From: Candidatus Woesearchaeota archaeon
GTDB taxonomy: Archaea > Nanobdellota > Nanobdellia > Woesearchaeales > SKIA01
Length of the DNA stretch: 64,000 nt
Reading direction: 5' to 3'
Assembly: GCA_047602905.1 (NCBI GenBank)
Contig: JBLKOP010000001.1
Coordinates: 26,773-90,772 of the forward strand
Shown: positions 1 to 64,000 of the stretch, piece after piece
How the letters are laid out: each line of letters begins with the position of its first letter
Position numbering within the stretch: position 1 is the first letter of the stretch
Notes under the pieces: model-generated
Database searches by the model: none
The model's input: the letters and a program-made list of their open reading frames with translations, nothing else
What the model was told of the DNA's origin: nothing
Translations under genes and position numbers: made by a program

Positions 1-2195
1 AAAGCACACAAACAATAAGCAACCAATGCGAAGAACTCATACCGATTAGCTTTCTGAAAACACACCTAGAACAATACTATCCACACGCAGAAAACCTAGG
101 AAGAACCAAAATACCCAGAAAAATACCCAGCAAGAAAGTAAGCCCGACACCAAGAATATACCTAGAAGAACAAGACGAAGAACTCCTCCTACAACTCCGC
201 TTTGCGTACGAAGAAAAAGAAGTACTCGCAGGAAGCAACCAAGAACTCTACACGTACAGAAACGAAACAATAACACACACAACAAGAGACAAAGAAACAG
301 AAGATTTTTTTAGTATACAGTTCAAAACCAACAACGTACAAGCAACAAGAGACGGGTACACACCAAAAAACAACCCGTACAGCTGGTTAGTAGATGACGC
401 AGAAGAACTCTTAGAGCTAGGTTTTGAAATCTACGGAAAAAACAATCTGCTGCATTTTAATGCACAAAAAACTGTGATAAGCATAAGCACGCATGAACAA
501 CCAGATTATTTGGAGCTGCGCATACACGCAAGCGCAGGAGAGCAAAACATACCCTCGCACGTAATAGCAGAGATGCTACGAGCAGGACAAAGATACGTAA
601 AACTAGCAGACCAAAGCACAGCAGTCATACCACAAAAATACTTAGACAAACTCCAGCACAAACTCGCACTCTTAGAAAAAACGCCCGACGGTCTTAAACT
701 GCATCCAGCACACACAAAGCTCGTAGAAGAACTTGAAGAACTAGCAGAAGAAGTACAACACACAGAAGCGTATACTGCGCTTAAAGAGCGACTCCAAGAA
801 TTCACGCACATACAACAAGCAGAACTACCAGAAAACCTATCTGCGACTCTTAGAGAATACCAACAAGCAGGCTATGACTGGCTACACTTTCTAAACAAAC
901 ACTCATTTGGAGGAATACTCGCAGACGACATGGGACTAGGAAAAACGTTGACATGCTTAGCAATGCTACAATGGGCGTATGAAAACAACCCACAAGCACG
1001 CTTCTTAGTAGTCGTACCAACAAGCTTAGTAGATAATTGGCTAGCAGAAAGAAACAAATTCGCACAAGAAATGCCAGTATACACGCACTACGGAACAAGC
1101 AGAGAAACAAAAGCAGAGAACATACCAGCAGGAATAACCATAACCAGCTACAACACATTACGACTAGACCAAGAACTCCTAGCAAGCATTCAATGGGAGT
1201 ACGCGGTGCTGGACGAAAGCCACGCAATAAAAAACCCCGCAAGCAAAGTAGCCCAAGCAACAAGAACACTAAACGCAAAGAACAAACTCGCAATAACAGG
1301 AACACCAATAGAAAACAACGTAAGCGAGCTATGGAGTCAAATGCAATTCACAAACCCAGGACTACTAGGAAGCTACGAAGCATTCACAACAACTTATGGG
1401 GAAGCAACCACTCAAGAACAAGAAACCCTAAAAAACCTCATAAAACCGTTTTTGCTACGAAGAACAAAACAACAAGTAGCAAAAGACCTACCAAAAAAAA
1501 CCATTCTCACACAACTCTGCGAAATGACAGACAAGCAAGCAAGTCTGTACGAAGCAACCAAACAACACCTCCAAGAAGAAGTAAGAAACGAACTACAACA
1601 AAAAGGAGCAACAAACAAAATATTCTTAGCCCTACTACGACTACGACAACTAGCAAACCACCCACAACTACTCACCAACAACTACCACGCAGAAAGCGGA
1701 AAATTCGAAGCGCTCTTTGAGAAAATACAGGAAGCAATAAGTGAAGGACACAAAATACTCATTTTCAGTAGCTTCACAAAAATACTTGACCTCGTAGAGA
1801 AACAAATGCAAGAACACCTCTACTTACGCATAGACGGAAGCACGAAGAACCGACAAGCACTCGTAGAAGAGTTCCAAACCAACAAACACGTAAACGCATT
1901 TCTTATCAGCCTAAAAGCAGGAGGAGTAGGCCTCACACTAACAGCAGCAGACTACGTATTCATCATAGACCCGTGGTGGAACCCACAAGCAGAAATGCAA
2001 GCAATAGACCGAGCACACAGAATAGGACAACAAAAACCGGTGTTTGTCTACAAGTTCATAACAAAAAACACTGTAGAAGAAAAAATAGCTCGGCTACAAG
2101 AAAGCAAACTAGAACTAGCAAACAACCTCATAACAACAGAGGAGAGCTTCGTAAAACAACTAACAAAAGAAGACCTTATCGGACTCTTTGAGTAA
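1..2195 (+). CDS. SNF2-family DNA helicase/translocase, 5'-partial (frame open from nt 3 to window edge)
   Basis: Helicase motif I ILADDMGLGKT and motif II DESH; C-terminal helicase domain LISLKAGGVGLTLTAADYVFIIDPWWNPQAEMQAIDRAHRIGQ; no stop codon in frame upstream of the annotated GTG at 474. Confidence 0.8.
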   Translation, partial: STQTISNQCEELIPISFLKTHLEQYYPHAENLGRTKIPRKIPSKKVSPTPRIYLEEQDEELLLQLRFAYEEKEVLAGSNQELYTYRNETITHTTRDKETEDFFSIQFKTNNVQATRDGYTPKNNPYSWLVDDAEELLELGFEIYGKNNLLHFNAQKTVISISTHEQPDYLELRIHASAGEQNIPSHVIAEMLRAGQRYVKLADQSTAVIPQKYLDKLQHKLALLEKTPDGLKLHPAHTKLVEELEELAEEVQHTEAYTALKERLQEFTHIQQAELPENLSATLREYQQAGYDWLHFLNKHSFGGILADDMGLGKTLTCLAMLQWAYENNPQARFLVVVPTSLVDNWLAERNKFAQEMPVYTHYGTSRETKAENIPAGITITSYNTLRLDQELLASIQWEYAVLDESHAIKNPASKVAQATRTLNAKNKLAITGTPIENNVSELWSQMQFTNPGLLGSYEAFTTTYGEATTQEQETLKNLIKPFLLRRTKQQVAKDLPKKTILTQLCEMTDKQASLYEATKQHLQEEVRNELQQKGATNKIFLALLRLRQLANHPQLLTNNYHAESGKFEALFEKIQEAISEGHKILIFSSFTKILDLVEKQMQEHLYLRIDGSTKNRQALVEEFQTNKHVNAFLISLKAGGVGLTLTAADYVFIIDPWWNPQAEMQAIDRAHRIGQQKPVFVYKFITKNTVEEKIARLQESKLELANNLITTEESFVKQLTKEDLIGLFE

Positions 2196-2207
2196 CAAAA
2201 AATGTTT

Positions 2208-2759
2208 TTATTCGTTCTTCATAATCTCAGCGTAGCGCTCAAGAGAATCAAGAACTTTAGCTAGTCGATCAGTATAGGTTTCATCAACAAGAACACCTTG
2301 TTCACCAAACACTTCTTGCACCCTACTAATCGCTAAAGACTCAGGAATACTACTACAACCAAGCTTATTAAGAATAGGTCGTAACTGCTCAACTGCACGA
2401 ACACCACCAAAACCCCCAGAGCTATAACTAACAAGTAAGAAAGGAGAACCAAACAACTCCTTACCAAACACGTCAAGAACGTTCTTTAACGAACCAGGAA
2501 ACGAATGATTATACTCAGCAGTAACCGCAACAAACCCATCAGCACGAACAATACGATCGCGAAGCAAAGTAAGTTTCTCAGAAGGACTCGCTAAGAAACC
2601 GTAGCGCTCACGCATAACAAGTAACTCCTCGTACTCAAGAGGATCAAGAAGAAACACCTCATGACCCCTTCTTTGCAAAGAAGAAACAACCCACTCAGAA
2701 ACCTTCATCCCCTCACGACCATCACGAACACTTCCACAAACAACAACAAACTCTGCCAT
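2208..2759 (-). CDS. NAD(P)H-dependent FMN reductase-like flavoprotein
   Basis: Flavodoxin-like fold motifs (MAEFVVVCGS, FPGSLKNVLD); start chosen at MAEF because a palindromic TATA sits about 30 bp upstream on the minus strand. Confidence 0.55.
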   Translation of the reverse strand: MAEFVVVCGSVRDGREGMKVSEWVVSSLQRRGHEVFLLDPLEYEELLVMRERYGFLASPSEKLTLLRDRIVRADGFVAVTAEYNHSFPGSLKNVLDVFGKELFGSPFLLVSYSSGGFGGVRAVEQLRPILNKLGCSSIPESLAISRVQEVFGEQGVLVDETYTDRLAKVLDSLERYAEIMKNE

Positions 2760-2827
2760 AACAACCAACAAACAACCACTCATTAAAAAAACTAACTTAT
2801 AAAAAGCTCTTCTTATAAAACACCCCT

Positions 2828-3961
2828 ATGAGTACGCAAGAAGAAACACGAAGAATACAAGAAGTAATCAAGAACAACGACTACAACGACACACGAGCAA
2901 GCGTACTACTACCGTACCAAGACACGACACCCATAGAACTCACCGCACAAAAATACCGAGGATGCGAAGCACTCGTAATCATAGGAATAGGAGGAAGCAA
3001 CCTAGGAACGTGGGCAGTGCATGAAGCAATACACGGAGAACTCCATAACGAAACAGCAAAAACAAAAGTATACTTTGCGGACACAACAGACGCACACCAA
3101 CTAACAAAACTACAACAACGACTAGAAACCATACAAGGAAGAACTGTATACGTAGTCATAAGCAAAAGCGGAACAACAGCAGAAACAATAGCAAACGCAA
3201 GCATACTCGTAAAGGACTGGAGTGACGCAATCATCATAACAGGAAAAAACAGCCTCCTAGACGGACTTAACGGCGCAAGCACGCTACACATACAAGAACA
3301 AATAGGAGGGCGCTACAGCGTCTTTAGCGCAGTAGGACTCCTCCCACTAGCAATACTAGGAATAAACATAAACCAACTCCTAGCAGGAGCAAGAGGAGCA
3401 CTAGAAAACCTAGAAGCAATAGCGCAACAAGTCAATAAAGAACACGAAGCAAACAAACAAATAACAGAAGCCTTCTTCTTCGCACCACTACAACGACTAG
3501 GGCAGTGGAGAAGACAACTCATAGCAGAAAGCCTAGGAAAAAACGGCAAAGGACCACTACCAACAACAAGAATAGGAAGCACAGACCTACACAGCACAGC
3601 ACAAAGAAGCCTAGACGGACCAAACGACACCTACACAACATTCATAACAGTAGAAGAAACACCAACAATACCCATACCCAACAACAAAACAAGCCAACTC
3701 GTAGAAGACCTAGCAGACAAAACCACCAAACAACTCCTAGAAGCAATACAAGAAGCAACAATGAAAGCGTATGAAGAAGCAAACAGACCCTACAAACACC
3801 TAACCCTACAAAAAATACACGAGAAAAGCATAGGAGCACTCATGCAAACAATGATGCTAGAAACAATGCTACAAGCAAACCTCCTAGGAATAAACGCGTT
3901 TGACCAACCAGCAGTAGAAAACTACAAAAAACACACCAAAGAAAACCTTAAACAACTATGA
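2828..3961 (+). CDS. pgi: glucose-6-phosphate isomerase
   Basis: GIGGSNLG, SKSGTTAET and GGRYSVFSAVG motifs; TATA about 25 bp upstream. Confidence 0.8.
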   Translation: MSTQEETRRIQEVIKNNDYNDTRASVLLPYQDTTPIELTAQKYRGCEALVIIGIGGSNLGTWAVHEAIHGELHNETAKTKVYFADTTDAHQLTKLQQRLETIQGRTVYVVISKSGTTAETIANASILVKDWSDAIIITGKNSLLDGLNGASTLHIQEQIGGRYSVFSAVGLLPLAILGININQLLAGARGALENLEAIAQQVNKEHEANKQITEAFFFAPLQRLGQWRRQLIAESLGKNGKGPLPTTRIGSTDLHSTAQRSLDGPNDTYTTFITVEETPTIPIPNNKTSQLVEDLADKTTKQLLEAIQEATMKAYEEANRPYKHLTLQKIHEKSIGALMQTMMLETMLQANLLGINAFDQPAVENYKKHTKENLKQL

Positions 3962-4696
3962 TCTACGAGTTTTTAGTGCTTCTTTAATATCAGTAATTAC
4001 ACTAAATCCATGGTAATATATTGCGCTACACAACTGAACACTGCTCGCTCCTGCGTGTACTGCTTCTTGCGCGTCTTGAGCATTCATGATGCCTCCTGAA
4101 GCAGAAAAATATGTATCAGAAAACCTTTCTGAGAGTATATGAACAAGAGTCATTGTTTCTGCTCGCAACCCTTCTCCACAACGAGAACTCTTTCCCCAAT
4201 ACAACCCAGGACTGTTAGTTGGTGAGGAATAATACACTCCTATCGTTTCAGAATCAGAAAACGTAAACCCATCAACTGCAAACGCTAGTTGATCTAATAA
4301 CGGCATTTCTTGCTCTTGACGAGCAAGCTTAAAAAGCAAAGGAACTCCGAGCACAGACCTATCTATTCCTTGAATGAACTCATTAAATGCAGAGACTTTT
4401 CTTTTAACAAATCGCCGGTATTCTTGCGTGTTCAAGTCTAAATGTTCATCGTAGAGAAGCTTAATTGGTTTCTTATGACTTCCCTTAAACCAACGACTAT
4501 TAATCTCGATAGCATCTGCTCGTAGCCTGTATACCTCATCAAACTGCTTCTCATTTCTTGGAGCGTGACTTTGAATAACTTTTGTTTTAGGACTGTATTC
4601 TTTGATATCTTCATACAACTTATTTGCTTGCTTGAGCGTAAGTATTTCTATATCTTTTTTATCAGACCAACAATTAACGCTTTGAAGCGCTCGCAT
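3956..4696 (-). CDS. dihydroorotate-dehydrogenase-like TIM-barrel protein, probably N-terminally truncated or degenerate
   Basis: C-terminal GGIMNAQDAQEAVHAGASSVQLCSAIYY resembles DHOD FMN-binding tail; ADAIEINSRWF sits where the ELNLSCPN active-site motif would be (Cys absent); 246 aa is short for DHOD. Confidence 0.4.
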   Translation of the reverse strand: MRALQSVNCWSDKKDIEILTLKQANKLYEDIKEYSPKTKVIQSHAPRNEKQFDEVYRLRADAIEINSRWFKGSHKKPIKLLYDEHLDLNTQEYRRFVKRKVSAFNEFIQGIDRSVLGVPLLFKLARQEQEMPLLDQLAFAVDGFTFSDSETIGVYYSSPTNSPGLYWGKSSRCGEGLRAETMTLVHILSERFSDTYFSASGGIMNAQDAQEAVHAGASSVQLCSAIYYHGFSVITDIKEALKTRRS

Positions 4697-4956
4697 ATCT
4701 TTTCCTTCGATTACTTCTTGATCATTTATTTCTGGAATGATATACTTTGGTGATTTTGAGTTGGTCCCTGAAAAAAGCGGTGCTTTTCCTTTTAGGATGT
4801 GTCGATCTTTTTTTCTTGGAATTGGCTCAAAGAGCGTCTATTCCTGCATCTATTGCTTTCTTTGCATGCCTAAAATTGTCAGTGAATGGCGAGGAAGCCA
4901 TCCATACGTTTCCAAAAGAAAACAACGAATCCATATAACTACCAATTAGTAGTTAT

Positions 4957-5592
4957 TTAAAAGTTTTTATGTTTTTTCTCAACACAAGAAACAATATACT
5001 CCTCGTGAATAACCTGAACAGGAAGAGAACCATCAAGAGTAACTATACGATCACTATGCATCCTAGCAAGTTCATCATAGCCCTGCTTAACAAGAGCATG
5101 AAACGAGTCGTTTTGAGACTCCATACGATCCCTCTCTCCTTTACGAGAATTCAATCTTTGAAGGCGCTCCTCTAAACTAATACTCAAATAAAACGTTACG
5201 TCAGGAACCATATCAAAAGACTCATTCATACGCTGTATCAACCCCCAATGTGGTTGTTGCTGTTGATAACGAGCAAACCCTTGATACGCAGAAGTACTAT
5301 CATAAAAACGATCCATAACAACAGTAACTCCTTGAGCAAGGTGTGGACGAATAACTTCTTCAACCATCTGAGCACGAGAAGCATTAAACAAATACAACTC
5401 AGACAAAGAACTCATATCCTCTCCGTGAAGCAACAACGAACGAATCTGCTCCCCCAAATTAGTACCTCCAGGCTCTCTACGAACAATATGATCTATGCCT
5501 TGCTTAGAAAAATACTCTTTTAGCAACTCAATTTGTGTGCTCTTACCACAACCATCAAGGCCTTCAAACGTAATTAACGGAGCAGACCTCAT
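4957..5592 (-). CDS. tmk: thymidylate kinase
   Basis: P-loop ITFEGLDGCGKST, REPGGT, DRFYDSTSAYQG. Confidence 0.85.
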   Translation of the reverse strand: MRSAPLITFEGLDGCGKSTQIELLKEYFSKQGIDHIVRREPGGTNLGEQIRSLLLHGEDMSSLSELYLFNASRAQMVEEVIRPHLAQGVTVVMDRFYDSTSAYQGFARYQQQQPHWGLIQRMNESFDMVPDVTFYLSISLEERLQRLNSRKGERDRMESQNDSFHALVKQGYDELARMHSDRIVTLDGSLPVQVIHEEYIVSCVEKKHKNF

Positions 5593-6764
5593 GAAGCCAT
5601 ACGGGGAGGAAAACCATTAATAAGTACTTTTTCTGCGCGCTGTTTAATAGCATAGTTTTCTACTACGAAATCATCTACTTCTGTCTCGTTTAGTGGATTA
5701 GAAACAACTCGTAATCTCGGTGGCTCAGCATGACTTCTTCGCCCAAGCTGCTCTAATAAATACGGGACGTGATCATAGCCAGGAGTACCCTCTTCTTCAG
5801 GAAGCTTCTTAAGCAAATCCTCAAGAACGGTGTGCGGGTGCTCTTTTCTGAGTGTATCTTGAAGCCAACGAAGATTATCTTCTTGTGCATACCAAGAAGC
5901 GCGTTTATCTGAACCAACATATATGTGGTGATCACCAATATTATGGATGAACTCTCCGGGTTTTACACCTACTTCAACAGCTATTTTTGCTGTTAATGCT
6001 GCGTATTGTGGAGGATTAAACCCTAAGCCTAAGAAATGGTCTGCGCTTCTTTGATTCATTTGCAAATCAAGGCGCTCCTCTCCAGCTCTATCAGTGTATG
6101 TGTACGCTTGAAACATGTTATGACACGGAGCAAGAGCTGCTCGTTTCAGCTTAACATCAACAGGGTTCCAAGCAGTTACTATGTGATATCTGCTCGTAGG
6201 ATCTTCTTGTAAATGAGTTACCATATCTTGAAGCTGATCAACATAAACAATTCCTTGCTCAGTTACGCCTGCAAAGTTTCTCCACTGTTCAGGATAAAAC
6301 TTACCTAGATCACCTGCCTCAGGATTATTTCCTGATAAAACAAGCTCTTCATACTCTTGTAGTGCATCCTCAAAAGCAGGAGTGTCTTTTTTGAGTTGCT
6401 TTCACTTATGATCGTCAGGAAGCTTGTTTCGATAAAAATTAAACGCGTTAGCAGTCCATATCGTCATTCCCTGCTCCAAATACCACTTCAGGTTCGTCTC
6501 GTTACGAATAAAACCCACTATTTCAGGTAGTAACTGTGATTTGTAGCCTATGGGTTTTGTTTGAGAAAGAGGAAAGCTTTCGTCACTAAGATCGTACACT
6601 GCTTGTGTACCAAAAGAACCTATGGTGTGTATAACTGTTCTACTTGCTTTTCGAAAGTTTAGCTTTGAACTCGTCAATAAATCATAGCTGTGTTGATGAT
6701 ATGCTTTGTCGTGTTTGTTTAATGAACTGTCTTCTCTTGGCTTTAACATTACTGCCCCCAACAC
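5589..6764 (-). pseudogene. thyA: thymidylate synthase ThyA interrupted by one in-frame TGA (plus strand 6402-6404)
   Basis: N-terminal ORF (6402-6764) and C-terminal ORF (5589-6224) are in the same frame, with no other stop in the 59 codons between them; conserved ThyA segments flank and span the TGA (GDLGKFYPEQWRNF, HIVTAWNP, ALAPCHNMFQAY, QRSADHFLGLGFN). Confidence 0.75.
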
Positions 6765-6822
6765 CCCTTTTAATAAGTTCTAAAGCCAACTATATAACTG
6801 TTTTCTTATTACTACTTTGGGA

Positions 6823-6996
6823 CTACTGCTTAGTTAACGCCATAGCAGCAAATCCAAGACCTAAACCAATAAATAAGCTAGCAATAAGAGCGTCCAGTAA
6901 GAACCCAACACCAATACCAAGCATGATACCTGCAGGAATAAACAACCCGCTTCTATCCTCAGAGCCTTTCTTTTTAGCAGACGATTTCTTAGCCAT
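6823..6996 (-). CDS. small membrane protein (57 aa), absent from ORF track
   Basis: Hand translation: MAKKSSAKKKGSEDRSGLFIPAGIMLGIGVGFLLDALIASLFIGLGLGFAAMALTKQ; basic N-terminus followed by one or two TM helices. Confidence 0.35.
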   Translation of the reverse strand: MAKKSSAKKKGSEDRSGLFIPAGIMLGIGVGFLLDALIASLFIGLGLGFAAMALTKQ

Positions 6997-7032
6997 AATG
7001 CCTTCTTTGTGCGTACTCGTTCTTATACGTAT

Positions 7033-7491
7033 CTATTCTTCTAGTTCATCAGCATTTACGCTGAGAAGAACGCTTTCATCAACGCGATCAATAACGTCCT
7101 GAGTAATAACAATCGTCTTACGCCTACTCACCCGAACAACTAATTCGTTAATCGTATTATCTTCTTCGTGCAAAGAAACGCTCTGCACATGACCAACAAG
7201 GCCTCCATCAACACCAAAAACAGGCACTCCACGCAAACGAAAAGCAGGACGAATAGTCAAAAAAATCGCGTGAGCAGTGATCTCAGCAACGTGCTTTGTA
7301 CCAATCATTAACCCGTCTCGCAAAAACCCTTTATCAACACTAAAGCCAAGAACCTGAATAGAAGCAGGGTCTATGTAGAGCTTATCAACAACACCGATAT
7401 GCAACCCGTCAGCATCAAGAACGTCTTTTCCAAGGATATCCTCGGAAGTAATAGCGTTACTTGGTAGGTTTGAATGAGTCCTTGACATCAA
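7033..7491 (-). CDS. PRC-barrel domain protein
   Basis: Two PRC-barrel-like repeats (ILGKDVLDADGLHIGVVDKLYID...); true start may lie downstream of the annotated M. Confidence 0.5.
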   Translation of the reverse strand: MMSRTHSNLPSNAITSEDILGKDVLDADGLHIGVVDKLYIDPASIQVLGFSVDKGFLRDGLMIGTKHVAEITAHAIFLTIRPAFRLRGVPVFGVDGGLVGHVQSVSLHEEDNTINELVVRVSRRKTIVITQDVIDRVDESVLLSVNADELEE

Positions 7492-7939
7492 CGTAGCCTC
7501 CCTTAAGAATAATAGCGGAGTTCATACTCGCAACAGCACTAACAGGAACTTCACGCATAAACAACAATCGTCGACGAACAATAAAGGAGACTAAATCATT
7601 AGTTTCTTGCTCGCGAACAACATCAACGACTCTGCCAAAACGTTTCCCATCCTTAGAAACAACGCTTCGACCCCGAAAAACAATAACAGGATCCACACGC
7701 AAAATAACTGCCTTATCCGTTAAGCGACTCACAAACTCATGACTAACGTACACCTTAGACTGCCAAGGCCGTCTACGAACAAGAACGCCCTCTAAACTTC
7801 TATGAGAATCATCCAAACGAACCTCACAAACCCTGCCAAGAACCAAACCACTCTTCGTTAAGACACGCTTACCAAGAAGATCATGTGCTTTTTTTGTCTG
7901 CGCAAAAACAGCAGCTTCTTTACGAAAAACCTCAATCAT
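7457..7939 (-). CDS. PRC-barrel domain protein, paralog of downstream gene
   Basis: LLGKRVLTKSGLVLGRVCEVRLDD and a second barrel; tandem with 7033-7491. Confidence 0.5.
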   Translation of the reverse strand: MIEVFRKEAAVFAQTKKAHDLLGKRVLTKSGLVLGRVCEVRLDDSHRSLEGVLVRRRPWQSKVYVSHEFVSRLTDKAVILRVDPVIVFRGRSVVSKDGKRFGRVVDVVREQETNDLVSFIVRRRLLFMREVPVSAVASMNSAIILKGGYVDVKDSFKPTK

Positions 7940-7971
7940 GAATGTACCGTACCCCTAGAAGCTTATATGCT

Positions 7972-8556
7972 TTATGCTAACAGAACAGCAAGATACGCAG
8001 TAACAGAGAACTTCACAACACAACCAAGAACTAAAAACACAAACAACCGAAGCATGTTATAACGAGCAACACCCAAACCAAAGGTAAGAACAGGAGCAGG
8101 AACGAACGGAAGAACATTAGCAACAAACACATACACAGAACCATGAGCGTTTACTCTACGACGAAGACCATACATTTTCTTCGCACTCACCAAAGACAAC
8201 GCGATACGAGAAAGCTTCCAACCAATAACGTAACTAACCAAGTTACCAAGAACAAAACCAGCAACCATAGCAGCAACACTAGCTATAGGAGCAGAACCAG
8301 AAGAAACAGCCGTAAACAAGACAGCCTCTAACGGAACACCCAAGAAGAACAAGCCAGAAACAAACGATAAATACAGCAGCGTAGAAGCGCTTAAAGAAGA
8401 AAAATCCGGTGTAAGAGCAGAAAACCCTCCTCGCAACAACACAGCCAAAGCAACACCAACAACTACCAAACTCACACCAAGAGCAATGAGCCGAGGCTTT
8501 TTGTGCTCAGAAGTTAAGAACAAGTAACTCGTAGACATACACACTACACAAAACAA
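7972..8556 (-). CDS. DedA/VTT-family-like integral membrane protein
   Basis: Multiple TM helices; GNLVSYVIGWKLSR resembles DedA motif. Confidence 0.4.
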   Translation of the reverse strand: MFCVVCMSTSYLFLTSEHKKPRLIALGVSLVVVGVALAVLLRGGFSALTPDFSSLSASTLLYLSFVSGLFFLGVPLEAVLFTAVSSGSAPIASVAAMVAGFVLGNLVSYVIGWKLSRIALSLVSAKKMYGLRRRVNAHGSVYVFVANVLPFVPAPVLTFGLGVARYNMLRLFVFLVLGCVVKFSVTAYLAVLLA

Positions 8557-8607
8557 ACGTTTATAAGAACCTATCCATACAAAACACTGTATACGAGGTG
8601 TGAAGAA

Positions 8608-10320
8608 GTGAGTTTTTATAAGAGCAAAGACACAGAATACGCACTAAACAAAATCAAAGAAAGCGAAATAATATATGCTTCTATGGAGATAGGTCTTGTT
8701 AGCGAAGTAAAGACGTACAGCGGAGGACTAGGAGTGCTCGCAGGAGACACGCTCAGAAGCTGCGCAGACCTAGCACTACCAGTAACAGGAATTACCTTAC
8801 TATACAGAAAAGGCTATTTTGAGCAAATAATACACGACAAGCAACAACAAGAAGCAAGCGAGCCTTGGAACGTAGACGAATACACAACAGCACTCCCGCA
8901 AGCACGCGTACAACTCATTATTGAAGGACGAGAAGTCATTGTAGAGCCAAGAGTAGGAATCGTTGTGGGACATGAAGAAGACGTCGTTCCCGTACTCTTC
9001 TTAGACACAGACCTAGAAGAAAACGACGCTGCAGACAGAGAAATAACGAATTATTTGTACGGAGGAGACAACCGTATGCGCATAAAACAAGAAGCAATAC
9101 TTGGAATAGCAGGAAAACGAGTCTTGCGACGACTACAAGCAACCAACATCAACACGTTTCACATGAACGAAGGACACGCAGCACTAGCACCCGTAGAAGA
9201 CGCAAGGTACCTGAGTAAGTACTACGAGTTTAACACACCAAAAATCCAGGAGTTAGTACGCAGCATGCACGTATTCACGACACACACACCAATACCAGCA
9301 GGACACGACAAGTTCAGCTACGAACTCATCAAAGAAGTTCTAGGAGCAGAGGACGTAGCGTGGAAACACCTAGACTTAGCAGGTCATGAAGAATGCAACA
9401 TGACACAACTCGCACTCAACTTCAGCCGCTTCACAAACGCAGTAGCAAAGAAACACGCACAAGTAAGCAGAAAAATGTTTCCAGGATACGACATCAAAAG
9501 CGTAACAAACGGAGTACACCTAGGAGAATGGATGAGCCCACACATACAAGCACTTCTTGACGAAACAATGCCTAGCTGGAGACACGAACCAAGCATCTTA
9601 CAACACGCGTACAGAGTAATAGGGCCAGAACAAATACACGAAGCGCACACAAAAGCAAAACAAGACCTCCTAGACTTCGTTAAAGAAACAACAGGAATAC
9701 AACTCGATATGAACAAACTCACCGTAGGATTCGCAAGGCGCTTTGCACCCTACAAACGAGCAGACCTCATATTCACAGACATAAACCGCCTTTTAGAACT
9801 AGCAGAAGGAAAAATCCAGTTCGTATTCGCAGGAGAAGCACACCCAAAAGACCAAGCAGGAAAAGACATTATTCGACGAGTACTAGAGAAAGCAGAAGAG
9901 CTACGAGGAAGAATAGACGTCGCGTTCATACCCAACTACAACATGCACGTAGGAAAAGCCCTGGTAAGCGGCTGCGACTTATGGCTAAACAACCCCGTAC
10001 CACCAAAAGAAGCAAGCGGAACCAGCGGGATGAAAGCAGCAGCCAACGCAGTACCCAACCTCTCAACACTAGACGGCTGGTGGATAGAAGGAATAACCCA
10101 AGACCCACTAGCAGGATGGATCATACACCACCGCCACGACGGACGAGACGAGATAAGCCTGTATGAGCAACTCGAGCACATAACACGAGTGTATCACGAG
10201 CACAGAACAAGATGGAACGAGCACCAAGTACACGCACTAGCACTAGCAAGCTACTTTAACACGCACCGAATGGTACAAGAATACCTGGACAAAGCGTGGA
10301 GCCTAAAGATATACTCATAA
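8608..10320 (+). CDS. alpha-glucan (glycogen/maltodextrin) phosphorylase, short GT35 form
   Basis: PLP-site EASGTSGMKAAANAV; GGLGVLAGD near N-terminus; TATA about 30 bp upstream. Confidence 0.75.
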   Translation: MSFYKSKDTEYALNKIKESEIIYASMEIGLVSEVKTYSGGLGVLAGDTLRSCADLALPVTGITLLYRKGYFEQIIHDKQQQEASEPWNVDEYTTALPQARVQLIIEGREVIVEPRVGIVVGHEEDVVPVLFLDTDLEENDAADREITNYLYGGDNRMRIKQEAILGIAGKRVLRRLQATNINTFHMNEGHAALAPVEDARYLSKYYEFNTPKIQELVRSMHVFTTHTPIPAGHDKFSYELIKEVLGAEDVAWKHLDLAGHEECNMTQLALNFSRFTNAVAKKHAQVSRKMFPGYDIKSVTNGVHLGEWMSPHIQALLDETMPSWRHEPSILQHAYRVIGPEQIHEAHTKAKQDLLDFVKETTGIQLDMNKLTVGFARRFAPYKRADLIFTDINRLLELAEGKIQFVFAGEAHPKDQAGKDIIRRVLEKAEELRGRIDVAFIPNYNMHVGKALVSGCDLWLNNPVPPKEASGTSGMKAAANAVPNLSTLDGWWIEGITQDPLAGWIIHHRHDGRDEISLYEQLEHITRVYHEHRTRWNEHQVHALALASYFNTHRMVQEYLDKAWSLKIYS

Positions 10321-10344
10321 AGACTGCTTACTTTCTTTTGTACT

Positions 10345-11103
10345 ATGGAGTATGAAGCATTCATCAAAGAAGTATTTGAGCTAGTAACACAAAACATCCC
10401 GTACCCTATACGAGACGTAGAAGAAAAAGCAAGCAAGGAACTCGTTACCACAACAGACCTCGCAGTAGAGCAGCTCATACGAGAAGAAATTAAGAAAACA
10501 TATCCCGAACACGGAATACGAGGAGAGGAAGAAGAAGACTACAACGCAGCAAGCGAGTACCAATGGGTAATAGACCCCATAGACGGAACAACAAACTACG
10601 CACACAACATACCCGTTTTTTGCGTAGCAATAGCGCTCCTACACGACCAAGAAGTCATTGCAGCAGGAGTACACCAACCAATAACACAAGACGTCTACTT
10701 AGCAACGAGAGGGCGAGGAGCAACAAAAAACGGTGCGTTACTACGCGTACAAGAAACTCCTCTCTCAGAAGCACTCATAGGGTTTTGTCACGCAAACAAC
10801 CAAGAAGCAGTAGCGTGGATTACTCAAAGATATGAACGACTAAAGAACGCAACAAGAGACTTTAGAAGACTAGGAAGCGCGAACTTAGAACTCTGCATGG
10901 TAGCCACAGGAGACCTAGCAGGCTTTGTAGGATACGAAATACAACCATGGGACTTCTTAGCAGGATGCCTTATAGCAGCAGAAGCAGGCTGCACCATAAC
11001 CAACTTACAAGGAGGGTTGTGGGAGGACAAAAACGTACGCAGCGTACTAGCAGCACCCAAGAACCTTCATGAAGAACTCACGCAACACATAAATACTTCG
11101 TAA
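10345..11103 (+). CDS. inositol monophosphatase / FBPase-family phosphatase
   Basis: WVIDPIDGTTNYAHNIPVF metal-binding motif. Confidence 0.75.
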   Translation: MEYEAFIKEVFELVTQNIPYPIRDVEEKASKELVTTTDLAVEQLIREEIKKTYPEHGIRGEEEEDYNAASEYQWVIDPIDGTTNYAHNIPVFCVAIALLHDQEVIAAGVHQPITQDVYLATRGRGATKNGALLRVQETPLSEALIGFCHANNQEAVAWITQRYERLKNATRDFRRLGSANLELCMVATGDLAGFVGYEIQPWDFLAGCLIAAEAGCTITNLQGGLWEDKNVRSVLAAPKNLHEELTQHINTS

Positions 11104-11117
11104 AGAAACACACCTGT

Positions 11118-11729
11118 ATGAACCGTTGGTTACTCACAGCAGGACTTGTCGGCTTATTAGCAACATCCACAGCACAAGCACAAACAGCAGTCTACACCGA
11201 TACAGAAACCCACAGACTATACCTTGTAGACCAGAGAAACACAGGAGAGTACGAACTAGGAGTAGCTATTAATCATAAAGAACCAATCGCTAGCATACTA
11301 TACCCAGGATCAGAAAGCATAAACGTTTGGATAAGCGCAAACACGCTAGAGGAAGCCTTACAAGCACCAGACATATTTACACAATACTTCTCGCAAGCAA
11401 CACGAGTAGATAACACCCTATTTGCAGAGAAACAAGGAATACGAGACGCACCAACATACGCTGTACGCGTAGAAGACAAAATATACTTCTTCTTAGACCT
11501 TAACGAGGACGGCAAACTACAACGGTTCATAGACGCAGTACAAGTAGTGCAGATTAATAAACAAGAAGATAACACAAGCGTTTTTTGGAACGGACTAGAA
11601 CCAAACCACCCAGAACCAGTACTCCGAGGAGACCCAAGAGAAGGGCCGGTACTGTTTTATCACTTAACACCAGAAAACACTGCTCACATACCTGAATACG
11701 TTACACCTATAAACACAAGCACCCCATAA
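11118..11729 (+). CDS. secreted hypothetical protein
   Basis: Sec signal peptide MNRWLLTAGLVGLLATSTAQAQTA. Confidence 0.45.
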   Translation: MNRWLLTAGLVGLLATSTAQAQTAVYTDTETHRLYLVDQRNTGEYELGVAINHKEPIASILYPGSESINVWISANTLEEALQAPDIFTQYFSQATRVDNTLFAEKQGIRDAPTYAVRVEDKIYFFLDLNEDGKLQRFIDAVQVVQINKQEDNTSVFWNGLEPNHPEPVLRGDPREGPVLFYHLTPENTAHIPEYVTPINTSTP

Positions 11730-11737
11730 GCACATAC

Positions 11738-12295
11738 ATGGCAGTCACACCCAGCAACATGGTACCGTTAAGAAGCAAAGCACACCCGTTTACTCTTTTA
11801 GACGTCGTTAGTGGTACGAAAAAAAGCTATGAAGAACTGCGAGAAGAGAACGGAGTAGTAATTATGTTCATCTGCAACCACTGCCCCTTTGTCAAACACA
11901 TAAACCAAGGACTCGTACGAGTAGCCAACCAGTACCAGAAAAAAGGAATACGCTTCGTAGCTATTAGTAGCAACGACGCAAAAAACTACCCAGAAGACAG
12001 CCCAGAAAACATGAAAGAAGTAGCGAAGAAACAACAATACCCGTTTGTGTACTTGTATGACGAAACACAAGAAGTAGCTAAGAAGTACAAAGCAGCGTGC
12101 ACACCAGACTTCTTTGTTTATGATAGTAACGACGAACTCTTTTACCGAGGACAACTCGATGAGAGCAGACCAGGAAACGACATACCAGTAACCACAAGCC
12201 ACCTACAAGAAGCACTCAACAAACTCCTTGCAGGAGAGCAACCGCCAGAAGAACAAATCCCAAGTGCTGGTTGCGGAATTAAGTGGAAGAACTAA
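11738..12295 (+). CDS. thioredoxin-fold thiol-disulfide oxidoreductase family protein
   Basis: CNHCPF (CxxC) motif in thioredoxin-like context. Confidence 0.55.
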   Translation: MAVTPSNMVPLRSKAHPFTLLDVVSGTKKSYEELREENGVVIMFICNHCPFVKHINQGLVRVANQYQKKGIRFVAISSNDAKNYPEDSPENMKEVAKKQQYPFVYLYDETQEVAKKYKAACTPDFFVYDSNDELFYRGQLDESRPGNDIPVTTSHLQEALNKLLAGEQPPEEQIPSAGCGIKWKN

Positions 12296-12324
12296 CAAGA
12301 CCGAAAACCTTCTGCTAACAGCAC

Positions 12325-12894
12325 TCATCCAAGAACATACATCAACCAAGGACGCTTAACAACAAAACGCGTCTTTCTTAGCCAAGCATCAAGACCAAGA
12401 ACTTGACCAGCACCAAAAGAAGAAATACCAAACAATAACATAACATACACTATGTGCTCATTAACGACAAACCCGTGCTCAAGAGGTAGGAACGCAAGAA
12501 GACCTCCTTGCAGAGCAGCCAAATAAAACAAGAACATAAGAATAGCAGCAAACAACGCGCACAAACGAGTAAATAAACCAAGAATAAGACCTAGACCAGT
12601 AGCTGTTAAACCAATAATAACCAACCAATCAACTAATACGCTACCAGCAAGACTTGCAAACACAGAAACAAATGGGTTAGCAGGATGAATTGCGTGCAGC
12701 AAATACCCACTAGCACTCCACGAAGAACTAAAAAGCTTATCAAGACCTCCAGCAAGCAAAATCCAACCAATGGCTACGCGCATAAGAACAAGAGAGTAAC
12801 CAACAGCTTGGTGAGCGTACGGAAAAGACACTTCTTTACCAAACACCTCTGTCTGAACACTATCTGAGCGCATACACGTATCAATGAAGAACAA
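12325..12894 (-). CDS. DoxX-like membrane protein
   Basis: Four TM helices, DoxX-like pattern; coding strand G+T-rich. Confidence 0.4.
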   Translation of the reverse strand: MFFIDTCMRSDSVQTEVFGKEVSFPYAHQAVGYSLVLMRVAIGWILLAGGLDKLFSSSWSASGYLLHAIHPANPFVSVFASLAGSVLVDWLVIIGLTATGLGLILGLFTRLCALFAAILMFLFYLAALQGGLLAFLPLEHGFVVNEHIVYVMLLFGISSFGAGQVLGLDAWLRKTRFVVKRPWLMYVLG

Positions 12895-12966
12895 GCTATA
12901 AAAATCTCTCGGTTACCAACAAGTAACTACAACAACCATATAAAGAACGCCTAAAAACCTTACTGT

Positions 12967-14061
12967 ATGCTTCGACACATCATTATCAGCGACACGCATG
13001 CACCTGACCAAATACGACTCATCCTAGAGCACGTACAGCAACGAGTACTTAAAGAAAGCGCTGTAGATGCGATAGTCATTAACGGAGACCTCCTAGGAGT
13101 GTTTAGTATGCAAGGAAGCAACAAACACAAACAAGAAGACATTAGCAGAGAAGAAAAAGAATCGTACCTACAAGAAGCAGCGCCGAAATGGCATAAAAAA
13201 CACGGTATGAACACGCAACTAACCGTAGAAAACGTGCTAGAATACGCACAGGAGCGCTACAAGTGGGTGGAGAAGACTTTAAGAGAAACAAGCAAGCTAG
13301 CAACAACTATTTGGAACATGGGAAACCACGAAAGCCCAGAGCACTTCTTAGTACTGCAAGAACTCCCCTTCTTACTGGAGCAACCAATGAACTTCTCCGT
13401 ACCAGACGAGCAACTACAAACAATTTTTTACAAACACGAACAAGCACTAGCAGTACTAGAACTCACTAACAACTTCGTGTACATACGAGACAAACCATAC
13501 ATACAAGAAGACACGCTCATCATAGGAATACCAGGAGAAAGCCACGCAGCAATAGGAAGTAGCAAACCAGCAAGAAAACAAGAAGAACAAACCCTTGCTG
13601 TACTTAAGAAAGCAAGCAAGAAACTACCTGAGGTAACCAACGCAATTATTTACAACCACACACAAGGAAGCTACGACAAAAACACCAGCACGTTTATGCC
13701 AGCAAGCACGGCAGCAAAAGAATTCATGAACCAAACAAGCAACCTACAACACCTTATTTGGGTGCAAAGCCACAACCACTGGAGCTACACACAACACCTA
13801 CACAAAGAAAACACTCATTACGTACTTAATAACGCAGGACTACACAACGCAATCTACAACCTCCTAGAACTCGATGAAGAACTAACCATTTATGACGTGG
13901 ACGCAAACAAAAACACCATAACCAAACTACAACAAAGCAACCAAGAAATAACAGGAGGAGACGCTTTAGCAATTATTAAAAGAAACTACCCCAACTACAT
14001 GGACGTATACCTACACAGAAAAATGCGCCTAGACGCAACAAAACAACCAAGAACTTCCTAA
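12967..14061 (+). CDS. calcineurin-like metallophosphoesterase
   Basis: Motifs DTH, GDLLG, GNHE. Confidence 0.6.
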   Translation: MLRHIIISDTHAPDQIRLILEHVQQRVLKESAVDAIVINGDLLGVFSMQGSNKHKQEDISREEKESYLQEAAPKWHKKHGMNTQLTVENVLEYAQERYKWVEKTLRETSKLATTIWNMGNHESPEHFLVLQELPFLLEQPMNFSVPDEQLQTIFYKHEQALAVLELTNNFVYIRDKPYIQEDTLIIGIPGESHAAIGSSKPARKQEEQTLAVLKKASKKLPEVTNAIIYNHTQGSYDKNTSTFMPASTAAKEFMNQTSNLQHLIWVQSHNHWSYTQHLHKENTHYVLNNAGLHNAIYNLLELDEELTIYDVDANKNTITKLQQSNQEITGGDALAIIKRNYPNYMDVYLHRKMRLDATKQPRTS

Positions 14062-14513
14062 TCAGAATCAACCCACAAAAACAACCCCTTACTCTGAAGC
14101 CAAACAAACCACTTAGCGCGATCAACAACTAACTCGCCAAGAACAGCAAACGGAAGAGTAACTAAGAACACAATCCAAACCACTTGTAACGTAACTGGCT
14201 CACCAGTAAGTAAGGTAATAACAATTAAGTCCTCAACAACACCCATAACCATACCAAACACCAAAAACTCAAGAAACACCTCCAAACGCTGCAAACGAGC
14301 ACTTTTTGCGTGAGGAATAAGCGAGTGCCTATCAACAATTAATTCACCAAGAGCAGCAAACGGAACAACCACTAAAAACGAAATAACAACAGCACGCAAA
14401 TCAATAGCGTGACTCGTAGCGAAATGAATAGCAATCAAGTTCTCAATAAGACCAATAACTACACCAAACACTAAGAAACTCACAAAAATCTTTACTTGCT
14501 TACGAGACCACAC
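14058..14513 (-). CDS. membrane protein with internal tandem duplication
   Basis: Two homologous halves (FLVFGVVIGLIENLIAIHF...ALGELIVDR versus FLVFGMVMGVVEDLIVITL...VLGELVVDR). Confidence 0.4.
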   Translation of the reverse strand: MWSRKQVKIFVSFLVFGVVIGLIENLIAIHFATSHAIDLRAVVISFLVVVPFAALGELIVDRHSLIPHAKSARLQRLEVFLEFLVFGMVMGVVEDLIVITLLTGEPVTLQVVWIVFLVTLPFAVLGELVVDRAKWFVWLQSKGLFLWVDSD

Positions 14514-14587
14514 ACGAGAACATTACTTGCGCAACGTATAAACCCTTTGGTACTACTCAGCAGGATACACTAACACTGCAGCACATG

Positions 14588-15550
14588 CTACGAGGAGCAG
14601 TAGAAATATGAGCAAACTTGCTTTAGGTGTGTGAATAGTTGCTTTTTGAATTCTTGATATTCTTGTTTGTCTATTGTTTGAAGTGATAAGTACTGTACGT
14701 CTTCTTGTGTATGTAATTCTTGATTTTGTAATTGCGTGCAGTTTTTTGTGAGCGTTTCTGTGTAGTTTTGCAGTGTTCGCTTGCTTGCTTGAATCTTTCT
14801 TATTATTTGTTGTACGGGTATTTCAAATAGGTCTAGTTGTTTGTTAAGCAAATACATGTCAAGTATGTCTCGCTCTTTTGGTTGTTCTCGTGTGAGTATT
14901 GCTCGAAATTTTTCTAGAGCTATTTCTGTTTTTGGATAGCACGGAATTGTTGGGCTGTGCAGAGTTACTCCAATAACTTGTGCTTGTTCTTGCACGCCTA
15001 GAATATCTGGAAGGTTTGGAACGGTTATTTGTACGGGCTTATTTTGAAGTTCTTCGGTAAAACTTATTTCTAACTTAATACTCTGTTTTTGGTTTGTTAT
15101 TGTAGAGATATAATGCATGTGCAGAACGTATATCGCTCGGCTATTACGTAGCTGTACGTAACGCTTGTTTGTTCTGTCATGAACGAAGTCAAGTCCTGTT
15201 CTTTGAGCTATAAGTTCTATTTCGTCAAAGAGTTCTTTGACGAGGTGTTTTATTACTCTTTCTTGTTGTTGAATGGATTCTAACTCTCGTATATCGTTGC
15301 ATTGCGGGTGTGTGAAGTCAAGATCTTCGCTGATGCGATGATACTTCAGATATGCTTTTGTGAGAAGAGTCCCTCCTTTAAACACAAGAGTTTGTAACCG
15401 TTGTATCTCCTTCTTTTTTGCTGCTTGTGCGAGTTCTGAAAGAAACAAGCTGAGTCGGTAGTCCTTCTCAAACTGTTCTTCTCCTGTGGTATATTGTCCT
15501 TGTTTTTTGAGGAATTGAATATATCGTTGTAATCGTTTTTGTGTAATCAT
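14588..15550 (-). CDS. AbiEii-like nucleotidyltransferase toxin (type IV TA / abortive infection)
   Basis: FKGGTLLTKAYLKYHRISEDLDF motif; 4-bp ATGA overlap with upstream AbiEi-like gene. Confidence 0.6.
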   Translation of the reverse strand: MITQKRLQRYIQFLKKQGQYTTGEEQFEKDYRLSLFLSELAQAAKKKEIQRLQTLVFKGGTLLTKAYLKYHRISEDLDFTHPQCNDIRELESIQQQERVIKHLVKELFDEIELIAQRTGLDFVHDRTNKRYVQLRNSRAIYVLHMHYISTITNQKQSIKLEISFTEELQNKPVQITVPNLPDILGVQEQAQVIGVTLHSPTIPCYPKTEIALEKFRAILTREQPKERDILDMYLLNKQLDLFEIPVQQIIRKIQASKRTLQNYTETLTKNCTQLQNQELHTQEDVQYLSLQTIDKQEYQEFKKQLFTHLKQVCSYFYCSS

Positions 15551-16158
15551 AGGAGTTGTTGTGCTCGTTTCTGAACAGCTAGAGGGTATTTTGTGAGGTA
15601 CGGATTATTATTTGGTATTTTCTGTATAAGTTCTTGAGGGGGCTGTTCTTTATAATATACAAAATCCATGAACGTTTTTTCTGTATTACTATAAAACATT
15701 GTTAGCTGGTTTTTCGTCTTAATCTTGTTAATCCCAAAACCAAATAATTTTTTTTTGAGTTTACGAAATTCAATTTTTGTTCCTTGAACTGTACGTGTTC
15801 GAGAAAGTTTGTTATTCAGAATGACTATTGTGTTATGTCCTTGCCAGACGACGTTGTTTCTTTCTAAAGCGGTTGTAAGTCCAAGATACCAATCAATTTT
15901 GAGCTTGTTAAGTACCACAGAAGTCATTTCTAGTGCTGTGTAGTTGGTAAAATCAAATCTGTGCTCCTCAGTATCGCAAATATAGTAATATCCATTTAGG
16001 ATATAGGTAACCCAACCCTGTTTTCGTAATTGATATATGATGCGTTTAGGATATGCTTTATCCTGAAATAACACTTCTAATTTATCTCTAGAAATAATTC
16101 TTGTCTTATTTTGCTCTAGATAGTGTAAAAGAATGTTTTTAGGAGCTGTGAAATCCAT
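15547..16158 (-). CDS. AbiEi-like antitoxin / transcriptional regulator
   Basis: Position and size upstream of AbiEii-like gene; wHTH-like N-terminus. Confidence 0.5.
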   Translation of the reverse strand: MDFTAPKNILLHYLEQNKTRIISRDKLEVLFQDKAYPKRIIYQLRKQGWVTYILNGYYYICDTEEHRFDFTNYTALEMTSVVLNKLKIDWYLGLTTALERNNVVWQGHNTIVILNNKLSRTRTVQGTKIEFRKLKKKLFGFGINKIKTKNQLTMFYSNTEKTFMDFVYYKEQPPQELIQKIPNNNPYLTKYPLAVQKRAQQLL

Positions 16159-16428
16159 TACAATAAGAATGGATTAATTTATTTATATACTTAATTGTTT
16201 CAAATAATTCCTTTTCGTGACGTTTTTGAAACAAAAATATTTATTTTCTAGAGTACACTCACCATGTTTGCGGTGTGTGTACAAAAGTTAAGAGAGGTGA
16301 TTTTAGGAATTAATGAACGTATAAACTGCCTCGCCCACCAGTGCTTAATAAAGATAACTTGAAGAAGGCATATGAGTACATTCAAAAATATGCCTTGATG
16401 ACTCCTTAGATGTCAGCAAAGCTATATA

Positions 16429-16503
16429 TGCCCCGTCCGGGATTTGAACCCGGGTTACCGCCTTGAAAGGGCGGAGTGATTGGCCGGACTACACTAACGG
16501 GGC
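16429..16503 (-). tRNA. tRNA-Glu (anticodon TTC)
   Basis: Cloverleaf folds by hand: acceptor GCCCCGT/ACGGGGC, anticodon stem CCGCC/GGCGG with loop CTTTCAA; TATA about 30 bp upstream on minus strand. Confidence 0.8.
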
Positions 16504-16596
16504 GTAGTAGTCTAGTGAAGCAAAACAGGGTTTGCTTATAAACATATCGAGAAATTACGCAAACATATAAAAAAACTCTTCTGTAGCAATTACTTC

Positions 16597-17142
16597 ATGC
16601 TAGAACTCCTGACAAACCCCTACCTCATCTGTCTAAACGCGCTTATAACAGGCTTATTTACGAAAATAGCGGATGTAGGAGTGGATGATGGAGTGCGTCA
16701 ATCAACAACAAAAAACTTGTTGTACGGATTCTTATGGGGCTTTTTTGCATCACTAGTAGTGCTTGGAAGCAGCTTAATAGCAGCGTTTTATTTTGGCATC
16801 CTTCTTAGCTGGGTAGTACGTTACAAACTCGACTACTACTCGCACGGAATAGGAGGCGCTCTTGTGCTGTTCTCAATACTACTCGTAAACCCTACACAGC
16901 AACTAGAACTCATTATTATGCTTGTAACGTTTGCGTTATTTACGTTTTTTGGAGTGCTCTCACGAGAGTACAAACTAAAAAACCGTCTAGGAGTCTTTCA
17001 CACATACAACCTCTACTCGTTTCTGTTCTTAGCAGCACTAGCAATACTTTATCCGCAAGTATGGATCGTGTTCTTTGCGTCACTAACAAACGTTATTGGA
17101 TACCACTTTGTTCGCTTTACGGTAAAAAAGCAACAAGCTTAA
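16597..17142 (+). CDS. integral membrane protein
   Basis: 5-6 predicted TM helices; TATA 25 bp upstream. Confidence 0.4.
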   Translation: MLELLTNPYLICLNALITGLFTKIADVGVDDGVRQSTTKNLLYGFLWGFFASLVVLGSSLIAAFYFGILLSWVVRYKLDYYSHGIGGALVLFSILLVNPTQQLELIIMLVTFALFTFFGVLSREYKLKNRLGVFHTYNLYSFLFLAALAILYPQVWIVFFASLTNVIGYHFVRFTVKKQQA

Positions 17143-17180
17143 AAAACACTTCTCCCCTCCGCACACCTACTGATACATAC

Positions 17181-18161
17181 ATGGTATACGAAACGATTCT
17201 TATCGTTGTGGCTCTTGTTTTCTTTAGTGGGTTATTTAGTGGATTAACGCTCGGCTTAATGACGCTTAAGCCGCAGACGCTGAAACGAAAAGCAAAGCTT
17301 GGAGACGCACAAGCAAAACAGGTGTATCCTCTGCGAAAAAACGGAAACCTCCTCTTAACTACACTGCTTCTTGCAAACGTGCTTGTAAACACCATTCTGA
17401 GTATCTTCTTAGGAAGCCTAACAACAGGAGTAATCGCTGTGGTGCTCGCAACAGCTCTTATCGTGGTGTTTGGAGAAATCATTCCTCAAGCGCTCATGAA
17501 CAAGCACGCGTTGAGGTTTGGAGCACGAACAAGACACCTCACACGGCTCTTCATGATCCTTCTGTACCCAATAGCAAAACCGGTAAGTGTGTTGCTGGAT
17601 AAGACTCTTGGTCATGAGCTACCAACAATATTTAGTAAAAAAGAGATTGGTATGATGGTAAAAGAGCAAGTAACGATACAAGAAAGTGATCTTGACAACC
17701 TTGATTACAGCATAGTAACTCGAGGCCTTAGCTTTAGTGATAAGCGCGTGCGAGACATAAAAACACCGCTAAAAAACACGTATAGCCTGCAGCAAAACCA
17801 ACGACTTACAAAGAAGTTATTGCACGAAATACAAGAGCAAGGGTATAGTCGCATACCAGTTTTTGATGAAGAACGACGAGGAGTCGTTGGTATTTTGTAC
17901 GCTAAAGACTTAATTGAGGTGCACTACCAAGACAAACAAACAATACGGGACTTAATGAAGCAACCAGTAGAAGTAGTCAGTGAGCGAAACAAGCTGGATA
18001 AAGTTCTTCGGTTGTTTAAAGAAAAAAGAATTCACTTATTTATTGTTTTAGACGCAGACAATAACCCAGTAGGAATAATTACTTTAGAGGACGTACTTGA
18101 AGAAATCATTGGAGAAATAGAGGATGAGTATGATGAAACACCAACAACTCCTTCTTCATAA
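17181..18161 (+). CDS. CNNM/CorC-family (DUF21 + CBS pair) membrane protein
   Basis: N-terminal DUF21 TM region, then CBS-domain-like segments; start placed at MVYETIL. Confidence 0.55.
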   Translation: MVYETILIVVALVFFSGLFSGLTLGLMTLKPQTLKRKAKLGDAQAKQVYPLRKNGNLLLTTLLLANVLVNTILSIFLGSLTTGVIAVVLATALIVVFGEIIPQALMNKHALRFGARTRHLTRLFMILLYPIAKPVSVLLDKTLGHELPTIFSKKEIGMMVKEQVTIQESDLDNLDYSIVTRGLSFSDKRVRDIKTPLKNTYSLQQNQRLTKKLLHEIQEQGYSRIPVFDEERRGVVGILYAKDLIEVHYQDKQTIRDLMKQPVEVVSERNKLDKVLRLFKEKRIHLFIVLDADNNPVGIITLEDVLEEIIGEIEDEYDETPTTPSS

Positions 18162-18171
18162 AAAAAAGAGG

Positions 18172-18293
18172 TGAGCCCAGAGGGATTTGAACCCTCAACC
18201 ACTGGTACACTCAGAGACCTAAGTGCTAACACTAAGGAAATTCCTTATTGCCTCATATAAGACCAGCGCTCTACCAGGTTGAGCTATGGGCTC
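18172..18293 (-). tRNA. tRNA-Ile (anticodon TAT) with a 48-nt intron at the canonical 37/38 position
   Basis: Acceptor GAGCCCA/TGGGCTC, D-stem GCTC/GAGC, anticodon stem CTGGT/ACCAG, loop CTTATA then intron TGAGGCAATAAGGAATTTCCTTAGTGTTAGCACTTAGGTCTCTGAGTG, T-arm GAGGG-TTCAAAT-CCCTC. Confidence 0.7.
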
Positions 18294-18534
18294 GGCTATG
18301 AAGAGCAAGAACGCATTCATTCTTAAACGCTTCGTTTCAGCAAAAAAAAAGAAACATCTAAAAAACGCGTTTACCAAACAACACTTTATGAACGAACTTC
18401 TAGAAGAAGCAGATACGCTTGCACAACAAGAAATAGCCAAGTACGGCCTACCAAGCAAAAAAAACTACGACACGGCAAACAAGAAAGGACTACAACTCGC
18501 AAAACAACTTGGCGCAAACACACAAGTAATATAA
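18286..18534 (+). CDS. hypothetical basic protein
   Basis: ORF only; overlaps tRNA by a few nt. Confidence 0.25.
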   Translation: MGSAMKSKNAFILKRFVSAKKKKHLKNAFTKQHFMNELLEEADTLAQQEIAKYGLPSKKNYDTANKKGLQLAKQLGANTQVI

Positions 18535-18549
18535 GTCGCAACTCGCCTC

Positions 18550-18954
18550 ATGGACGTAAAGCTTGGAGAAGCAAAACACAATAACAGAATACAAGACCAC
18601 GTACACCTAAGCGTACAAGCAGCAGAGAAGTTTCTAAACCAACAACAAGCAAACCCCAAACTCATTCAGCAAGTACTTGCTTGCGTACACGAGCACCACC
18701 AAACAAGCTGGAGTAGCAAAGAAGCAGAGATATGCGCTAACGCGGACTGCTACCGATTCCTAGACCTAAACAACTGGCTCTCATTTATACACGAGCAAGG
18801 AAGAAAACAACAACCATACACAGAAACACTTGCTTTAGCAATACAGAAGTTTGAAGAAAAACGCGCGATTCTTTCACTGCAGATTTGCAAAGAAGAACTC
18901 AAGGAGCACCAACGAATCATTCAAGAACTTATCGACAAGATGAAAACCTTATAA
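18550..18954 (+). CDS. HD-domain-like protein (divergent motifs)
   Basis: DHVHLS ... ACVHEHH ... ICANADC spacing resembles H..HD..H..D of HD phosphohydrolases. Confidence 0.3.
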   Translation: MDVKLGEAKHNNRIQDHVHLSVQAAEKFLNQQQANPKLIQQVLACVHEHHQTSWSSKEAEICANADCYRFLDLNNWLSFIHEQGRKQQPYTETLALAIQKFEEKRAILSLQICKEELKEHQRIIQELIDKMKTL

Positions 18955-18973
18955 ACAACACACAAATAACAAC

Positions 18974-19044
18974 CATACAAAGCAGCCATAGTCTAGTGGT
19001 ATGATACGGCCTTGCCAAGGCTGAGGCCCGGGTTCAATTCCCGG
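18974..19044 (+). tRNA. tRNA-Gly (anticodon GCC)
   Basis: Acceptor GCAGCCA/TGGCTGC, anticodon stem CGGCC/GGCTG with loop TTGCCAA, T-arm CCGGG-TTCAATT-CCCGG; followed by T-run. Confidence 0.75.
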
Positions 19045-19103
19045 TGGCTGCATAACCCTTTTTTTTCGAAGAACTTAAAACCTAGTTACTCTCTTACTCC
19101 TGT

Positions 19104-19706
19104 GTGGTATACAGCACGCCTATACTTGCTTTAACAACGCTTACGTTTTGCGCAGCAGCAGCGTTGCTTGTAGGAGCGTATAAAGCAAACAGTGTTCTTC
19201 GTAACAGCACTAGTAAAGCGTTTCTTGCAGCGTTTAGCTTAATTACTCTTGGTCTTGGGATGCGCTTATTAGTTGAGACGCTGTATTTGCCAACGCACAT
19301 TCTTGGCTTGGAAGTTATGGTTCTTCCTATCATGAGTAACTTATTCTTACTCTCCGCGTACACAGTGCTGTTATTGGTTGCTGAGAGAATTCGTAACGCA
19401 GCAACAAAGATTCTCTTTGCACTATTACTTGTTCTCGCAGTTATCTTAAGCACATACCTACCTGCGGTGATGCACGTAACCACAGCTACGTTGTTATCTC
19501 TTCTCGCGTACCGCTTCTACATGAACTTCTTACAGAAGAACTCCGTAAACGCGCTTATTGTGTACGTAGCGTTTTTGTTATTGCTAGTTGCGCAAGTAGC
19601 AGCAGTATTTATGAACACAAGCTTACTTGCTCATTACGCGTACCTCGTCCTTACACTTCTTGGCTACTTCGCACTGTTTGTTATGCTGTGGAGGGTGCGT
19701 CAATGA
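19104..19706 (+). CDS. integral membrane protein (6 TM)
   Basis: Hydrophobic throughout; overlaps next gene by ATGA. Confidence 0.4.
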   Translation: MVYSTPILALTTLTFCAAAALLVGAYKANSVLRNSTSKAFLAAFSLITLGLGMRLLVETLYLPTHILGLEVMVLPIMSNLFLLSAYTVLLLVAERIRNAATKILFALLLVLAVILSTYLPAVMHVTTATLLSLLAYRFYMNFLQKNSVNALIVYVAFLLLLVAQVAAVFMNTSLLAHYAYLVLTLLGYFALFVMLWRVRQ

Positions 19707-19954
19707 AGAAGCGAACCAAACGAGAAACGCTTGTGGAAATGCTTGAAGTACTTGCTGAGAAGCCACGCAAACCAACGCACCTCATGTACAAAGCAAACCT
19801 TAGTCATCCACGAATGAAAAAACTCTTAGAGGAACTTACCGAAAGTAACTTAGTCGTTGAAGGAGAGGAAGAAATTCGTATAACCGAGCAAGGAAGAGCG
19901 TTCTTGCACGAGTACAAAAAAGCACAGGACTTGTTTGATAGCTTTGGAATATAG
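19703..19954 (+). CDS. winged-helix transcriptional regulator
   Basis: RETLVEMLEVLAEKPRKPTHLMYKANLSHPRMKKLLEEL resembles a wHTH; 4-bp overlap with upstream membrane gene. Confidence 0.4.
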   Translation: MKKRTKRETLVEMLEVLAEKPRKPTHLMYKANLSHPRMKKLLEELTESNLVVEGEEEIRITEQGRAFLHEYKKAQDLFDSFGI

Positions 19955-20001
19955 TTGTCACTACTACTAAGTTTATATAGTTTTGTTTTGTTCTTTGCAT
20001 A

Positions 20002-20652
20002 ATGCCAGAAAAAGCACCTCCTAAAGCATCACTAAAACAACACTTCATAGACACTACTTCACTTGCTTCAGAATCAAACCCTCCCTTTGCAGTTGTGGAA
20101 CTCGTATCAGGAATGAGTGCAGCAGCGTCACTTGGAGCAAAAATAAGTGCAACAACACTAGGATACTTGGGACTTGCAAGCCTATACTCAAAAGGAAGAG
20201 ACACCTACATGAAATACTTCTCAATTCCAGAAGATAAGCGAGCAAGACATGATGTGGCATATACGTTTGGCTTTAACGCAGCATTTCTTCCTGTACTATA
20301 CACAGCAATGACGCTTATAGCAGGAGAACCTGTAGATCCAAAAACTATTGGGCTAGCATCTCTTACAGGATCATTTCTTGGAGCAGCAAACGGGCCATTT
20401 CTTGGCTACGCAATAGATGTAGGTAGAGACCTAACAGGACTTTCTGAATGCAACAGGAAAACGTATCCTGACTTTGTTAAACGACAACCACCAAAAATAA
20501 AAAAAGGAATATATGCAGGTCTCGTGGCTGCAAGCATAGCAACACTAGGGGCACTCTACTCAAACGCAGACAAAATACCAACAATCCCTTCGCTATTTGA
20601 GCAAACACAAACAATAGATGCAAAACTAACTTCGTTTACCAACGATTTCTAA
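20002..20652 (+). CDS. hypothetical protein
   Basis: ORF; Gly/Ala-rich, partly hydrophobic. Confidence 0.3.
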   Translation: MPEKAPPKASLKQHFIDTTSLASESNPPFAVVELVSGMSAAASLGAKISATTLGYLGLASLYSKGRDTYMKYFSIPEDKRARHDVAYTFGFNAAFLPVLYTAMTLIAGEPVDPKTIGLASLTGSFLGAANGPFLGYAIDVGRDLTGLSECNRKTYPDFVKRQPPKIKKGIYAGLVAASIATLGALYSNADKIPTIPSLFEQTQTIDAKLTSFTNDF

Positions 20653-20694
20653 AAACAAAGCCTTATAAAAGAAGTGCGATTTGCACGTAGTTAT

Positions 20695-20793
20695 ATGAAG
20701 AGAAGTTCTCGACGTTGGAAAAAGAAAGGACAGATGCGCTGGAAATGGCAGCGCAAGCGCATGAAGAAAGAAAAGCGCAGAAGAAGAAGACGA
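20695..20793 (+). CDS. rpl41e: ribosomal protein L41e (32 aa), absent from ORF track
   Basis: Hand translation MKRSSRRWKKKGQMRWKWQRKRMKKEKRRRRR matches the archaeal/eukaryal L41e basic peptide; TATA about 20 bp upstream. Confidence 0.7.
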
Positions 20794-20854
20794 TAAGCAC
20801 TCTTCACACTACTTATTTTGCTACGCACACCAATAGATTGCTTTAGGTTCTTAT

Positions 20855-20878
20855 TGAAGAAGGTGCGTTTCTAAAATG
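20855..20878 (+). repeat. direct repeat copy 1 (TGAAGAAGGTGCGTTTCTAAAATG)
   Basis: 18-nt identical core plus AAATG shared with 22292-22315; retains coding potential HFRNAPSS on minus strand. Confidence 0.7.
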
Positions 20879-20898
20879 GTGTTTTTGGGTTAACGAAG

Positions 20899-21666
20899 CT
20901 ATTTGTTTGCTTGTAGGCGTTCTTTTACTTCTGAGAGAGTAAAGTACTTCGCATTTACTTGCATAACCTCATGAAAAGAAACTGGCTCTTGTAGAAGAGC
21001 TACCATGTCCTCATCCCATCTGTTGTAGAGTTTTTTTGCTTGCGAAAACATACGTATAACTAGCTCATCAGTGTTTTCATGCGCGCACTTTGTTGTTACT
21101 AATTGCATTGATATAGGAAGTTGGTGCTTGATTATTTGGTATATATCGTAGTGGTCTCGTGGCTTGTTTCGTTGTATAGTTGCAGCAACCTTTTCTGCGA
21201 TAAGCTCTTGTTTATCTAGACAAAATACTTCGTAAACAGGTATGTTCTCGTAGTAGTGAGATATTTGTTGTTTTTGCGGCTTCTTAAGTAGTGTTGCGTT
21301 CTCATTAAGATCAACGTATATTGTGTCTGTTGTTTGCGTGAATGTTTCGTACTCGCAGATGATACGAACAAACCCTTTCACGTCTTTTCCTGTTGTTATT
21401 GCTTGTATGAACGGTATTTGCCTGAGTAGTTGTTGTATGTCTTTGCGTGCTTGTTTGAGATTTGTTACAGTAAAATCTATGTCTTCTGAGAGCCTTGCAT
21501 GATTAAGAAATATTTTGTTTAGTGCAGTTCCTCCCTTAAAGAAAATGTTTTTTACATCTTTGATTGCGTAGAGTACTTGTGTGAGGTAGTAGTCTTTGAG
21601 GATTAGTCGCTGTGCGAATCCTGTTTTTGCTGCTGTTTGTATTATACGTTTCTTTTCTTCATCCAT
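20899..21666 (-). CDS. AbiEii-like nucleotidyltransferase toxin, second copy
   Basis: FFKGGTALNKIFLNHARLSEDIDF; start taken at MDEEKK because the annotated 90-aa N-terminal extension is low-complexity and overlaps the upstream gene. Confidence 0.6.
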   Translation of the reverse strand: MDEEKKRIIQTAAKTGFAQRLILKDYYLTQVLYAIKDVKNIFFKGGTALNKIFLNHARLSEDIDFTVTNLKQARKDIQQLLRQIPFIQAITTGKDVKGFVRIICEYETFTQTTDTIYVDLNENATLLKKPQKQQISHYYENIPVYEVFCLDKQELIAEKVAATIQRNKPRDHYDIYQIIKHQLPISMQLVTTKCAHENTDELVIRMFSQAKKLYNRWDEDMVALLQEPVSFHEVMQVNAKYFTLSEVKERLQANK

Positions 21667-22223
21667 TGTTTGGTTTTTTCTTTTGGTTCTATTCGTATGT
21701 TGTGTCCTTGTATTGTGTTGTTTTGTGCTTCTTGGAGTCTTTTTTTTGTCGTTTTTTTGAATTTGTATCTCGTGTTTAGTATTGTTGTTGTGTTGTTTCT
21801 TTTGTTTGTGTAAATATCTACTTGTTGAGGTATTTGGTCTGTTAGATTGTAATAATTTGCTGCTGCCCACCCTCCTATGAAGTAGTCTTGTGAGTTCATC
21901 ATCTCGTCTGCTATAATAAATTCGTGCTCGTACCATGTGTTGTTTGGTGCTTGTATTGGTAGGAGATAGTATTTGTTTTTGTTCAGTTTGAGGATGCGCT
22001 TTTTTTGTAGAAGACGGTGTATTATGTAATAGAGTTGTTGTTTGTTTGTTGCGTGGTGTTTGATGTCTTCTTGTGTGAAGAAGTACTGGTTGTTGAACTC
22101 AAGTTCTTGAATGATGCGTACTTCTCGTTGAGAAAGAGAGGAAATATCATTATTTTTTGACATAATCAAAGATAAGTGATGTTTATTTATAAATGCAGGG
22201 GTTTTTTGTGTCTGTGCAAACAT
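21642..22223 (-). CDS. AbiEi-like antitoxin, second copy
   Basis: Upstream partner of AbiEii-like gene, 25-bp overlap; TATA about 29 bp upstream. Confidence 0.45.
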   Translation of the reverse strand: MFAQTQKTPAFINKHHLSLIMSKNNDISSLSQREVRIIQELEFNNQYFFTQEDIKHHATNKQQLYYIIHRLLQKKRILKLNKNKYYLLPIQAPNNTWYEHEFIIADEMMNSQDYFIGGWAAANYYNLTDQIPQQVDIYTNKRNNTTTILNTRYKFKKTTKKRLQEAQNNTIQGHNIRIEPKEKTKQWMKKRNV

Positions 22224-22288
22224 ACGCTGAACAAAGAAATACTCATTTATAACGCGTTTTGCTGTATGTGTCCAGTGTGTCCAGTGGT

Positions 22289-22573
22289 TTATGAAGAAGG
22301 TGCGTTTCTGAAATGATTTTGTTGCTGCTTTCTTCGCTGAATAAGTCGTTGTAACTTAGCATTCATCTTTGCGCGAGTATCGCAGCCTTGAAGCTCTTTG
22401 TGCTCGGTATGCTTAAGTAAGGTATTATCTCCAAACGAATCTCTTAGACCATCCCGGTAATCATCCCAATCGCTATACGTAGGGGTTATGAAGTAGTTAG
22501 TTAATTGGTGTGTAGGAATTGTTTGTTGTGGCGTTACGTACCCATTTCTTCGCCGATCCTTTTTTGTGACCAT
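22289..22573 (-). CDS. hypothetical protein (94 aa)
   Basis: ORF; C-terminus ...NHFRNAPSS encoded within repeat copy 2. Confidence 0.3.
   Translation of the reverse strand: MVTKKDRRRNGYVTPQQTIPTHQLTNYFITPTYSDWDDYRDGLRDSFGDNTLLKHTEHKELQGCDTRAKMNAKLQRLIQRRKQQQNHFRNAPSS
22292..22315 (+). repeat. direct repeat copy 2 (TGAAGAAGGTGCGTTTCTGAAATG), overlaps 3' end of gene 22289-22573
   Basis: See copy 1; the two copies bracket the second AbiEi/AbiEii module. Confidence 0.7.
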
Positions 22574-22783
22574 GAACTCATATTAGCAAAACAAGTCTTT
22601 TATGTGTTATGAATTACTTCTGGAGTATTTTCGTTTTTTACGGAAACAATTCGTTTTTCTTAGCGAAGAATATTTAAATATCAACACGCACTATATATGT
22701 ATGGTGACAGGCGGTGCCTGCTCGCAAGAGTAAATCTGTGATTATTCACAGAACGCCGCAAAAGTATTCCCTGTCTTTGCCTC

Positions 22784-22996
22784 GTGCAAAGGCAAGTATC
22801 TTATATTTCCAAGACAAGAATATCTGTTTTTATTGATGGAGCTAACTTCTACTATGGGGTTCGTTCAATCAATTCACGCTATACAGACTTCAAATTTGAC
22901 TTTGCTGCATACGTACAAGATCTTTTTGTATCATGTTCTCGTTTAGATTCTTGGTTACTAATGATAAAGGGATTAGTTCTGACTTGGTTCGTGTAG
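22784..22996 (+). CDS. NYN/LabA-like domain fragment (possible gene remnant)
   Basis: ISVFIDGANFYYG matches N-terminal NYN motif of the full-length paralog at 23668-24243; only 70 aa. Confidence 0.35.
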   Translation: MQRQVSYISKTRISVFIDGANFYYGVRSINSRYTDFKFDFAAYVQDLFVSCSRLDSWLLMIKGLVLTWFV

Positions 22997-23245
22997 TGTC
23001 AAGTTCAGCTCTGTAAGGAGGTCTCGTTGTGACTTCTCATATGCGTTAATTACTGCTTCTCGATCAATGGAGTTTGTTTGTCCAGCTCCTTTTTGTAGTG
23101 CGAGTAGCTCTAGCTGTTTTCGTTTGAGGTGCTCGCGTAATGCTTCTAGTATGAGTTCTTGACGGTTAAGATAGCCGCAGTGAGTGGTGATTGCTTGTGT
23201 TTGTGTGTGCAGGTGTTTAGGTATGGTGAGTTTTACGACAGGCAT
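22973..23245 (-). CDS. ribbon-helix-helix (CopG/Arc-like) protein
   Basis: MPVVKLTIPKHLHTQ...ELILEALREHL; paralog of 27929-28192. Confidence 0.45.
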   Translation of the reverse strand: MPVVKLTIPKHLHTQTQAITTHCGYLNRQELILEALREHLKRKQLELLALQKGAGQTNSIDREAVINAYEKSQRDLLTELNLTLHEPSQN

Positions 23246-23667
23246 AGTACTTGATAGTACTTTGAAGTACTTAAATGTTTTCTCTTGTTTGTTATGTTCT
23301 TTGCGATGCAGGCTTGCTACGTGCGCTCATATAGCTTGTTTAGTGGGTGAGTTGTTGTGTTGAAGTCTTTTCTGTATAATAAAAAGATTTTAATCGTGAT
23401 TGTATAAAAGATTGTGTTCTTCGAATTAACAGATGATCTTCCTTGGTCTGGGAAGTCTGTGTATAGTTTCTATTATATGAGAAAGTTATAAAGATATCTC
23501 TTTATTTCTCGAAATTTGTTTTAGGTGTTGCTTTGTTAGCAAGAGTATTCCGTGTTTTTGAAGTATTTACGAAAAAGCATACATAAGGCTTATAAATTCC
23601 TGTGTGCTTTGTATACATAACATGATCCCTATTGATCCTACGTGGGTCAATAGATGTTTTTATTTTT

Positions 23668-24243
23668 ATGAAACAACACACACTAGTCTTTATAGATGCA
23701 GGCTTCTTATCCAAGCTCTCAAAGCACTTTGGGAAAGGAAAGCACATTTCCTTTGATATAGAGGCCTTTTCAAAAAACCTTGCTAAACAAGAGAACTTGT
23801 TTTGTAAACATATTTTTTACTATACGGCGCCGCCTTTTCAAAGCACTCCTCCTTTAGAGAATGAACGAAGAAGAAAAGAAAACTACGATGGTTTTATCCA
23901 AGCGCTATCAGCATATAAAACAATTACTGTTCGAGAAGGAAGAGTGCAAAAATTAGTTACGCCTACAACTACTGAGTACAAACAAAAAGGAGTGGATACG
24001 CTACTAGTAATGGATCTTATGAGGACGCCGCTGAAATACCCAGAAATACAACAAATACTCTTAATTGCGTGCGATAGTGATTTTGTACCGGTAATTACTG
24101 ACTTAAAGCAGTACGGGATACAAACAATATTGTACACGTACTTTGATAAAAAAAGACGCTCTCCCTTTTCAACCTCAAACGAGCTCATACAATCAGTGCA
24201 TAAATATGTACAGTTATCAAAAAACTCTTTTACTCAACTATAG
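23668..24243 (+). CDS. NYN-domain (LabA-like, PIN-fold) putative ribonuclease
   Basis: LVFIDAGFL ... KGVDTLLVMDLM ... IACDSDFVPVI pattern of the NYN domain; AT-rich composition unlike neighbours. Confidence 0.55.
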   Translation: MKQHTLVFIDAGFLSKLSKHFGKGKHISFDIEAFSKNLAKQENLFCKHIFYYTAPPFQSTPPLENERRRKENYDGFIQALSAYKTITVREGRVQKLVTPTTTEYKQKGVDTLLVMDLMRTPLKYPEIQQILLIACDSDFVPVITDLKQYGIQTILYTYFDKKRRSPFSTSNELIQSVHKYVQLSKNSFTQL

Positions 24244-24339
24244 GTGTGTTTTTTGTATCCTACTTATCAACAACTTTCTTAATAAAAATAGTTATATAAG
24301 TGCGTGATCTCCTGGTCTGGAAATCTCGCAATACTAGGT

Positions 24340-24640
24340 AGGTGTGCTTTGTTTATATGTTTTTGTATGTATTTTTTCTTTGTATCGTACTAAATACGTA
24401 TATTTGTTTGTTTTGTGTTTTTTGTTTCTTCTTTGTGTACGTTTATTCAGTTTGTTCTTAGCGCTTCTTTTTTGCTTATTCTTGTTTCTTAGCTTGTTTG
24501 TTTGTTTGTTTTTGTTGTTTTCTTCTTTTTTTTGCTTTTTTGTACGAAAACGTTTTTAGGTGTTTTTGTTTTTTCTTCTTTTTTCTTCTTTTTTTTGTTG
24601 GTTTCTTCTTTTCGGGTTTTCATACGTTATATGATTTTGT
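24340..24640. repeat. T/G-rich low-complexity tract with (TTTG)n and TTTTCTTCTTTT repeats
   Basis: Seen directly: about 300 bp with T over 55 percent on plus strand, microsatellite-like units. Confidence 0.7.
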
Positions 24641-25002
24641 ACGTGTTATTCATAGCGCTTATAAAGAGAAACCCCTGATTCGTTTCATGATGCAAAAAGA
24701 TACACATCATAAGCTATTTGTCACCGCACAGAAACAAAAGGTCTCTGGTGAGGAATTTGAGCAGTACAGACCCTGTACTCGCAACATAAGTTTTCGTTCG
24801 CGAAAACACGACGAAACGCTTATAAACCAAGTCGTATCCAAAGCATCACACAGACTCACCAGTCTGCAACGAAGTGTGCAAGCACAGGTCACTAACGTGT
24901 ACGCGTTTTTGAGTGCAACTTGCATGCAAAAAGCAAGTCAGACACGGTGCCTGAACGCACAAAGAGGCGTTCTTGTACAAAAAATAGAGGTCTAAAAAGA
25001 AA

Positions 25003-27576
25003 ATGAATATTAAAAAAACAGCAAAGAAAATTGTTGCAGTCAGTGCAGGAATTGGTCTAGCAGGAGCTACACTAATGAGCGCAATGGCAGCAGCACCAGA
25101 CCTGGCAAACTACCCAAGCGACTTTATCGTAGACGGACAGTTTGACGGGAAGATCGTTGTCGGAGCAGCAGCAGCTAGCCAAGACATCATCGGAGCAATC
25201 GACATAGCAAGCAGCCTACAAGCAGCAAGCACAAGCCCAGTAGAAGGCGGCGACAGCACAACTGTAGTAGAAGGAGATGCTAAACAAGTAGCAGAACCAG
25301 GCGACATGCTAGAAATCGGTGAGAAAGTTAGCGACGTTCTTGAAATTCTCTCAGGCGACGACCTAGAAATGCTTTCAAGCGGACGAATCACAAACCGAAG
25401 AGGTAGCACAGACTACACACAAACACTAGAAATCGCAAGCGGTTCAGTAGCTAACCACGGAGTTGTAGGAGTCTTTGAGCAACGACTCAGAGACGGTAGC
25501 CGAAACATCGGAGACTTCCTACGATTCGGAAACGATGACTTATTTGTGTACGAGCTAGACTTTACATCAGGACTACGAAGTAACACACAAGAAATTAGTG
25601 GTGGTAACTTATGGGATTTAAGAGATCTTAAAGACCAAAGAATCAGTATGCTAGGACAGTCTTACACAATTGTAGGTGCAGAATGGCATTCTGGTGATGG
25701 AACAATCGAAATGACCTTAATGGCAGGAGATGTTAGTGACACACTAGAACAAGGACAAACACGAACCTACAGCGTTGACGGACAAGACTACGAAGTAACA
25801 GTACTCATCGTAGGACAATCCGGAGACGACAACACAGTTCGATTCCTTGTAAACGGTGAAGTAACAGACACCCTACGAGTAGGAGACACGGACACACTAA
25901 GTAACGGAATGGAAATTGGAGTACAGGAAGTTATTCGAAGCAACCGAGCATTCGAAGGTGACCAAGGAAGCCTAGTAGAATTCTACCTAGGAGCAAACAA
26001 AGTGGTCTTTAAACACAGTGGAGATGTAGAAATCGGAAACGAAAACATCAACACAGCAAGTGTAGATATCCAACACACAGCTACTGGAACAAGCCAAGTA
26101 CGAATTAACAACATTAAGTACACACTTGGAGCAGACTACGAATACCGAAGCGAAGCACACCTAGCAGCAGGACAAGGACTAGCACAGTTCCTACGATACC
26201 CTGAGGCAATGCTAAACTCAGGATGGGACATCGTCTACGAAGGACTAAGCCAACCAGCACACAGCCTTATCGAGTTTGACCCACGAGGAGACGACGAGTA
26301 CGAACTCACCTTCACAAACAGAAGAGGAGACACATTCAGCATACCGTTCCTATACGCAAGGCAATCAGATCAAACAGTGTACTTTGGAAGCGACCAAGAA
26401 AGATTACTTCTTGATGAAAGCAACGAATGGGATCACATCGCACCAGACGAGTACTTCGTAGTAACTCATAATGGGGCTGACAGTGCAGGAGATACTTATG
26501 TATTGGAATGGACAGATGTTAACACAAACGACAACATCCTACGATTCAGTCATGCAGCTACAGGAGCAGAAATTGTAAGCAGTTATACGACAGCATACAA
26601 TAGAAACGATACTGGATCTTCACCTCAAGTACAGAATGTAACCTCTGTTACTGGAGTTGATTTGAATAATCCAAGCGGTAACATCCTACTTGGTGGGCGA
26701 AGCTTCGACTTCTGGCTAAGCCATGATGGTGGAGAAAACTACCGCCTAGCTGTAGATATGAACAACGATAAAGCACTTACAAGTACAGGTGTGAACATCG
26801 TAACCCGAGGAGGAGGAATATTAAGTTTCACAGCAACAGGTGGAACTGATGTATATAACCGATCCGGACCAGGAGCAGCTAGTGTAACTGTAAGTCTACA
26901 AACGCTTGAGAAAAACATCGACGACGGTACGGAAACTGAGGGAGTAGAAACTTCTTGGACTTTCAACGCACCAGCTAATGGAGAAGTTGATCTTTCAGCA
27001 AGACCTACAAGTAACAACACGTATACGTTATACGAGCAAAAACTACGAAACGTAGACCAATACCTCGGAATGGACCGATACGGAGCTAAGTACCACACAA
27101 TCGTTGAGAGCAACAGCCCAGACACGCTACGCATCGAGTACCCACACAGCCAAGTTGAGCCACAAGTGTTCATCGTAGGCGGTGCAGTAAGTACCCGAAC
27201 AGTAGCTACCGGCGGAGCAGCTCAAGTAAACGTTCTTCCAGTAGGAATTGCAGTACTTGACAGCGACGTAAGCTTTGACCAAGACAACATGATTGTTGTA
27301 GGAGGTCCATGTGCTAACACCATCGCAGCTGAGCTACTAGGAAACCCAACTGACTGTGCAGAAGGCTTCACAGACGGAATGGGAGTAATCCAAAGCTTTG
27401 ATACCGGAGACAACTTCGCTATCTTAGTAGCAGGTTACAGCGCTCAAGACACTGTTGAGAGCAGCCGTGTTCTTGCAAGAGCAGCAACAGAAACAGTACC
27501 TTCCCTAAGCGGAACAAGCGTTGAAGTTGTTGTAGCAGGAGCAAACGACGTCTCAGTCAGAGCACCTAGCAACTAA
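25003..27576 (+). CDS. large secreted cell-surface protein (putative S-layer / surface glycoprotein), 857 aa
   Basis: Sec signal peptide MNIKKTAKKIVAVSAGIGLAGATLMSAMAAAP; many N-x-S/T sequons; GAGG 12 nt before ATG; strong hairpin terminator downstream. Confidence 0.5.
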   Translation: MNIKKTAKKIVAVSAGIGLAGATLMSAMAAAPDLANYPSDFIVDGQFDGKIVVGAAAASQDIIGAIDIASSLQAASTSPVEGGDSTTVVEGDAKQVAEPGDMLEIGEKVSDVLEILSGDDLEMLSSGRITNRRGSTDYTQTLEIASGSVANHGVVGVFEQRLRDGSRNIGDFLRFGNDDLFVYELDFTSGLRSNTQEISGGNLWDLRDLKDQRISMLGQSYTIVGAEWHSGDGTIEMTLMAGDVSDTLEQGQTRTYSVDGQDYEVTVLIVGQSGDDNTVRFLVNGEVTDTLRVGDTDTLSNGMEIGVQEVIRSNRAFEGDQGSLVEFYLGANKVVFKHSGDVEIGNENINTASVDIQHTATGTSQVRINNIKYTLGADYEYRSEAHLAAGQGLAQFLRYPEAMLNSGWDIVYEGLSQPAHSLIEFDPRGDDEYELTFTNRRGDTFSIPFLYARQSDQTVYFGSDQERLLLDESNEWDHIAPDEYFVVTHNGADSAGDTYVLEWTDVNTNDNILRFSHAATGAEIVSSYTTAYNRNDTGSSPQVQNVTSVTGVDLNNPSGNILLGGRSFDFWLSHDGGENYRLAVDMNNDKALTSTGVNIVTRGGGILSFTATGGTDVYNRSGPGAASVTVSLQTLEKNIDDGTETEGVETSWTFNAPANGEVDLSARPTSNNTYTLYEQKLRNVDQYLGMDRYGAKYHTIVESNSPDTLRIEYPHSQVEPQVFIVGGAVSTRTVATGGAAQVNVLPVGIAVLDSDVSFDQDNMIVVGGPCANTIAAELLGNPTDCAEGFTDGMGVIQSFDTGDNFAILVAGYSAQDTVESSRVLARAATETVPSLSGTSVEVVVAGANDVSVRAPSN

Positions 27577-27590
27577 AAACAAAATATTTA

Positions 27591-27624
27591 GAAGCCCCGA
27601 AAGGGGCTTCATCCCTTTTTTTTC
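27591..27624 (+). terminator. stem-loop plus T-run terminator
   Basis: GAAGCCCC-GAAA-GGGGCTTC perfect 8-bp stem followed by CCCTTTTTTTTC. Confidence 0.7.
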
Positions 27625-27709
27625 TTAACAATTTTTCTACTACTAACAAAAACTTTTCAACAAACGATTCACAACACGTATAAGAATACTAATACGCCTT
27701 ACTACTACG

Positions 27710-27823
27710 ATGCAAACAGTCACAATATCTCAAAAAGAGTACGAACGACTTAAACAAATAGAACAAGAACTAGACGCATCTCTAGAACAAGCAATAAGCG
27801 ATATTAGAAACGGACGCATTTGA
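27710..27823 (+). CDS. small ORF (37 aa), possible antitoxin-like peptide
   Basis: Hand translation MQTVTISQKEYERLKQIEQELDASLEQAISDIRNGRI. Confidence 0.2.
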   Translation: MQTVTISQKEYERLKQIEQELDASLEQAISDIRNGRI

Positions 27824-27928
27824 GTACTAAGTTTTTCTAACTGATTCAAAAACAACTCCTAAACCAATAATAAGTACTTAAAAGTGCCTAAAAGAACTTT
27901 TATATAGTCCCTCCCCCTACAAAAAACC

Positions 27929-28192
27929 ATGAGCAAAGCAATAAAACTCACCCTACCAGATAACTTAGCACAACAACTACACGAATACGCAGAAGAGCTA
28001 GGTTACACAAACATACAAGAAATAACTCTAGAAGCACTCAGAGAAAAGACCCAAAAACTACACACAATACGAGAACTATACAGAAAAAAAGCAACCAAAA
28101 ACATATCGCTACTAACACCGCAAGAAAAACAACAACTCACCCTTAGTGCAGAAGAAAACTCAAAGATTCTCAGGGAGTTTAACCTCAACTAA
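27929..28192 (+). CDS. ribbon-helix-helix protein, paralog of 22973-23245
   Basis: MSKAIKLTLPDNLAQQLHEYAEELGYTNIQEITLEALRE; TATA 25 bp upstream. Confidence 0.45.
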   Translation: MSKAIKLTLPDNLAQQLHEYAEELGYTNIQEITLEALREKTQKLHTIRELYRKKATKNISLLTPQEKQQLTLSAEENSKILREFNLN

Positions 28193-28318
28193 ATCACCAG
28201 TAAAAACCAAAAAACTTCTGCCTAGCAACAAAAATCCTTCAAGAACTCCTAAGCAATCAATAAAAACAACAAAAAACACAATTTGCAAAGGAGGAAATTT
28301 AAATAGAGAGAAACACAC

Positions 28319-28540
28319 ATGATACTCATGACAACACTTAGCGCAGTCATACAGCAAGAAGAAGACATGTACGTTGCAAGCTGCCCAGAAATAGGAACAG
28401 CAAGCCAAGGAAAAACACTAGAAGAAGCAATAAGTAATCTCAAAGAAGCAACACAACTATACCTAGAAGAATTCCCAAGAAAAAACAGCTCTCGAACAAT
28501 CCTCACAACGTTTGAGGTAAACGAGATTGCCAAAGCATAA
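28319..28540 (+). CDS. hicB: HicB-family antitoxin
   Basis: EEDMYVASCPEIGTASQGKTLEEAISNLKEATQLYLEE matches the HicB/UPF0150 pattern. Confidence 0.65.
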   Translation: MILMTTLSAVIQQEEDMYVASCPEIGTASQGKTLEEAISNLKEATQLYLEEFPRKNSSRTILTTFEVNEIAKA

Positions 28541-28757
28541 AATCATCTCAGGAGAAACATGCATAAAAATACTTTGTAAACACTTCGACTTCTTCATAGC
28601 AAGACAAAAAAGAAGCCACGTAATACTAAAGAAACACACCAGAAAAGAAACCATAGGAACAGTCGTACCCCTACACAAAGAACTACGCATAGGAACACTC
28701 AAAAGCATCCTAAAACTTGCGCGCGTACAAGAACAAGAATTTAACAAACACCTATAA
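28527..28757 (+). CDS. hicA: HicA-family toxin
   Basis: ISGETCIKILCKHFDFFIARQKRSHVILKK...TVVPLHKELRIGTLKSILKLA matches HicA; overlaps hicB by 14 nt. Confidence 0.65.
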   Translation: MPKHKIISGETCIKILCKHFDFFIARQKRSHVILKKHTRKETIGTVVPLHKELRIGTLKSILKLARVQEQEFNKHL

Positions 28758-29966
28758 CGCCTTAGCAAAGAAGATGTTGTGCTTATCACGAATGATACGA
28801 ACAAAAAACTTCTCCTTATCAGGAACACGACCAATAACCTTAACCACACGATCAGAAGCCTTACACAACGTCTCATTAGGCAAACGACCAGGAAACAACC
28901 GCTCAACCTCAACAACATCACGCTTCTTAAAAGGCTTAGGAAGCTGAGCATCCTCAACAATAGAAAAATCCTCAGGACCAAGCTTTAAACGAGTACCAAA
29001 CTGCTTCTCCAACTCAAGAATCTTCTCAGTAAACCCATCCCAACCAACCTCCTCAACAGGATTACGACCACCCTTATAAAAAAGAAAATTCTGAAAACCA
29101 ACAACAGGCTCCACAGAACGAACAGACAAACCAAACTCAACAAAAGACTCCATCTCATGCTCATTAACGCCCCGCATAATAACAGGACAAACCAAACAAT
29201 CAATCTTATCAGAAGCATACACAACAGCCCTTTTTGTACGCTCAACATCATACGGCATACCAGCAATTTCCTCAGCCAAAGAAGGATCCAAACTATTAAT
29301 AGACCAATTAATCTGATCCAAACCAGCAGCAACATACGCATCAATACGAGAAGGAGACAAAAACGTACCATTAGTAACCATAGTAACCTTAACCACATCA
29401 TCACGCTTTTTCAATTCACTAATCAACTCAGGAAGCTGCCAATACAACGTAGGCTCACCCTGAGTCTCAATAAACACCTCCAAAGGAGCAGACTTAACAG
29501 AAGCAACCTTAGCAAACTCAGAAAGAAAATACTCAGGCTCAACAACAAAATCACGAACCTTAACACCACCAGGACCCTCAGAAACAGAACAATACGTACA
29601 CTGCAAATTACAACCAGACATAGGACGAATCTCAATAAGATTAGTACCGCGATCAATAATACCAAACTCTAAGGAACCCTGCAAAGGAACACCAGACAAC
29701 GAATCAATATACACAGAAGGATTACCAGTAATCGTACACACCAAATCAGAACGCAAAGCAACACCAAGCAACTGCATAAAACGAGTACGCTTCTTCTCAT
29801 GACAAGAAAACACTAAACAACCATCAACAACCACATACGAACCAACAGACAACAAAGACTCATCAGACAAAAAAAAACGAAAAAAACGATGCAAAACACC
29901 AAAAACACCACCACCAGGAGCAGAAACAAAACGAATAGAGGAAAAACAAACCTTCATAACAAACAA
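28752..29966 (-). CDS. radical SAM protein with C-terminal TRAM-like domain
   Basis: CNLQCTYCS (CxxxCxxC) cluster motif; C-terminal beta-barrel-like VVEVERLFPGRLPNETLCKASDRVVKVIGRV; coding strand G+T-rich, NNT/NNG codons. Confidence 0.55.
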   Translation of the reverse strand: MFVMKVCFSSIRFVSAPGGGVFGVLHRFFRFFLSDESLLSVGSYVVVDGCLVFSCHEKKRTRFMQLLGVALRSDLVCTITGNPSVYIDSLSGVPLQGSLEFGIIDRGTNLIEIRPMSGCNLQCTYCSVSEGPGGVKVRDFVVEPEYFLSEFAKVASVKSAPLEVFIETQGEPTLYWQLPELISELKKRDDVVKVTMVTNGTFLSPSRIDAYVAAGLDQINWSINSLDPSLAEEIAGMPYDVERTKRAVVYASDKIDCLVCPVIMRGVNEHEMESFVEFGLSVRSVEPVVGFQNFLFYKGGRNPVEEVGWDGFTEKILELEKQFGTRLKLGPEDFSIVEDAQLPKPFKKRDVVEVERLFPGRLPNETLCKASDRVVKVIGRVPDKEKFFVRIIRDKHNIFFAKAL

Positions 29967-30043
29967 GAAAAAAACAACGATTTAAGAAACTACCCCCAAA
30001 CAACAAAACAACCTTTAAATACAACAACACAGAAACAAACACC

Positions 30044-30685
30044 ATGGGGGAAGAAATAAGCTACGAAGAACTCTTCGACACAGTACGACGAGAACGAGCA
30101 AGAGAACAACTACAAGAAATACAAGAAAACTTCTACGAACAAGCAAAAAAACACCAAGAACAACTAGAACAAGAAATACGACAAAAAGACCCACTAGACC
30201 CACAAACAGACAACACAAGAACACAACTCACCAACAGCAAAAAACTCCTACGAGAACTCTACGACAGAAGAGAAAAAAAAATACTCCTCCTAGCACTCAA
30301 CAAAGCAAGAACCAACAGCAACCTCATAGACACAAGCACAATAACAACAAACGAACAACCACTATACAAACAACTCCTAGAAACACTCAAAGAACACAGA
30401 GAAAACAACAACATACAAACACCAAAACCACCAACAACAATACCAGACCCAAGAGAGAAAACAACTAAGAGCAGCGCCCAGAGCACTGAGAGCAGAACTC
30501 AAAATACAGAGAACAAAACACAAAGCACAGAAAACAACACAACAATAACAATAACCAAACAAACACCAAAATTCATAGGAACAAACGGACAAACACACGG
30601 ACCATACAACCAAGGAAGCACAGTAGAACTCCCAAACAACATAGCACAAATACTCATACGAAAAGGAAGAGCAGAACAAACATAA
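30044..30685 (+). CDS. GINS-subunit-like replication protein (Gins51-like) with T/N/Q-rich insertion
   Basis: N-terminal YEELFDTVRRERAREQLQEIQENFYEQ and C-terminal GSTVELPNNIAQILIRKGRAE resemble archaeal GINS; weak. Confidence 0.3.
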   Translation: MGEEISYEELFDTVRRERAREQLQEIQENFYEQAKKHQEQLEQEIRQKDPLDPQTDNTRTQLTNSKKLLRELYDRREKKILLLALNKARTNSNLIDTSTITTNEQPLYKQLLETLKEHRENNNIQTPKPPTTIPDPREKTTKSSAQSTESRTQNTENKTQSTENNTTITITKQTPKFIGTNGQTHGPYNQGSTVELPNNIAQILIRKGRAEQT

Positions 30686-30692
30686 AAACAAA

Positions 30693-30705
30693 AGTTTATA
30701 AACAA
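30693..30705 (+). promoter_or_regulatory. TATA box (AAAGTTTATAAAC), candidate rRNA operon promoter
   Basis: Archaeal TATA consensus about 290 nt upstream of 16S 5' end. Confidence 0.35.
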
Positions 30706-30984
30706 ACCACGTATTCTTGCAACGCTACAAAAAAAACGTAGCACAATCACCACCGCAAACCCACACAAGGGAACGCACACACTCCGAAAAGGAGAAATCA
30801 CACTTGCAACACAAACAAACAGATTTGTGAGCAACAAAAAGGGTCACATAAACAAACAATATGTGGCAGAGTAGACACGCAACAATTGACGCAATTCCGC
30901 AAAAAAAAACATTTTTTTGTGTACAAGAACTTGCGACCAAAAAAGTACAAACATAACAATAATAGCAAAATTATGCTAGAACAG

Positions 30985-32458
<1,474 letters not shown>

Positions 32459-32564
32459 TCTTTTTTTTTCAACAAAGAAAATCAAGAAAACGATGAACAA
32501 GTTCATCAAACAAAAACACGTTGCGTGTCACTCAAACCCTTTCCCATTCACCAACCACACGATC

Positions 32565-32637
32565 GGGCTCTTAGCTCAGTTGGTAGAGCGCCCGCTTTGC
32601 AAGCGGGAGGCCACGGGTTCGACTCCCGTAGAGTCCA
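32565..32637 (+). tRNA. tRNA-Ala (anticodon TGC) in the 16S-23S spacer
   Basis: GGGCTCT acceptor with G3:U70, anticodon loop CTTTGCAAG. Confidence 0.85.
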
Positions 32638-32877
32638 TTTACGCCACGCGCGTCAAAAAAGACCGTGTGGTATAATGAAAAACCGATCACGACGTAACAA
32701 TCGTGATCTCAGACAGAGATGCAAGTTCACTGCAGATTGTACCTACAATCAACGTACCAAGCAGTGTTCTTCACAACGAATTGCATTCATGACGTCACGC
32801 ATACACAAACCACAATATCCTGGAAATAACACCAAATTTTAGTAACGCAAGTTACTAAAAGACGCTAAACACTACAC

Positions 32878-35765
32878 TAGGTGTTTAGCGGATTGGAGGA
32901 ATGTTTCTTGGTGGATAGCTTGGCTTATCAAATGCGATGAAGGACGTGGCAAGCTGCGAAAAGGTTGGGCGAGGCGCAAGCAGCCTACGAACCCAACATA
33001 TCCGAATGCGACATCGCCAAAGAATACCGACAGGTAAGCAAACGCGGGGAATTGAAACGTCTTAGTACCCGCAGGAAAAGAAATCAACAGAGATACCCTT
33101 ATTAGCAGCGAGCGAAAAGGGCAAAGGGCAAACTGAATCCTCTGCAGAAATGCAGTTGGAAATGTAGTGTATAGGGACCTCACAACGGTACCTCTCTTTG
33201 AGATATGAAGTCCGCTGGAAAGCGGCAGCACAGAGGGTGAAACTCCCGTAATAGAATCAAAGAAGGACCAGAGGAATCCCGGAGTAAGGCGTCTTGGTTT
33301 TGGCGTCTGAAGATAGGAGTCATCAACTTCTAACCCTAAATAATCGATAAGTCCGATAGAGAACAAGTACCGTGAGGGAAAGCTGAAAAGAACCCGTGAC
33401 AGGGAATGAAAAGACCTTGAAACCAAGAAATTATAGTGAAGTACGCAACTAACGAGGTTGTGTACTGTTCGTTTTGAATAACGAGCCCGGGAGTGCGTCT
33501 CTGTGGCGAGGAAAACTCGACACGAGTGATCCGAAGCGAAAGCGACAGCTTGCAGCTTGCAAGAAGCGAGGTATGAAAGTGCCTGGAGTCACAGGGATTC
33601 GACCCGAAACCGGTCGAACTAGGCGTGGGTAGGGTGAAGCGTCGGTAAAACGACGTGGAGGCCCGAAGAGGTGCTGTGAACAAGCGTTCTCCTAACCTGC
33701 GTCTAGGGGTGAAAAGCCAATCGAGACCGGTGATAGCTGGTTCCTACCAAAGTTGACCGTAGTCAAGCCTTGAGCGAGACCGTATTCGCGGTAGAGATAC
33801 GGATTGGGGATGCAGGGGAAGAAATTCCTCGGTTCCTTGTCCAACTCCGAATGCGAATACATCGTAGACCTCAGGAGACGGTGGCACGGGGTAAGCCTGT
33901 GTCACGAGAGGGAAACAACCCAGATGAATGTTAAGGTCCCAAAGTACTGTTTAAGTGTTAACGGGTGAAGATTGTTGGTGTCCATAGACAGCGAGGAGGT
34001 TGGCTTAGAAGCAGCCACCCTATAATAAGTGCGTAACAGCTTACTTGTCAAGGGCGCCAGTATCGAAAATGGACGGGGCTAAATCAGTCACCGATACATT
34101 CAGCAGAAATGCGGTAGGTAGGCGTAGTGGTCGGGTAGAAGCGTGTTCGTGAGATCACGTGGACTAGCCACTAACGAAAATCCGGGTAATAGTAGGATCT
34201 GAGCATAGTGAGAATCTATGTCACCGAAAGGGCAAGGGTTCCTTGACACTGTACATCAGTTAAGGGTTAGTCGATCCTAATTCCCATCCTAACTGGATGA
34301 GAGAAAGAAAGGGAAACAGGTTAATATTCCTGTACCAAAGTACTAGACGGCGACGTGAAGTCGTATAGCCGACGCTTTGGGCTAAGAAAACACAGTCAAA
34401 TGTGTTAAGCAAGACATGTCTTTGGAGTGCTGTCATGGCGAGAAAAAGACAAAATTGTGATGAGTGCTTCGTATGAAGCATTTTTCTGATGCCTAGAGCC
34501 CATGAAAAGGAAATACGAAGCGACGTACTTTGATCGTACCCAGAACCGGCACAGGTGCCCCTAGGTTAGAAGCCTCAGGTGTGAAAGGATACTGTAGTTA
34601 AGGGAATTCGGCAAATTAGCCACGTGCCTTCGGCATAAGTGGTCCCTGCGCTTGTAGCAATGCGAGTGCAGGGTGCAATAACAAAGGAGTTCCGACTGTT
34701 TAACAAAAACTTAACTGGCTGCTAACCCGCAAGGGCTTGTATAGCCGGTGACGTCTGCCCAGTGCCAATACCTAAAAGTCCCGTTCAAGGGGCCTAAGGG
34801 CTGGTAAACGGCGGGGGTAACTATAACTCTCTTAAGGTAGCGAAATGCCTTGCCGTTTAATTGACGGCCTGCATGAATGGCGTAACGAGATCTCCACTGT
34901 CCCTAACTACACCCTTCCGAAAATTCCTCCTGGTGCAAAGGCCAGGGACTTCCAGTGGGAAGTGAAGACCCCGTGAAACTTTACTGTAACCTGTTGCTGT
35001 GATGTGGCTTTTGACGTGAAGGCTAGGTAGTAGCAATCGAAGGGCGCGCGCTAGCGCGTCTGGATGCGAAAGATGGGACACTACCCTTCAACAACTGCAT
35101 TACTTACCTCCAAAGAGAGGGACACCAGCAGGCGGACAGTTTGGCTGGGATGGCACACCGTCGAAAATGTATCGATGGTGCCCAAAGGTTGGCTCAGACG
35201 GGTCAGAAATCCGTCGTAGAGTGCAAGAGCAAAAGCCAGCCTAACTGGGATCTCAACATGACAGATCTCAGTACAGAAATGTAGGTCTAGCGAACCCCTG
35301 TAGCTCCTTGATGGGGCTCAGGTATGACCGAAAAGTTACTCCGGGGATAACAGAGTTGTCCCGCCCGAGAGCTCGTATCGACGGCGGGGCTTGCTACATC
35401 GATGTCGGCTCTTCCTATCCTGGCCGTGCAGAAGCGGCCAAGGGTGAGGGTGTTCACCTATTAAAAGGGATCGTGAGCTGGGTTCAGAACGCTGTGAGGC
35501 AGTTTGTTTATTATCTACTGGAAGTGTGGACTATCTGAGAGGAAGGATCGTTTAGTACGAGAGGAACGATGGTTCGTCGCCACTGGTCTATCGGTTGTCT
35601 TACAAGGCAGGCCGAGCAGCTACGCGATATCTGATAAGCGCTGAAAGCATCTAAGTGCGAAGCAGTCCTCGAAAAGAGATAGCACAACTCCGCGCAGAAC
35701 ACGCGGTTGATGGGACTGGGATGTACGCACCAAGCTTTTGCGAGGTGTTTAGTCCGCGGTTTCCA
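32878..35765 (+). rRNA. 23S rRNA (about 2.9 kb; ends approximate)
   Basis: GATGAAGGACGTGGCAAGCTGCGAAAAG near 5' end; sarcin-ricin loop region GTACGAGAGGAAC present; GC-rich relative to flanks. Confidence 0.85.
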
Positions 35766-35913
35766 ACAGGTTGGTTACCAATCTTTTGGTTTTAGTTCCT
35801 TTTGGATATTGTGGTTTGTGTATGCGTGACTTCATTTTTTTTCTTATTTTTTTGTTGTTTCTTCGGTTTTTTCTTCGTTACTTTTGTAAAGGCGTGTTTC
35901 TTTTTTTCTTGTT

Positions 35914-36309
35914 ATGTCTCGTAATCATCTTAATTTGTTGGTGTATCAGAAGGCTTACTCGTTTGTTCTTGAGTGCTATGCTGTTTGTGATTCTTTGCTT
36001 GATGCTGCTTTTTCTTCTCAGTTGCGTCGCGCGTTGTTGTCTGTTCCGTTAAATATTGCTGAGGGTTGTGGTTCTCGTTCGCAAAAAGTTTTTCGTAATC
36101 ATCTCTCCTACGCGTATGCTTCTTCTCAGGAGGTTGATGTGTTGTTGTCTTTATCTTGTGATCTTGCTTTTCTTGATGATTCGGTGGTTGTTTCTTTGCG
36201 GGAGGATTTGGATGTTGTTAAGAAGATGTTGTTTGGTTTGTTGGTTCGTGTTGAGAAGGAGATTTCTGGTGGTCGGCGTTATTCTTCGTATCGTTCTTCT
36301 AGTTCTTGA
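35914..36309 (+). CDS. four-helix-bundle protein of the 23S-rRNA-IVS-protein / Avd family
   Basis: LLVYQKAYSFVLECY...SSQLRRALLSVPLNIAEGCGSRSQKVFRNHLSYAYASSQEVDVLLSLSCDLAFL follows the family pattern W-QKA...Q-RRA..SIP-NIAEG...F.....A-GS..E; coding strand G+T-rich. Confidence 0.65.
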   Translation: MSRNHLNLLVYQKAYSFVLECYAVCDSLLDAAFSSQLRRALLSVPLNIAEGCGSRSQKVFRNHLSYAYASSQEVDVLLSLSCDLAFLDDSVVVSLREDLDVVKKMLFGLLVRVEKEISGGRRYSSYRSSSS

Positions 36310-36857
36310 ATTTCTTTTTCGTATATTCTTAGTTGTTTGCTTAGTGGTTTGTACATTGTTGTTAGGTGTTGTGTTCGTTGTTGTTTTCTTTTTTTTGTGT
36401 ATACGTTCATGTCTTGGCTGTTGTCTATTACGTCTGCTAGTTTGATGATTCCTACTTGCGGGTTTGTTTTTGTTTCTTCTTGTAGTTGTTTGTGGTATTG
36501 TTTGTCTTCTTCTTGTTTGTTCTCTGGGTTTTTTGTTTTGGTGAGTGCTTGTACTATTCTTGTTACGTCTCTTCCGAAGTGTTTTTCTAGTTGTTTGCTT
36601 GTTGTTTTTGTGTCTTCTAGTGTGTCGTGTAGGAGTGCTGCTATTATTGTTGTTGGTGTTATTCTTTTGTCGGTTGTTTCTAGGAGTTTTTTGGCTACGT
36701 TTAGTGGGTGTGTTATGTATTCTTCTCCTGTTTTTCTTGTTTGTCCTTCGTGGCTTTTTTGTGCGTAGATGGCTGCGTAGAGTATGTGTTTTGCTTGTGC
36801 TTCTCCGTATCTCTTGTTTGCTTTTTCGTGGATGGTTTGTAGTTCTTCTTCTTGCAT
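36279..36857 (-). CDS. HD-domain phosphohydrolase (RelA/SpoT-type HD, ppGpp-hydrolase-like)
   Basis: YITHPLNVAKKLLE...AALLHDTLEDT; 31-bp convergent overlap with 35914-36309. Confidence 0.65.
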   Translation of the reverse strand: MQEEELQTIHEKANKRYGEAQAKHILYAAIYAQKSHEGQTRKTGEEYITHPLNVAKKLLETTDKRITPTTIIAALLHDTLEDTKTTSKQLEKHFGRDVTRIVQALTKTKNPENKQEEDKQYHKQLQEETKTNPQVGIIKLADVIDNSQDMNVYTKKRKQQRTQHLTTMYKPLSKQLRIYEKEIQELEERYEE

Positions 36858-36931
36858 GTCTTTCTTGTTGTTTTGGTTGTTTTTAAGTTGGTTGGATACG
36901 TTTTTAAGTTCGTTCTTGTTCTTCTTGTTTT

Positions 36932-37933
36932 ATGTTGTGTTTGGCTATTGAGTCTACTGCTCACACGTTTGCTGCTTCTGTTGTTAAGAAGTCTTCTTCT
37001 GGTTTGGTGAGTGTTTTGTCTTCTGTTCGTGATATGTTTACTACTGAGGGCGGGGGTCTTATTCCTCGTGAGCTTGCTGATCATCATGTTCTTGTTTGGC
37101 GAGAAGTTGTTTCTTCTGCTCTTGCTGAGGCGGGTGTTTCTTTGTCTTCTATTGGTTTGTTGGCGTATTCTCGCGCTCCTGGTTTTGGTCATGCTTTGCG
37201 TGTGGGTAGTGGTGTTGTTCGTTGCTTGGCTTCTCGTTATGGTTTGCCTGTTGTTGGGGTTAATCATTGCGTTGCTCACTTAGAGGTTGGTCGGGTTCTT
37301 GGTGGGGTGGCTGATCCTGTGTTGTTGTATGCTTCTGGTGCTAATACGCAGGTGATTGCTTTGGAGGGTGGTCGGTATCGGGTTTTTGGTGAGACGCTTG
37401 ATTTGGGGGTGGGTAATTTTTTGGATTCTCTTGCTCGTAGTATGGGTTTGGGTTTTCCTGGTGGCCCTGCTCTTGAGAAGCTAGCTGCTTCTTATCGTGG
37501 TTCTCTTGTTGAGTTGCCGTACGTGGTTAAGGGTATGGATGTTTCTTTTTCTGGTATTCAGTCTGCTGTTCGTTTGTTGCTTAAGAGGGGTGTTTCTTCT
37601 GAGGCTATTGCTTTTTCTGTTCAGGAGCACGTGTTTGCTATGCTTGTGGAGGTTTCTGAGCGAGCGTTGGCTCATACGGGTAAGTCTTCTTTGGTTCTTG
37701 GTGGTGGCGTTGCTTGTAATGCTCGTTTGCAGGAGATGTGTTCTTTGATGTGTTCTTCTCGTGGAGTTTCTTTTTTTGCTCCTGAGAAGCGGTTTCTTGT
37801 TGATAACGCTGCTATGATTGGTGTTCTTGGTTTCTCTGTTTTTGACCGGTTTGGTTCTGTTTGTGTTTCTGAGGTAGATTTTGATCCGTATGAGCGTACT
37901 GATGAGGCGGTTGTTGCTTTGTGGGATGTCTAG
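36932..37933 (+). CDS. kae1: Kae1/TsaD tRNA N6-threonylcarbamoyladenosine synthase
   Basis: LAIESTAHTFAASVV, GVNHCVAHLEVG (HxxxH metal site), GGGVACNARL; codons almost exclusively NNT/NNG. Confidence 0.8.
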   Translation: MLCLAIESTAHTFAASVVKKSSSGLVSVLSSVRDMFTTEGGGLIPRELADHHVLVWREVVSSALAEAGVSLSSIGLLAYSRAPGFGHALRVGSGVVRCLASRYGLPVVGVNHCVAHLEVGRVLGGVADPVLLYASGANTQVIALEGGRYRVFGETLDLGVGNFLDSLARSMGLGFPGGPALEKLAASYRGSLVELPYVVKGMDVSFSGIQSAVRLLLKRGVSSEAIAFSVQEHVFAMLVEVSERALAHTGKSSLVLGGGVACNARLQEMCSLMCSSRGVSFFAPEKRFLVDNAAMIGVLGFSVFDRFGSVCVSEVDFDPYERTDEAVVALWDV

Positions 37934-38325
37934 TAGTATCTATTGAAGTTTCTTCCTTGTAGTATGGTTGGTTGGTGGTTTCTGTGTAGGTGTGGTTGGT
38001 TGTGCGCGTAGTGTCTTGTTGTGTGTGTTTTGTACGTGCTGCTGTAGTGGTTGTAGTAGTTTTGGTTGTAGTGTACGTACATGGTTCTTGGTGGATGGAT
38101 TATTTCTTCAAAGACGTAGTGAGTTTGTGCTCTTGGTATGGTTGTTTGTAGGTGGCTTCTTTGGTGTGTGCTAGTACTTATTGGTGTGCTGTAATTTGGT
38201 GCTCTTGCCCAGAGCGGGCATTCGGGTGTTGGGCAGTGGTTGCTTGTTGTTGTGTGCTGTGCGCTTGCTACTGGTAGGAGTAGGAGAAGTGCTGCTAGGA
38301 GTAGGGTTGTTGTTTTTAGTTCCAT
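37930..38325 (-). CDS. small secreted His/Tyr/Asn/Thr-rich protein
   Basis: Signal peptide MELKTTTLLLAALLLLLPVASAQ; HYNQNYYNHY...HYAHNQPHLHRNHQP. Confidence 0.4.
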   Translation of the reverse strand: MELKTTTLLLAALLLLLPVASAQHTTTSNHCPTPECPLWARAPNYSTPISTSTHQRSHLQTTIPRAQTHYVFEEIIHPPRTMYVHYNQNYYNHYSSTYKTHTTRHYAHNQPHLHRNHQPTILQGRNFNRYY

Positions 38326-38549
38326 GTGTGTATTCCTCGTTGGTACTCGGTTATTCCGGGCGCGGTTATTGTTGTTTGTAGTTCGTGAGTTAGTGTTGGG
38401 TTGTGTATTCCGTGTGTGGTTGTTTGTGGGTTGTGTATGTGATACGTTGTTGTGTGTGCTGTTATGCTAATTGCTTGTAGCGTGAGTATTGCTAGTAGGA
38501 GTACTGCTAGTATGCTGAGTAGTTGGTGTGTTTTGTTGTTTAGTACCAT
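38316..38549 (-). CDS. small secreted His/Thr-rich protein
   Basis: Start taken at MVLNNK; signal LLSILAVLLLAILTLQA; HTTTYHIHNPQTTTHGIHNPTLTH. Confidence 0.35.
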   Translation of the reverse strand: MVLNNKTHQLLSILAVLLLAILTLQAISITAHTTTYHIHNPQTTTHGIHNPTLTHELQTTITAPGITEYQRGIHTWN

Positions 38550-38965
38550 GTGTATACGTTTGGGTTGTAGGTTCTTGGTGTGTTGTAGCTGTTTGTTTGT
38601 GGTCTTTGGTTTGGTTGTGTCATTCGTTGTCCGTTGACTCCGCTGTAGAACCTTCCTGGTGTCCATGCGCTTGTGTGTCCGAGGAGTTGGTTGTTGTGTT
38701 GGTATAGGTAGCGGTTGTGCGGGTAGCTTATTGGTTGTTGTACTCTCATGTACCCTTCTGGTCTTCCTGTTGCTCCTACGTATCGTTGGTAGGGGTTGGT
38801 TCTTGGTGGTTGGTTGTTCCAGCTAAGTATTGTTGGTGTGTTGTAGCTGTATGGCTGTATTGTTTGGTATCCGTGGGTTGCTGGGTTGTAGACGCTGATT
38901 GCTTCTGTTAGTGGTATGCTTGCTAGGCTGATGATGATTGCCAGTACAAAAAACACGTATTTCAT
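38540..38965 (-). CDS. small secreted Tyr/Asn/Pro/Gln-rich protein
   Basis: Signal MKYVFFVLAIIISLASIPLTEA; low-complexity mature part. Confidence 0.4.
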   Translation of the reverse strand: MKYVFFVLAIIISLASIPLTEAISVYNPATHGYQTIQPYSYNTPTILSWNNQPPRTNPYQRYVGATGRPEGYMRVQQPISYPHNRYLYQHNNQLLGHTSAWTPGRFYSGVNGQRMTQPNQRPQTNSYNTPRTYNPNVYTWY

Positions 38966-39041
38966 GACTACTAGTAAGTGGTGTTTGTTTTTATATGTTG
39001 TTATTTTTTCTTGCCGAAAAGCAAGCGTTTAAAAAGCTTGA

Positions 39042-40886
39042 TTGGTCGTTTTTTCTCTGAGAGAAATGGTTTTAGAGCAATACTTCTTATCACCAAACTG
39101 GGCGTGGGCACTACTCGCACTTATTCCTCTTATTCTGCTGTACTTACTTAAGCCTAAACCAAAGAAACAAACCATTCCTAGTCTCATGTTTTTCTTACAA
39201 GACGCAAAGAAGAAACGCTTACAAAACTTTCTTCGTCGATTCCTCCCTAACCTCCTATTATTACTACAACTCCTTATCTTACTTGGACTAGCTGCTGCTC
39301 TTATGCAACCCTACATTAGCGTTCCTGTCGTTTCTAGCGCTCAAAACACCGTAATCGTTCTTGACTCAAGCGCTTCTATGCACGCAGTTGATTCATCAGG
39401 TGTTCGCTACGAGCAAGCAATCACTCAATTACTGCCGTTACTTGGCTCCTCTAACACCATTATCTTAGCTGGTGTGAGCGCGGAGATTGTTGTAGAAGAA
39501 GCATCTGCTCGAGAAGCACAGCAATTCCTGCGATCATGGACTCCTAGTCACCAACCAACACGCTTGCGAGTAGCTTTACAAGAAGCTCTTACGCGCGTTG
39601 ATGAAAACACCGTGGTTCTTATCGCAAGTGATTTTATCGATACAGAAGTAGGCAACGGACCTGCTGAGGCGCTTGGTGCTTTACGCGCACGAGCAGCACA
39701 AGTTGTTGAGGTACGCGTGGGCGAGGAGAACACAAACAACATCGGCATAGTGGATGTGGCAGCAACGGATACGACAACAACCATTACTGTGCAGAACTTT
39801 GATGAACAAACACGAGAAACACAAGCGTGTATTGCGGGTACGTGCAGAGAGTTTGTTCTTGAAGCGCAAGAAACGCAGCAATGGACGTTTAACACTCCTG
39901 CAGGAACAAGCGAGGTGCGCTTATCTCATGAGGACGCGTTTAGCGTTGATGACGTAGCGTACATTAGCTCTGAAGAGCAACGAGTACTACGCGTGCTTGT
40001 CGTTACAAACAGCGACTGGCAGTCTCATGAACTCGCGCAATTCCTAGCAGCGCTTAGTGAGAGCACAAACCTTGCTGTAGAGGTAGAAATAAACACTCCT
40101 CCTCGTCTTGTGGACGTAAACCACGACCTCATAATCTTTTATGAAGTAGGTTTATCAACAGTTGTTGAACGAACGTTTCGAGACGTAGAGTCTCGTGTGC
40201 GAGCAGGGGATTCTGCAGCGATTATCTTGTACCAGCAAGGACTCTTTGGGCTGCCGTTTGGTAGCTTACTTGCTCACGAGTACGAAGGAGTAGGAGGTGC
40301 TTCTGCGGTTATTAACACCAACAACCAGCAACGACTCGTAGGCCTTGATTACGGCTACACACCAACACACCCAATTACTCGCTTAACACAACAATCCTTA
40401 GTACTCGCTACTTCTCAAGAAGAAAACCCTCTCATTACAGTTACCAACCTTGGAGCAGGCAGAGTACTGTATTACGGTCTTTCTGGAGAAGCAGGGTTTT
40501 CTGCAACTCCAGACTACGCGCTTTTCTTTAAGGAAGCTATTGATTACTCACTAAACCGCTTAAGTACTTCTTCGCGTACGTTACGAACACAAACAGTACT
40601 TGGAGGAGTAGGGCAAGCAAGAACTCCTAGTGGAGAAGTAGTTTCTGGACGAGTAGCGCTTTTTGAAGCAGGGTTTTATCAAACAAACCAAGGAGTGTTC
40701 GCCGCTAACCTTGCTAACGCTGCAGAAAGCAACATCGCTGTACGAGCATCTACGCAGACAAGTACGTCTGTAGGTGCTGAAATTGTTTCTTCACAGCCAA
40801 GAAACCTCTCGCAATGGCTTATTCTTCTCGTGCTCGTATTACTTCTTCTTGAATTACTCTACGTAAAGTACCGGGGGGATCTCTAA
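39042..40886 (+). CDS. BatA-like membrane-anchored von Willebrand factor A protein
   Basis: N-terminal TM + basic stretch, MIDAS IVLDSSASM, C-terminal TM. Confidence 0.55.
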   Translation: MVVFSLREMVLEQYFLSPNWAWALLALIPLILLYLLKPKPKKQTIPSLMFFLQDAKKKRLQNFLRRFLPNLLLLLQLLILLGLAAALMQPYISVPVVSSAQNTVIVLDSSASMHAVDSSGVRYEQAITQLLPLLGSSNTIILAGVSAEIVVEEASAREAQQFLRSWTPSHQPTRLRVALQEALTRVDENTVVLIASDFIDTEVGNGPAEALGALRARAAQVVEVRVGEENTNNIGIVDVAATDTTTTITVQNFDEQTRETQACIAGTCREFVLEAQETQQWTFNTPAGTSEVRLSHEDAFSVDDVAYISSEEQRVLRVLVVTNSDWQSHELAQFLAALSESTNLAVEVEINTPPRLVDVNHDLIIFYEVGLSTVVERTFRDVESRVRAGDSAAIILYQQGLFGLPFGSLLAHEYEGVGGASAVINTNNQQRLVGLDYGYTPTHPITRLTQQSLVLATSQEENPLITVTNLGAGRVLYYGLSGEAGFSATPDYALFFKEAIDYSLNRLSTSSRTLRTQTVLGGVGQARTPSGEVVSGRVALFEAGFYQTNQGVFAANLANAAESNIAVRASTQTSTSVGAEIVSSQPRNLSQWLILLVLVLLLLELLYVKYRGDL

Positions 40887-43301
40887 ATGGTTTCTTTTCT
40901 TAACGCATGGGTTCTTCTTAGTATACCCGTAGTTCTTCTTTTTATCCTCTGGCTTGTAAGAAAAGACTTTGTTTCTTTTGATACGCGCTTCTCAGAAGAA
41001 GTAGTTGCTCGCAAAAAACATGCTCGTATGCGTCGCTTTGTTCTTATTACAAGAACAATTATTTTCACGTGCTTACTACTTGCTCTCGCAACTCCTGTGC
41101 TCACAACAGATTTTTTTAGCGAGACAGACCCGCGCATCGTAGTCTTAGTGGATGAGAGTGAGAGCATGAACGTGTTTGCCGCTACAAACCTTATTGAAGA
41201 ACTCTCTGAGCTTGCGCGCGTAGAACAACACGTAATAGCAACAGGAAACACAAGCGCACTAGGAGACGCTATTCTTACGCACATAGGAGTAGGAAGTCAC
41301 GTAGTACTCATTAGTGATGGGCGTCTTACAAGCGGAGCTAGTCTTGCTAGTGTTGCTAGCTTTGCAGAAAACCAGCAAGCAACAATTAACGCAGTAGAGC
41401 TTCCTAGGCGTTTTGAGGACGCAAGCGTGCAGGTAGAGGTTGAGAGCCTTGTTATTGAGAATATACAAACACCTATTCATGTACGCGTACACACAACTGA
41501 TGGCGTTGCTAGAGCAGTACAAGTACTTGTTAATAACGAAGTAGTTGATGAGCGAGAAACAAGCACTTCTTTTACGCTCTCACAAGCATTTAGTTCTCGT
41601 GAGAACACCGTAACTGCTCGTATACTTACAGAGGATGAGTTCATGAGTAACAATGAGTTTACCGCAACAGTAACAGCGACTACTAAGCCACGAGTACTTC
41701 TTATCGCTTCTCGAAGTAGTGCTTTTGAAGGAGTACTTAAGCAACTCTACAGCGTGGATACAAAAACAACAATTCCTACTAGCTTAGATAAGTATGCAGC
41801 AATAGTTGTTTTTGACACACCAAGAAGCGCGCTAGACGAGCAAGCACTTGTTGAGTACGTAACCGCAGGAGGAGGACTTATAGTTATAGGAGGGGAGAGG
41901 AGCTTTGAGTTTGGAGGGTACCGTAATAGTTTACTTGAGAGTCTACTTCCTGTACGCGTAGGAGTGGGAGCGAGCGCTGCTCCAAGCGCAAACATCGTCT
42001 TAGCAATAGATATGAGTAACCGAGCGCTTGGAAGCGTTGCTTTTGTTGACGGAGAACAAATACGTGCAAGTCAAGAAGTACAGAGCGTACAAAAAGCGCT
42101 CGCAATAGACTTACTTAATAGGCTGAACAAAAACAACCGAGTAGGAGCACTAGCGTTCACCTATCCGTTACCAGACCAACACTCGTGCACAGGAGCATGC
42201 GTACTTGCACCCATACGAAGCTTAGGAGAGCACCAAGAAGAACTCATAGACCGAGTAGCTCGCGTAAACATTACTGGAGGAACAAGTATAAGCACAGGAG
42301 TGCAAGGAAGCATACAATTACTTGAGCAAGTAAGCGGCTCACAAAACATTGTTCTTATTAGTGACGGAGTAACAGGTGTTGAGGACGCTAACCAAGCGCT
42401 TAACGCAGCAAGAACGTTTGCTGCGAGAGGAGGAACGCTCTACGCAGTACACGTAGGAAACAGCGAGCAAGGACTAGGGTTTTTGCAAGAACTCGCGACA
42501 GCAACAGGAGGAGTGGCTTTTGTAGCAGGAGCAAACAATCGCTTAGCAGTCTTGTTTGGTGAGCCACAAGAAAGCGAAGGAGAAGACGCTTTCGCACTTA
42601 TTCCCGTAGACGAGTACCATTTCATTACGCGAGGAATTACTCCAAGCGCAACCCTATTTGGAAGCAACCAAGTACTTGTTAAGCGAGGAGCGAGGCAACT
42701 TCTTGCAACAAACAACGCACAACCAGTACTTACTGTGTGGAACTACGGAGTAGGGCGTGTAGGAGCAATTACTGCGTTTAGTAACGACGACTTAGGAGCG
42801 CTACTACACGCTCCTAACAGCGAGTACATCAGCCGCCTAGGAAACTGGGCTATAGGACCACTAGAGCGAATACAACAAACACTTATTCTTGTAGAAGACG
42901 TTCGCGAGGGAGAAGAAGCGCTTGTCGTTGCTCGAGGAGAACGACCGCTTCTTGAAGCAGTAGCGTTTAGCAGAGTAGCTCGTAACGAGTACGAAGCAAA
43001 CCTGCCTGCACGCAACCAAGGAGTACACGAAGTACTCGGTACTCGCTACGCAGTAAACTACCCCTCAGAGTTTGACGCACTAGGAATAAGTGATGAGCTA
43101 CGAGAAGCAGTTAATCTGAGCGGAGGAGACATGTACGCTCCTAACGACGCACAACAAATACTTAAGCACGCAACCACGCTTAGCGAACTCAAAGACATAC
43201 GTGAAGAACCACTATACTGGCCGTTTGTACTCGCAGCTCTTATCGTGTTCTTACTGGAAGTGCTCATTCGACGAGTAACGAGTATGCGCAAACACTCATA
43301 A
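40887..43301 (+). CDS. large membrane-anchored double-vWA protein
   Basis: N-terminal TM, MIDAS motifs VLVDESESM and LAIDMSNRA, C-terminal TM LYWPFVLAALIVFLLEVLI. Confidence 0.55.
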   Translation: MVSFLNAWVLLSIPVVLLFILWLVRKDFVSFDTRFSEEVVARKKHARMRRFVLITRTIIFTCLLLALATPVLTTDFFSETDPRIVVLVDESESMNVFAATNLIEELSELARVEQHVIATGNTSALGDAILTHIGVGSHVVLISDGRLTSGASLASVASFAENQQATINAVELPRRFEDASVQVEVESLVIENIQTPIHVRVHTTDGVARAVQVLVNNEVVDERETSTSFTLSQAFSSRENTVTARILTEDEFMSNNEFTATVTATTKPRVLLIASRSSAFEGVLKQLYSVDTKTTIPTSLDKYAAIVVFDTPRSALDEQALVEYVTAGGGLIVIGGERSFEFGGYRNSLLESLLPVRVGVGASAAPSANIVLAIDMSNRALGSVAFVDGEQIRASQEVQSVQKALAIDLLNRLNKNNRVGALAFTYPLPDQHSCTGACVLAPIRSLGEHQEELIDRVARVNITGGTSISTGVQGSIQLLEQVSGSQNIVLISDGVTGVEDANQALNAARTFAARGGTLYAVHVGNSEQGLGFLQELATATGGVAFVAGANNRLAVLFGEPQESEGEDAFALIPVDEYHFITRGITPSATLFGSNQVLVKRGARQLLATNNAQPVLTVWNYGVGRVGAITAFSNDDLGALLHAPNSEYISRLGNWAIGPLERIQQTLILVEDVREGEEALVVARGERPLLEAVAFSRVARNEYEANLPARNQGVHEVLGTRYAVNYPSEFDALGISDELREAVNLSGGDMYAPNDAQQILKHATTLSELKDIREEPLYWPFVLAALIVFLLEVLIRRVTSMRKHS

Positions 43302-43337
43302 ACGTTTATAAATACTTGTTAAGCTATACAGAGTACT

Positions 43338-43799
43338 ATGGCAGTAATGAAAAAACAAGTAAACATGTTCTTGCTCTTTCTTATCATACTTGGTATTGGG
43401 TTACTGGCAGGAGTAACTATCCTGTACCAAGGACAACTCTCTACGTTTAGTAACGACTTAGTGCAACGAAACCAAGAACTTGCTGTGTGCACAGAAGAAC
43501 TTGAAGAAACCCAACAAGCACTGAGTACTGCGCAAAGAGAACTAAGCACAAACATCGGAGATGTAGATAGAACAGTAGCGCTACTTGAAGAAAACGAGGA
43601 AGTTATTGATGAGCAACAAACACGTATTAGCGCCTTAGAAAACGAGGTTAACCGCTTAGAAGTGCGCTTATCAGAAGAGCAAACACGAGTAACGCAATTA
43701 CAAACAACTATTAGTACACGAGACCAAACAATCCTCACGCTGCAAAACCGAATCGAAGACTTAGAAGAGGATTTACAAGCCTGCCAGGATGCTTCATGA
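43338..43799 (+). CDS. membrane-anchored coiled-coil protein
   Basis: N-terminal TM then heptad-rich Q/E/L sequence; TATA 28 bp upstream. Confidence 0.35.
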   Translation: MAVMKKQVNMFLLFLIILGIGLLAGVTILYQGQLSTFSNDLVQRNQELAVCTEELEETQQALSTAQRELSTNIGDVDRTVALLEENEEVIDEQQTRISALENEVNRLEVRLSEEQTRVTQLQTTISTRDQTILTLQNRIEDLEEDLQACQDAS

Positions 43800-44587
43800 G
43801 ACAAGCAAAGAAACTCTTTAACGAACTACGATACGAAATCATCAAGGCTCTTGTAGCAAAAGAATTCCTTAACGCAGCAATGCTTTTCTTCGCCCTGCTC
43901 ATACCGTTATCACTTATGAGCATGAGCTTCTTGTACGCACTCATACCAACTGCTCTTTTCTTCGTAATAAAACTCTACCGAGCATTCAAGGATAACACCA
44001 TACAAAAACTTGAGCAAGGAAACCCAGAAGTACATGAACTCCTACACACAGCGTATGAGCACCAAGAAGTAGATAGCTTAATGGTGCAAGGACTCATGTA
44101 TGACTTACAAAAAAAGCTCGCAACAGTAAGCACAGGAGTACTCATAGACCCAAGACGAGCAATAGGAAAAGTGTTTGTTATAGCAATACTCGCACTCATA
44201 CCGCTAGCGATATACACAGTAACTCCTTCGCTTATACAAGCAAACCCGCTTGCAGACATAGACTTTAGTGCTTTAGCAATGAGAGGAGAGAGGTTTTTTT
44301 TAGAACAAACAACACCAGTAAATCTTAGTGAGGAAGGAATAAGCTATGGAGATATTAATCTTGCTTTGCTTGGCGAAGACGAGCTGGAACTAGCGCTAAG
44401 AAGTAGTGCGGGAGCAATGGACTCTTCTAATGAGCAAGAACTACGCGAAAGAGAATTCGCTCAAGGAAGGGTAAGTGGAGAAATAGAAGTAGTGGAGTCA
44501 GAGTATGATAGCAGCGCACGAGTGTATGATGAGAGCGAAGTAGCGCTTATTACTCGCTATAGTTGCAAGCAACGAGGAGACTGCTAA
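43796..44587 (+). CDS. membrane protein, unknown function
   Basis: Several TM helices; overlaps previous gene by 4 nt. Confidence 0.35.
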   Translation: MRQAKKLFNELRYEIIKALVAKEFLNAAMLFFALLIPLSLMSMSFLYALIPTALFFVIKLYRAFKDNTIQKLEQGNPEVHELLHTAYEHQEVDSLMVQGLMYDLQKKLATVSTGVLIDPRRAIGKVFVIAILALIPLAIYTVTPSLIQANPLADIDFSALAMRGERFFLEQTTPVNLSEEGISYGDINLALLGEDELELALRSSAGAMDSSNEQELREREFAQGRVSGEIEVVESEYDSSARVYDESEVALITRYSCKQRGDC

Positions 44588-44626
44588 AAAACTATCTTTA
44601 TAAACCAAGCTAGTTGTAAACTACTC

Positions 44627-45580
44627 ATGGTAGAGCAAGTAAAGAACCTGGAGAAACTCAAAGAAACCTTTGGCAACGTAGCACAAGAAGTAAGCAAAAC
44701 CATTGTAGGACAACAAGAAGTTATCGAGCACATCCTCGTAGCGATACTCACCGGAAGCAACGCACTTCTAGAAAGCCCTCCAGGACTAGGAAAAACTACG
44801 CTGATAAAAAGTTTAGCGCAAGTACTTGACTTAGACTTTAGCAGGATACAAAACACTCCTGATCTCATGCCAAGTGACATTACAGGAACGTACGTGATAG
44901 AGGAGCACGAAGGAAAAAAGACGTTTATTTTTCAGAAAGGACCGTTATTTGCAAACATCGTTCTTGCAGACGAAATTAACCGTGCAACACCAAAAACACA
45001 AGCAGCACTTCTAGAAGCGATGCAAGAAAAACAAGTAACAGTAGGAACAGAAACGTTTTATTTAGAAGAACCGTTCTTCGTACTCGCAACACAAAACCCT
45101 ATTGATAACGAGGGCGTCTATCCCTTGCCTGAAGCACAAGTAGATCGTTTCTTACTCAAAATCGTTGTGCCGTACCCGACAGCAGAAGAAGAACTAGAAA
45201 TAGTTAATCGGTTCACGACAGCAGCAGAGATAACGCCAGTAAACAAACTCTTAGGGGAGAACAGCATTAAGCTCTTACAAAAACTTACTCGACAAGTACC
45301 TATAGCAGATGATATCAAGCAACGAGCAGTAAAACTTGTACAACAAACAAGAAATACGCCGGAGCGTATTGAGTACGGAGCAAGCCCGAGAGCAAGCATA
45401 GGACTCATACTCGCAGCTAAAGCACACGCGCTTATTCAGGGAAGAAAATTTGTTAGTAGCAAGGACGTAGACGCAATGGCGCTACCAGTTCTGCGGCACA
45501 GAATTATCGCTAGCTTTAGTGCGGAGAGAGAAGGAAAAACTACTGATGACCTCATCAAAGAACTCCTTGACAAGCTATAA
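44627..45580 (+). CDS. MoxR-family AAA+ ATPase
   Basis: Walker A ESPPGLGKT, Walker B VLADEINRA; TATA 22 bp upstream. Confidence 0.8.
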   Translation: MVEQVKNLEKLKETFGNVAQEVSKTIVGQQEVIEHILVAILTGSNALLESPPGLGKTTLIKSLAQVLDLDFSRIQNTPDLMPSDITGTYVIEEHEGKKTFIFQKGPLFANIVLADEINRATPKTQAALLEAMQEKQVTVGTETFYLEEPFFVLATQNPIDNEGVYPLPEAQVDRFLLKIVVPYPTAEEELEIVNRFTTAAEITPVNKLLGENSIKLLQKLTRQVPIADDIKQRAVKLVQQTRNTPERIEYGASPRASIGLILAAKAHALIQGRKFVSSKDVDAMALPVLRHRIIASFSAEREGKTTDDLIKELLDKL

Positions 45581-46456
45581 ATGACTCGCAAGAACAACGG
45601 AATTGATTACGAAGACTTTCTTAAACAACTCGACCGCTTTCGTATAGTACTAAAAAAGAACGTAAGTAGCAAGTACCAAGGAGCAAGAAAAACTACTATA
45701 GCAGGAAGCGGATTAACGTTTAAAGACTATAAAAGCTACGTTCCAGGAGATGATTTTCGAAACCTCGACTGGAGAGTGTATGCGCGAACCAACAAGCTGT
45801 ACGTGCGGCGATACGAGGAAGAACGAGACTTAACAGTGCACATCATCGTTGATGCGAGCGCAAGCATGGATTTTGGAGTGCCAAGCAAGTACGAGTACGC
45901 AACGCTACTCGGAGTAGGGTTTGCGTACCTAGCGCTTAAGAACAACGAAAAATTTGATTTCAGCACGTTTGCAGAAGAAATGAGTCCTGTACGTGCAAAG
46001 AAAGGAAGAAAACAACTCCTCGCACTTCTCGAGTACCTTACTCAATCACGCTTAGATGGAAAAACGGCTTTTCAAGAAAGCCTAGAGAGTGCGCGCAAAA
46101 GCATAAGTAGCAAGAGCTTAGTTATTATTATCAGCGATTTCTTGTATGAGCCAGCAAGCGTGCAAGAAACCCTTACTCGATTCAGAAAAAGCACTGTTTT
46201 GTGCATACAAGTCCTTGATAAACAAGAAAAACACCTTAGTATACAAGGAGACATGATCCTTGAGGACGCAGAAGAAAAAACGACGCTACGAACCTTTATT
46301 ACGCGAAGAGTAAAAAAAGAGTATCAAGAAAGCCTAGAAACGCACCTAGACAAGCTACGAGTGGCTTGTGAGCAAACACGAGCGGGTTTTGTAAGTGTAG
46401 GAACAGACGAAGAAATCTTTGATGCATTCTTTAGCGCGTATCAAAAACTACGATAA
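45581..46456 (+). CDS. DUF58-family (vWA-like) protein, MoxR partner
   Basis: GLTFKDYKSYVPGDDFRNLDWRVYARTNKLYVRRYEEER and IIVDASASM. Confidence 0.7.
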   Translation: MTRKNNGIDYEDFLKQLDRFRIVLKKNVSSKYQGARKTTIAGSGLTFKDYKSYVPGDDFRNLDWRVYARTNKLYVRRYEEERDLTVHIIVDASASMDFGVPSKYEYATLLGVGFAYLALKNNEKFDFSTFAEEMSPVRAKKGRKQLLALLEYLTQSRLDGKTAFQESLESARKSISSKSLVIIISDFLYEPASVQETLTRFRKSTVLCIQVLDKQEKHLSIQGDMILEDAEEKTTLRTFITRRVKKEYQESLETHLDKLRVACEQTRAGFVSVGTDEEIFDAFFSAYQKLR

Positions 46457-46511
46457 AACTTTTTTTTTGTGTTTAGTTTAGATAAATAAAAAAAACATAT
46501 TTTTCGCACAG

Positions 46512-46685
46512 TTACTGCTTCTCAACGAAGTAGTACACAATTGCTGTTATGATACTAAACACAATAGCAGCTACAGTCCAGACGACTTTGGCTACTGTTG
46601 ATAATCGTTTGTTGTTTGCGAACACGTCATAAATGACCCATACAGCACATAACAAGCCAATAATCCACACAATATTTCCTAACAT
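46512..46685 (-). CDS. PLDc_N-like small membrane protein (57 aa), absent from ORF track
   Basis: Hand translation MLGNIVWIIGLLCAVWVIYDVFANNKRLSTVAKVVWTVAAIVFSIITAIVYYFVEKQ fits the PLD-nuclease N-terminal small-protein pattern. Confidence 0.5.
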   Translation of the reverse strand: MLGNIVWIIGLLCAVWVIYDVFANNKRLSTVAKVVWTVAAIVFSIITAIVYYFVEKQ

Positions 46686-46758
46686 AATTTTTTTTTACCT
46701 CCCTTACCATGGGTTAAGGAGGCGTTTATTTATAAAACTGCTCGCTATCTCTATACAC

Positions 46759-47304
46759 ATGAATCGCTGTTCTTGGTGCACGAATACGTTACTGGCGGAT
46801 TATCACGACACAGAATGGGGTGTTGTAGTTACTGATGAGAACACGCTCTTTGAATTTCTTATCTTAGAAGGAGCACAAGCAGGCCTTTCTTGGAATACGG
46901 TGCTGCAGAAACGAGAAGCGTACAAAGAAGTCTTCTACGGGTTTAACCCAAAACAAGTAGCTGCTATGCGTGAAGAAGACGTGCAACGACTTCTTCAAGA
47001 CAAACGAATTATTAGACACGAAGGAAAAATTCGTTCAGCAATACACAACGCAAAAATATTTTTAGAAATACAAGAAGAATTTGGAAGTTTCAGCGACTTC
47101 TTAGAACAACTCCTTCCTAGCTTACCAGTAAAAAACGTGTACGAAACACTCGCTGACATGCCAGCACAAACAACAGACTCACAACGACTTAGTAAAGAAC
47201 TTAAGAAGCGAGAAATGAAGTACGTAGGAGCAACGATTTGTTACAGCTACCTACAAGCGATTGGTCTTGTTGATGACCACGAAAAAACGTGTTGGAGAGC
47301 CTAG
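46759..47304 (+). CDS. tag: DNA-3-methyladenine glycosylase I
   Basis: CSWCTNTLLADYHDTEWG ... LILEGAQAGLSWNTVLQKR ... EFGSFSDF. Confidence 0.75.
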   Translation: MNRCSWCTNTLLADYHDTEWGVVVTDENTLFEFLILEGAQAGLSWNTVLQKREAYKEVFYGFNPKQVAAMREEDVQRLLQDKRIIRHEGKIRSAIHNAKIFLEIQEEFGSFSDFLEQLLPSLPVKNVYETLADMPAQTTDSQRLSKELKKREMKYVGATICYSYLQAIGLVDDHEKTCWRA

Positions 47305-47702
47305 ACTTGTTGTTTATACGAAGCATGAAACACTACTTGTTCATCGTGTACGAGCTGCAAAAAAACAGGACTTACACCTAGTAGCACAGGACGAGTGTAT
47401 TTGTCAATACGTAAAGAACCTTTTTGTTTAGCAGATATGTGAGCGCTAAGTAAAGAAGAAAAATATTGCTGAGTACTTATGAATCCTCTTGCAATTAACA
47501 AACCCTCTTGCTCATAAAACGTATCAGCTAATTCCTCTAAAGGAATGCGCATATCTTCATCCACGCAAGAAGCGCTAAGAACTGCTTTGCGCACAGAATA
47601 CTTTTCTGCATGTAGTAACGAAAGTATTTGTGTATGTGGACGAATAATTTCGTGCTTTGAGTGAGCGTACACAAGAGAAAGTATGTTTTGAAGTGCTTGC
47701 AT
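47301..47702 (-). CDS. hypothetical protein
   Basis: ORF only. Confidence 0.25.
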   Translation of the reverse strand: MQALQNILSLVYAHSKHEIIRPHTQILSLLHAEKYSVRKAVLSASCVDEDMRIPLEELADTFYEQEGLLIARGFISTQQYFSSLLSAHISAKQKGSLRIDKYTRPVLLGVSPVFLQLVHDEQVVFHASYKQQV

Positions 47703-47822
47703 ACAAAGAAGCAGTAGCTATGTATTCATTACTGTTTCGAAAAAACGTGCTTGTTGTATCTTCGAGGAAGTAGTTACGAAAAGAAGTGTTTAAATACTGC
47801 TGTTAATACCTTGAACACACGC

Positions 47823-48470
47823 ATGAACCCACTGCTTAGAGAACTCAATCAAATAAATCGCCACTACAAGGCACAGCAGCGAGAAGCACGCGAAGCTCTT
47901 GTTAGTGCAAGCAAAGCACAACGAGAACTTCAAACGATTCACGAAGACTTTCCAGAAAAAGAACTGGATCATCTTATTCCTTTGTTTGAGCAAGACGTAG
48001 AGCAAGAACGAAGAAAAGAAAATCTTATCAACAATAAACGAATAAGAAGTTTAGGAAGAGAACTAGACTATCGATCAAACACTTTACTTGATAGAGTCTA
48101 CGCAGGAGAAACAACCGTACGAGAAGAACTCTTTTTATCCCTGAAAGAACGACTACACAAAACAACTCTACAAGAACAAGAACTACACAGTGATTTTTAC
48201 GAACTTATGCTAATAACAAAAGAACCCTTTGATACACAATCAAAATATTTCTTAGAAGCAGACCTTGAACAGAAACGTTTCATAAATAAATGGTGGACTC
48301 CTAGCCCAGTTTCGTTAGTACTATCCGTTAATAAATCATTATCTGATCAAATCATTAAACAAACAAGCATGAGAAACTCTGCTAATAAGCTACTGATGCA
48401 AGCAAATAAGTTAGATGCCTATATACGAGAAACACAGCCACAACTACGTCTATACTTTCCAGCCTCCTAA
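47823..48470 (+). CDS. hypothetical coiled-coil protein
   Basis: ORF; start moved to MNPLLRELNQ (TATA about 30 bp upstream). Confidence 0.3.
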   Translation: MNPLLRELNQINRHYKAQQREAREALVSASKAQRELQTIHEDFPEKELDHLIPLFEQDVEQERRKENLINNKRIRSLGRELDYRSNTLLDRVYAGETTVREELFLSLKERLHKTTLQEQELHSDFYELMLITKEPFDTQSKYFLEADLEQKRFINKWWTPSPVSLVLSVNKSLSDQIIKQTSMRNSANKLLMQANKLDAYIRETQPQLRLYFPAS

Positions 48471-48473
48471 TAT

Positions 48474-48866
48474 TTACACGCGCATAGCAGCTTGTTTGCT
48501 GAGCTCATCAGCAACACTGTTTTCTTCTCGAGGAACGTAACTAATAGTAAACGAACTAAGTTGCTGCGCTAACGCCCAAATAGCTTCTGCTAAGGGAAGT
48601 AGTTTCTCATCCTTAATGCGCCAGTTCTTACTGACTTGCTCAACAACTAACTTGCTATCAAGAAACGCCTCTACCTCAGTAACTCCCATATCAAGAGCTA
48701 ACTGCAACGCCTTAAGAAGAGCGGAGTACTCAGCAACGTTATTAGTACCTACTCCATGAAAAAACTTTTCTTTACGAACACCCAGACTCGTCTCTATAAC
48801 CACACCAAGACCCATAGGACCAGGATTGCCCAGGCAAGCACCATCAGTATGAATAGTTGCTTTCAT
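48474..48866 (-). CDS. rnhA: ribonuclease HI
   Basis: TDGACLGNPGPMG, TNNVAEYSALLKAL, REENSVADELS. Confidence 0.8.
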   Translation of the reverse strand: MKATIHTDGACLGNPGPMGLGVVIETSLGVRKEKFFHGVGTNNVAEYSALLKALQLALDMGVTEVEAFLDSKLVVEQVSKNWRIKDEKLLPLAEAIWALAQQLSSFTISYVPREENSVADELSKQAAMRV

Positions 48867-50323
48867 TGTTTTGGCTTCATAGCAGGAAAGAAAATAACGT
48901 CACGAATACTGGTGGTATTCGTAAGTAACATGACTAAACGATCAATACCGATACCTATACCGCCAGTAGGAGGCATGCCGTACTTCATAGCCTCAACAAA
49001 ATCTTCATCCATAGGGTGTGCTTCGTCATCTCCTGCAACTCGCTCATCAACTTGCTGGCGCAAACGAGCTTCTTGGTCGCGAGGATCAGTAAGTTCGCTG
49101 TACGCGTTAGCAATCTCCCAGCCATTAATGAAGAGCTCAAAACGCTCAACGTACCGCTCATCTTTGCGATGAATTTTTGTTAACGGACTGGTCTCAACAG
49201 GGTAATCAGTGATGAAGGTAGGCTGAATAAGTTGCTCCTCAACGAGTTCTTCAAACAACGCAAGAACAGCGTAGCCCCAAGTAGGCTGGTTAGGAGTTGC
49301 TTTGTGCTTCTTACAATACGCAAGGATCTCCTGCTCATCCATATCCTCCACGTTAAGATTAGCGTATTTCTTAATAGCATCCACCATGCGTAAACGAGTA
49401 AACGGAAGCTTCAGACTAATCGTTTCTGTACCAACAACTACTTTTGGCTCTCCATGCAACTGCTGTGCTAAACCACTAATGAGCTGCTCGGCTTGTTGCA
49501 TCATAACAGTATAATCAGCGTACGCCTGGTACCACTCAACCTGCGTAAACTCTGGGTTGTGCGTGGTATCAACTCCTTCGTTACGAAAATCTCTTGCTAT
49601 CTCATAAATCTTCTCAAAACCACCAATGACTAGTCGCTTCAGGTACAACTCGTTACTAATACGAAGATATAAGTCCTGCTTAAGAGCGTTGTGATGAGTA
49701 ACAAACGGACGAGCATTAGCGCCCCCGTAAATAGGTTGCAAGATAGGCGTTTCTACCTCTAAAAACCCTTGTTTATCAAGGAACTTACGAATACCACTAA
49801 TGACTTTACTTCTTTTTACGAAACGATCCTTACTCTCAGGATTATAGAGTAAATCAAGGTATCGTTTACGATAACGAATCTCTACGTCTTGTATTCCATG
49901 ATACTTCTCAGGCATAGGCATAAGGTTCTTTGAAAGAAGGGTTAATTGATGAGCACGAACAGTAATCTCATCTGTTTTTGTACGAAACACAGGACCAGCA
50001 ACACCAACGATGTCACCAACATCTAAGTTCTTTAGTAAGGAGAACTCCTTAGTATCGTTTTTACTCAGAAGAACTTGTATCTGCCCAGAATCATCTTGTA
50101 CCTTAAGAAAAGCAAGTTTTCCCATATCCCGAGAAAACATTACTCGACCAGCAACACTAACAATCTCCTCAGAAGGAGTGCTCGTAACGTTCTTAAACTC
50201 CTCAAGAACCGTTTTTGCTTGGTGAGTTACGTCGTAGCGGTGAGGGTACGCGGTAATACCTGCTTCTTCAAGAGCAGCGAGTTTATCGTGTTTATCAGCA
50301 ATAATGTCATCCATAAGCAACAA
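48863..50323 (-). CDS. lysS: lysyl-tRNA synthetase, class II
   Basis: Class II motifs (FRNEGVDTTHNPEFTQVEWYQAY; GGIGIGIDRLVMLL); N-terminal OB anticodon-binding domain. Confidence 0.85.
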   Translation of the reverse strand: MLLMDDIIADKHDKLAALEEAGITAYPHRYDVTHQAKTVLEEFKNVTSTPSEEIVSVAGRVMFSRDMGKLAFLKVQDDSGQIQVLLSKNDTKEFSLLKNLDVGDIVGVAGPVFRTKTDEITVRAHQLTLLSKNLMPMPEKYHGIQDVEIRYRKRYLDLLYNPESKDRFVKRSKVISGIRKFLDKQGFLEVETPILQPIYGGANARPFVTHHNALKQDLYLRISNELYLKRLVIGGFEKIYEIARDFRNEGVDTTHNPEFTQVEWYQAYADYTVMMQQAEQLISGLAQQLHGEPKVVVGTETISLKLPFTRLRMVDAIKKYANLNVEDMDEQEILAYCKKHKATPNQPTWGYAVLALFEELVEEQLIQPTFITDYPVETSPLTKIHRKDERYVERFELFINGWEIANAYSELTDPRDQEARLRQQVDERVAGDDEAHPMDEDFVEAMKYGMPPTGGIGIGIDRLVMLLTNTTSIRDVIFFPAMKPKQ

Positions 50324-50395
50324 GAAGGAAAGAATTGTTTAAAAGAGTTAGCGTACAACAAAGCTCACTGGACACACTGGACATGCACGGCCAAG

Positions 50396-50824
50396 ATGCT
50401 TATAAGTAAGAAGAAGTATGTTTCTTACATGGCTTCAGAAACCCAAACCCGAACTGAAAACGAACAATACATACAACCACTCATGGACAAAGCATTCTTT
50501 GGCAAAGATAACTGCCTAACCGTGCAGCTGCGAGCAAAGAACGTGTACTTTAAATGGGGAAAAAAAGTTGGTGAGCAATGGGAGTGGAAGAACGTAAAGT
50601 TTAGTGATGTCGAGCTAGGAGATATTCTTCGATTATTACAAGGAGACGTAAGCGAGGTAAAGTTTTATCATTCCTTTAACGAGGAGAGCACACAAATATG
50701 GGGTTCTCGACTCAAAGACAAAGTAGTACTTAAAGCAGCAGACTACACGAAAGGACTAAGCGCAGGAGAGCAGAAAGTCCTAGAAGTACTGCTCACACAC
50801 GCTATTTGGATGATGAACGTATAA
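50396..50824 (+). CDS. hypothetical protein
   Basis: ORF; annotated N-terminal extension overlaps lysS on opposite strand, so start moved to MLISKK. Confidence 0.3.
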   Translation: MLISKKKYVSYMASETQTRTENEQYIQPLMDKAFFGKDNCLTVQLRAKNVYFKWGKKVGEQWEWKNVKFSDVELGDILRLLQGDVSEVKFYHSFNEESTQIWGSRLKDKVVLKAADYTKGLSAGEQKVLEVLLTHAIWMMNV

Positions 50825-50854
50825 GTATAAAAACAACTGCTACCTACTACTAGT

Positions 50855-51100
50855 ATGGTTTGGTTTGAGCTCTCAACACTCATTATCGTTATACTCATCG
50901 TAGTAGCGTTGTTCTGGTTATTTAAGAAAACAATAGCGCTGGTTATTAACAGCATCATAGGCTTCTTCGCACTTTTCTTTGCAAGCCTGTTTTTGCCAGA
51001 ACTACAAATAGGCTTTTGGAGTATTATCATAACAGCAATAGGAGGAATTTTTGGCTTCTTAGCAATCATCATCCTTCACTTACTCGGAATAGCGTTCTGA
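50855..51100 (+). CDS. small membrane protein (2-3 TM)
   Basis: Hydrophobic throughout. Confidence 0.35.
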   Translation: MVWFELSTLIIVILIVVALFWLFKKTIALVINSIIGFFALFFASLFLPELQIGFWSIIITAIGGIFGFLAIIILHLLGIAF

Positions 51101-51144
51101 AGAGGTAAACTTATAAACAAAACGTTGTTTCACCACGTATACTC

Positions 51145-51708
51145 ATGGCAAAAGATAGAAAATTTGTAGCTTACAGACGCCTCGAGCGGCCGTACACAAG
51201 AAAAAGTAAGTACCGAAAGTACATGTACGTACGAGGACGACCACACAACAAGCTAAACAGATACGTCATGGGAAACAGAACACGAACGTTTCCAGTAAGC
51301 GTGCGTCTTGTAAGCAAGACGGGACTACAAATCCGTCACAGCGCCTTAGAAGCAGGAAGAATGGCAGCTAACCGGCGCATGGAAACACGCCTAGGAAGAA
51401 GCAACTTCTACATGAGAATACACACCTTTCCACACCACGTACTACGAGAAAACGCTCTGGCAAGCGGAGCAGGAGCAGACCGTCTCTCTACAGGAATGAA
51501 GAAAAGCTTTGGAAAACCTGTGGGTGTAGCTGCACAAATACCTAAAGGAAAAATTATTTTTGAAATAGGTGTAGAAGAAAAAAACGTTCAACTCGCAAAA
51601 GACGCATTACGCCTCGTACGCAACAAACTTCCTAACGACTACTACATACAAGTCGAGAACCAACCAACAGGAAGTAATGAGAAAGTAAATACGAAACTCA
51701 ACTTATAA
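51145..51708 (+). CDS. rpl10e: ribosomal protein L10e (uL16)
   Basis: Archaeal L10e pattern and size; TATA 30 bp upstream. Confidence 0.75.
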   Translation: MAKDRKFVAYRRLERPYTRKSKYRKYMYVRGRPHNKLNRYVMGNRTRTFPVSVRLVSKTGLQIRHSALEAGRMAANRRMETRLGRSNFYMRIHTFPHHVLRENALASGAGADRLSTGMKKSFGKPVGVAAQIPKGKIIFEIGVEEKNVQLAKDALRLVRNKLPNDYYIQVENQPTGSNEKVNTKLNL

Positions 51709-52662
51709 CTGCGTATAATACTTCTTTGCACAAGCAAGAATCTCTTCTCGTAACAAATCCACATCAGAAACAGTTTTTTCAGAAACAAACCGCTCTGCCT
51801 GCTCATCACTAGCGATATCAAGCTTTGAGACGAACTCAAGAATAGGAGCTCGCAAATCACTTAAGGAAGCTCGCAAGCCACGCTGCAACTCCTCAGAATA
51901 CTGCTCGGTAGGGTCATACACAAAAATGATTAAGTCAGCAACGTACTTTAGAGCAAGAGCAGCTTGGTCCTCAATAGCGTTTGTGTACTCCCTATTCAGC
52001 GTACCAGGAGTATCAATAAACTGCACCTTATAATGCTCCAGCTTAGCAGAACCAACATTCAAACTCTTCGTAGTAAACGCGTAGCTATTCACCTCAGCAG
52101 CGCTACCAGTAATTTTTTGAAACAACGTAGACTTACCGACATTAGGAAAACCAGCGATACAAACAGTAAACATCTCCTTAACAACAGGCAAATCCTCTAA
52201 CAAGCGACGAATCTCCTCCAACCAAATAAACGACTCCTCTAAACGAGTAAGCACAGAAGCAACGCGACCAAAATACTCGCTCATAGCCTTCTTAACCTCA
52301 TCAACATCACCAGCAGCCTCTACACGCCCCTTATACTTCTTAGTCAACGTACTAACCACTTGTTTAGTACTATCAACACGGCCAAGAACGCGCTTATAAT
52401 CATCAAGAGAAAAATGTGTGCCTAATAACGCGCGATAAAACTCGCTAAGAGCATCCACGCTAGGAAAAGAAGTAACTAACTTAGCTAAGCGACTAATAAC
52501 AACCTCGCGAAAAGCAAATAATCGTTCTCGCTCAAACTTACGAGAAGCACTTAACGCGTCATCATACGGCTTCTTACGCATAGACTTAGGGCGAGCAGCG
52601 CTTAAAGAGGAGCGCATAAGCTCTTGTGAGCGAGGAACCTGAGGAATTTTTGCAAAAGCCAT
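51703..52662 (-). CDS. NOG1-family GTPase
   Basis: G1 AGFPNVGKSTL, G3 DTPG; NOG1-type N-terminal domain. Confidence 0.75.
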   Translation of the reverse strand: MAFAKIPQVPRSQELMRSSLSAARPKSMRKKPYDDALSASRKFERERLFAFREVVISRLAKLVTSFPSVDALSEFYRALLGTHFSLDDYKRVLGRVDSTKQVVSTLTKKYKGRVEAAGDVDEVKKAMSEYFGRVASVLTRLEESFIWLEEIRRLLEDLPVVKEMFTVCIAGFPNVGKSTLFQKITGSAAEVNSYAFTTKSLNVGSAKLEHYKVQFIDTPGTLNREYTNAIEDQAALALKYVADLIIFVYDPTEQYSEELQRGLRASLSDLRAPILEFVSKLDIASDEQAERFVSEKTVSDVDLLREEILACAKKYYTQL

Positions 52663-52748
52663 ACAAGAAAGAAAAGGAGCGGCCTTTTTAAATACAGGGC
52701 GTTTTCACAAGAAACGACTAAGGATGAAAAAGGCCTTGGAGAAAACAC

Positions 52749-53138
52749 ATGGAACTAAAAATTAATATTGCAAGCCCGAACGGAACAACGAAACAACTCA
52801 CAGTAGCAGACGCAAAAGCACTGCACGGACTAAAAATCGGAGAGACCTTTAAAGGAGAAATGATTGATAAAACCGGCTACGAGTTCACCATAACAGGAGG
52901 AAGCAACAACAGCGGACTACCAATGAGATGGGATGTTGAAGGACCAGGACAAAAAAAGATTCTTATAACAGGAGGAGTAGGTCACAAACCAAAACGACAA
53001 GGACAACGAGTAAGAAAAACCGTTGCGGGAAACACCGTAGGAGCAAAAACCTCGCAGCTAAACGTCAAAGTAACTAAAGAAGGAAAAACCCCGTTATTTG
53101 AAGAAGCACAACAAGAAACAACACCAACAGAGGAATAA
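52749..53138 (+). CDS. rps6e: ribosomal protein S6e
   Basis: YEFTITGGSNNSGLPMR motif; typical 129 aa. Confidence 0.75.
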   Translation: MELKINIASPNGTTKQLTVADAKALHGLKIGETFKGEMIDKTGYEFTITGGSNNSGLPMRWDVEGPGQKKILITGGVGHKPKRQGQRVRKTVAGNTVGAKTSQLNVKVTKEGKTPLFEEAQQETTPTEE

Positions 53139-53141
53139 ATC

Positions 53142-54380
53142 TTGCAGCCAGAAATAAATATCGGCTTAGTAGGCCACGTAGACCACGGAAAAACCACGCT
53201 CACCCAGCAACTCAGCGGGAAATGGACTGACACGCACTCAGAGGAGCTTAAGCGAGGAATCACTATACGTCTAGGATACGCAGACGCGCAGATACGAGAA
53301 GTTCCTGGAGCAAAAAAACTTGATGCGTACACAACAAAAGAAACTGTTAACGGAAAAAAAACCACTCTTGCAAGAAAAATTAGTCTTATAGACGCGCCAG
53401 GACACGAAAGCCTCATGGCAACAATGATCGCAGGAGCAAGTCTTATGGACGGAGCACTACTCATGGTAAGCGCAACAGAAAGCGTACCGCAACCACAAAC
53501 TGTAGAGCACCTCATGGCACTAGAGATGAGTGGAATAGAACACGTAATCGTGGTACAGAACAAAATAGACGCGGTAAGTGCGAAGCGAGCAACAGAGAAC
53601 TATGAACAAATCAAGGCTTTTTTGAAAGATACGCGCTTTACAGAAGCACCTATTATTCCTATAAGTGCTTTACAAGGAACAAATATTGATGCACTACTAT
53701 ACGCAATTCAAGAACACATACCCACACCTAAGCGAGACGAGAAAGCACCTGCTCGCATGCACGTAGCAAGAAGCTTTGACGTAAATAAACCAGGAACTAC
53801 GCCAGAAAACCTTAAAGGAGGCGTTCTCGGAGGAGCAGTTGTTCAAGGAGTCTTTAGGAAAGGACAAGAAATCGAGATTCGACCAGGAAGAATGAGTCAA
53901 GAAGCAAACAAGCTTGTAGCGCACCCAATAACCACGACCATCACCTCGCTAGTAAGCGGAGGAGAACAACTCAAAACACTACACGCAGGAGGAAGCAGCG
54001 CACTCATGACAACACTAGACCCAGCAGTAGTAGCTAGTGACTCATTAACAGGAAGCGTAGTAGGAGCGCCAGGAGAACTCCCTCCAGTATGGTACACGAT
54101 AGAACTAGAAACGACTCTTCTTGAACGAATGGTAGGGATGCAAGGAGCAGAAGCAACTATACACCCGCTTAAATCAGGAGAGCTACTCTTACTAAACGTT
54201 CATAGCAGCACCACAGCAGGACAAATCATTGATTTAGGAAAGAACAAAGCAACACTTGCTTTGCGAATGCCTATCTGCGCAGACACAAATGATCGTATTA
54301 CTCTGTCAAGAAAGTTCGGTACACGCTTTCGATTAATCGGGTACGGAATTCTTAAAGGAGGAAAAAACACTCCTCAGTAG
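53142..54380 (+). CDS. translation initiation factor aIF2 gamma subunit
   Basis: NIGLVGHVDHGKTTL G1, DAPGHE, NKID, zinc-knuckle Cys; TTG start in ORF track. Confidence 0.85.
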   Translation: MQPEINIGLVGHVDHGKTTLTQQLSGKWTDTHSEELKRGITIRLGYADAQIREVPGAKKLDAYTTKETVNGKKTTLARKISLIDAPGHESLMATMIAGASLMDGALLMVSATESVPQPQTVEHLMALEMSGIEHVIVVQNKIDAVSAKRATENYEQIKAFLKDTRFTEAPIIPISALQGTNIDALLYAIQEHIPTPKRDEKAPARMHVARSFDVNKPGTTPENLKGGVLGGAVVQGVFRKGQEIEIRPGRMSQEANKLVAHPITTTITSLVSGGEQLKTLHAGGSSALMTTLDPAVVASDSLTGSVVGAPGELPPVWYTIELETTLLERMVGMQGAEATIHPLKSGELLLLNVHSSTTAGQIIDLGKNKATLALRMPICADTNDRITLSRKFGTRFRLIGYGILKGGKNTPQ

Positions 54381-54505
54381 TACTTGTCACTGAACACGTA
54401 TGACAAAATGCGTAAAGCTTAAAAAGGGTTAATACCAGTAAGGTAGTATACTCAGTTTGGGGGAACTGGCCGTTATCAACAACCCTATAACAAGGAGAAG
54501 AATCT

Positions 54506-55003
54506 ATGAACGATACACAAAAACCAACAGAATACGTCATCACAGAACTCGTAGGAGAAGACGCACTAGAAGCAATCGAATACCTACAAGGAAAGAAAAA
54601 CGTAAGCGAATTCATCATAGCAGAAGACCTAGGAATAGAAATCCACGAGATGAGAAACATCCTGTACCGCTGCTACGACCACAACATATGCACATTCGTA
54701 CGACGAAAAGACAAGAAGAAAGGATGGTACATCTGCTACTGGAACTTCAATGCAGAACAAATACCGCACCTACAAGCAAAGATACAAAAAAACAAGATAG
54801 CAAAACTCACGCAAAGACTCGCAACCGAGCAACAAGGACAATTCTACATGTGCAAACAAGCATGCGTACGCATGGACTTTGACAAAGCAGTAGAGTACAA
54901 CTTTAAATGCCCAGAATGCGGAGAAATACAAGAAATGCAAGACAACGCAAGAACAATAGCGTTCCTAACAGAGCAACTAGAAAAACTCACAGCACAAGAA
55001 TAA
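54506..55003 (+). CDS. tfe: transcription factor E (TFIIE-alpha homolog)
   Basis: N-terminal winged helix, C-terminal zinc ribbon CPECGEI; T-run terminators downstream. Confidence 0.7.
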   Translation: MNDTQKPTEYVITELVGEDALEAIEYLQGKKNVSEFIIAEDLGIEIHEMRNILYRCYDHNICTFVRRKDKKKGWYICYWNFNAEQIPHLQAKIQKNKIAKLTQRLATEQQGQFYMCKQACVRMDFDKAVEYNFKCPECGEIQEMQDNARTIAFLTEQLEKLTAQE

Positions 55004-55130
55004 CTTTTTTCTAATACTTTTTCTTTTTTCTCACTGCACACAATTAACTCTATTCGGCATAAAAATAAGATTCTAACACTTAATAAAGCGTTACATTCAA
55101 AAAGAAACAACTAATTCAGAAATACACTAA

Positions 55131-55214
55131 GCCGCAATCGCATAATCTGGTTATTGCACCGCCCTGGAAAGGCGGGCCCTCACGGGCGTCCCGGTTCAAA
55201 TCCGGGTTGCGGCG
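55131..55214 (+). tRNA. tRNA-Ser (anticodon GGA) with long variable arm
   Basis: Acceptor GCCGCAA/TTGCGGC, anticodon stem CCGCC/GGCGG loop CTGGAAA, variable arm GCCCTCACGGGCG, T-arm CCCGG-TTCAAAT-CCGGG. Confidence 0.75.
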
Positions 55215-55998
55215 TCCAGTGAAGCCAATTATTTGTTTTGGTCAACAACCAAACGGAGTTCTCCCGACAAACTTCTTCATCGCAAAACTACGCACAGCAA
55301 AGAAACTCCAAGAAGAAATAGGAGGAAGAATAGTGTGGTTTTGTCATGACAGCGACCACGACGCTCAAGAAACAAGAACAAGAATACCTAGTAAGCAACA
55401 CCCAGAAGGACACGTAGACATTAACTTCACCTTCAAAAACAAGACGCAAAGAAAATACACGCCACTAAGCCACAAAGAAATAAGTGGCCTAGAAGAGATA
55501 CGGGAAACACTCCTACGACTAGCACCAAACGCAATACAAGCCTTTGAGAAAGTACAAGCAAGAACAGCAAGCGAGTTCTGCATAGAAATGTACACACAAC
55601 TAGGACTACTTGAAGGAATAGAAGTGGTTAGATCAAGTGACGAGGCCTTTAGAAAACAAGCAAGCGTTTGGGATACAGAAGAAGGCTGGTACTACGACAC
55701 AACTTATAACGGGGAGCTCGTACGAGCAAACCTTGAAGGAAAACAATTACGCCTACATAAAGGAGGAGGAAAGTACCAAGAACTCGAAGAAGTAAAGGAG
55801 TTAGAACAAGAACGCCTAAACCCAGGCTGGAAGAAACGCTTTGACTGGATGCAAACAGCAATACAAGCAACGCACTACGTAGTAGGGCGCAGCGAGAAAG
55901 AATACCTAGAAGAAGTAAACATAAAACACCCAGCAGAATTCATAGACAGAGAAGAAATAGCAAACAGCGGATACGCATGGATTCAGCAAAGAAAATAA
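55207..55998 (+). CDS. hypothetical protein (start uncertain; annotated start overlaps tRNA-Ser)
   Basis: ORF only. Confidence 0.3.
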   Translation: MRRPVKPIICFGQQPNGVLPTNFFIAKLRTAKKLQEEIGGRIVWFCHDSDHDAQETRTRIPSKQHPEGHVDINFTFKNKTQRKYTPLSHKEISGLEEIRETLLRLAPNAIQAFEKVQARTASEFCIEMYTQLGLLEGIEVVRSSDEAFRKQASVWDTEEGWYYDTTYNGELVRANLEGKQLRLHKGGGKYQELEEVKELEQERLNPGWKKRFDWMQTAIQATHYVVGRSEKEYLEEVNIKHPAEFIDREEIANSGYAWIQQRK

Positions 55999-56009
55999 GA
56001 ACTTTATTG

Positions 56010-56441
56010 TTATTTATCTATTCGTAACCATTGCCCATGCTCAAAGTACATGTCCTTTCCAAACTTGAATGCTGCGAGTCCCAGATCCTGTTCATGTCCA
56101 TACAAGATATTGTGCGATGTAGTAGTTTCATTAATTAATTCAACTATACCGCCTGTTTGGATTATAAGCTCATTTTTTTCTTCTACAACAACATTAACTC
56201 CTTGTATCAATTTTTCTAGTTCCTCTTTTGATACCCAAGCAGATTGTACTGTTCTATGGGATGGACCGGTAAAAATATGTATCTTTTTTGGAAGACCTGA
56301 CTGTTTCATGTCTTGGCATATTCCTTTACTTGCATTAACTATTTGCTGTTTTCCTTCCGTAGTAAGGGGGTTCTTTTCATAGCTATGATCATGATCTCCA
56401 TGACGAACAATATAAAAATGTTGAAGTACTAAATTATTCAT
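56010..56441 (-). CDS. histidine phosphatase superfamily (phosphoglycerate-mutase-like) protein
   Basis: IVRHGD catalytic motif; AT-rich, atypical composition. Confidence 0.55.
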   Translation of the reverse strand: MNNLVLQHFYIVRHGDHDHSYEKNPLTTEGKQQIVNASKGICQDMKQSGLPKKIHIFTGPSHRTVQSAWVSKEELEKLIQGVNVVVEEKNELIIQTGGIVELINETTTSHNILYGHEQDLGLAAFKFGKDMYFEHGQWLRIDK

Positions 56442-56461
56442 AAACTACTAGTGAGTGAATA

Positions 56462-57154
56462 TTATTTAAATGTGTTTATTCTTAGAAGAGAAGAAAACGA
56501 TATAGGAACAGCATCCACGCTCACAAACTCCTCAACAAACACTTCACCGCGCTGACGAAGAGAAACCAAGTACTCAGCAACACCACCCTCCTTAAGAGCG
56601 AGCTGAGAAGCATGACAAGCCATTAACTCACGAAACAACTGCATATACTTAGTTACCTCAACACACACGGTAGGTCTATCAAAACGACCAAGCATATAGT
56701 ACAGAACGTGAGACACTCGATGAGCAGAACCAGAAATAGAAGAAGCGTTTTTGAAACGAGCAAGGCGAGTAGCGAAACGAACAGCACTACCAAGAGCGAG
56801 GTGATCCGGATGAGACGAGCCAGAAACGTGACTGTCAGGATTATCGTACCAAGGAGCAAAGACCATAGAGGGCTGGTACTTACGAATAACACCTGCGAGT
56901 TCTTTACGCAAAACAACATTATCCTCAACAGAACAATCCATGTAATCAAGAATCGTAATATCAGCGCCTAAGAAATTCGCTGCCTGCTTCATCTCCGCTT
57001 CACGAACAACAGGAGTGCCAAACGTGCCGCACTCACCACGAGTCAAGACACAAATAGCTATCGAAAACCCCTCTTGAGCAAGCCGGCACAGCGTTGCTCC
57101 CATACCAAACTCAGCATCATCAGGGTGAGCACCAAACACTAAAACATCAACCAT
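56462..57154 (-). CDS. PIG-L/LmbE-family N-acetylglucosaminyl deacetylase
   Basis: HPDDAEFGMG and HPDH metal-binding motifs. Confidence 0.7.
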   Translation of the reverse strand: MVDVLVFGAHPDDAEFGMGATLCRLAQEGFSIAICVLTRGECGTFGTPVVREAEMKQAANFLGADITILDYMDCSVEDNVVLRKELAGVIRKYQPSMVFAPWYDNPDSHVSGSSHPDHLALGSAVRFATRLARFKNASSISGSAHRVSHVLYYMLGRFDRPTVCVEVTKYMQLFRELMACHASQLALKEGGVAEYLVSLRQRGEVFVEEFVSVDAVPISFSSLLRINTFK

Positions 57155-57186
57155 ACCATGTAGTAAGCGTTACGCACACATAAAGG

Positions 57187-57399
57187 TTACTTCTTTTTCT
57201 TACGTTTACCAGACTGCTTAGCAGCAGTTTGTTTCTGAGCACGAACATACAAATACGCAAGAACCGCGATAAGTACTGCAAAACCACCCCAGAACCAAAA
57301 AATACTTGTTGGGTCCTGCGCGTACGCAGGAGGAGAGCCTTGGTGTTGTCCTACAGTGTCGTGATACACTCCAAAAACGAAGGTGGTTACATCAATCAT
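57187..57399 (-). CDS. small membrane protein with poly-Lys tail
   Basis: One TM plus C-terminal SGKRKKKK. Confidence 0.3.
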   Translation of the reverse strand: MIDVTTFVFGVYHDTVGQHQGSPPAYAQDPTSIFWFWGGFAVLIAVLAYLYVRAQKQTAAKQSGKRKKKK

Positions 57400-57474
57400 A
57401 CCTCTTCTATTACGTAAACAACTATAAGTGTTATGCTTAAGTTAAAAAAGCAAACAAGAATACTGTGTGTACAC

Positions 57475-57546
57475 GGGCTCATGGTCTAATGGTATGATAC
57501 TCCGCTGGCAGCGGAGAGACTCCGGGTTCGATCCCCGGTGAGTCCA
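57475..57546 (+). tRNA. tRNA-Ala (anticodon GGC)
   Basis: Acceptor GGGCTCA with G3:U70, anticodon loop CTGGCAG. Confidence 0.75.
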
Positions 57547-57587
57547 GTAAAACCTTATAAATAAGACACAGATACACCATATAAGAC

Positions 57588-57705
57588 GCGGATGTAGCTC
57601 AGCCTGGTTAGAGCACTACGCTCATATTGATGAGCACTGAGATCAAGTTATTGATTGATGACAGGAGATACGTAGGGGTCCGGAGTTCAAATCTCCGCAT
57701 CCGCA
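57588..57705 (+). tRNA. tRNA-Met (anticodon CAT, elongator or Ile2-type) with about 43-nt intron
   Basis: Acceptor GCGGATG/CATCCGC, anticodon stem CTACG/CGTAG, loop CTCATA then intron; TATA 30 bp upstream; T-run downstream. Confidence 0.7.
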
Positions 57706-57766
57706 CCTCTTTTTTTTAGTGTATTAATAGATACGTTTAAGAACAAAACCCTCTTTACAACACACT

Positions 57767-58312
57767 ATGGAATGGTGGATAATAGTAATTATTGTTGTAG
57801 CGGTACTGTGGATTATTCTTATGTACAACGCGTTTGTGCGCGTAAGCAACCAAGTAAAAAACGCATGGGCACAAATTGATGTTCAACTCAAAAGAAGAAC
57901 AGACCTCATCCCAAACCTTATTGAAAGCGTAAAAGGGTATATGAAGCATGAAAAAACTGTTCTTGAAGAAGTAACCAAGGCACGAACAGCGCTTATGGGA
58001 GCACAAACACCAACTGAGAACGCAAAAGCAGACAACATGCTCACAGGAGCACTCAAAAGCTTGTTTGCAGTCAGCGAGAACTACCCAGACCTAAAAGCAA
58101 ACACGAACTTCATACAACTCCAAGAAGAGCTTGTAAGCACGGAGAACAAAGTAGCGTATAGCAGACAACACTACAACGACATGGTAATGAAGTACAACAC
58201 AAAACTACAAAGCTTTCCAAACAACCTCTTTAGCGGAGTCTTTGGTTTTAGCAAGGCGGACAGTTTTGAAGCAGAAGCAACAGACAGAAAACCCGTCAAG
58301 GTAAGTTTCTAA
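57767..58312 (+). CDS. LemA-family protein
   Basis: N-terminal TM plus LemA conserved region ([20 protein letters not shown]...). Confidence 0.7.
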
Positions 58313-58316
58313 ACCG

Positions 58317-59213
58317 ATGGGAAAGCTCGTAAGCTTTGATGAAGTACGAAACAACAACCTACGAAGCACACTACTCATAGCATTCTTCTTAGTCTTCATG
58401 ACAGCACTAGGAGCAGCGATAGGATGGGTGTGGGATAACTACGTGTTCGGAGCAATCATCACGCTTATAGCAGCAAGTATGTACGCGCTCATAGCATACT
58501 TTCAAGGAAGAAACATGGTTAAGCGAATGACTGGTGCACGAGAACTCACAAAACGAGAGTTTCCACACGCATACAACGCAATAGAAGACCTTAGCCTAGC
58601 AGCAGGCATACCAACACCAGACAGATACGTTATCGACACACCAGCACTCAACGCGTTTGCAACAGGAAGAAACCCAGAGAACGCAGCAGTAGTACTCACA
58701 ACAGGACTCATAAAACACCTGAACAGAGAGGAGCTAGAAGGAGTAATAGCACACGAACTTGCACACATAAAAAACTACGATATACGAGTAATGATGATAG
58801 GAGCAGTAATAACAGGAATAATCCTTTTCTTAAGCCAATTTCTTCTCAGAAGCTTCTTCTTTAGCGGCAGTAGACGAAACGACGGAAAAGCAGGAGTTAT
58901 TATGCTTGTTATCGCAATAGTACTAGCAATTCTTAGCCCAATAATTAGTGAAATGATAAAACTCGCTATTAGCCGCAAAAGAGAGTACGCAGCAGACGCA
59001 GGAGCAGCAACGATAACCAGATACCCGCAAGGACTAGCAAACGCTTTACGAAAGATATCAAACGATCCACGACCAGAAGAAAAAATAGCGAACAGCGCGC
59101 TTAATCACATGTACATAAGTAACCCAGACAGAAAAAAAACAGGATTTTGGAGCAAAGCATTTAGTACCCACCCCCCAACAGAAGAACGAATTATGCGCTT
59201 AGAGCGGATGTGA
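58317..59213 (+). CDS. HtpX-like M48 zinc metalloprotease
   Basis: HELAH (HExxH) between TM segments. Confidence 0.75.
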   Translation: MGKLVSFDEVRNNNLRSTLLIAFFLVFMTALGAAIGWVWDNYVFGAIITLIAASMYALIAYFQGRNMVKRMTGARELTKREFPHAYNAIEDLSLAAGIPTPDRYVIDTPALNAFATGRNPENAAVVLTTGLIKHLNREELEGVIAHELAHIKNYDIRVMMIGAVITGIILFLSQFLLRSFFFSGSRRNDGKAGVIMLVIAIVLAILSPIISEMIKLAISRKREYAADAGAATITRYPQGLANALRKISNDPRPEEKIANSALNHMYISNPDRKKTGFWSKAFSTHPPTEERIMRLERM

Positions 59214-59247
59214 AGCTATAAAAAGTTCTGTTCTTATAACAACACCT

Positions 59248-59628
59248 ATGAGCGAGTCACTACGAGAACTAGCAAGAGACTTCTTAGCACTAGGAAGCTG
59301 GATATTTTACGCACTCGTAGTCGTACGAGCACTTATCGAGCCGTACTGGGAGTTTGCAACGCCAGTACTCATAACAGGAGCACTCCTACTCATAACACAA
59401 AACCTCTACGCATACGAAGGATACACCGCACGAGCAACCGCTCTAGTCTACTACACAACGCAGTTCTACCAAGACACGCTCTTTAGCATCTTCGCGTACG
59501 CACTACTACTAGGAGTGCCACTAGCTGCGTACGTAAATGAGAGCACAAAAAAAGAGTTAGCACTAGCAATACTTACAACAATACCATGCATAGCAGTAGG
59601 AGTGCTGATAAGTACGTTATGGATATAA
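59248..59628 (+). CDS. membrane protein
   Basis: 4 TM helices. Confidence 0.35.
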   Translation: MSESLRELARDFLALGSWIFYALVVVRALIEPYWEFATPVLITGALLLITQNLYAYEGYTARATALVYYTTQFYQDTLFSIFAYALLLGVPLAAYVNESTKKELALAILTTIPCIAVGVLISTLWI

Positions 59629-59658
59629 GAAAGAAAAAAATATTTTGTTTACTGCACT

Positions 59659-60138
59659 TTATCCGCAAATAATCGCTTCTATAACGTCAGCTTCATCAAG
59701 ATACACGTTTAGACGATCAACTCGGTAATCCATAGTGACAGCGTCACCAGGACGAATAACTCTGTACGAGTCACTATAGCCAGCAACATCCATCTCCTCA
59801 ATAGACAAACCAAGATAGTCTTGAAGCTGTGAAGCGCCACAAGCATCCTCATCAAAAACAGGCACGTCGTCTTGCTCATTACAAGCACCAGGCGTGTGGT
59901 ACGTTACGTTCTCATTGCTACAAGCAACACAAGAGTTACTATATGTCACGTTGTAATCACCACAAACAGGCATGTACTCGCGAGTACACACTTCAGGGCG
60001 GTTATCCACGTCACACAAAGTAGCCTCGCTAGGCACTTCGCTGACAGGATCAAGGGTTTGGGAATCATCCACAGCAACGCAACCAGCAAAGAGCAGGAGC
60101 GCTGCGAAGACGAACAATACGTTTTTCATACACAACAC
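59659..60138 (-). CDS. secreted lipoprotein with a Kazal-type domain and an I78-family protease-inhibitor domain
   Basis: Lipobox LLFAGC; Kazal Cys spacing C..C..PVCG.DY..TY.N.C.AC; C-terminal SYRVIRPGDAVTMDYRVDRLNVYLDEADVIEAIICG matches the I78 signature. Confidence 0.6.
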   Translation of the reverse strand: MLCMKNVLFVFAALLLFAGCVAVDDSQTLDPVSEVPSEATLCDVDNRPEVCTREYMPVCGDYNVTYSNSCVACSNENVTYHTPGACNEQDDVPVFDEDACGASQLQDYLGLSIEEMDVAGYSDSYRVIRPGDAVTMDYRVDRLNVYLDEADVIEAIICG

Positions 60139-60188
60139 AAAGACAACAGCATTTATAAATATCGAAGATAGTTACCACAACCATAGAA

Positions 60189-60524
60189 ATGACCTCTACA
60201 GAACCAACAGAGAACACGAGCAAACAACGGCTCAGAGTAGCAACAGGACTACTCATAGCTCCTTTAATGACAGCAGCCTACAAACTAGGAAAAAAACAGC
60301 CGTGGAGCGCACTAGAAACAACAGCAGCAGGAGTAGGGCTTGTTCTGTACCAGTGGAGATGGGCAGTTCCGCTCTACATAGCAACAGCACTTACACCCTC
60401 TGCTCAATCAAACACACCAACTCCCCTCTCGCAACTAGAAGAAATAGTAATTGAGCAATGCATAGACGCAACACAAAAAGATACCTCCTACGCGCAGCAA
60501 CCAATAGACTTCTTGTACGAATAA
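60189..60524 (+). CDS. small membrane protein
   Basis: 2 TM helices. Confidence 0.3.
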   Translation: MTSTEPTENTSKQRLRVATGLLIAPLMTAAYKLGKKQPWSALETTAAGVGLVLYQWRWAVPLYIATALTPSAQSNTPTPLSQLEEIVIEQCIDATQKDTSYAQQPIDFLYE

Positions 60525-60555
60525 ACATATAAACAGCACGCCGCTTAACGAACTC

Positions 60556-62223
60556 ATGGAACTTGAGCAATTCATAAAACAAGTACTCCTTGATAACGCA
60601 ATTAAATACGAAGGAGAAACAACACCCAAAGCAGCTCTAGGAGCAGTAATGAGAGAATACCCTGAGTACAGAGGAAAAACCCAAGAAATACTTGCACTAA
60701 CAAAACCACTCGTAGAAGAAATAAACGCTTTATCAGTAGAGGAGCAAAAACAACTCCTCAGCACACTAGGAGGTAGCGGAGCTCCAGAAAAAGAAGAGAA
60801 GAACCAATGGGAGCTAGAAGGAGAAAACCTTGTTTTACGCTTTGAGCCAAGCCCAAGCGGGCCGATGCACATAGGACACGCGTACAGCCTAGGAGTAAAC
60901 CACCTACTAGCAGCTCGTAACGACGCAAAACTCATCCTACGAATAGCAGACACCAACCCAGACAATATTTATGAGCCAGCATACAAACTCCTTGAAGAAG
61001 ACGCGAACTGGTACACGCACCAAAACATCGCAGAAGTAATCATCCAAAGCGACCGCCTAGAACTCTACTACACCTACGCAGAACAACTCCTGCAACGAGG
61101 ACACGCATATATTTGCACGTGCGAAGCAGAGAAGAGCAGAGAACACCTCAAAGAACAACAAGCATGTGAATGCAGAGAATTATCTGTAGGAGAAAACATC
61201 CAGCGATGGGAGCTCATGAAAACAACCTGGGAGCCAGGAGACGCAGTAATGAGACTAAAAACCGATCTCACACACAAAAACCCCGCGATGAGAGACTTTC
61301 CGCTCATGAGAATACACCACGGAAACCACCCGCGAGCAGGAACAAAATACGCTGTTTGGCCGCTTATGAACTTCTCCGTGTTCGTTGACGACGTAGAAAG
61401 CAACATGACACACATCCTACGAGCAAAAGACCACGCAGATAACGCAAAAAGACAAGAATACCTCTACAAATACTTCAACAAACCAATACCAGAAACGTTC
61501 TTTGTAGGAAAAATCAACTTCACAGACCTAAAACTCTCCACCTCACAAACAAGAAAACTCATTGATGAAGGAGTATACACGGGCTGGGACGACATCAGAC
61601 TACCCTTTCTACCTGCTCTACGAAGAAGAGGATACCAAGCAGAAGCGTTCTTACGACTCGCAGACGAGGTAGGGATAACCCAAACAGACAAGACACTCAG
61701 TAAAGAAGAATATTTTAAGACCATAAACGCGTATAACAAAGAACTCATCGACGCACAAGCAAACAGAGCGTTTCTCATACAAACACCCGTTCTCATAACC
61801 ATACAAGGAGCACCAACGATTACTGTACAGAAAGCAAAACACCCAGACAAAAAAGTAGGAACTCGCGAATTAGTAGTGGGAGAAGACGTATACGTGGATG
61901 AAGAAGACCTTAAAGAACCGCAAGGAGTAATTTTTCGCCTCATAGACGCGTATAACTTCCAGTACATTAACGGCAGCTTTGTATACCTTGATAGCGACGT
62001 AGAAACGTACAAACAAGCACCTAAGAAACGCATACTGCATTACGTACCAGCACAAGAAGCTCTAGAAGCAACGCTTCTTACACCTGATGGACGAGTACAC
62101 GCAGCAAAAGCAGAGAAAAGCGTTGCAGAATACGAACAGGACACGATCGTACAGTTTGAGAGAGTAGGCTACGCACGCCTAGACGATAAAAAAACATTTA
62201 CTTTTTGGTATACTCACCCCTAA
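60556..62223 (+). CDS. gltX: glutamyl-tRNA synthetase, archaeal/eukaryal type
   Basis: HIGH-region PSGPMHIGHA; archaeal GluRS architecture; TATA 24 bp upstream. Confidence 0.8.
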   Translation: MELEQFIKQVLLDNAIKYEGETTPKAALGAVMREYPEYRGKTQEILALTKPLVEEINALSVEEQKQLLSTLGGSGAPEKEEKNQWELEGENLVLRFEPSPSGPMHIGHAYSLGVNHLLAARNDAKLILRIADTNPDNIYEPAYKLLEEDANWYTHQNIAEVIIQSDRLELYYTYAEQLLQRGHAYICTCEAEKSREHLKEQQACECRELSVGENIQRWELMKTTWEPGDAVMRLKTDLTHKNPAMRDFPLMRIHHGNHPRAGTKYAVWPLMNFSVFVDDVESNMTHILRAKDHADNAKRQEYLYKYFNKPIPETFFVGKINFTDLKLSTSQTRKLIDEGVYTGWDDIRLPFLPALRRRGYQAEAFLRLADEVGITQTDKTLSKEEYFKTINAYNKELIDAQANRAFLIQTPVLITIQGAPTITVQKAKHPDKKVGTRELVVGEDVYVDEEDLKEPQGVIFRLIDAYNFQYINGSFVYLDSDVETYKQAPKKRILHYVPAQEALEATLLTPDGRVHAAKAEKSVAEYEQDTIVQFERVGYARLDDKKTFTFWYTHP

Positions 62224-62342
62224 AAAGCACGAATACGCGCGTAAGAAGCCGTATAACCACAAGTTTTATATAATAAGTTTCTGCTAAGAAGTATAGAGAG
62301 AGCGTTTAGGCGTTCTTTTCAAAAAAATATACGGAGATAAAA

Positions 62343-62516
62343 ACAAAAAAATGGCAGATTCAATTGTCGTAAAGGCAAAAATTAAAGACGTCGCAGCTGG
62401 CTACAACATCGCTGGTGACTTCGCAGAAGCACTAGACAAACACGCACGAAAACTCATCAAAGATGCAGTTAAGCGAGCTGAAGCTAACAACCGAAAAACG
62501 GTTATGGCAAAGGACC
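62343..62516 (+). CDS. small protein (57 aa), possibly histone-fold-like; absent from ORF track
   Basis: Hand translation MADSIVVKAKIKDVAAGYNIAGDFAEALDKHARKLIKDAVKRAEANNRKTVMAKDL; C-terminal half resembles archaeal histone alpha2-L2-alpha3. Confidence 0.3.
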
Positions 62517-62776
62517 TATAAAGGTCCAACTTTTTTTTTCTTTATTTTTTCTTCAAGCAAACGCACCTGAGACTGCAAAACTGCTTGTTTAGGATGATCT
62601 CTACTTCTTGCTAAAACTTCTTTTATCTGCGCTAACTCCTCCTCTAACAACAAAATAGTTGCTTGCTGGCGAGAAGGAATGTGTGTAGGGAGGTGATTAG
62701 AAAAATACACGTGCTCAGGCTTAGCTACGTGTTGAGCAGTAACGAGCTTACTAAATACGTACCAATGCTTTTTCAT
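62516..62776 (-). CDS. hypothetical protein
   Basis: ORF only. Confidence 0.25.
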   Translation of the reverse strand: MKKHWYVFSKLVTAQHVAKPEHVYFSNHLPTHIPSRQQATILLLEEELAQIKEVLARSRDHPKQAVLQSQVRLLEEKIKKKKVGPL

Positions 62777-63123
62777 TGAAACTCACGCATAATACTTTTG
62801 CGAGTAGCAGGAACCTCTTCTTCACGCTTCCAAGGAGGAGTTGATTCCTCAGAAGACTTTAGTGGGTAGCTAGGATTGGTACTTAAGTGATTATCCGCGA
62901 GTGCAAGAATACCTTTAGCGATGCGCTCGTTTTGATGAATTAATTGATCAAGCTTTTGCGCGTCTTGATGAAAGCCTTGCTGGTACTCTGCGTGCATTTC
63001 TTTATTCGCTTGCTCAAACAACGTAATAAGTTTACTAATCTGCGTTGCTAACCGATCCATTGACTCAATAAGAGTAAGTGACGTTTTGTAGTCTTTTACA
63101 GAAGGTTCTTTCTCACGCTCCAT
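62773..63123 (-). CDS. hypothetical protein
   Basis: ORF only; palindromic TATA about 25 bp upstream. Confidence 0.25.
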   Translation of the reverse strand: MEREKEPSVKDYKTSLTLIESMDRLATQISKLITLFEQANKEMHAEYQQGFHQDAQKLDQLIHQNERIAKGILALADNHLSTNPSYPLKSSEESTPPWKREEEVPATRKSIMREFQ

Positions 63124-63379
63124 GCCTTACTAACAGAAGCGTTGCTTTATAAACATGCCTTTTTGCACAAAAACGTATACTAGAGGTGAAAAAACCTCAT
63201 TAACAACGAAAAAATCGCTTTTTCGGAAGAAAAAAAACAATTAATAGACGCTCTAAGAAGCACGTAAACAAAGAAAATAAGCGTTTTTGACGCACAAAAC
63301 ATTTCTCGATACGCTTTTATACTCCTAAACACAAAAACACACATAGAAACACATGCGCACAAGCGCAAAAAGTAAAGCA

Positions 63380-63958
63380 ATGAATAACAACAAAAAAGCA
63401 GAAATGGGAGTAGGAACGCTCATCATATTTATCGCACTCCTACTCGTAGCAGCAGTAGCAGCAGGAGTACTCATACAAACAGCAGGATCCCTGCAACAAC
63501 AAGCGCTTACAACAGGAAAAGCAACCCAGTCAGAAATAAGCACGAACGCACGAGTAATAGAAGTCTCCGCAACAAATGGAAGCACACAAACAATTAGTAA
63601 CTTCAGCATGCAAATGCGCCTAAGCCCAGGAAGCGACCCACTAAAACTAGAAGAAGTAATCCTCACACTCAACACAGATGACGAAACACTCACGCTACAA
63701 TACAGCGGAAACGAAACATACCAAACAACAGGAAGTGCAGGGACATACGGAGTACGCTACCTCATCAACGGAAGCAACCACGTAGCAGGAGTTCTGCAAC
63801 GAGGAGACGTCATACAAGTAGACTTTAGCAGCCCAAGCCCAATAGGGCGCTCACAAGCAGTACGGCTAAACTTCATACCAAAAGTAGGGACGCCAACACT
63901 CGTAAAATTCGCTACACCAGACCTGATAAGCACAGAACGAGTATACCTATACCCATAA
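63380..63958 (+). CDS. archaellin / archaeal type IV pilin-like protein
   Basis: Class III signal peptide [38 protein letters not shown] closely resembles the FlaB/ArlB N-terminus. Confidence 0.6.
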
Positions 63959-64000
63959 ACACGAGCAAAAAAATACTTTTTTTAAACAATTTTTATAAAC

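Follow-up and report, generated by a model that had tools for sequence, protein, structure and literature searches.

The DNA analyzed here belongs to the chromosome of a small DPANN archaeon of the Woesearchaeota type and lies on a contig of at least 179 kb. We examined 82 kb of this chromosome, including the 64-kb stretch referred to below as the window, to which all coordinates refer. An rRNA operon in the window is flanked on one side by a divergent radical SAM/GINS51 gene pair and on the other by genes encoding an Avd-like protein, an HD-domain protein, Kae1, and several small proteins, followed by a Bat operon. The remainder consists of housekeeping genes and a variable island with tRNA genes and toxin-antitoxin cassettes (Table 1).

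Table 1. Features of the 64-kb window (AT3, third-position AT skew)
Feature	Position	Strand	Contents and skew
A+C regime on plus strand	1..14513	both	A/C at plus-strand third positions in SNF2, FMN reductase, PGI, Tmk, two PRC-barrel, DedA, phosphorylase, inositol monophosphatase, AhpC, DoxX, metallophosphatase
Low-skew patch	3.96-7.1 kb		DHO_dh and split ThyA
Reversed block 1	14588..16158	-	AbiEii toxin gene and upstream partner; AT3 -0.45 and -0.06
Variable island	16159..25002		Mixed/weak skew; tRNA-Glu, intron-containing tRNA, tRNA-Gly, CNNM-CBS, unknown ORFs, second AbiE cassette, NYN gene
tRNA-Glu	16429-16503		
Reversed block 2	20855..22324	-	Second AbiEii cassette, 33-nt direct repeat at ends
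A+C regime climbing to saturation	25003..30985		S-layer (AT3 +0.36), small ORFs including HicA, radical SAM (-, +0.93), GINS51 (+, +0.94)
rRNA promoter and leader	right end of 25003..30985		A+C minus G+T = +0.39
rRNA operon	30986..35786	+	16S, tRNA-Ala, 23S; skew not visible
Reversed block 3, G+T regime	35787..38965	both	Avd-like/23S_rRNA_IVP (+), HD_4 (-), Kae1 (+), small proteins (-)
Right switch point	38966..39065		Divergent promoter spacer of 100 bp; last small gene (-) to its left, BatA (+) to its right
Bat region	39066..47304	+	BatA, VWA, DUF7502, MoxR, DUF58, Tag glycosylase; weak A+C skew, +0.05 rising to about +0.4
A+C regime	47305..64000	both	AT3 +0.4 to +0.9; RNase H (-), LysRS-type class II tRNA synthetase (-), L16, NOG1 GTPase (-), S6e, eIF2-gamma, TFIIE, PIG-L (-), GluRS-type synthetase, archaellin

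The two strands of this region differ very strongly in composition. In sliding windows, the plus-strand value of (A+C)-(G+T) peaks at +0.58 at 30.0 to 30.5 kb, reaches its minimum of -0.54 at 36.5 to 37.0 kb, and exceeds |0.2| in 57 of 128 windows of 500 bp. The standard deviation among windows is 0.221, with a lag-1 autocorrelation of 0.77, versus 0.044 in 200 shuffles, in which the largest deviation was 0.207. The extreme, block-structured A+C versus G+T asymmetry described in the initial annotation is thus confirmed. The plus strand is A+C rich between -7.7 kb and +74 kb, except in three blocks, and the regime to the right of 47305 extends to at least +74 kb. Within the window, the A+C-rich intervals given earlier (1 to 14.5, 24.7 to 30.9, and 39 to 64 kb) hold for the most part, but the zones at 4 to 7 kb and 39 to 43 kb are almost unskewed, with AT3 of only 0.05 to 0.17 in DHO_dh, ThyA, BatA, and VWA. 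Skew strength is also uneven from gene to gene within one regime (ThyA and DHO_dh are near 0 beside Tmk at 0.53). The left flank has no monotonic skew gradient, and the sole rise runs from 39 to about 55 kb. The dominant component is the A/T disparity, with an AT skew of 0.4 to 0.7 per gene versus a GC skew of 0.1 to 0.4. On the plus strand, four-fold sites in the A+C regime contain A at 0.68 to 0.73, C at 0.15 to 0.18, G at 0.06 to 0.08, and T at 0.06, and those at 35.8 to 39.0 kb mirror them, with T at 0.80, G at 0.15, C at 0.03, and A at 0.02. Where the sequence is free to vary, one strand is about 70 to 80% A and the other about 70 to 80% T. The skew is carried by spacers as well, is weaker at codon positions 1 and 2 than at third positions, and, owing to functional constraint, is not visible in the rRNA genes.

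It is the DNA strand, not the gene, that sets the direction of the bias. Pfam confirmed genes on both strands. Third positions are A.66, C.29, G.03, and T.02 in GINS51 (+) and, on the coding strand, T.66, G.29, A.02, and C.02 in the neighboring radical SAM gene (-); within the third reversed block, they are T.66 and G.28 in Kae1 (+) and, on the coding strand, A.70 and C.26 in HD_4 (-). Outside the reversed blocks, third positions were G+T rich in all 13 Pfam-confirmed minus-strand genes (binomial p = 0.0002), and the four-fold composition of plus- and minus-strand genes is mirror-imaged both within each regime and between regimes. Since the pressure tracks the strand, plus-strand genes use NNA/NNC codons and minus-strand genes NNT/NNG. 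Transcription-associated skew would follow each gene's non-template strand, but adjacent divergent genes (radical SAM with GINS, HD with Kae1) have the same plus-strand bias. The earlier claim that the bias ignores gene orientation therefore stands; neither a lack of block structure nor an explanation by gene orientation was found. Altogether, the A+C-rich strand encodes 78% of the codons in the 82 kb.

The asymmetry extends to protein sequence, with proteins drifting, according to strand, toward Lys/Asn/Thr/Pro/Gln/His or toward Phe/Leu/Val/Gly/Cys/Trp. In Kae1, the FLVGCW fraction is 0.444, versus 0.328 +/- 0.021 in 159 orthologues, and the KNTPQH fraction is 0.123, versus 0.251 +/- 0.024, placing its composition more than 5 SD away from the family. 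The radical SAM protein shows the same kind of shift on the other strand, and the Kae1 sub-clade as a whole is compositionally shifted. These amino acid shifts support a long-term pressure. Several Woesearchaeota/Pacearchaeota relatives carry weaker versions of the bias: four of them (L092, L060, L077, and L070) have uniform skew over 10 to 21 kb whatever the gene strand, Kae1 GC3 skew reaches up to 0.95, and skewed relatives have a G+T-rich rRNA sense strand. A strand bias that is a lineage trait is thus supported, as is a persistent strand-specific mutation pressure; the suggestion that the bias is mutational and of the light-strand/heavy-strand type agrees with its appearance in both gene orientations, spacers, four-fold sites, amino acids, and relatives. 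It has to be considered whether selection rather than mutation might produce the pattern, given that a near two-letter alphabet at third positions would abolish self-complementarity and keep single-stranded DNA or mRNA unstructured. However, the two gene orientations within one block yield opposite mRNA alphabets, spacers are skewed equally, the departure of an essential enzyme such as Kae1 from its family norm is a cost and not an adaptation, and related genomes form a continuum of skew strengths. We regard selection as a highly improbable explanation.

Two of the reversed blocks are of a different kind from the third. Blocks 1 and 2 are far weaker (AT3 of about -0.4, compared with -0.9 to -1.0 in block 3), and both contain an AbiEii gene (Pfam E = 3.8-3.9e-28). 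The second cassette is flanked by a 33-nt direct repeat (20855-20887/22292-22324, 88% identical), while a search around the first for an att-like repeat of tRNA-Glu found none. Block 2 had been delimited at 20.9 to 22.57 kb; the reversal is present there, but moderate plus-strand G+T richness, spacers included, reaches about 24.5 kb. Similarly, a block boundary had been placed at a tRNA gene, yet tRNA-Glu is a further 270 bp to the right of block 1. Upstream of the S-layer gene, where the window has its island, relative L191 carries a MazE/PIN pair and housekeeping genes. These observations support the view that the two weak blocks, with other accessory genes, represent mobile AbiE toxin-antitoxin cassettes in a variable tRNA island, and they would retain the composition of an earlier genomic context.

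Block 3 is a native syntenic segment that has been under the same pressure on the opposite strand for a long time. Its four-fold composition applies to genes of both strands, its spacers are equally skewed, and its small minus-strand proteins are rich in Thr/His/Pro/Gln/Asn and have apparent N-terminal signal peptides. As its four-fold sites mirror those of the flanks, the same process is indicated on the opposite strand. The ancestral gene order is the one seen here (23S, Avd, HD, Kae1, small genes, Bat operon), and order and orientation relative to the 23S gene are common to at least 25 distant relatives. At the junction with the Bat operon (39.0 kb), synteny is full in the closer relatives L184, L187, and L188; the sign changes at exactly the same spacer in the relatives with 71 to 75% Kae1 identity (L184 and L187), and the spacer sequence is conserved among the window and these three genomes (AAGCGTTTAAAAAG; ACTACTAGTA). 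A relative at 90% identity, L186, is as saturated as the window (AT3 of -1.00 in Avd and -0.99 in Kae1), and only 16% of same-amino-acid codons differ between the two, mostly by G/T swaps.

The initial annotation had interpreted all reversed blocks as inversions or inserted cassettes, which fits blocks 1 and 2 but not block 3, with its conserved synteny and switch. Its model of a recent local inversion of native DNA under one chromosome-wide bias draws on the mirrored composition of block 3, on boundaries that are sharp to within about 100 bp, and on rearrangements that do occur in the clade: the radical SAM/GINS pair is in the opposite regime in L190, a contig that shares its sample of origin with L184, and neither L190 nor L191 has the GINS-to-16S adjacency. 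Against it, order and orientation are ancestral across both visible edges, L184 and L187 switch at the same spacer, L186 is still saturated, and the Kae1 protein is shifted throughout its sub-clade. No inverted repeats were found flanking block 3, the only long inverted repeat being the 23S processing stem (32789-32820 with 35804-35835). Furthermore, under so strong a pressure a relic inversion would be overwritten, so the reversed regime of block 3 is long-lived and maintained and not inherited from a flip. The recent-inversion model is already largely refuted, and we consider it quite unlikely. It is also conceivable that the Kae1 block was recently replaced by a sister-lineage allele of opposite polarity through one crossover in the 23S gene, since rRNA genes supply homology for exchange between diverged lineages and the left switch falls within the operon. 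However, L186, L184, and L187 all share the polarity and the right-hand switch, which are therefore ancestral to the group, and such an import seems decidedly unlikely.

The left edge of block 3 is less sharply placed than the right. The reversed skew first becomes visible at the 23S 3' end, where a boundary had been noted, but the true switch lies somewhere in 30.98 to 35.8 kb, inside the constrained rRNA operon. The short-read contigs of the organism have their break points at 31013-31017 on the left and, on the right, at 35634 or deeper in the flank: those on the left stop about 30 nt into the 16S gene, those on the right start 152 nt before the 23S end or further right, and none spans the operon. 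This would be expected if the left flank and the Kae1 flank came from two rRNA operons or were otherwise misjoined, making the switch across the operon artificial. Such a chimera would leave the 39.0-kb switch unexplained, as six samples yielded identically assembled contigs that contain this switch and relatives share it; moreover, the breaks sit where community-wide conserved rRNA k-mers start, and DPANN genomes usually have a single rRNA operon. A chimera is, in our judgment, quite improbable. Independently assembled contigs, drawn from no fewer than two series of runs (SRR281545xx and SRR324568xx), match the window at or close to 100% identity. In the stretches covered by these contigs, the sequence bias is not an assembly artefact.

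The position of block 3 also raises the question of whether very heavy transcription of the rRNA operon continues past its end into the next 3 kb, where R-loops and plus-strand deamination would override the genome-wide replication bias, with an effect fading over the Bat operon. Block 3 starts at the 3' end of the operon, is tied to conserved synteny, and has its G+T richness on the non-template strand, as is known for transcription-associated mutation, and skew recovers gradually from 39 to 50 kb. However, block 3 at equilibrium mirrors the composition of its flanks exactly, suggesting one process and not a second. T8 and T7 runs, the form taken by archaeal intrinsic terminators, lie just past the 23S processing stem; the rRNA leader and spacers are not G+T rich; and the right-hand step at 39.0 kb is abrupt. 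In addition, among 18 relatives with the same synteny, 23S-adjacent genes are not G+T richer than distant ones (difference 0.011, p = 0.70). Read-through is thus an unlikely source of the reversal.

We propose instead, at a probability of about 0.5, that a strand-specific pressure, the mobile origin of blocks 1 and 2, and replication of block 3 in the opposite direction jointly explain the pattern. With moderate confidence, we infer that a short segment is copied the opposite way, from an origin to a fork-arrest site beside the rRNA operon, while the rest of the chromosome is copied essentially one way. Block 3 would be bounded by a replication start and by a site next to the operon at which forks are arrested or fuse, and may begin inside or upstream of the operon. 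One fork would travel just 3 to 8 kb, the distance separating the two native polarity switches, and the other would copy essentially all of the remaining chromosome. Between 39 and about 50 kb, where skew is low and rising, the two forks may meet at variable positions. In this zone, both BatA and VWA are less A+C skewed in the window than in relatives with weaker skew: sites with G/T in the window and A/C in both relatives number 52 in BatA (19 with the reverse pattern) and 50 in VWA (11 with the reverse pattern). The simplest chemistry would be damage to a strand left single-stranded during replication, through cytosine deamination (C to T), adenine deamination (A to G), and depurination, after which A is inserted across from the gap (A or G to T). 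At free sites, the exposed strand would then approach about 80% T and 15% G, and the other strand about 70 to 80% A and 15% C.

Several observations sit less easily with a replication reading. In the 82 kb, neither boundary has origin-like anatomy, with no Orc1/Cdc6 gene, ORB-like repeats, or long AT-rich spacer; the boundary spacers are just about 100 to 130 bp, and that at 39.0 kb resembles an ordinary conserved divergent promoter. If the G+T-rich strand were leading, as seems to be the case in skewed relatives with a G+T-rich rRNA sense strand, 78% of codons would be head-on to replication. The left boundary is hidden in the operon where short-read contigs break, and skew strength varies between genes of one regime. 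Finally, the opposite regime of the radical SAM/GINS pair in L190 means that rearrangements relative to replication occur in the clade too.

Replication-associated strand asymmetry, with GC and AT skew and strand-dependent codon usage as in Borrelia, is a feature of bacterial and some archaeal chromosomes. It has been reviewed, e.g., in PMC3269012. The present asymmetry resembles it in following the strand, being strongest at synonymous and non-coding sites, being of the G+T versus A+C (keto/amino) type, affecting codon and amino acid usage, and changing sign at discrete points. It differs in being far greater (third-position AT skew of 0.9 to 1.0 and GC skew of 0.7 to 0.9, with two bases almost excluded), in the dominance of AT over GC skew, and in showing, where two long replichores would be expected, a short conserved stretch of reverse polarity. 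The expectation that a G+T-rich leading strand carries most genes and the rRNA operon does not hold, as most genes and the operon flanks are on the A+C-rich strand.

Animal mitochondrial DNA has a heavy/light-strand asymmetry under strand-displacement replication. The relevant literature includes PMC2939890 and PMC10730292. Shared with that system are A+C-rich and G+T-rich strands, four-fold sites nearly without two bases, protein composition set by the coding strand, and a presumed cause in damage to the strand that is long single-stranded. Unlike mitochondrial DNA, the molecule studied here is the chromosome of an archaeal cell and carries housekeeping genes and an rRNA operon; it has no clear distance gradient, reverses its polarity locally (35.8 to 39.0 kb), and has A far above C. 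In CPR Microgenomates, Kadnikov et al. 2020 (PMC7143001) described a chromosome-wide G/C disparity (C 29.8% versus G 15.0%) with no A/T disparity, and suggested that origin and terminus are near each other or that theta replication is unidirectional. That case likewise concerns an ultra-small uncultivated prokaryote with a lineage-restricted bias irrespective of gene distribution, whereas here the A/T disparity is the larger component, the host is archaeal and not bacterial, and there is a local reverse-polarity block, of which that study describes none.

Local skew inversions have served to flag a recent inversion or a misassembly (Chen et al. 2020, PMC7111523). Block 3 is similarly a short opposite-sign stretch within a long one-sign stretch, but its order and sign change are conserved across species and it is at equilibrium; as far as its right edge is concerned, it is therefore not a recent inversion and not a misassembly either. 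In eukaryotic rDNA, a polar replication fork barrier at the rRNA 3' side and a nearby origin make replication effectively unidirectional. This is a functional analogy for the proposed mechanism only, with barrier and origin hypothetical here, and no such arrangement is known from archaea. The conserved opposite polarity beside the rRNA genes points to an unusual mode of chromosome copying and not to flipped DNA. If the replication-direction reading is true, this archaeon would represent replication-linked strand asymmetry in a new form.

In 500-bp windows, plus-strand (A+C)-(G+T) spans +0.58 to -0.54. The block-structured skew claimed in the initial annotation is evident in these sliding windows: the standard deviation is 0.221, compared to 0.044 in shuffles, for which the greatest deviation was 0.207, and adjacent windows are strongly correlated. 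Genes on both strands were confirmed by Pfam, and composition was then computed per codon position. In the A+C-rich regime, third positions of the plus-strand GINS51 gene are A.66, C.29, G.03, and T.02, and those of the minus-strand radical SAM gene mirror them (T.66, G.29, A.02, and C.02). G/T endings are the rule in 13 of 13 minus-strand genes confirmed beyond the reversed blocks (p = 0.0002), which, together with the mirrored third positions, upholds the claim that the bias disregards gene orientation. Four-fold sites on the plus strand of this regime carry A.68-.73, C.15-.18, G.06-.08, and T.06, whichever strand is coding; at 35.8 to 39.0 kb they carry T.78-.80, G.15, C.03-.04, and A.02 in both gene orientations. 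Spacers are likewise skewed. Since third-position and four-fold composition tracks the DNA strand, gene orientation was rejected as the cause. A bisulfite-like conversion of one base was rejected on inspection, as the A+C-rich strand is depleted in T and G alike. A sequencing or assembly artefact was ruled out as the source by intact ORFs and by independently assembled contigs from two run series, SRR281545xx and SRR324568xx, which match the window at 100% identity over tens of kilobases.

When the region is extended with these identical contigs, plus-strand third positions are A/C rich from -7.7 kb to +74 kb except in three blocks. The bias of the A+C tracts originally delineated is real, but 4 to 7 kb and 39 to 43 kb are almost without skew; similarly, reversal is strong in block 3 but weak in blocks 1 and 2, the second of which extends to ~24.5 kb. 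Skew is also uneven from gene to gene within one regime, with ThyA and DHO_dh at ~0 beside Tmk at 0.53. Thymidylate synthase is split into two minus-strand ORFs (211 and 120 aa) with nearly no strand skew. A homologue search with ThyA at E <= 1e-30 returned only itself, and recent horizontal transfer was therefore rejected as the explanation for its lack of skew. The split thyA may be a decaying or unusual gene, though it lacks the skew expected of neutral DNA here. All contigs of the window organism are clonal, their sole variants lying in a 240-bp stretch of the S-layer gene, where 8 SNPs and one 3-nt deletion cluster. These differ between samples, are not adenine specific, and look like a localised hypervariable patch.

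The nearest Kae1 relatives in one-genome-per-species and metagenome collections belong to Woesearchaeota, Pacearchaeota, and Nanoarchaeota MAGs at <=58% identity. The identical protein is recorded in an NCBI "Candidatus Woesearchaeota archaeon" MAG (longest contig, 179 kb) and in many Logan assemblies. Across 160 Kae1 loci, third-position AT skew spans -0.79 to +0.50 and GC skew reaches +0.95; Kae1 in the window has an AT skew of -0.94, the extreme of that comparison, and a GC skew of +0.74. Relatives' contigs L092, L060, L077, and L070 show uniform skew over 10 to 21 kb, independent of gene orientation, and in relatives with appreciable skew the G+T-rich strand is the rRNA sense strand. The relation of polarity to gene orientation in the window is opposite to that in relatives. 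Strand bias is a lineage trait whose strengths form a continuum. It is also visible in proteins. Kae1, coded on the G+T-rich strand, contains 44.4% Phe/Leu/Val/Gly/Cys/Trp and 12.3% Lys/Asn/Thr/Pro/Gln/His, compared to 32.8 +/- 2.1% and 25.1 +/- 2.4% in 159 orthologues. Composition is displaced in the same way in radical SAM and throughout the Kae1 sub-clade (63 to 90% identity), while GINS51, with an A+C-rich coding strand, is visibly high in Thr, Gln, Asn, Lys, and Pro. The strand pressure is thus old and reaches proteins. In automatic gene calls for contigs L083, L085, and L086, two spurious plus-strand ORFs at 36.2 to 36.9 kb replace the real minus-strand HD gene, showing that two-letter strands yield long false ORFs and mislead annotation.

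Blocks 1 and 2 consist of AbiEii toxin genes with partner genes (Pfam E = 3.8-3.9e-28) within a 10-kb island that also holds three tRNA genes, an NYN gene, and unknown ORFs. The AbiEii proteins of the two cassettes share only a distant relationship. Cassette 2 is bracketed by a 33-nt direct repeat; an att-like repeat of tRNA-Glu was not found around cassette 1. Their moderate skew and A-rich coding strand fit an insertion of mobile DNA in reverse, as initially suggested. Toxin-antitoxin modules in the GINS-radical SAM spacer also differ, with HicA in the window and ParE plus DUF7557 in the relative L191, and L190 has a HEPN/Pol-beta pair directly adjoining the opposite side of GINS. The GINS/radical SAM neighbourhood is a hot spot for toxin-antitoxin cassettes.

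Block 3 had likewise been proposed to be an inversion or a reverse-inserted cassette; a recent inversion is contradicted by its conserved synteny and polarity switch. The 16S, 23S, Avd-like, (HD), and Kae1 genes keep the same order and relative orientation in at least 25 distant relatives. Among closer relatives, which were located via protein search, L184, L187, and L188 (Kae1 identity of 75%, 71%, and 66%) keep Avd(+), HD(-), Kae1(+), small genes(-), BatA(+), VWA, DUF7502, MoxR, DUF58, RNase H(-), and LysRS(-). In L184 and L187, where skew is weaker overall, its sign flips at the same divergent spacer from G+T to A+C rich in both gene orientations. Relative L186 (90% identity) matches the window in saturation, with third-position AT skews of -1.00 in Avd and -0.99 in Kae1, and its codons for the same amino acid differ from those of the window in only 16% of cases, chiefly by G/T exchange. 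Inverted repeats flanking block 3 were not found, and its composition is an exact mirror of its flanks. Since strong pressure would erase an inverted relic long before 10 to 30% protein divergence, the opposite regime must be maintained in place. The state common to L186, L184, and L187 contradicts import of block 3 from a sister lineage, and the adjoining Bat operon is vertical, with no recent transfer. Selection to keep strands unstructured conflicts with the opposite mRNA alphabets within one block and with the cost at the protein level.

The left polarity switch falls in the interval from 30.98 to 35.8 kb. Reversed skew first becomes visible at the 3' end of 23S, named initially as a block boundary, but the switch may lie anywhere in that interval. 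A switch at this end had been suggested by A+C-rich leader and internal spacers versus a T-rich 23S trailer; these were dropped as a guide to its place because the low-skew relatives L188 and L051 have similar spacers and trailers, indicating a composition intrinsic to the operon. Lineage-specific substitutions in 16S and 23S comprised 42 versus 24 and 62 versus 46 transitions, with controls trending alike, and 10 versus 8 on the window branch. Short-read contigs of the window organism stop ~30 nt into 16S, and right-flank contigs pick up no earlier than 152 nt before the end of 23S, so the join across the operon is provisional. The GINS-to-16S adjacency is absent from L190 and L191, and in L190, a contig from the sample of L184, the radical SAM/GINS pair is in the opposite regime. 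An assembly chimera could account for the left switch alone. L191, from a GC-rich relative (59%) in which T fills just 0 to 4% of the third positions of plus-strand genes, has a 6-kb block of reversed polarity of its own, carrying VWA, Nop10, eIF2-alpha, L44e, and GINS. That block stops at the divergent spacer separating the 5' side of GINS from the DUF7557/ParE pair, which in turn lies upstream of radical SAM. Among these relatives, L184 and L190 derive from ERZ27265951, L186 from ERZ27301260, L187 from Ga0399987_004637, and L191, 53.6 kb in length, from SRR34348050.

Features of the window and of compared contigs (window positions unless a contig is named)
Feature	Position	Strand	Remark
Split thymidylate synthase	5589-6224; 6402-6764	-	
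Block 1	14588-16158		AbiEii cassette
tRNA match, ~120 nt	18172-18293	-	Rfam yes, ARAGORN no
Block 2	20855-22324 (cassette; skew to ~24.5 kb)		AbiEii cassette
S-layer gene	25003-27576		variants at 26617-26857
HicA	28527-28757		GINS-radical SAM spacer
16S	30986-32456		archaeal rRNA operon
tRNA-Ala			in rRNA operon with 16S and 23S
23S	32888-35786		rRNA operon
32-nt inverted repeat	32789-32820; 35804-35835		97% complementary, brackets 23S
Block 3	35787-38965		G+T-rich plus strand
Avd-like gene	35914-36309	+	PF05635, directly downstream of 23S, upstream of Kae1
39.0-kb spacer	38966-39065		right switch point
Tag 3-methyladenine glycosylase	46633-47304		
RNase H	48474-48866	-	RVT_3 match at 48477-48866
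tRNA match, ~120 nt	57588-57705	+	Rfam yes, ARAGORN no
UDG-family uracil-DNA glycosylase	L171, 13261-13794		0.5-1.0 kb left of window start
HEPN/Pol-beta pair	L190, 3735-4429		beside GINS
Reverse-polarity block	L191, 3561-9391		
ParE and DUF7557	L191, 9471-9958		GINS-radical SAM spacer

Beyond the rRNA operon the window contains additional tRNA genes, and the two ~120-nt matches are probably intron-containing archaeal tRNA genes. The inverted repeat around 23S is the rRNA processing stem; T8 and T7 runs 3' of it resemble operon terminators, and L187 shares this layout. Such T runs are the form taken by archaeal intrinsic terminators. The Avd-like gene encodes a four-helix bundle of the "23S rRNA-intervening sequence protein" family and also lies between 23S and Kae1 in L070, L051, L015, L027, L122, L123, L184, L186, and L187. 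Its linkage to the rRNA operon in many Woesearchaeota is conserved. A diversity-generating retroelement, an idea raised by this gene, was rejected: there is no reverse transcriptase, the RVT_3 match being RNase H, and the S-layer variants lack adenine specificity.

The proposal of a persistent strand-specific mutational bias is sustained by independence from gene orientation, by skewed four-fold sites and spacers, and by displaced proteins, and we hold strand-specific mutation pressure with high confidence. Orientation independence, the effect on free sites, and long uniform tracts form a signature of replication-linked asymmetry. On an exposed strand, C, A, and G might mostly become T or G through deamination, and through depurination followed by A insertion; such damage would account for the equilibrium of one strand at ~80% T and 15% G. 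The simplest reading of the exact mirror in block 3 would be the same process on the other strand, i.e., local replication in the opposite direction, in which we have moderate confidence. It would require a start and a site of fork arrest or fusion 3 to 8 kb apart next to the rRNA operon, the other fork copying the remainder of the chromosome. Skew climbs from +0.05 in BatA to ~+0.4 at 44 kb and +0.6 to +0.9 beyond 51 kb, and the BatA and VWA genes of the window show less A+C skew than their counterparts in relatives of weaker overall skew. Both observations support opposite-direction replication of block 3 and may mark a stretch over which the meeting point of forks varies. In the fullest version of this reading, to which we assign a probability of about 0.3, nearly the entire chromosome would be copied one way in this lineage, and a site of polar fork arrest or of fork fusion would lie just 3 to 8 kb from the start, the two flanking the rRNA operon; an exposed or poorly repaired parental strand would drive free sites to nearly two letters, and coding strand would set proteome composition. 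In function, this arrangement would resemble the rDNA fork barrier of eukaryotes. Kadnikov et al. (PMC7143001), dealing with a CPR bacterium whose G/C disparity spans the chromosome, proposed that origin and terminus lie close together or that theta replication is unidirectional. The presence of genes for UDG, Tag, and RNase H indicates that the extreme bias is not simply due to total loss of base-excision repair genes.

Several observations count against the replication-direction reading: no Orc1/Cdc6 gene, ORB-like repeats, or long AT-rich spacer was found at either boundary, the 39.0-kb spacer resembles a conserved divergent promoter, and 78% of codons in this region would run head-on against replication should the G+T-rich strand be the leading one. 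Alternatively, rRNA read-through or R-loop mutagenesis may have shaped block 3, whose position and direction fit. However, the mirror-image equilibrium weakens this explanation, as do the T8 and T7 runs just 3' of the 23S stem, the suddenness of the change at 39.0 kb, and the comparison of 18 syntenic relatives, which showed no skew effect near the rRNA genes (p = 0.70).

Strand asymmetry itself is textbook knowledge; new here are its amplitude, an A/T disparity exceeding the G/C disparity, and a conserved, maintained segment of reverse polarity beside the rRNA operon. We know of no experimental knowledge of replication in this DPANN group and of no description in archaea of effectively unidirectional replication in which origin and arrest site adjoin the rRNA operon. 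Our literature search found no reports of strand asymmetry in Woesearchaeota or other DPANN archaea, and the patterns that Chen et al. (PMC7111523) mention for some archaea and a single DPANN genome are all of the ordinary bidirectional type. Whatever the mechanism, gene finders report long false opposite-strand ORFs in such DNA, codon-usage and composition-based binning or detection of horizontal transfer will misfire, and phylogenies of strand-switched proteins will carry compositional artefacts, with Kae1, a universal marker, >5 SD off in amino-acid composition. The window also offers a natural experiment on the limits to which mutation pressure can distort essential proteins. If the replication reading is true, these uncultivated DPANN archaea hold a readable record of how their chromosomes replicate, and that record would indicate copying in effectively one direction, with an origin and an arrest site next to the rRNA operon.

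Follow-up and report, generated by a model that had tools for sequence, protein, structure and literature searches.

A single TGA at an invariant tryptophan codon interrupts the thymidylate synthase gene of a Woesearchaeota archaeon and is probably a recently fixed nonsense mutation

Loss-of-function alleles of thyA, the thymidylate synthase gene, are known from bacteria as thymidine-dependent variants selected by antifolates. Many bacterial genes that carry in-frame stops are translated at a low level (PMC9122581), and purifying selection often acts on such genes (PMC7918605). Of the stop codons, UGA leaks most and is decoded as tryptophan (PMC9122581), and UGA followed by A is described there as a classic leaky context in Escherichia coli (PMC9122581, citing Engelberg-Kulka 1981); in organisms that use code 4, tRNA-Trp has a 4-bp anticodon stem (PMC13092985). 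Here we describe a thyA gene that is interrupted by one in-frame TGA, within a 64,000-nucleotide stretch of a Woesearchaeota genome (hereafter, the window; features of the locus are collected in Table 1). A preliminary description of this DNA had offered three readings (a very recent pseudogene, a sequencing or assembly error, and programmed stop-codon readthrough), of which the first fits best. We put a probability of roughly 70% on a nonsense mutation, recently fixed, in a module that is dispensable or redundant; any residual enzyme would then be supplied by near-cognate tRNA-Trp readthrough.

Table 1. Features of the interrupted thyA gene and its neighbours (positions are those of the window).
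Feature	Position	Strand	Evidence or remark
TATA-like box TTATTAAAA	6768..6776	minus	19-27 nt upstream of the thyA ATG
thyA (thymidylate synthase, 386 codons plus stop)	5589..6749	minus	PF00303 match and start chosen by homology
N-terminal thyA segment, 115 codons	6405..6749	minus	independent gene calls, 115/120-aa ORF on 20+9 Logan contigs
Premature stop TGA at the Trp116 codon	6402..6404	minus	context CAT AAG TGA AAG CAA, codon read directly
C-terminal thyA segment, 270 codons	5592..6401	minus	carries catalytic Cys209 and dUMP-binding residues
ATGA overlap of the thyA TGA stop and the tmk ATG	5589..5592	minus	homologues all end in MAS here
tmk (dTMP kinase, 211 aa), intact	4957..5592	minus	PF02223, E = 1e-49, over the full length
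DHOD-family gene, frameshifted	3956..4934	minus	annotated ORF 3956-4696

The interrupted gene encodes a recognizable and otherwise complete thymidylate synthase. Pfam family PF00303 matched it once, across the stop (E = 4e-60; residues 33-371, profile positions 16-259 of 266), solved PDB ThyA chains match the product at E = 8e-43, and 25 uninterrupted homologues of 385-431 aa share 50-75% identity with it. Direct reading of the codons, together with the single Pfam match spanning both pieces, bears out the earlier statement that one in-frame TGA at 6402-6404 parts two thyA pieces in the same frame; the codon-usage score of the N-terminal segment is positive. Equally sound was the statement that the conserved residues and the ALAPCH motif are intact: the counterparts of E. 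coli R21, E58, W80, Y94, R126, C146, H147, Q165 and R166, and likewise of S167, D169, N177, H207 and Y209, are all kept, the catalytic cysteine motif (A/P)PCH and the dUMP/folate-binding residues are present and invariant in the clade alignment, and both GDLGKFYPEQW and ALAPCH are unbroken and invariant across the archaeal ThyA clade. What is missing is an open frame, with TGA at codon 116 of a gene that runs uninterrupted in the 25 close homologues and in eight related DNA loci. Translation most likely begins at the ATG at 6749 rather than at the GTG at 6764 taken in the preliminary description, given that homologues open with M-[LIQ]-EPR.

The closest homologues carry Woesearchaeota or Nanoarchaeota labels in their source databases; protein identity to the nearest relative is 75%, and all available copies of the window's own thyA are 100% identical. 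Members of this DPANN ThyA clade are about 386 aa long, have an L. casei-type small-domain insert and about 65 extra residues after the H-I-Y motif, keep a C-terminal MAS throughout, and carry N101 and Y188 clade-wide in place of E. coli W83 and R127. The family is rare, with only five loci in GTDB species representatives and one in JGI metagenomes.

The position of the stop was initially thought to be a non-conserved one. In the protein alignment, however, its column holds Trp in 25/25 close homologues, and the equivalent codon is TGG in 8/8 related DNA loci with colinear flanks; a comparison with orthologues had been proposed as a check for a sense codon at the site, and it thus returns Trp, encoded by TGG. 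Trp116 lies in the small-domain insert, which is present in S. aureus/L. casei-type ThyA and absent from E. coli ThyA, and this is probably why the site was first taken as non-conserved. Given TGG in the relatives, the lesion amounts to a single G-to-A transition, and the gene has a stop where its orthologues have a sense codon, as a nonsense pseudogene should. Such TGG-to-TGA changes make up 7 of the 183 possible single-base nonsense changes in thyA (7 of 39 among transitions). Apart from the internal stop, we found no private change at otherwise invariant columns of the alignment and no rate acceleration in thyA (Tajima counts 21/22, 32/26 and 22/21). The relaxed selection and further decay expected of a pseudogene are therefore not seen here, which is compatible with a very recent event, and the lack of further damage in thyA points the same way. 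None of the relatives scanned shares the stop (five GTDB loci, one JGI metagenome locus and two IMG/VR loci; 0 interrupted), with the GTDB representatives not including the source species and the viral ThyA matches from IMG/VR being distant (25-30% identity).

The surroundings of thyA combine intact and damaged genes. As the preliminary description had stated, tmk is whole, and its product is deposited at NCBI as a dTMP kinase (MFT4249769.1). Because the sequence upstream of tmk has no TATA-like or Shine-Dalgarno (SD)-like motif of its own, tmk probably relies on the thyA transcript and on termination-reinitiation coupling, a process described in archaea (PMC6728339). The putative thyA promoter looks intact, judging by its TATA-like box, and similar boxes stand about 25 nt upstream of the ATG at other window genes. 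Across the window, an SD-like motif precedes only 7/63 ORFs, and several of nine upstream regions inspected, that of thyA included, have a TATA-like box about 20-27 nt before the ATG, a pattern that suggests that leaderless mRNAs are common in this genome.

On the other side of tmk lies a weak match to the DHO_dh family that is plainly frameshifted: residues 1-35 of its homologues are encoded at 4934-4830 and residues 42-346 at 4837-3968, in different frames, and a conserved V-L-K-S strand is missing. Homologues are 322-366 aa long, and NCBI annotates only the 246-aa remainder (hypothetical protein ACMXYD_00160). The preliminary description was therefore right that this DHOD-like neighbour is damaged; its further suggestion of a decaying pyrimidine-metabolism patch says more than the evidence supports, as the homologues are unlinked to thyA and tmk in other genomes. 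We likewise considered whether the DHOD-like gene and thyA are functionally linked and set the idea aside, since the DHOD-like homologues sit in unrelated neighbourhoods. No other broken genes were found in the window, where overlapping ORF pairs, examined as possible frameshifted genes, shared no family.

Just outside the window start (L021, 13261-17301) is a run consisting of UDG, a 378-aa gene, a dNK/TMPK-like kinase (235 aa), a second tmk (204 aa) and an integrase. In a relative (L010) the gene order is integrase-thyA-tmk-dNK-like-x-UDG-SNF2; in the matching slot of this genome the second tmk is present, adjoined by the dNK-like kinase, and thyA, which relatives carry there, is absent, the thyA-tmk pair lying 9 kb away in inverted orientation. 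The second tmk is 60% identical to the thyA-linked tmk of L010, whereas the tmk beside thyA here is only 47% identical to it. This layout points to a rearrangement, or to a duplicated or acquired module. The second tmk gives the genome a redundant capacity for dTMP phosphorylation, and the dNK-like kinase is a candidate for salvage; taken with the frameshifted DHOD-like gene, the two suggest local decay and redundancy around thyA.

Under the reading of a recently fixed nonsense mutation, a G-to-A transition would have converted the TGG codon of invariant Trp116 to TGA in an archaeon that uses the standard code. Ribosomes would then mostly terminate at codon 116, presumably through the archaeal release factor aRF1, and the 115 residues released would not include the catalytic cysteine, leaving thymidylate synthase lost or reduced to a trace level. 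With thyA free of secondary lesions and acceleration, we infer the loss of functional ThyA from the stop, that is, from the sequence. The gene would lie in a locally decaying, partly redundant segment and is probably dispensable through salvage of thymidine nucleotides, and the stop would be tolerated where dTMP can be obtained in that way. Occasional misreading of UGA by the ordinary tRNA-Trp would rebuild wild-type ThyA, and this restoration may explain how the nonsense allele could drift to fixation. One observation sits awkwardly with a pseudogene: apart from its stop, thyA is perfect, as a still-functional gene would look.

An alternative that we regard as unlikely yet deserving of real weight is that thyA is a functionally maintained leaky-stop gene (a 'pseudo-pseudogene') in which near-cognate tRNA-Trp(CCA) reads UGA116 as Trp at a frequency sufficient to meet a modest cellular demand for ThyA, the allele being a hypomorph under continuing purifying selection that possibly lowers expression. 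The stop replaces a Trp codon exactly, so that tRNA-Trp, by reading through it, would yield the wild-type enzyme again; thyA has no further lesion, shows no rate acceleration and retains its catalytic residues and an intact promoter-like box; an A occupies position +4; and under a random-knockout model the prior for a TGG-to-TGA change is only 4-18%. TGG-to-TGA is thus rare among the possible nonsense changes, is the only one that near-cognate tRNA-Trp could repair completely, and is followed here by A, a coincidence that tips the balance modestly from a random knockout towards an allele that is tolerated or leaky. Against maintenance, orthologues have no stop here, no stimulatory structure was found, the neighbouring DHOD-like gene is plainly broken, the second tmk and the dNK-like kinase suggest redundancy, and the available copies span too little evolutionary time to reveal selection acting since the mutation. 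The sequence TGA AAGCAA, moreover, also terminates an essential class II aminoacyl-tRNA synthetase gene in the window (CAA TGA AAGCAA, with the same downstream hexamer), and a context shared with a genuine terminator does not mark the thyA site for readthrough. The narrower proposition that ordinary tRNA-Trp decodes UGA116 as Trp at a physiologically useful rate in this DPANN archaeon seems to us slightly less likely again.

Programmed readthrough, as distinct from such leakiness, gains no support from the locus. Orthologues have TGG in place of a conserved stop, the RNA fold downstream of the internal TGA is not significant (z = -1.29; 21/200 shuffles fold as well), the AAGCAA context is not specific to the site, and no SECIS or other Rfam element was detected in thyA or its 3' region, either at the gathering threshold or at E values up to 1.

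The possibility of a sequencing or assembly artefact, in which the true genome would read TGG, draws on the one-base difference from all relatives and was rejected as highly improbable. Nine Logan assemblies (runs SRR324568xx and SRR281545xx), retrieved with the protein of neighbouring tmk as query, match the window at 100% identity along 1-11.6 kb, all copies representing one clonal population, such that identity demonstrates reproducibility and not evolutionary persistence. TGA is present in every Logan assembly that spans the site, and thus in two accession series, and gene calls place the two thyA fragments on 20+9 and 24 contigs. The internal TGA is outside any homopolymer, and no full-length version of this ThyA with W, R, G or C at the site was found among about 15 billion proteins. 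In addition, the thyA fragments are missing from NCBI proteins, whereas the flanking proteins of the same metagenome-assembled genome (MAG), MFT4249768.1 and MFT4249769.1, encoded on a contig of 179 kb, are there, which fits annotation of thyA as disrupted. With no intact allele on record at the assembly level, the internal TGA is genuine and fixed in this clonal population.

We consider it about as improbable that the two thyA pieces are translated separately, through reinitiation, and assemble into an active split ThyA. The break falls in the surface small-domain insert, outside the core, and termination-reinitiation coupling is known in archaea (PMC6728339). The ORF list agrees, though, with the earlier observation that the 59 codons past the stop contain no start, be it ATG, GTG or TTG; the first such codon is the ATG at 6224, and reinitiation there would omit the invariant GDLGxFYPxQW cofactor/substrate segment. 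No relative has a split thyA, which also answers the suggestion that orthologues might reveal two genuinely separate genes.

That this DPANN lineage has reassigned UGA to Trp across its genome, as in code 4, or has begun to do so, is less probable still. A Trp-to-TGA change does match the direction of all known UGA-to-Trp reassignments, and TGA is the least used stop in the window, ending 11 of 63 non-overlapping ORFs (39 end in TAA and 13 in TAG). Yet a single in-frame TGA stands against 142 TGG codons in these 63 ORFs, and in a codon-usage scan thyA was the only gene in the 64 kb with TGA between two coding-like segments, the remaining hits being antisense shadows of larger genes. TGA also serves as a terminator at conserved domain ends: an M48 peptidase gene stops with TGA at profile position 184/186, the class II aminoacyl-tRNA synthetase gene does so at profile position 307/308, and thyA itself ends in TGA directly after the clade-wide MAS, as do three relatives. 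Global recoding was rejected on the stop-codon tables, the codon-usage scan and the Pfam end-of-domain checks; neither the many in-frame TGAs nor the loss of TGA as terminator that mark codes 4 and 25 are found in the window, and the organism uses the standard code. The preliminary description had judged a global code change unlikely because TGA acts as a normal stop elsewhere, and the stop tables and scan of the window agree.

A search for further in-frame TGAs and for suppressor or selenocysteine tRNAs, proposed earlier for the whole genome, was conducted at the scope of the window, where no in-frame TGA besides that of thyA and no UGA-reading tRNA came to light. The seven window tRNAs are Glu, Gly, Ala (two), Ser, an intron-containing Ile(UAU) and an intron-containing tRNA with anticodon CAU; 0/7 reads UGA, no tRNA(UCA) was found in the 82 kb examined, and tRNA-Trp was seen neither in the window nor in a further 18 kb of flanking sequence. 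Two tRNAs missed by ARAGORN were considered as suppressor candidates and discarded, as they are the Ile(UAU) and CAU tRNAs and not tRNA-Trp. Both were found by Rfam, at 18172-18293 (minus) and 57588-57705 (plus); one has anticodon UAU (tRNA-Ile, reading AUA directly) and a 49-nt intron, the other anticodon CAU and a 45-nt intron. Selenocysteine insertion at UGA116 is the least credible alternative: UGA is the Sec codon in some archaea, but homologues have Trp here and not Cys or Sec, the site is non-catalytic, and no SECIS element was found in thyA or its 3' region.

Several other features of the window were recorded. An rRNA operon on the plus strand (30986-35786) comprises 16S (30986-32456), tRNA-Ala(UGC) and 23S (32888-35786) genes, and the window is archaeal; 5S rRNA was not detected in the window. 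The minus strand has, within 7 kb, two genes for nucleotidyltransferase toxins of the AbiEii family (type IV toxin-antitoxin; 14588-15550 and 20899-21936), each preceded by a small ORF without a family match. A MoxR-VWA system on the plus strand (39042-46456) consists of a BatA/VWA/DUF58/MoxR-AAA gene cluster, in which VWA proteins of 614 aa and 804 aa carry the recently defined DUF7406, DUF7407 and DUF7408 domains.

If the preferred reading of a recently fixed nonsense mutation is correct, the locus shows a host-dependent archaeon at the outset of losing a gene. In annotation, thyA is best marked as disrupted instead of being called as two genes; for metabolic reconstruction, the organism probably depends on salvage of thymidine or dTMP. 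Should UGA116 instead be read as Trp to useful effect, the biology of leaky UGA and pseudo-pseudogenes would extend to Archaea, where a single release factor, aRF1, makes the competition for UGA differ from that in bacteria. The extreme version, if true, would be the first snapshot of the ambiguous-intermediate stage of UGA-to-Trp reassignment; we know of no such stage described in Archaea.

Compared with known systems, the locus shares with UGA-to-Trp reassignment (code 4) the relation between codon and amino acid, and differs from it in being a single site in a genome in which TGA terminates other genes. As in bacterial thyA loss alleles, a point mutation would inactivate thyA, with tmk and salvage functions kept; here, by contrast, the organism is an uncultured archaeon with no evidence of antifolate exposure. 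Bacterial pseudo-pseudogenes and leaky-UGA genes (PMC9122581; PMC7918605) offer a close parallel, with UGA at a former Trp codon, A as the next base and a gene that is otherwise intact. The bacterial cases depend on competition with RF2, whereas termination in this thyA would fall to archaeal aRF1, to which the bacterial rules on leakiness and context may not apply. With the nonsense pseudogenes of reduced or host-dependent prokaryotic genomes the locus shares a single premature stop, a disrupted neighbour, the lack of an NCBI protein and a small-genome DPANN host. It differs from them in its extreme youth, thyA having no secondary lesions, no rate acceleration and an intact promoter-like box. 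Secondary decay aside, the locus is probably a further instance of a nonsense pseudogene.

Follow-up and report, generated by a model that had tools for sequence, protein, structure and literature searches.

A two-gene AbiE toxin–antitoxin operon lies on the 3′ side of a tRNA-Glu gene in the chromosome of an uncultured Woesearchaeota (DPANN) archaeon, within the 64-kb stretch of DNA analysed here (the window). On the basis of sequence comparison we consider it probable, if well short of certain, that this AbiEi/AbiEii pair is a self-contained operon, brought in as a small AT-rich cassette that entered at the 3′ terminus of tRNA-Glu(TTC), and that its distal repeat has since been lost. A foreign origin is supported by the low GC content of the pair, by its absence from the nearest available relatives and by a related cassette in another Woesearchaeon (L026) that is bounded by tRNA-Glu repeats.

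The AbiE pair and its promoter region

Both genes are on the minus strand and form one operon in which the AbiEi-like antitoxin/repressor (15547–16158, 203 aa; open reading frame and PADLOC AbiEi match) precedes the AbiEii/DUF1814 nucleotidyltransferase toxin (14588–15550, 320 aa; PF08843, PADLOC and fold). The start and stop codons share the predicted ATGA, which we located at 15547–15550, and the order of antitoxin and toxin is retained in L026, L027, L028 and L111. AbiEii matched Pfam PF08843 (3.9e-28, 99.4 bits against a cut-off of 22.5) and the PADLOC AbiEii model (6.7e-36, residues 10–312). Using hG[GS], DxD and a C-terminal K..R..RD..D as motif criteria, we found the Pol-beta-type catalytic motifs KGGT (58–61), SEDLD (74–78) and KERD..D (KERDILD, 225–231), the residues of which are invariant across 27 homologues. 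The top 13 PDB matches of the predicted AbiEii structure (pLDDT 90.8) were to MenT4, MenT3/TglT, JHP933 and MenT1, the best being MenT4 (6y56, E=1.5e-6, TM 0.55–0.59; also 6y5u).

The antitoxin is the more divergent partner. AbiEi matched the PADLOC AbiEi model PDLC02273 (2.8e-25 over 165 residues) and 14 further AbiEi models, while a Pfam search returned no match and the score against NCBIfam TAA_AbiEi (16 bits) was far below the cut-off of 150. Its structural model, built from an alignment of seven sequences that is too shallow, is poor (overall pLDDT 59): the N-terminus has the H-E-H-H-E-E topology of a winged helix (residues 6–60, pLDDT ~75), the middle of the protein falls below 50, and the top PDB match, AbiEi 6y8q, is weak (E=0.013, TM 0.21). 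Searching the PDB by sequence with AbiEi and AbiEii gave no match, and a profile search gave only a spurious methyltransferase. Identical copies of both proteins are already annotated by NCBI in a Woesearchaeota MAG, AbiEi as ‘AbiEi family antitoxin’. Taken together, the Pfam and PADLOC matches, the invariant catalytic residues, the MenT-like model, the NCBI names and the ATGA overlap assign the pair to the AbiE family, in line with the original prediction of an AbiEi/AbiEii-like module, for which profile searches had been proposed. Taken alone, the locus is one more archaeal AbiE pair of the ordinary kind, already named by NCBI, and of small direct value.

The neighbouring tRNA-Glu(TTC) gene (16429–16503, minus strand; ARAGORN; Rfam RF00005, 62.5 bits) is intact and has no encoded CCA. 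Its 3′ end is exactly 270 nt upstream of the AbiEi ATG, which bears out the predicted distance of about 270 bp, and its last 13 nucleotides, CCCGGACGGGGCA (16429–16441, minus strand; hereafter the core), occur once in the window. The gap between tRNA and AbiEi (GC 0.31) consists of two parts. The first is an AT-rich, lineage-specific spacer of 189 nt (16240–16428, minus strand), which matched no Rfam family and has no similarity to the 165-nt spacer at the same place in L026 (local alignment, p=0.40 versus shuffles). The second is a promoter/operator block (16159–16245, minus strand) that can be aligned in four cassettes. It holds a TATA box, TATATAAA (16189–16182), 28 nt upstream of the AbiEi ATG, a distance implying that the AbiE mRNA would be leaderless. 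Upstream of the TATA box there is a 10-nt inverted repeat, TTGTTTCAAA (16234–16225) and TTTGAAACAA (16204–16195), the arms of which co-vary by compensatory change in L111 (ATTTCAAA and TTTGAAAT); we infer that it is a putative AbiEi operator.

Homology before AbiEi starts at 16239 in L026 and at 16245 in L111, so that in three cassettes it begins 81–87 nt upstream of the AbiEi ATG, and it stops near the AbiEii stop codon. These borders, together with the conserved TATA box and the inverted repeat with its compensatory change, support reading the AbiE cassette as a self-contained unit. The 74-nt 3′ flank beyond it (14514–14587, minus strand), in which the adjacent gene 14058–14513 has its TATA box (TTTATA), has no tRNA-derived repeat at the position where L026 has one, 45 nt past the stop codon. 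The 3′ flanks of the window and L026 are not homologous (p=0.40).

Composition and borders of the cassette in the window

The cassette had been described as a block with a strand skew opposite to that of both flanks, and this had been taken as consistent with integration. The reversal does exist, with an AT skew of −0.1 to −0.4 over 14.6–16.2 kb, compared with +0.4 to +0.5 on the left side and values near 0 immediately beyond the right end. Its bearing on integration did not survive a per-gene analysis. On their own coding strand the two AbiE genes have AT skews of +0.32 and +0.18, the same sign as the other soluble-protein genes of the window (+0.2 to +0.45), and the minus-strand neighbours 12325–12894 and 14058–14513 are T-rich membrane-protein genes (−0.46) that mimic a plus-strand skew. 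Since gene orientation and these two adjacent T-rich genes explain the reversal, it is uninformative, and we rejected skew as a mark of foreign DNA.

A drop in GC content, which was not among the observations of the original prediction, is seen at the same place, with 0.33–0.37 in the cassette genes and 0.40–0.46 in neighbouring genes. The cassette as a whole has GC contents of 0.34–0.37 in the window, 0.35 in L026 and 0.34 in L027, with flanks of 0.42–0.47, and is thus AT-rich in three different hosts. A protein composition rich in Lys, Asn and Ile could be a partial cause.

No second copy of CCCGGACGGGGCA was found in the 64 kb when up to two mismatches were allowed, and a local alignment of the last 42 nt of the tRNA with 14620..13900 scored below shuffled controls. 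The original observation that the far end has no obvious tRNA-derived direct repeat therefore holds, and the suggested search for degenerate att repeats near 14.4–14.6 kb found none. Neither the cassette genes nor the window ORFs scanned encode a recombinase or integrase, and no virus or plasmid genes are left near the cassette. The cassette is present in 20/20 near-identical contigs that span the site, from two sequencing projects, and the predicted empty junction is absent from two large collections, one of genome contigs and one of metagenome contigs. With no distal repeat, no integrase and the cassette in all 20 site-spanning contigs, it looks captured and immobilised in the window.

The same observations would also suit a native, vertically inherited pair that sits beside tRNA-Glu by coincidence and that relatives have lost, or whose locus they have rearranged. 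The pair is in every near-identical contig spanning the site, its coding-strand skew is that of the genome itself, and the window has no att repeat, recombinase or empty site. Nor are AbiEii relatives linked to tRNA genes in general: no such link was seen across 80 archaeal (GTDB) loci, where a tRNA was near AbiEii only in L108 (tRNA-Arg, upstream) and L033 (tRNA-Val, downstream). The nearest available relatives (L021, L022 and L024) have no AbiE at their tRNA-Glu or metallophosphoesterase loci; they are distant (~55% protein identity) with rearranged synteny, and secondary loss in them is possible. The comparison of tRNA-Glu loci that had been proposed as a check shows distant relatives that lack the pair, 20/20 near-identical contigs that carry it and no empty site. 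Three observations weigh against vertical inheritance and lead us to regard it as unlikely. The closest cassette elsewhere is likewise preceded, about as far off, by a 3′ fragment of tRNA-Glu, and copies of the core mark its borders. Cassettes have a GC content of 0.34–0.35 in hosts of 0.43–0.47. Finally, identity to the L026 proteins is 83% for AbiEi and 78% for AbiEii, whereas a search of 5.8 billion proteins for non-self homologues of the metallophosphoesterase next door gave 57% at best.

Another way to account for the position is a transposition-like insertion into the promoter of gene 14058–14513 with duplication of 11 bp, GTTTATACGTT, the tRNA being a mere neighbour. The only exact copies of GTTTATACGTT in the 64 kb are at 14533–14543 and at 16316–16326 (both minus strand), the latter 103 nt past the tRNA end; they bracket the low-GC block, and the distal copy is 44 nt past the stop codon, almost at the position of the L026 core. 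A minority of archaeal AbiE pairs do have direct repeats of at least 17 nt around them (7/55 real placements versus 2/171 controls). The window itself holds a second, minus-strand AbiEi/AbiEii pair (AbiEii2 20899–21666, PF08843, 3.8e-28; AbiEi2 21642–22223), which has distant, motif-level similarity only to the first and is bracketed by a 33-nt direct repeat (20855–20887 and 22292–22324, minus strand; 29/33 identical, 18 exact), the upstream copy of which coincides with the final 11 codons of a gene for a 94-aa protein. L024 was considered as an empty site of this second pair and rejected, as homology ends before the repeat. Around the first pair, however, 7/15 control placements in the window gave a repeat of 11 nt or more, the frequent TATA motif is part of GTTTATACGTT, neither of the two contig collections contains the predicted empty junction, and comparison of the cassettes reveals neither conserved termini nor inverted terminal repeats. 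We therefore rejected GTTTATACGTT as a target-site duplication, its occurrence being at chance level in the controls and the empty junction being absent, and we regard insertion of this kind as quite improbable.

tRNA-Glu as an insertion site in related genomes

The case for arrival of the pair as a cassette at tRNA-Glu is carried by comparison with other genomes, above all with the Woesearchaeon represented by L026/L109. It carries the same cassette (81.5% nucleotide identity over 1633 bp; AbiEi 83% and AbiEii 78% identical at the protein level), and no other gene is shared by the two organisms in the available DNA. There, the cassette begins about 165–166 nt past a 29-nt tRNA-Glu 3′ fragment (28/29 identical) and the 13-nt core recurs 45 nt past its stop codon, so that AbiE forms a discrete 1.85-kb unit between two cores, beside one-gene units. 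The array has five cores, which delimit four integrase-less cassettes: DUF4097, HEPN-MNT, AbiE and a 263-aa gene. Since the spacers of the window and L026 are not homologous, common descent of the linkage between tRNA and cassette is something we infer from position only.

The site has been used repeatedly. Direct repeats of the 13-nt core enclose inserts in L024, L026/L109, L152, L166, L168 and L179. In L024 a 1.5-kb insert is bounded by a 60-bp repeat made up of the 13 nt of tRNA and downstream flank. L166 has two inserts where, in the syntenic L122 and L157, the native flank follows directly after the tRNA; read from these sequences, this is a clean empty-versus-occupied pair in another lineage. 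Further inserts, including MazEF, HEPN-MNT and PBECR2-DUF2283 pairs, are found in L152, L168 and L179. Core-bounded inserts measure about 0.5–3 kb and often hold one gene or one toxin–antitoxin pair, such pairs making up five of about 11. Several lineages share the 13-nt position at which the repeat starts, and the repeat often runs 40–50 nt into host-specific flank. Among 32 tRNAs of all kinds (from the window and other-strain loci), such a repeat was found only at a tRNA-Glu, and no recombinase is encoded in the related cassettes and arrays scanned.

The original claim, that a small defence cassette has integrated at a tRNA target, thus gains indirect support from the L026/L109 repeats, from the other inserts at tRNA-Glu, from the AT-richness of the cassette in three hosts and from the ~55%-identity relatives that lack the pair. 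The window itself contributes no att repeat, no target-site duplication above chance, no recombinase and no empty site.

These inserts also bear on how much was integrated. The pair may instead be all that survives of a larger plasmid or provirus integrated at the tRNA, from which the integrase, the other genes and the distal att site have been deleted and in which the pair was kept because its loss is lethal. Loss of the integrase after integration, as well as tandem integration, is documented in archaea (PMC8371274; PMC6563490), the first insert of L179 is 3 kb long with extra genes next to its MazEF pair, toxin–antitoxin pairs are prominent among the core-bounded inserts, and the non-homologous spacer in the window could be debris. 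Against this, the L026/L109 cassette is a discrete 1.85-kb unit beside one-gene units, which favours a small mobile form; no relative of AbiEii was found on viral contigs in IMG/VR; and no virus or plasmid gene is left nearby. We find a remnant of this kind unlikely and prefer arrival as a small cassette.

In its ordered small cassettes of unrelated functions, rich in toxin–antitoxin pairs and lying by a fixed site, the L026/L109 array resembles integron cassette arrays, including archaeal ones (PMC9668308). Integrons exist in archaea, Nanoarchaeota among them, and toxin–antitoxin proteins are the products of 10.5% of the annotated cassettes (PMC9668308). The window pair could accordingly be an integron-type gene cassette, from an attC cluster without integrase as reported in some archaea, and the one-gene cassettes of L026 lend this some appeal. 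Unlike in integron arrays, however, neither IntI nor attC-like hairpin sites were found in L026/L109: the repeat is a same-strand, tRNA-derived 13-nt 3′ end, often with native downstream flank, and not an imperfect-palindrome attC. The AbiE cassette brings a promoter of its own that four relatives conserve, no tyrosine recombinase was found in the window or the arrays scanned, and the window has no repeated site of any kind. An integron origin is, in our estimate, highly improbable.

Proposed function and significance of the cassettes

AbiE has been described as a type IV toxin–antitoxin and abortive-infection system, and a recent proposal places it in type VII. The window pair resembles the AbiE systems of Lactococcus lactis and Streptococcus agalactiae in its two-gene operon with the antitoxin first and a start/stop overlap, its DUF1814 motifs, its match to PADLOC AbiEi profiles and the inverted repeat at its promoter; by motif position, the KGGT threonine corresponds to the phosphoacceptor T65. 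It differs from them in being archaeal, with a TATA promoter and a predicted leaderless transcript, in having an AbiEi too divergent for Pfam and NCBIfam thresholds and in lacking a PDB sequence match. The MenAT systems of Mycobacterium tuberculosis (MenT1, MenT3/TglT and MenT4) provide the best structural matches of the AbiEii model and, by analogy, an expected activity, nucleotide addition to tRNA acceptor ends (PMC7450476, PMC10435456); sequence identity is only 13–17%, however, and the window antitoxin is of the AbiEi type.

By analogy with these characterised homologues (PMC7450476, PMC10435456, PMC11375011, bioRxiv 10.64898/2026.01.19.700257), free AbiEii, a DUF1814 nucleotidyltransferase, would add nucleotides onto tRNA 3′ ends and so stop translation. 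Binding by AbiEi would switch AbiEii off, probably via auto-phosphorylation of the conserved Thr61 in KGGT, and AbiEi would probably also act as repressor of its own operon by way of the inverted repeat that immediately precedes the TATA box. The toxin would be set free when a virus infects the cell or when the locus is lost, with abortive infection or addiction as the outcome. As judged from the comparison of genomes, a recombinase acting in trans would have inserted the small AT-rich cassette site-specifically into the 3′ end of tRNA-Glu(TTC); loss of the distal repeat in the window lineage would then have left it immobile, in every sampled contig of the population.

Archaeal elements that integrate at tRNA genes, some of them in tandem arrays and some without the integrase they once had (PMC8371274, PMC6563490), offer a precedent: the window pair likewise lies directly 3′ of an intact tRNA gene, and the inserts of its relatives lie between direct copies of the tRNA 3′ end, at a site reused in series. 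Unlike these elements, the related inserts are very small (0.55–3 kb) and none carries a recombinase, and the window has no distal repeat. The cis-mobilisable elements (CIMEs) of Streptococcus keep their att sites and have no integrase.

We put forward, tentatively and as possible more than probable, a broader proposal. Woesearchaeota and related uncultured archaea may possess a gene-capture platform anchored on tRNA-Glu(TTC), in which integrase-less cassettes, mostly toxin–antitoxin or defence pairs (AbiE, HEPN-MNT, MazEF and PBECR2-DUF2283) apparently with their own promoters, are inserted serially, and precisely at the 13-nt 3′ terminus of the tRNA gene, by a recombinase encoded elsewhere. 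Such a platform would amount to an integron-like array without IntI or attC, and the AbiE pair of the window would then have been captured as a cassette, its outer site having since disappeared.

The comparison provides sequence-level evidence that toxin–antitoxin pairs move among DPANN archaea as discrete units of ~2 kb, and that one tRNA end is a repeated docking site for integrase-less inserts. The 13-nt core is an easy marker for locating further cassettes. Should there be a dedicated recombinase acting in trans, organisms whose genomes are very small would have a simple system for capturing cassettes, which, if true, could account for the renewal of their defence repertoire.

The AbiE operon and its control region

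The cassette consists of two minus-strand ORFs, AbiEi (15547-16158, 203 aa) and AbiEii (14588-15550, 320 aa), which overlap by ATGA as originally noted. It shares its strand with tRNA-Glu(TTC) (16429-16503, minus), whose 3′ end lies 270 nt before the AbiEi ATG, in agreement with the distance of about 270 bp noted originally. Profile searches supported the proposed family: the 320-aa protein matched the Pfam (3.9e-28) and PADLOC (6.7e-36) AbiEii profiles, and the 203-aa protein matched PADLOC AbiEi models (best 2.8e-25) and gave no match in a Pfam profile search. Identical proteins are already in NCBI as AbiEii and AbiEi family members from a Woesearchaeota MAG. In AbiEii the nucleotidyltransferase motifs KGGT, SEDLD and KERD..D are intact, and 27 homologues share them without change; its predicted model is confident (pLDDT 90.8), and its best matches among solved structures are MenT4 and MenT3/TglT, toxins of M. 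tuberculosis. The AbiEi model is poor; it has a winged-helix topology at the N-terminus, and its top PDB match, a weak one, is S. agalactiae AbiEi. The module is a member of the AbiE / MenAT (DUF1814) family.

Toxins of the DUF1814 family extend tRNA acceptor ends with added nucleotides and block translation (PMC7450476, PMC10435456); by analogy, the AbiEii of the window would do the same. In S. agalactiae, AbiEii is bound by AbiEi, which induces it to auto-phosphorylate at T65 (bioRxiv 10.64898/2026.01.19.700257). The AbiEi studied here would likewise bind AbiEii and trigger its auto-phosphorylation, with T61 of the KGGT motif, judging from motif position, probably corresponding to T65.

An archaeal promoter belonging to the operon, TATATAAA, is located 28 nt upstream of the AbiEi ATG, a distance that implies a leaderless mRNA. 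A perfect inverted repeat of 10 nt, TTGTTTCAAA...TTTGAAACAA, lies a little further upstream. The promoter/inverted-repeat block is kept in related cassettes, and in one of them (L111) both arms are altered together, which makes the block a plausible, putative operator to which AbiEi would bind.

Relatives of the cassette and the tRNA-Glu end as an insertion site

At the level of sequence, the best evidence for insertion is found in relatives of the cassette. The nearest of them, in another Woesearchaeon (L026, GCA_007128245.1), is 81.5% identical to the cassette at the nucleotide level; the match begins 81 nt ahead of the AbiEi ATG and ends shortly before the AbiEii stop codon. At this locus a 29-nt fragment of a tRNA-Glu 3′ end (28 positions identical) lies 166 nt upstream of the cassette, no intact tRNA being present, and the last 13 nt of the tRNA, CCCGGACGGGGCA (the core), recur 45 nt past the AbiEii stop codon. 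In 4.7 kb of an independent assembly of the locus (L109, ENA ERZ27301262), five same-strand cores mark off four units (L026 1-4717, L109 1-4682): a DUF4097 gene, a HEPN-MNT pair, AbiE itself and a 263-aa gene, with no recombinase in any of them. A third relative, L111 (70% nucleotide identity), follows a RelE-like gene without a tRNA fragment, and its homology to the cassette again begins ahead of the operon, 87 nt before the ATG.

Two further features of the array were observed. Both assemblies break off at the first repeat, and L026 1-101 is identical to 4617-4717. Directly after the 29-nt fragment, L026 1977-2000 (GTCGGGATTTGAACATCCC) resembles a tRNA T-arm in reverse complement, and this stretch may thus place two tRNA remnants opposite one another.

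The tRNA-Glu end is also a site of inserts in other lineages. Locus L024 carries a 1.5-kb insert directly 3′ of tRNA-Glu(TTC), with a TrmB-like gene and a methyltransferase gene, and at its far end a 60-bp repeat comprises the 13-nt core plus downstream flank. Scanning metagenomes with the last 22 nt of tRNA-Glu returned 69 loci, four of which have further same-strand cores downstream. As inserts, L152 has an HNH-like gene (recognised by visual inspection of the sequence, with no Pfam match), L168 a PBECR2-DUF2283 pair, L179 an RHH-MazF pair followed by a HEPN-MNT pair, and L166 two single-gene units (2406-4486). Two empty loci, L122 and L157, are syntenic with L166 upstream of the tRNA (72% over 1957 nt). 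In these, the flank TAAACCAACCGAAAGGGGATT... is directly 3′ of tRNA-Glu; in the occupied L166 it is displaced behind each insert, where a tRNA-end copy stands together with ~50 nt of native flank. The three loci give a clean contrast between an occupied and an empty tRNA-Glu site. In a set of 32 tRNAs of all kinds, from the window and a number of loci of other strains, such a repeat was found only at a tRNA-Glu.

The site in the window

In the window the cassette sits where the first cassette after tRNA-Glu would stand, but lacks the outer core. As originally noted, no tRNA-derived repeat marks the far end: the core is single-copy in the 64-kb window with up to two mismatches allowed, and local alignment detected no degenerate copy of the tRNA-Glu end downstream of AbiEii. 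An exact 11-bp direct repeat does surround the cassette; it was rejected as evidence of insertion, since control placements reach 11 nt in 7/15 cases, and the empty junction predicted from it was not found in genome and metagenome contig collections. Neither the spacer nor the 3′ flank shows homology to L026 by local alignment (p=0.40 each), so the link between the two loci is positional.

All 20 near-identical (99.99-100%) Logan contigs spanning the site, from two projects, carry the cassette at the same place, with no presence/absence polymorphism within the species. The nearest other relatives are at ~55% identity in the neighbouring metallophosphoesterase and lack AbiE at their tRNA-Glu and phosphoesterase loci, where synteny is rearranged. 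Most likely, the AbiE pair was captured at the tRNA-Glu site and became immobile afterwards, when its distal repeat was lost; long vertical residence of the pair is a less likely alternative.

The reversal of strand skew noted originally is real, but after per-gene analysis it is not taken as a mark of foreign DNA: the AbiEi/AbiEii coding strand is A-rich, like other soluble-protein genes of the genome, and the left flank looks plus-stranded because two minus-strand neighbours (12325-12894 and 14058-14513) encode T-rich membrane proteins. GC content is 0.33-0.37 in the block and 0.31 in the spacer versus 0.40-0.46 in neighbouring genes; the cassette is at 0.34-0.37 in all three hosts examined (window, L026 and L027), with flanks at 0.42-0.47. 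The original family call and general idea of a small integrated defence cassette are supported; the original skew argument is not.

The host chromosome is archaeal, as indicated by a 16S-tRNAAla-23S operon (30986-35786), and homologues of the window's proteins carry the name Candidatus Woesearchaeota. The cassette is flanked on both sides by genes of ordinary chromosomal kinds (glycogen phosphorylase, inositol monophosphatase, peroxiredoxin, DoxX, metallophosphoesterase, CNNM/CBS transporter, aminoacyl-tRNA synthetases, S-layer protein). The adjoining 151-aa membrane-protein gene (14058-14513, minus) has an internal tandem duplication (14121-14271 / 14331-14482, 70% nucleotide identity), and its homologue at another locus, L021, has a different neighbourhood. 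Rfam identified two apparently intron-bearing tRNA genes (18172-18293, minus; 57588-57705, plus) missed by a default ARAGORN run. Two adjacent minus-strand ORFs, 5589-6224 and 6402-6764 (gap 177 nt), both match the thymidylate synthase family and may represent a thyA gene that is split or interrupted; all near-identical contigs share this arrangement (5589-6764).

Other archaeal AbiE pairs and known systems

A second, distantly related AbiEi/AbiEii pair (20899-22223) lies 4.7 kb from the first and is bracketed by a 33-nt direct repeat (outer bounds 20855-22324; 29/33 identical, 18 exact). The upstream copy supplies the last 11 codons at the 3′ end of a gene for 94 aa (22289-22573, minus), whose end appears to have been rebuilt by site-specific insertion of the pair. 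Our survey of 80 GTDB loci with AbiEii relatives (L029-L108) covered Woese-, Nano-, Pace-, Iain- and Hadarchaeota, Thermoplasmatales, Methanosarcinales and three records labelled bacterial. tRNAs are rarely adjacent to AbiE in these loci. Exact direct repeats of at least 17 nt bracket 7/55 AbiE pairs (~13%) versus 2/171 shifted controls (~1%), and the second pair of the window is a case of this kind. The repeats span 17-72 nt (examples are L100, L035, L091 and L040), some reaching 71-72 nt; in many cases only one side carries a diverged extension, a pattern expected of attL/attR pairs. The bracketing repeats support AbiE pairs as probable discrete mobile units, the moving enzyme aside.

Archaeal elements are known to reuse a tRNA site in tandem and to lose their integrase (PMC8371274, PMC6563490), and integrons with toxin-antitoxin cassettes are also known from archaea (PMC9668308). 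Unlike in those integrons, the repeated site here is a tRNA end rather than attC, and no IntI was seen. The literature searched gave no description of very small, integrase-less, tRNA-core-bounded cassettes in DPANN archaea, which is not proof of novelty. The AbiE pair of the window is itself an ordinary module for defence or addiction that had been annotated before, placed as integrated elements typically are; the interest sits in the related loci rather than in the window.

Follow-up and report, generated by a model that had tools for sequence, protein, structure and literature searches.

Positions 18172–18293 (minus strand) of a 64,000-nt stretch of contig JBLKOP010000001.1 from a Candidatus Woesearchaeota archaeon (assembly GCA_047602905.1; the whole stretch is hereafter called the window) hold what, judged from its sequence, is a real and apparently functional tRNA-Ile gene that has UAU as its anticodon and contains an intron of 48 nt. 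Very probably, the product is a dedicated decoder of AUA codons in this member of the Woesearchaeota, used in place of the route through TiaS and tRNA-Ile2(CAU). The source being a Woesearchaeote, we place the gene in DPANN; the rRNA operon found in the window is archaeal. The gene is a new example and represents no new phenomenon or mechanism: genes of this kind are rare in cultured archaea and have already been described in other DPANN.

Identification of the tRNA-Ile(UAU) gene

The features discussed throughout are as follows.

18172–18293, minus strand: pre-tRNA-Ile(UAU) gene, from G1 (18293) to the discriminator A73 (18172); Rfam RF00005, ARAGORN with introns, identical sequence in four assemblies
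18256–18293, minus strand: 5′ exon, tRNA positions 1–37, with acceptor GAGCCCA, D-arm, anticodon stem CUGGU and loop C32 U33 U34 A35 U36 A37
18208–18255, minus strand: intron of 48 nt at the canonical position 37/38, UGAGGCAAUAAGGAAUUUCCUUAGUGUUAGCACUUAGGUCUCUGAGUG; ARAGORN and BHB enumeration
18172–18207, minus strand: 3′ exon, positions 38–73, with U38, ACCAG, variable loop UGGUU, T-arm GAGGG-UUCAAAU-CCCUC, acceptor UGGGCUC and A73
18204–18267, minus strand: hBHBh′ splice motif (h, H, h′ and two 3-nt bulges); BHB enumeration, compensatory changes in relatives
18320–18327, minus strand: TATA-like box TTTAAGAA, 27–34 nt upstream of G1, read from the sequence; putative promoter
18160–18167, minus strand: T8 run, 4 nt after A73; putative oligo-T terminator

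An Rfam search of the whole window matched RF00005 at exactly 18172–18293 (61.7 bits, E = 6e-11; gathering score 29), in a full-length alignment that covers model positions 1–71 of 71 and has 49 nt inserted after “CUUAUA”. Run with default settings, ARAGORN made no call at 18172–18293; with introns allowed, it identified tRNA-Ile(tat) and placed a 48-nt intron directly behind A37, i(39,48). The first-pass annotation, based on hand-folding, had proposed an intron-containing tRNA-Ile(UAU) here, with the loop CTTATA and a 48-nt intron at position 37/38. Its extent is reproduced to the nucleotide by Rfam, its isotype and anticodon by ARAGORN, and both loop and intron prove exact by ARAGORN with introns and by the single productive splice motif described below.

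The spliced product is 74 nt long (GAGCCCA-UA-GCUC-AACCUGGUA-GAGC-G-CUGGU-CUUAUAU-ACCAG-UGGUU-GAGGG-UUCAAAU-CCCUC-UGGGCUC-A), and all 21 of its 21 stem pairs are Watson-Crick. Read from this mature sequence, the conserved tertiary nucleotides are present, namely U8, A14, G18 and G19, the T-loop UUCAAAU and the A15-U48 pair. CCA is not encoded, A73 being followed by CCU. Also present are A73, A35, U36, A37, C4-G69 and U12-A23, which are taken from a published list that does not define archaeal IleRS determinants (PMC9976931), and the 29-41 pair is G-C as opposed to the C-G that acts as a minor Ile determinant in E. coli, where C4-G69 and U12-A23 likewise count as minor elements. Four contigs from as many runs, all of them independent Logan metagenome assemblies, carry the complete 122-nt pre-tRNA at 100% identity.

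The intron and its bulge-helix-bulge motif

Because an archaeal intron is recognizable by its bulge-helix-bulge (BHB) motif, which defines it, all BHB arrangements in the pre-tRNA, that is, each combination of a 3-nt bulge, a 4-bp helix and a 3-nt bulge, were enumerated. Seven arrangements were found, six of which destroy the tRNA, while one gives a valid 74-nt cloverleaf. In the latter, h comprises 7 bp (the anticodon stem and two further pairs), H is formed by C32–A35 (CUUA) paired with intron nucleotides 43–46 (UGAG) in 4 bp including one U-G, and h′ has 5 bp between intron nucleotides 2–6 (GAGGC) and 38–42 (GUCUC). The bulges are UAU and UGU, each with one cleavage site, and cutting after the second bulge nucleotide on both sides removes precisely the 48 nt that separate A37 from U38 and leaves the loop C-U-U-A-U-A-U. 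Given that only one BHB is productive, the anticodon is fixed as UAU.

The BHB was absent from the fold predicted by unconstrained minimum free energy (MFE) folding, hence the explicit enumeration and a constrained-fold evaluation. In the latter, the isolated arm came to −15.2 kcal/mol in the BHB conformation compared with −20.6 kcal/mol for the MFE fold, a difference of 5.4 kcal/mol, which is not unusual for a motif that is recognized by protein.

Hand-folding and calls from a single program can misplace archaeal introns, and in some relatives ARAGORN itself sets the intron one base off, though the mature sequence is unchanged. One may thus ask whether the intron is misplaced here, or a base miscalled, so that the true anticodon is CAU or GAU. 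This is extremely unlikely: the exhaustive scan leaves a single productive splice, Rfam and ARAGORN agree with each other, four assemblies show an identical sequence, and relatives retrieved with position 34 left free also carry U34 (see below).

A box C/D guide RNA in the intron was considered and rejected, as CUGA is present but a C box is absent, and the relatives are without the CUGA. It was likewise rejected for the intron of a second tRNA gene of the window, tRNA(CAU), in which UGAUGA occurs twice and CUGA once, but with only 3 nt from C to D′, and UGAUGAG there simply matches the CUCAUA loop by complementarity.

Putative expression signals and gene neighborhood

The putative promoter and terminator of the gene have counterparts elsewhere. 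Boxes like TTTAAGAA lie upstream of most other tRNA genes of the window (for example CTTATAAA before tRNA-Gly and tRNA(CAU)), a T8 run is also found 3′ of tRNA-Gly and tRNA(CAU), and a TTTATATA-type box occurs at a similar distance in many relatives. The arrangement with tRNA-Glu and tRNA-Gly(GCC) is likewise seen again in several relatives.

Several observations were made on the surrounding DNA. Two AbiEii-type nucleotidyltransferase toxin genes (14588–15550 and 20899–21936, both minus strand) flank a cluster of tRNA-Glu, tRNA-Ile(UAU) and tRNA-Gly together with several hypothetical genes, a CNNM/CBS gene neighbors tRNA-Ile(UAU), and an integrase gene lies just past the left end of the window (seen in assembly L145). 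A small hypothetical ORF at about 18286–18534 on the plus strand (78 aa as NCBI ACMXYD_00260, 82 aa in Logan) runs opposite to the tRNA gene, over its 5′ end and promoter region, and is probably a spurious call. Thymidylate synthase (PF00303) is apparently split into 5589–6224 and 6402–6764 (minus strand), ORFs of 211 and 120 aa that lie about 177 nt apart, and the same arrangement appears in the independent assemblies L145 and L146. The window further encodes a class II LysRS of bacterial type (48863–50314, minus strand; 692 bits to NF001756), and just to its right (16680–18371 of L121) a bacterial-type AspRS with a GAD domain stands beside a second class II tRNA synthetase of Asp/Asn type; the bacterial-type LysRS and AspRS look like probable inter-domain transfers.

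Conservation among relatives

Genomes were scanned, one per species, with a semi-degenerate pattern of the D-arm plus CUUAUA, which gave at least 120 matches; the source genome is not among the matches listed, and the archaeal count is a lower bound. At least 14 archaeal loci were found, belonging to Nanoarchaeota, Pacearchaeota, Woesearchaeota, Micrarchaeota, three Iainarchaeum, Aenigmatarchaeota and one Promethearchaeota (Asgard), with five labeled only as “archaeon” or “uncultured archaeon”. An intron after A37 is present in at least seven of the archaeal loci (7 of 14 among the matches listed). The closest exons among the matches listed are those of Pacearchaeota RS_5_10 (L074, 86% identity) and Nanoarchaeota MAG208 (L031, 84%), both of which share the GAGCC acceptor start and the intron site with our gene; their introns, in contrast, are 44 nt long and unrelated in sequence, and their H contains one A-G mismatch (relaxed) where that of the Woesearchaeote is strict.

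Most of the matches listed (L001–L120) come from CPR/Patescibacteria (Saccharibacteria, Paceibacteria, Nomurabacteria and others), in addition to Streptomyces and Acidobacteriota, and from these at least 120 matches an intron-less tRNA-Ile(UAU) appears to be widespread in CPR bacteria. The Promethearchaeota match (MAG JBGLND010000001.1, L039 6987–7102) is a tRNA-Ile(UAU) with a 41-nt intron at 37/38, an H of 3 out of 4 bp and an h′ of 4 bp, and constitutes a eukaryote-style AUA decoder.

In the genome scan, conservation of CUUAUA follows from the construction of the pattern, so a second scan was run on metagenomes with the same backbone and with N at position 34. Among its 15 matches, U34 was found in 13, G34 in none and C34 in two, the last two being bacterial-style Met genes. 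Twelve of the 15 are archaeal-type, with introns of 42–51 nt that differ greatly in sequence. Near the tRNA-Ile(UAU) of some relatives, ARAGORN also predicts tRNA-Glu(CUC) genes whose introns, at 86–101 nt, would be unusually long (L130 13619–13794, L140 10335–10495, L141 177–351).

In a fixed register, the BHB is kept in the 15 relatives whose intron occupies this site. On the 10 distinct rows of this set, 95.4% of the cells are paired, compared with 33–46% when the 3′ partner is slid by 1–3 columns; all four of the four h′ pairs have changed on both sides, and the covariation score was reached by none of 500 shuffles. By these alignments the splice motif is under selection and is maintained through compensatory changes.

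These results bear on whether the gene could be a decaying or silent pseudogene, for instance a duplicate tRNA-Ile with a mutated anticodon that is unused in translation. Its position among hypothetical and AbiEii toxin genes would suit such a reading. However, the perfect cloverleaf scores 61.7 bits, four assemblies agree on the sequence without a difference, relatives share the backbone and U34 and show covariation in the splice motif, promoter-like and terminator-like signals are in place, and the AUA codons counted below need a decoder. We therefore regard a pseudogene as very unlikely and continue with a functional tRNA-Ile(UAU).

Use and meaning of AUA codons

Codons were counted in 60 non-overlapping ORFs of the window (15,572 codons). 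No Ile codon is more frequent than ATA, which occurs 396 times (44% of Ile, 25.5 per 1000 codons) and ranks 13th of 61 overall. The first-pass annotation had called AUA one of the most used codons, which holds for its place among the Ile codons and is generous for a codon at rank 13. It had ascribed this to an A+C bias at third positions; A-richness is real, but the order in the 60 ORFs is A, T, C, G (0.38, 0.26, 0.21 and 0.15). Its further argument that AUA usage fits a dedicated tRNA stands, AUA being a heavily used Ile codon, and these 396 codons need a decoder.

The meaning of the codon was read from the aIF2-gamma gene of the window, whose codons were placed on alignments to the homologues from M. 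jannaschii and P. abyssi. ATA codons lie opposite Ile in 8 of 11 cases for M. jannaschii and 7 of 11 for P. abyssi, the rest facing Val, Leu or Gln, and in neither alignment is any of the 11 opposite Met. This profile matches that of ATT and ATC, while ATG codons are opposite Met in 5 of 12. Since ATA aligns with Ile and never with Met, the alignments indicate that AUA is read as Ile in this organism. A reassignment of AUA to Met, as in many mitochondria, would make the tRNA a Met acceptor, and a UAU anticodon can in principle read AUA as well as AUG. Besides the aIF2-gamma profile, the CAU anticodon required for MetRS identity (PMC9976931) speaks against this, and we give the reassignment next to no credence.

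The TiaS route and the tRNA(CAU) gene of the window

A functional tRNA-Ile(UAU) that decodes AUA may stand in place of the TiaS route or alongside it. A search for TiaS-family matches among 30 ORFs of the window and among the Pfam annotations of some 8 kb of flanking DNA to either side (about 80 kb in total) found none, and the window holds no IleRS gene. Our literature search found no paper linking TiaS and DPANN beyond ARMAN.

The window does hold a second intron-containing tRNA, the tRNA(CAU) at 57588–57705 (plus strand), with a 43-nt intron at 37/38 and located 41 nt downstream of tRNA-Ala(GGC). It has G1-C72 and lacks a GGG/CCC run in the anticodon stem, and is therefore not the initiator; its BHB is relaxed, with an A35-G mismatch in H. 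Most simply, it is the elongator tRNA-Met. It could in principle be tRNA-Ile2, in which case the UAU tRNA might really supplement the TiaS route and not replace it; the literature yielded no applicable sequence rule by which Ile2(CAU) could be distinguished from an elongator Met tRNA in archaea.

Redundant decoding of AUA, with TiaS and a tRNA-Ile2(CAU) (possibly this very gene) kept alongside tRNA-Ile(UAU), is an alternative reading. A non-initiator tRNA(CAU) is present, the portion of the genome inspected amounts to about 80 kb, and both systems coexist in bacteria, where some Firmicutes carry tilS together with a TAT gene (PMC3575796). Yet one non-initiator CAU gene is expected in any case, as every archaeon needs an elongator tRNA-Met(CAU), and the gene in question has no acceptor, anticodon or T stem in common with the UAU gene. 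Moreover, TiaS is missing from the roughly 80 kb of reachable DNA, and Nanoarchaeum, Korarchaeum and ARMAN are all without tRNA-Ile2(CAU), with the absence of TiaS stated for ARMAN. On balance we judge redundancy unlikely, and favor replacement of the TiaS route by the encoded UAU tRNA.

Proposed maturation and decoding

The following pathway would account for the features of the gene. Transcription may start from the TATA-box promoter and end at the oligo-T run. The splicing endonuclease would then cut the 48-nt intron at the two 3-nt bulges of the strict hBHBh′ and the exons would be ligated; the motif is observed, whereas the enzymology is modeled on that of ARMAN-2. Because CCA is not encoded, its addition is proposed to follow splicing.

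A37 would presumably be converted to t6A through the Kae1/KEOPS pathway. The first-pass annotation had placed Kae1 in the window, and it is indeed found there (36932–37933, PF00814, 236.6 bits; NCBI also names the product Kae1). To our knowledge Kae1 is universal in archaea, so that its presence in the window adds nothing specific.

The mature tRNA, with U34-A35-U36, would be charged by IleRS and read AUA by Watson-Crick pairing, the encoded UAU tRNA thereby replacing the usual archaeal agmatidine-modified tRNA-Ile2(CAU) made by TiaS. Misreading of AUG through U34-G wobble would likely be avoided either by modification of U34 or by adaptations of IleRS and ribosome of the M. mobile type.

Comparison with known AUA decoders

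The first-pass annotation had described a genomic UAU tRNA-Ile as rare in archaea. This is true of cultured archaea, in which tRNA-Ile(UAU) was reported in 2 of 167 genomes (PMC6000648), and another study names just Nanoarchaeum and Korarchaeum with it among the archaeal genomes it analyzed (PMC8450103). It is not true of DPANN, where the gene is known from ARMAN-2, -4 and -5 (PMC3239211) and was found in at least six lineages by our scans.

The nearest precedent is that of ARMAN. ARMAN-2, -4 and -5 possess tRNA-Ile(UAU), whereas TiaS and tRNA-Ile2(CAU) are missing from all three, and the pre-tRNA-Ile(UAU) of ARMAN-2 has a 25-nt intron at 37/38 with a strict hBHBh′ that the three-unit epsilon2 endonuclease of ARMAN-2 cuts in vitro (Fujishima et al., 2011, PMC3239211). 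ARMAN-2 (Micrarchaeota) and the Woesearchaeote thus have in common their membership of DPANN, the UAU anticodon, the 37/38 intron, the strict hBHBh′ and the proposal that the tRNA substitutes for TiaS and tRNA-Ile2(CAU). They differ in that the ARMAN-2 intron measures 25 nt instead of 48 nt and is unrelated in sequence. For ARMAN-2, moreover, splicing was shown in vitro and the absence of TiaS and tRNA-Ile2 was established from the genomes, whereas the Woesearchaeote gene is known from DNA sequence and the TiaS search spans about 80 kb.

Nanoarchaeum equitans and Korarchaeum cryptofilum, thermophiles of other phyla, also have a genomic UAU tRNA-Ile in genomes without tRNA-Ile2(CAU) (PMC8450103, PMC6000648). 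The Korarchaeum UAU gene has an intron as well, and is a near-copy of that organism's own tRNA-Ile(GAU) (PMC6000648).

Other systems reach the same end by different means. The archaeal tRNA-Ile2(CAU) does the same job, that is, reading AUA as Ile without AUG, but its C34 is modified post-transcriptionally to agmatidine by TiaS, in contrast to the U34 encoded here. Mycoplasma mobile reads AUA with an encoded tRNA-Ile2(UAU) whose U34 is unmodified, relying on Arg865 of IleRS and on adaptation of the ribosome (PMC3575796). The eukaryotic tRNA-Ile(UAU) resembles our gene in its encoded UAU and in its intron at 37/38, and its anticodon is pseudouridine-A-pseudouridine (PMC6000648).

Implications for AUA decoding in DPANN

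If the preferred reading is correct, the commonest Ile codon of this Woesearchaeote is served by a tRNA with a genomically encoded UAU anticodon, in place of the agmatidine pathway. Taken with the relatives found, the trait reaches well past the published cases of Nanoarchaeum, Korarchaeum and ARMAN across DPANN. In yeast, the formation of pseudouridine at positions 34 and 36 of tRNA-Ile(UAU) depends on the intron. It is conceivable, if rather improbable, that a UAU tRNA-Ile, usually with a 37/38 intron whose 3′ part pairs with U33-U34-A35, is a general AUA strategy of DPANN and some Asgard, and that the intron is perhaps required for anticodon modification as in yeast. Were this so, eukaryote-like decoding of AUA would have deep archaeal roots and would not reflect scattered, lineage-specific gains.

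The gene is useful for annotation, since default ARAGORN misses it, and for surveys of TiaS loss. It also offers a candidate system for studying how archaea avoid the misreading of AUG by U34.
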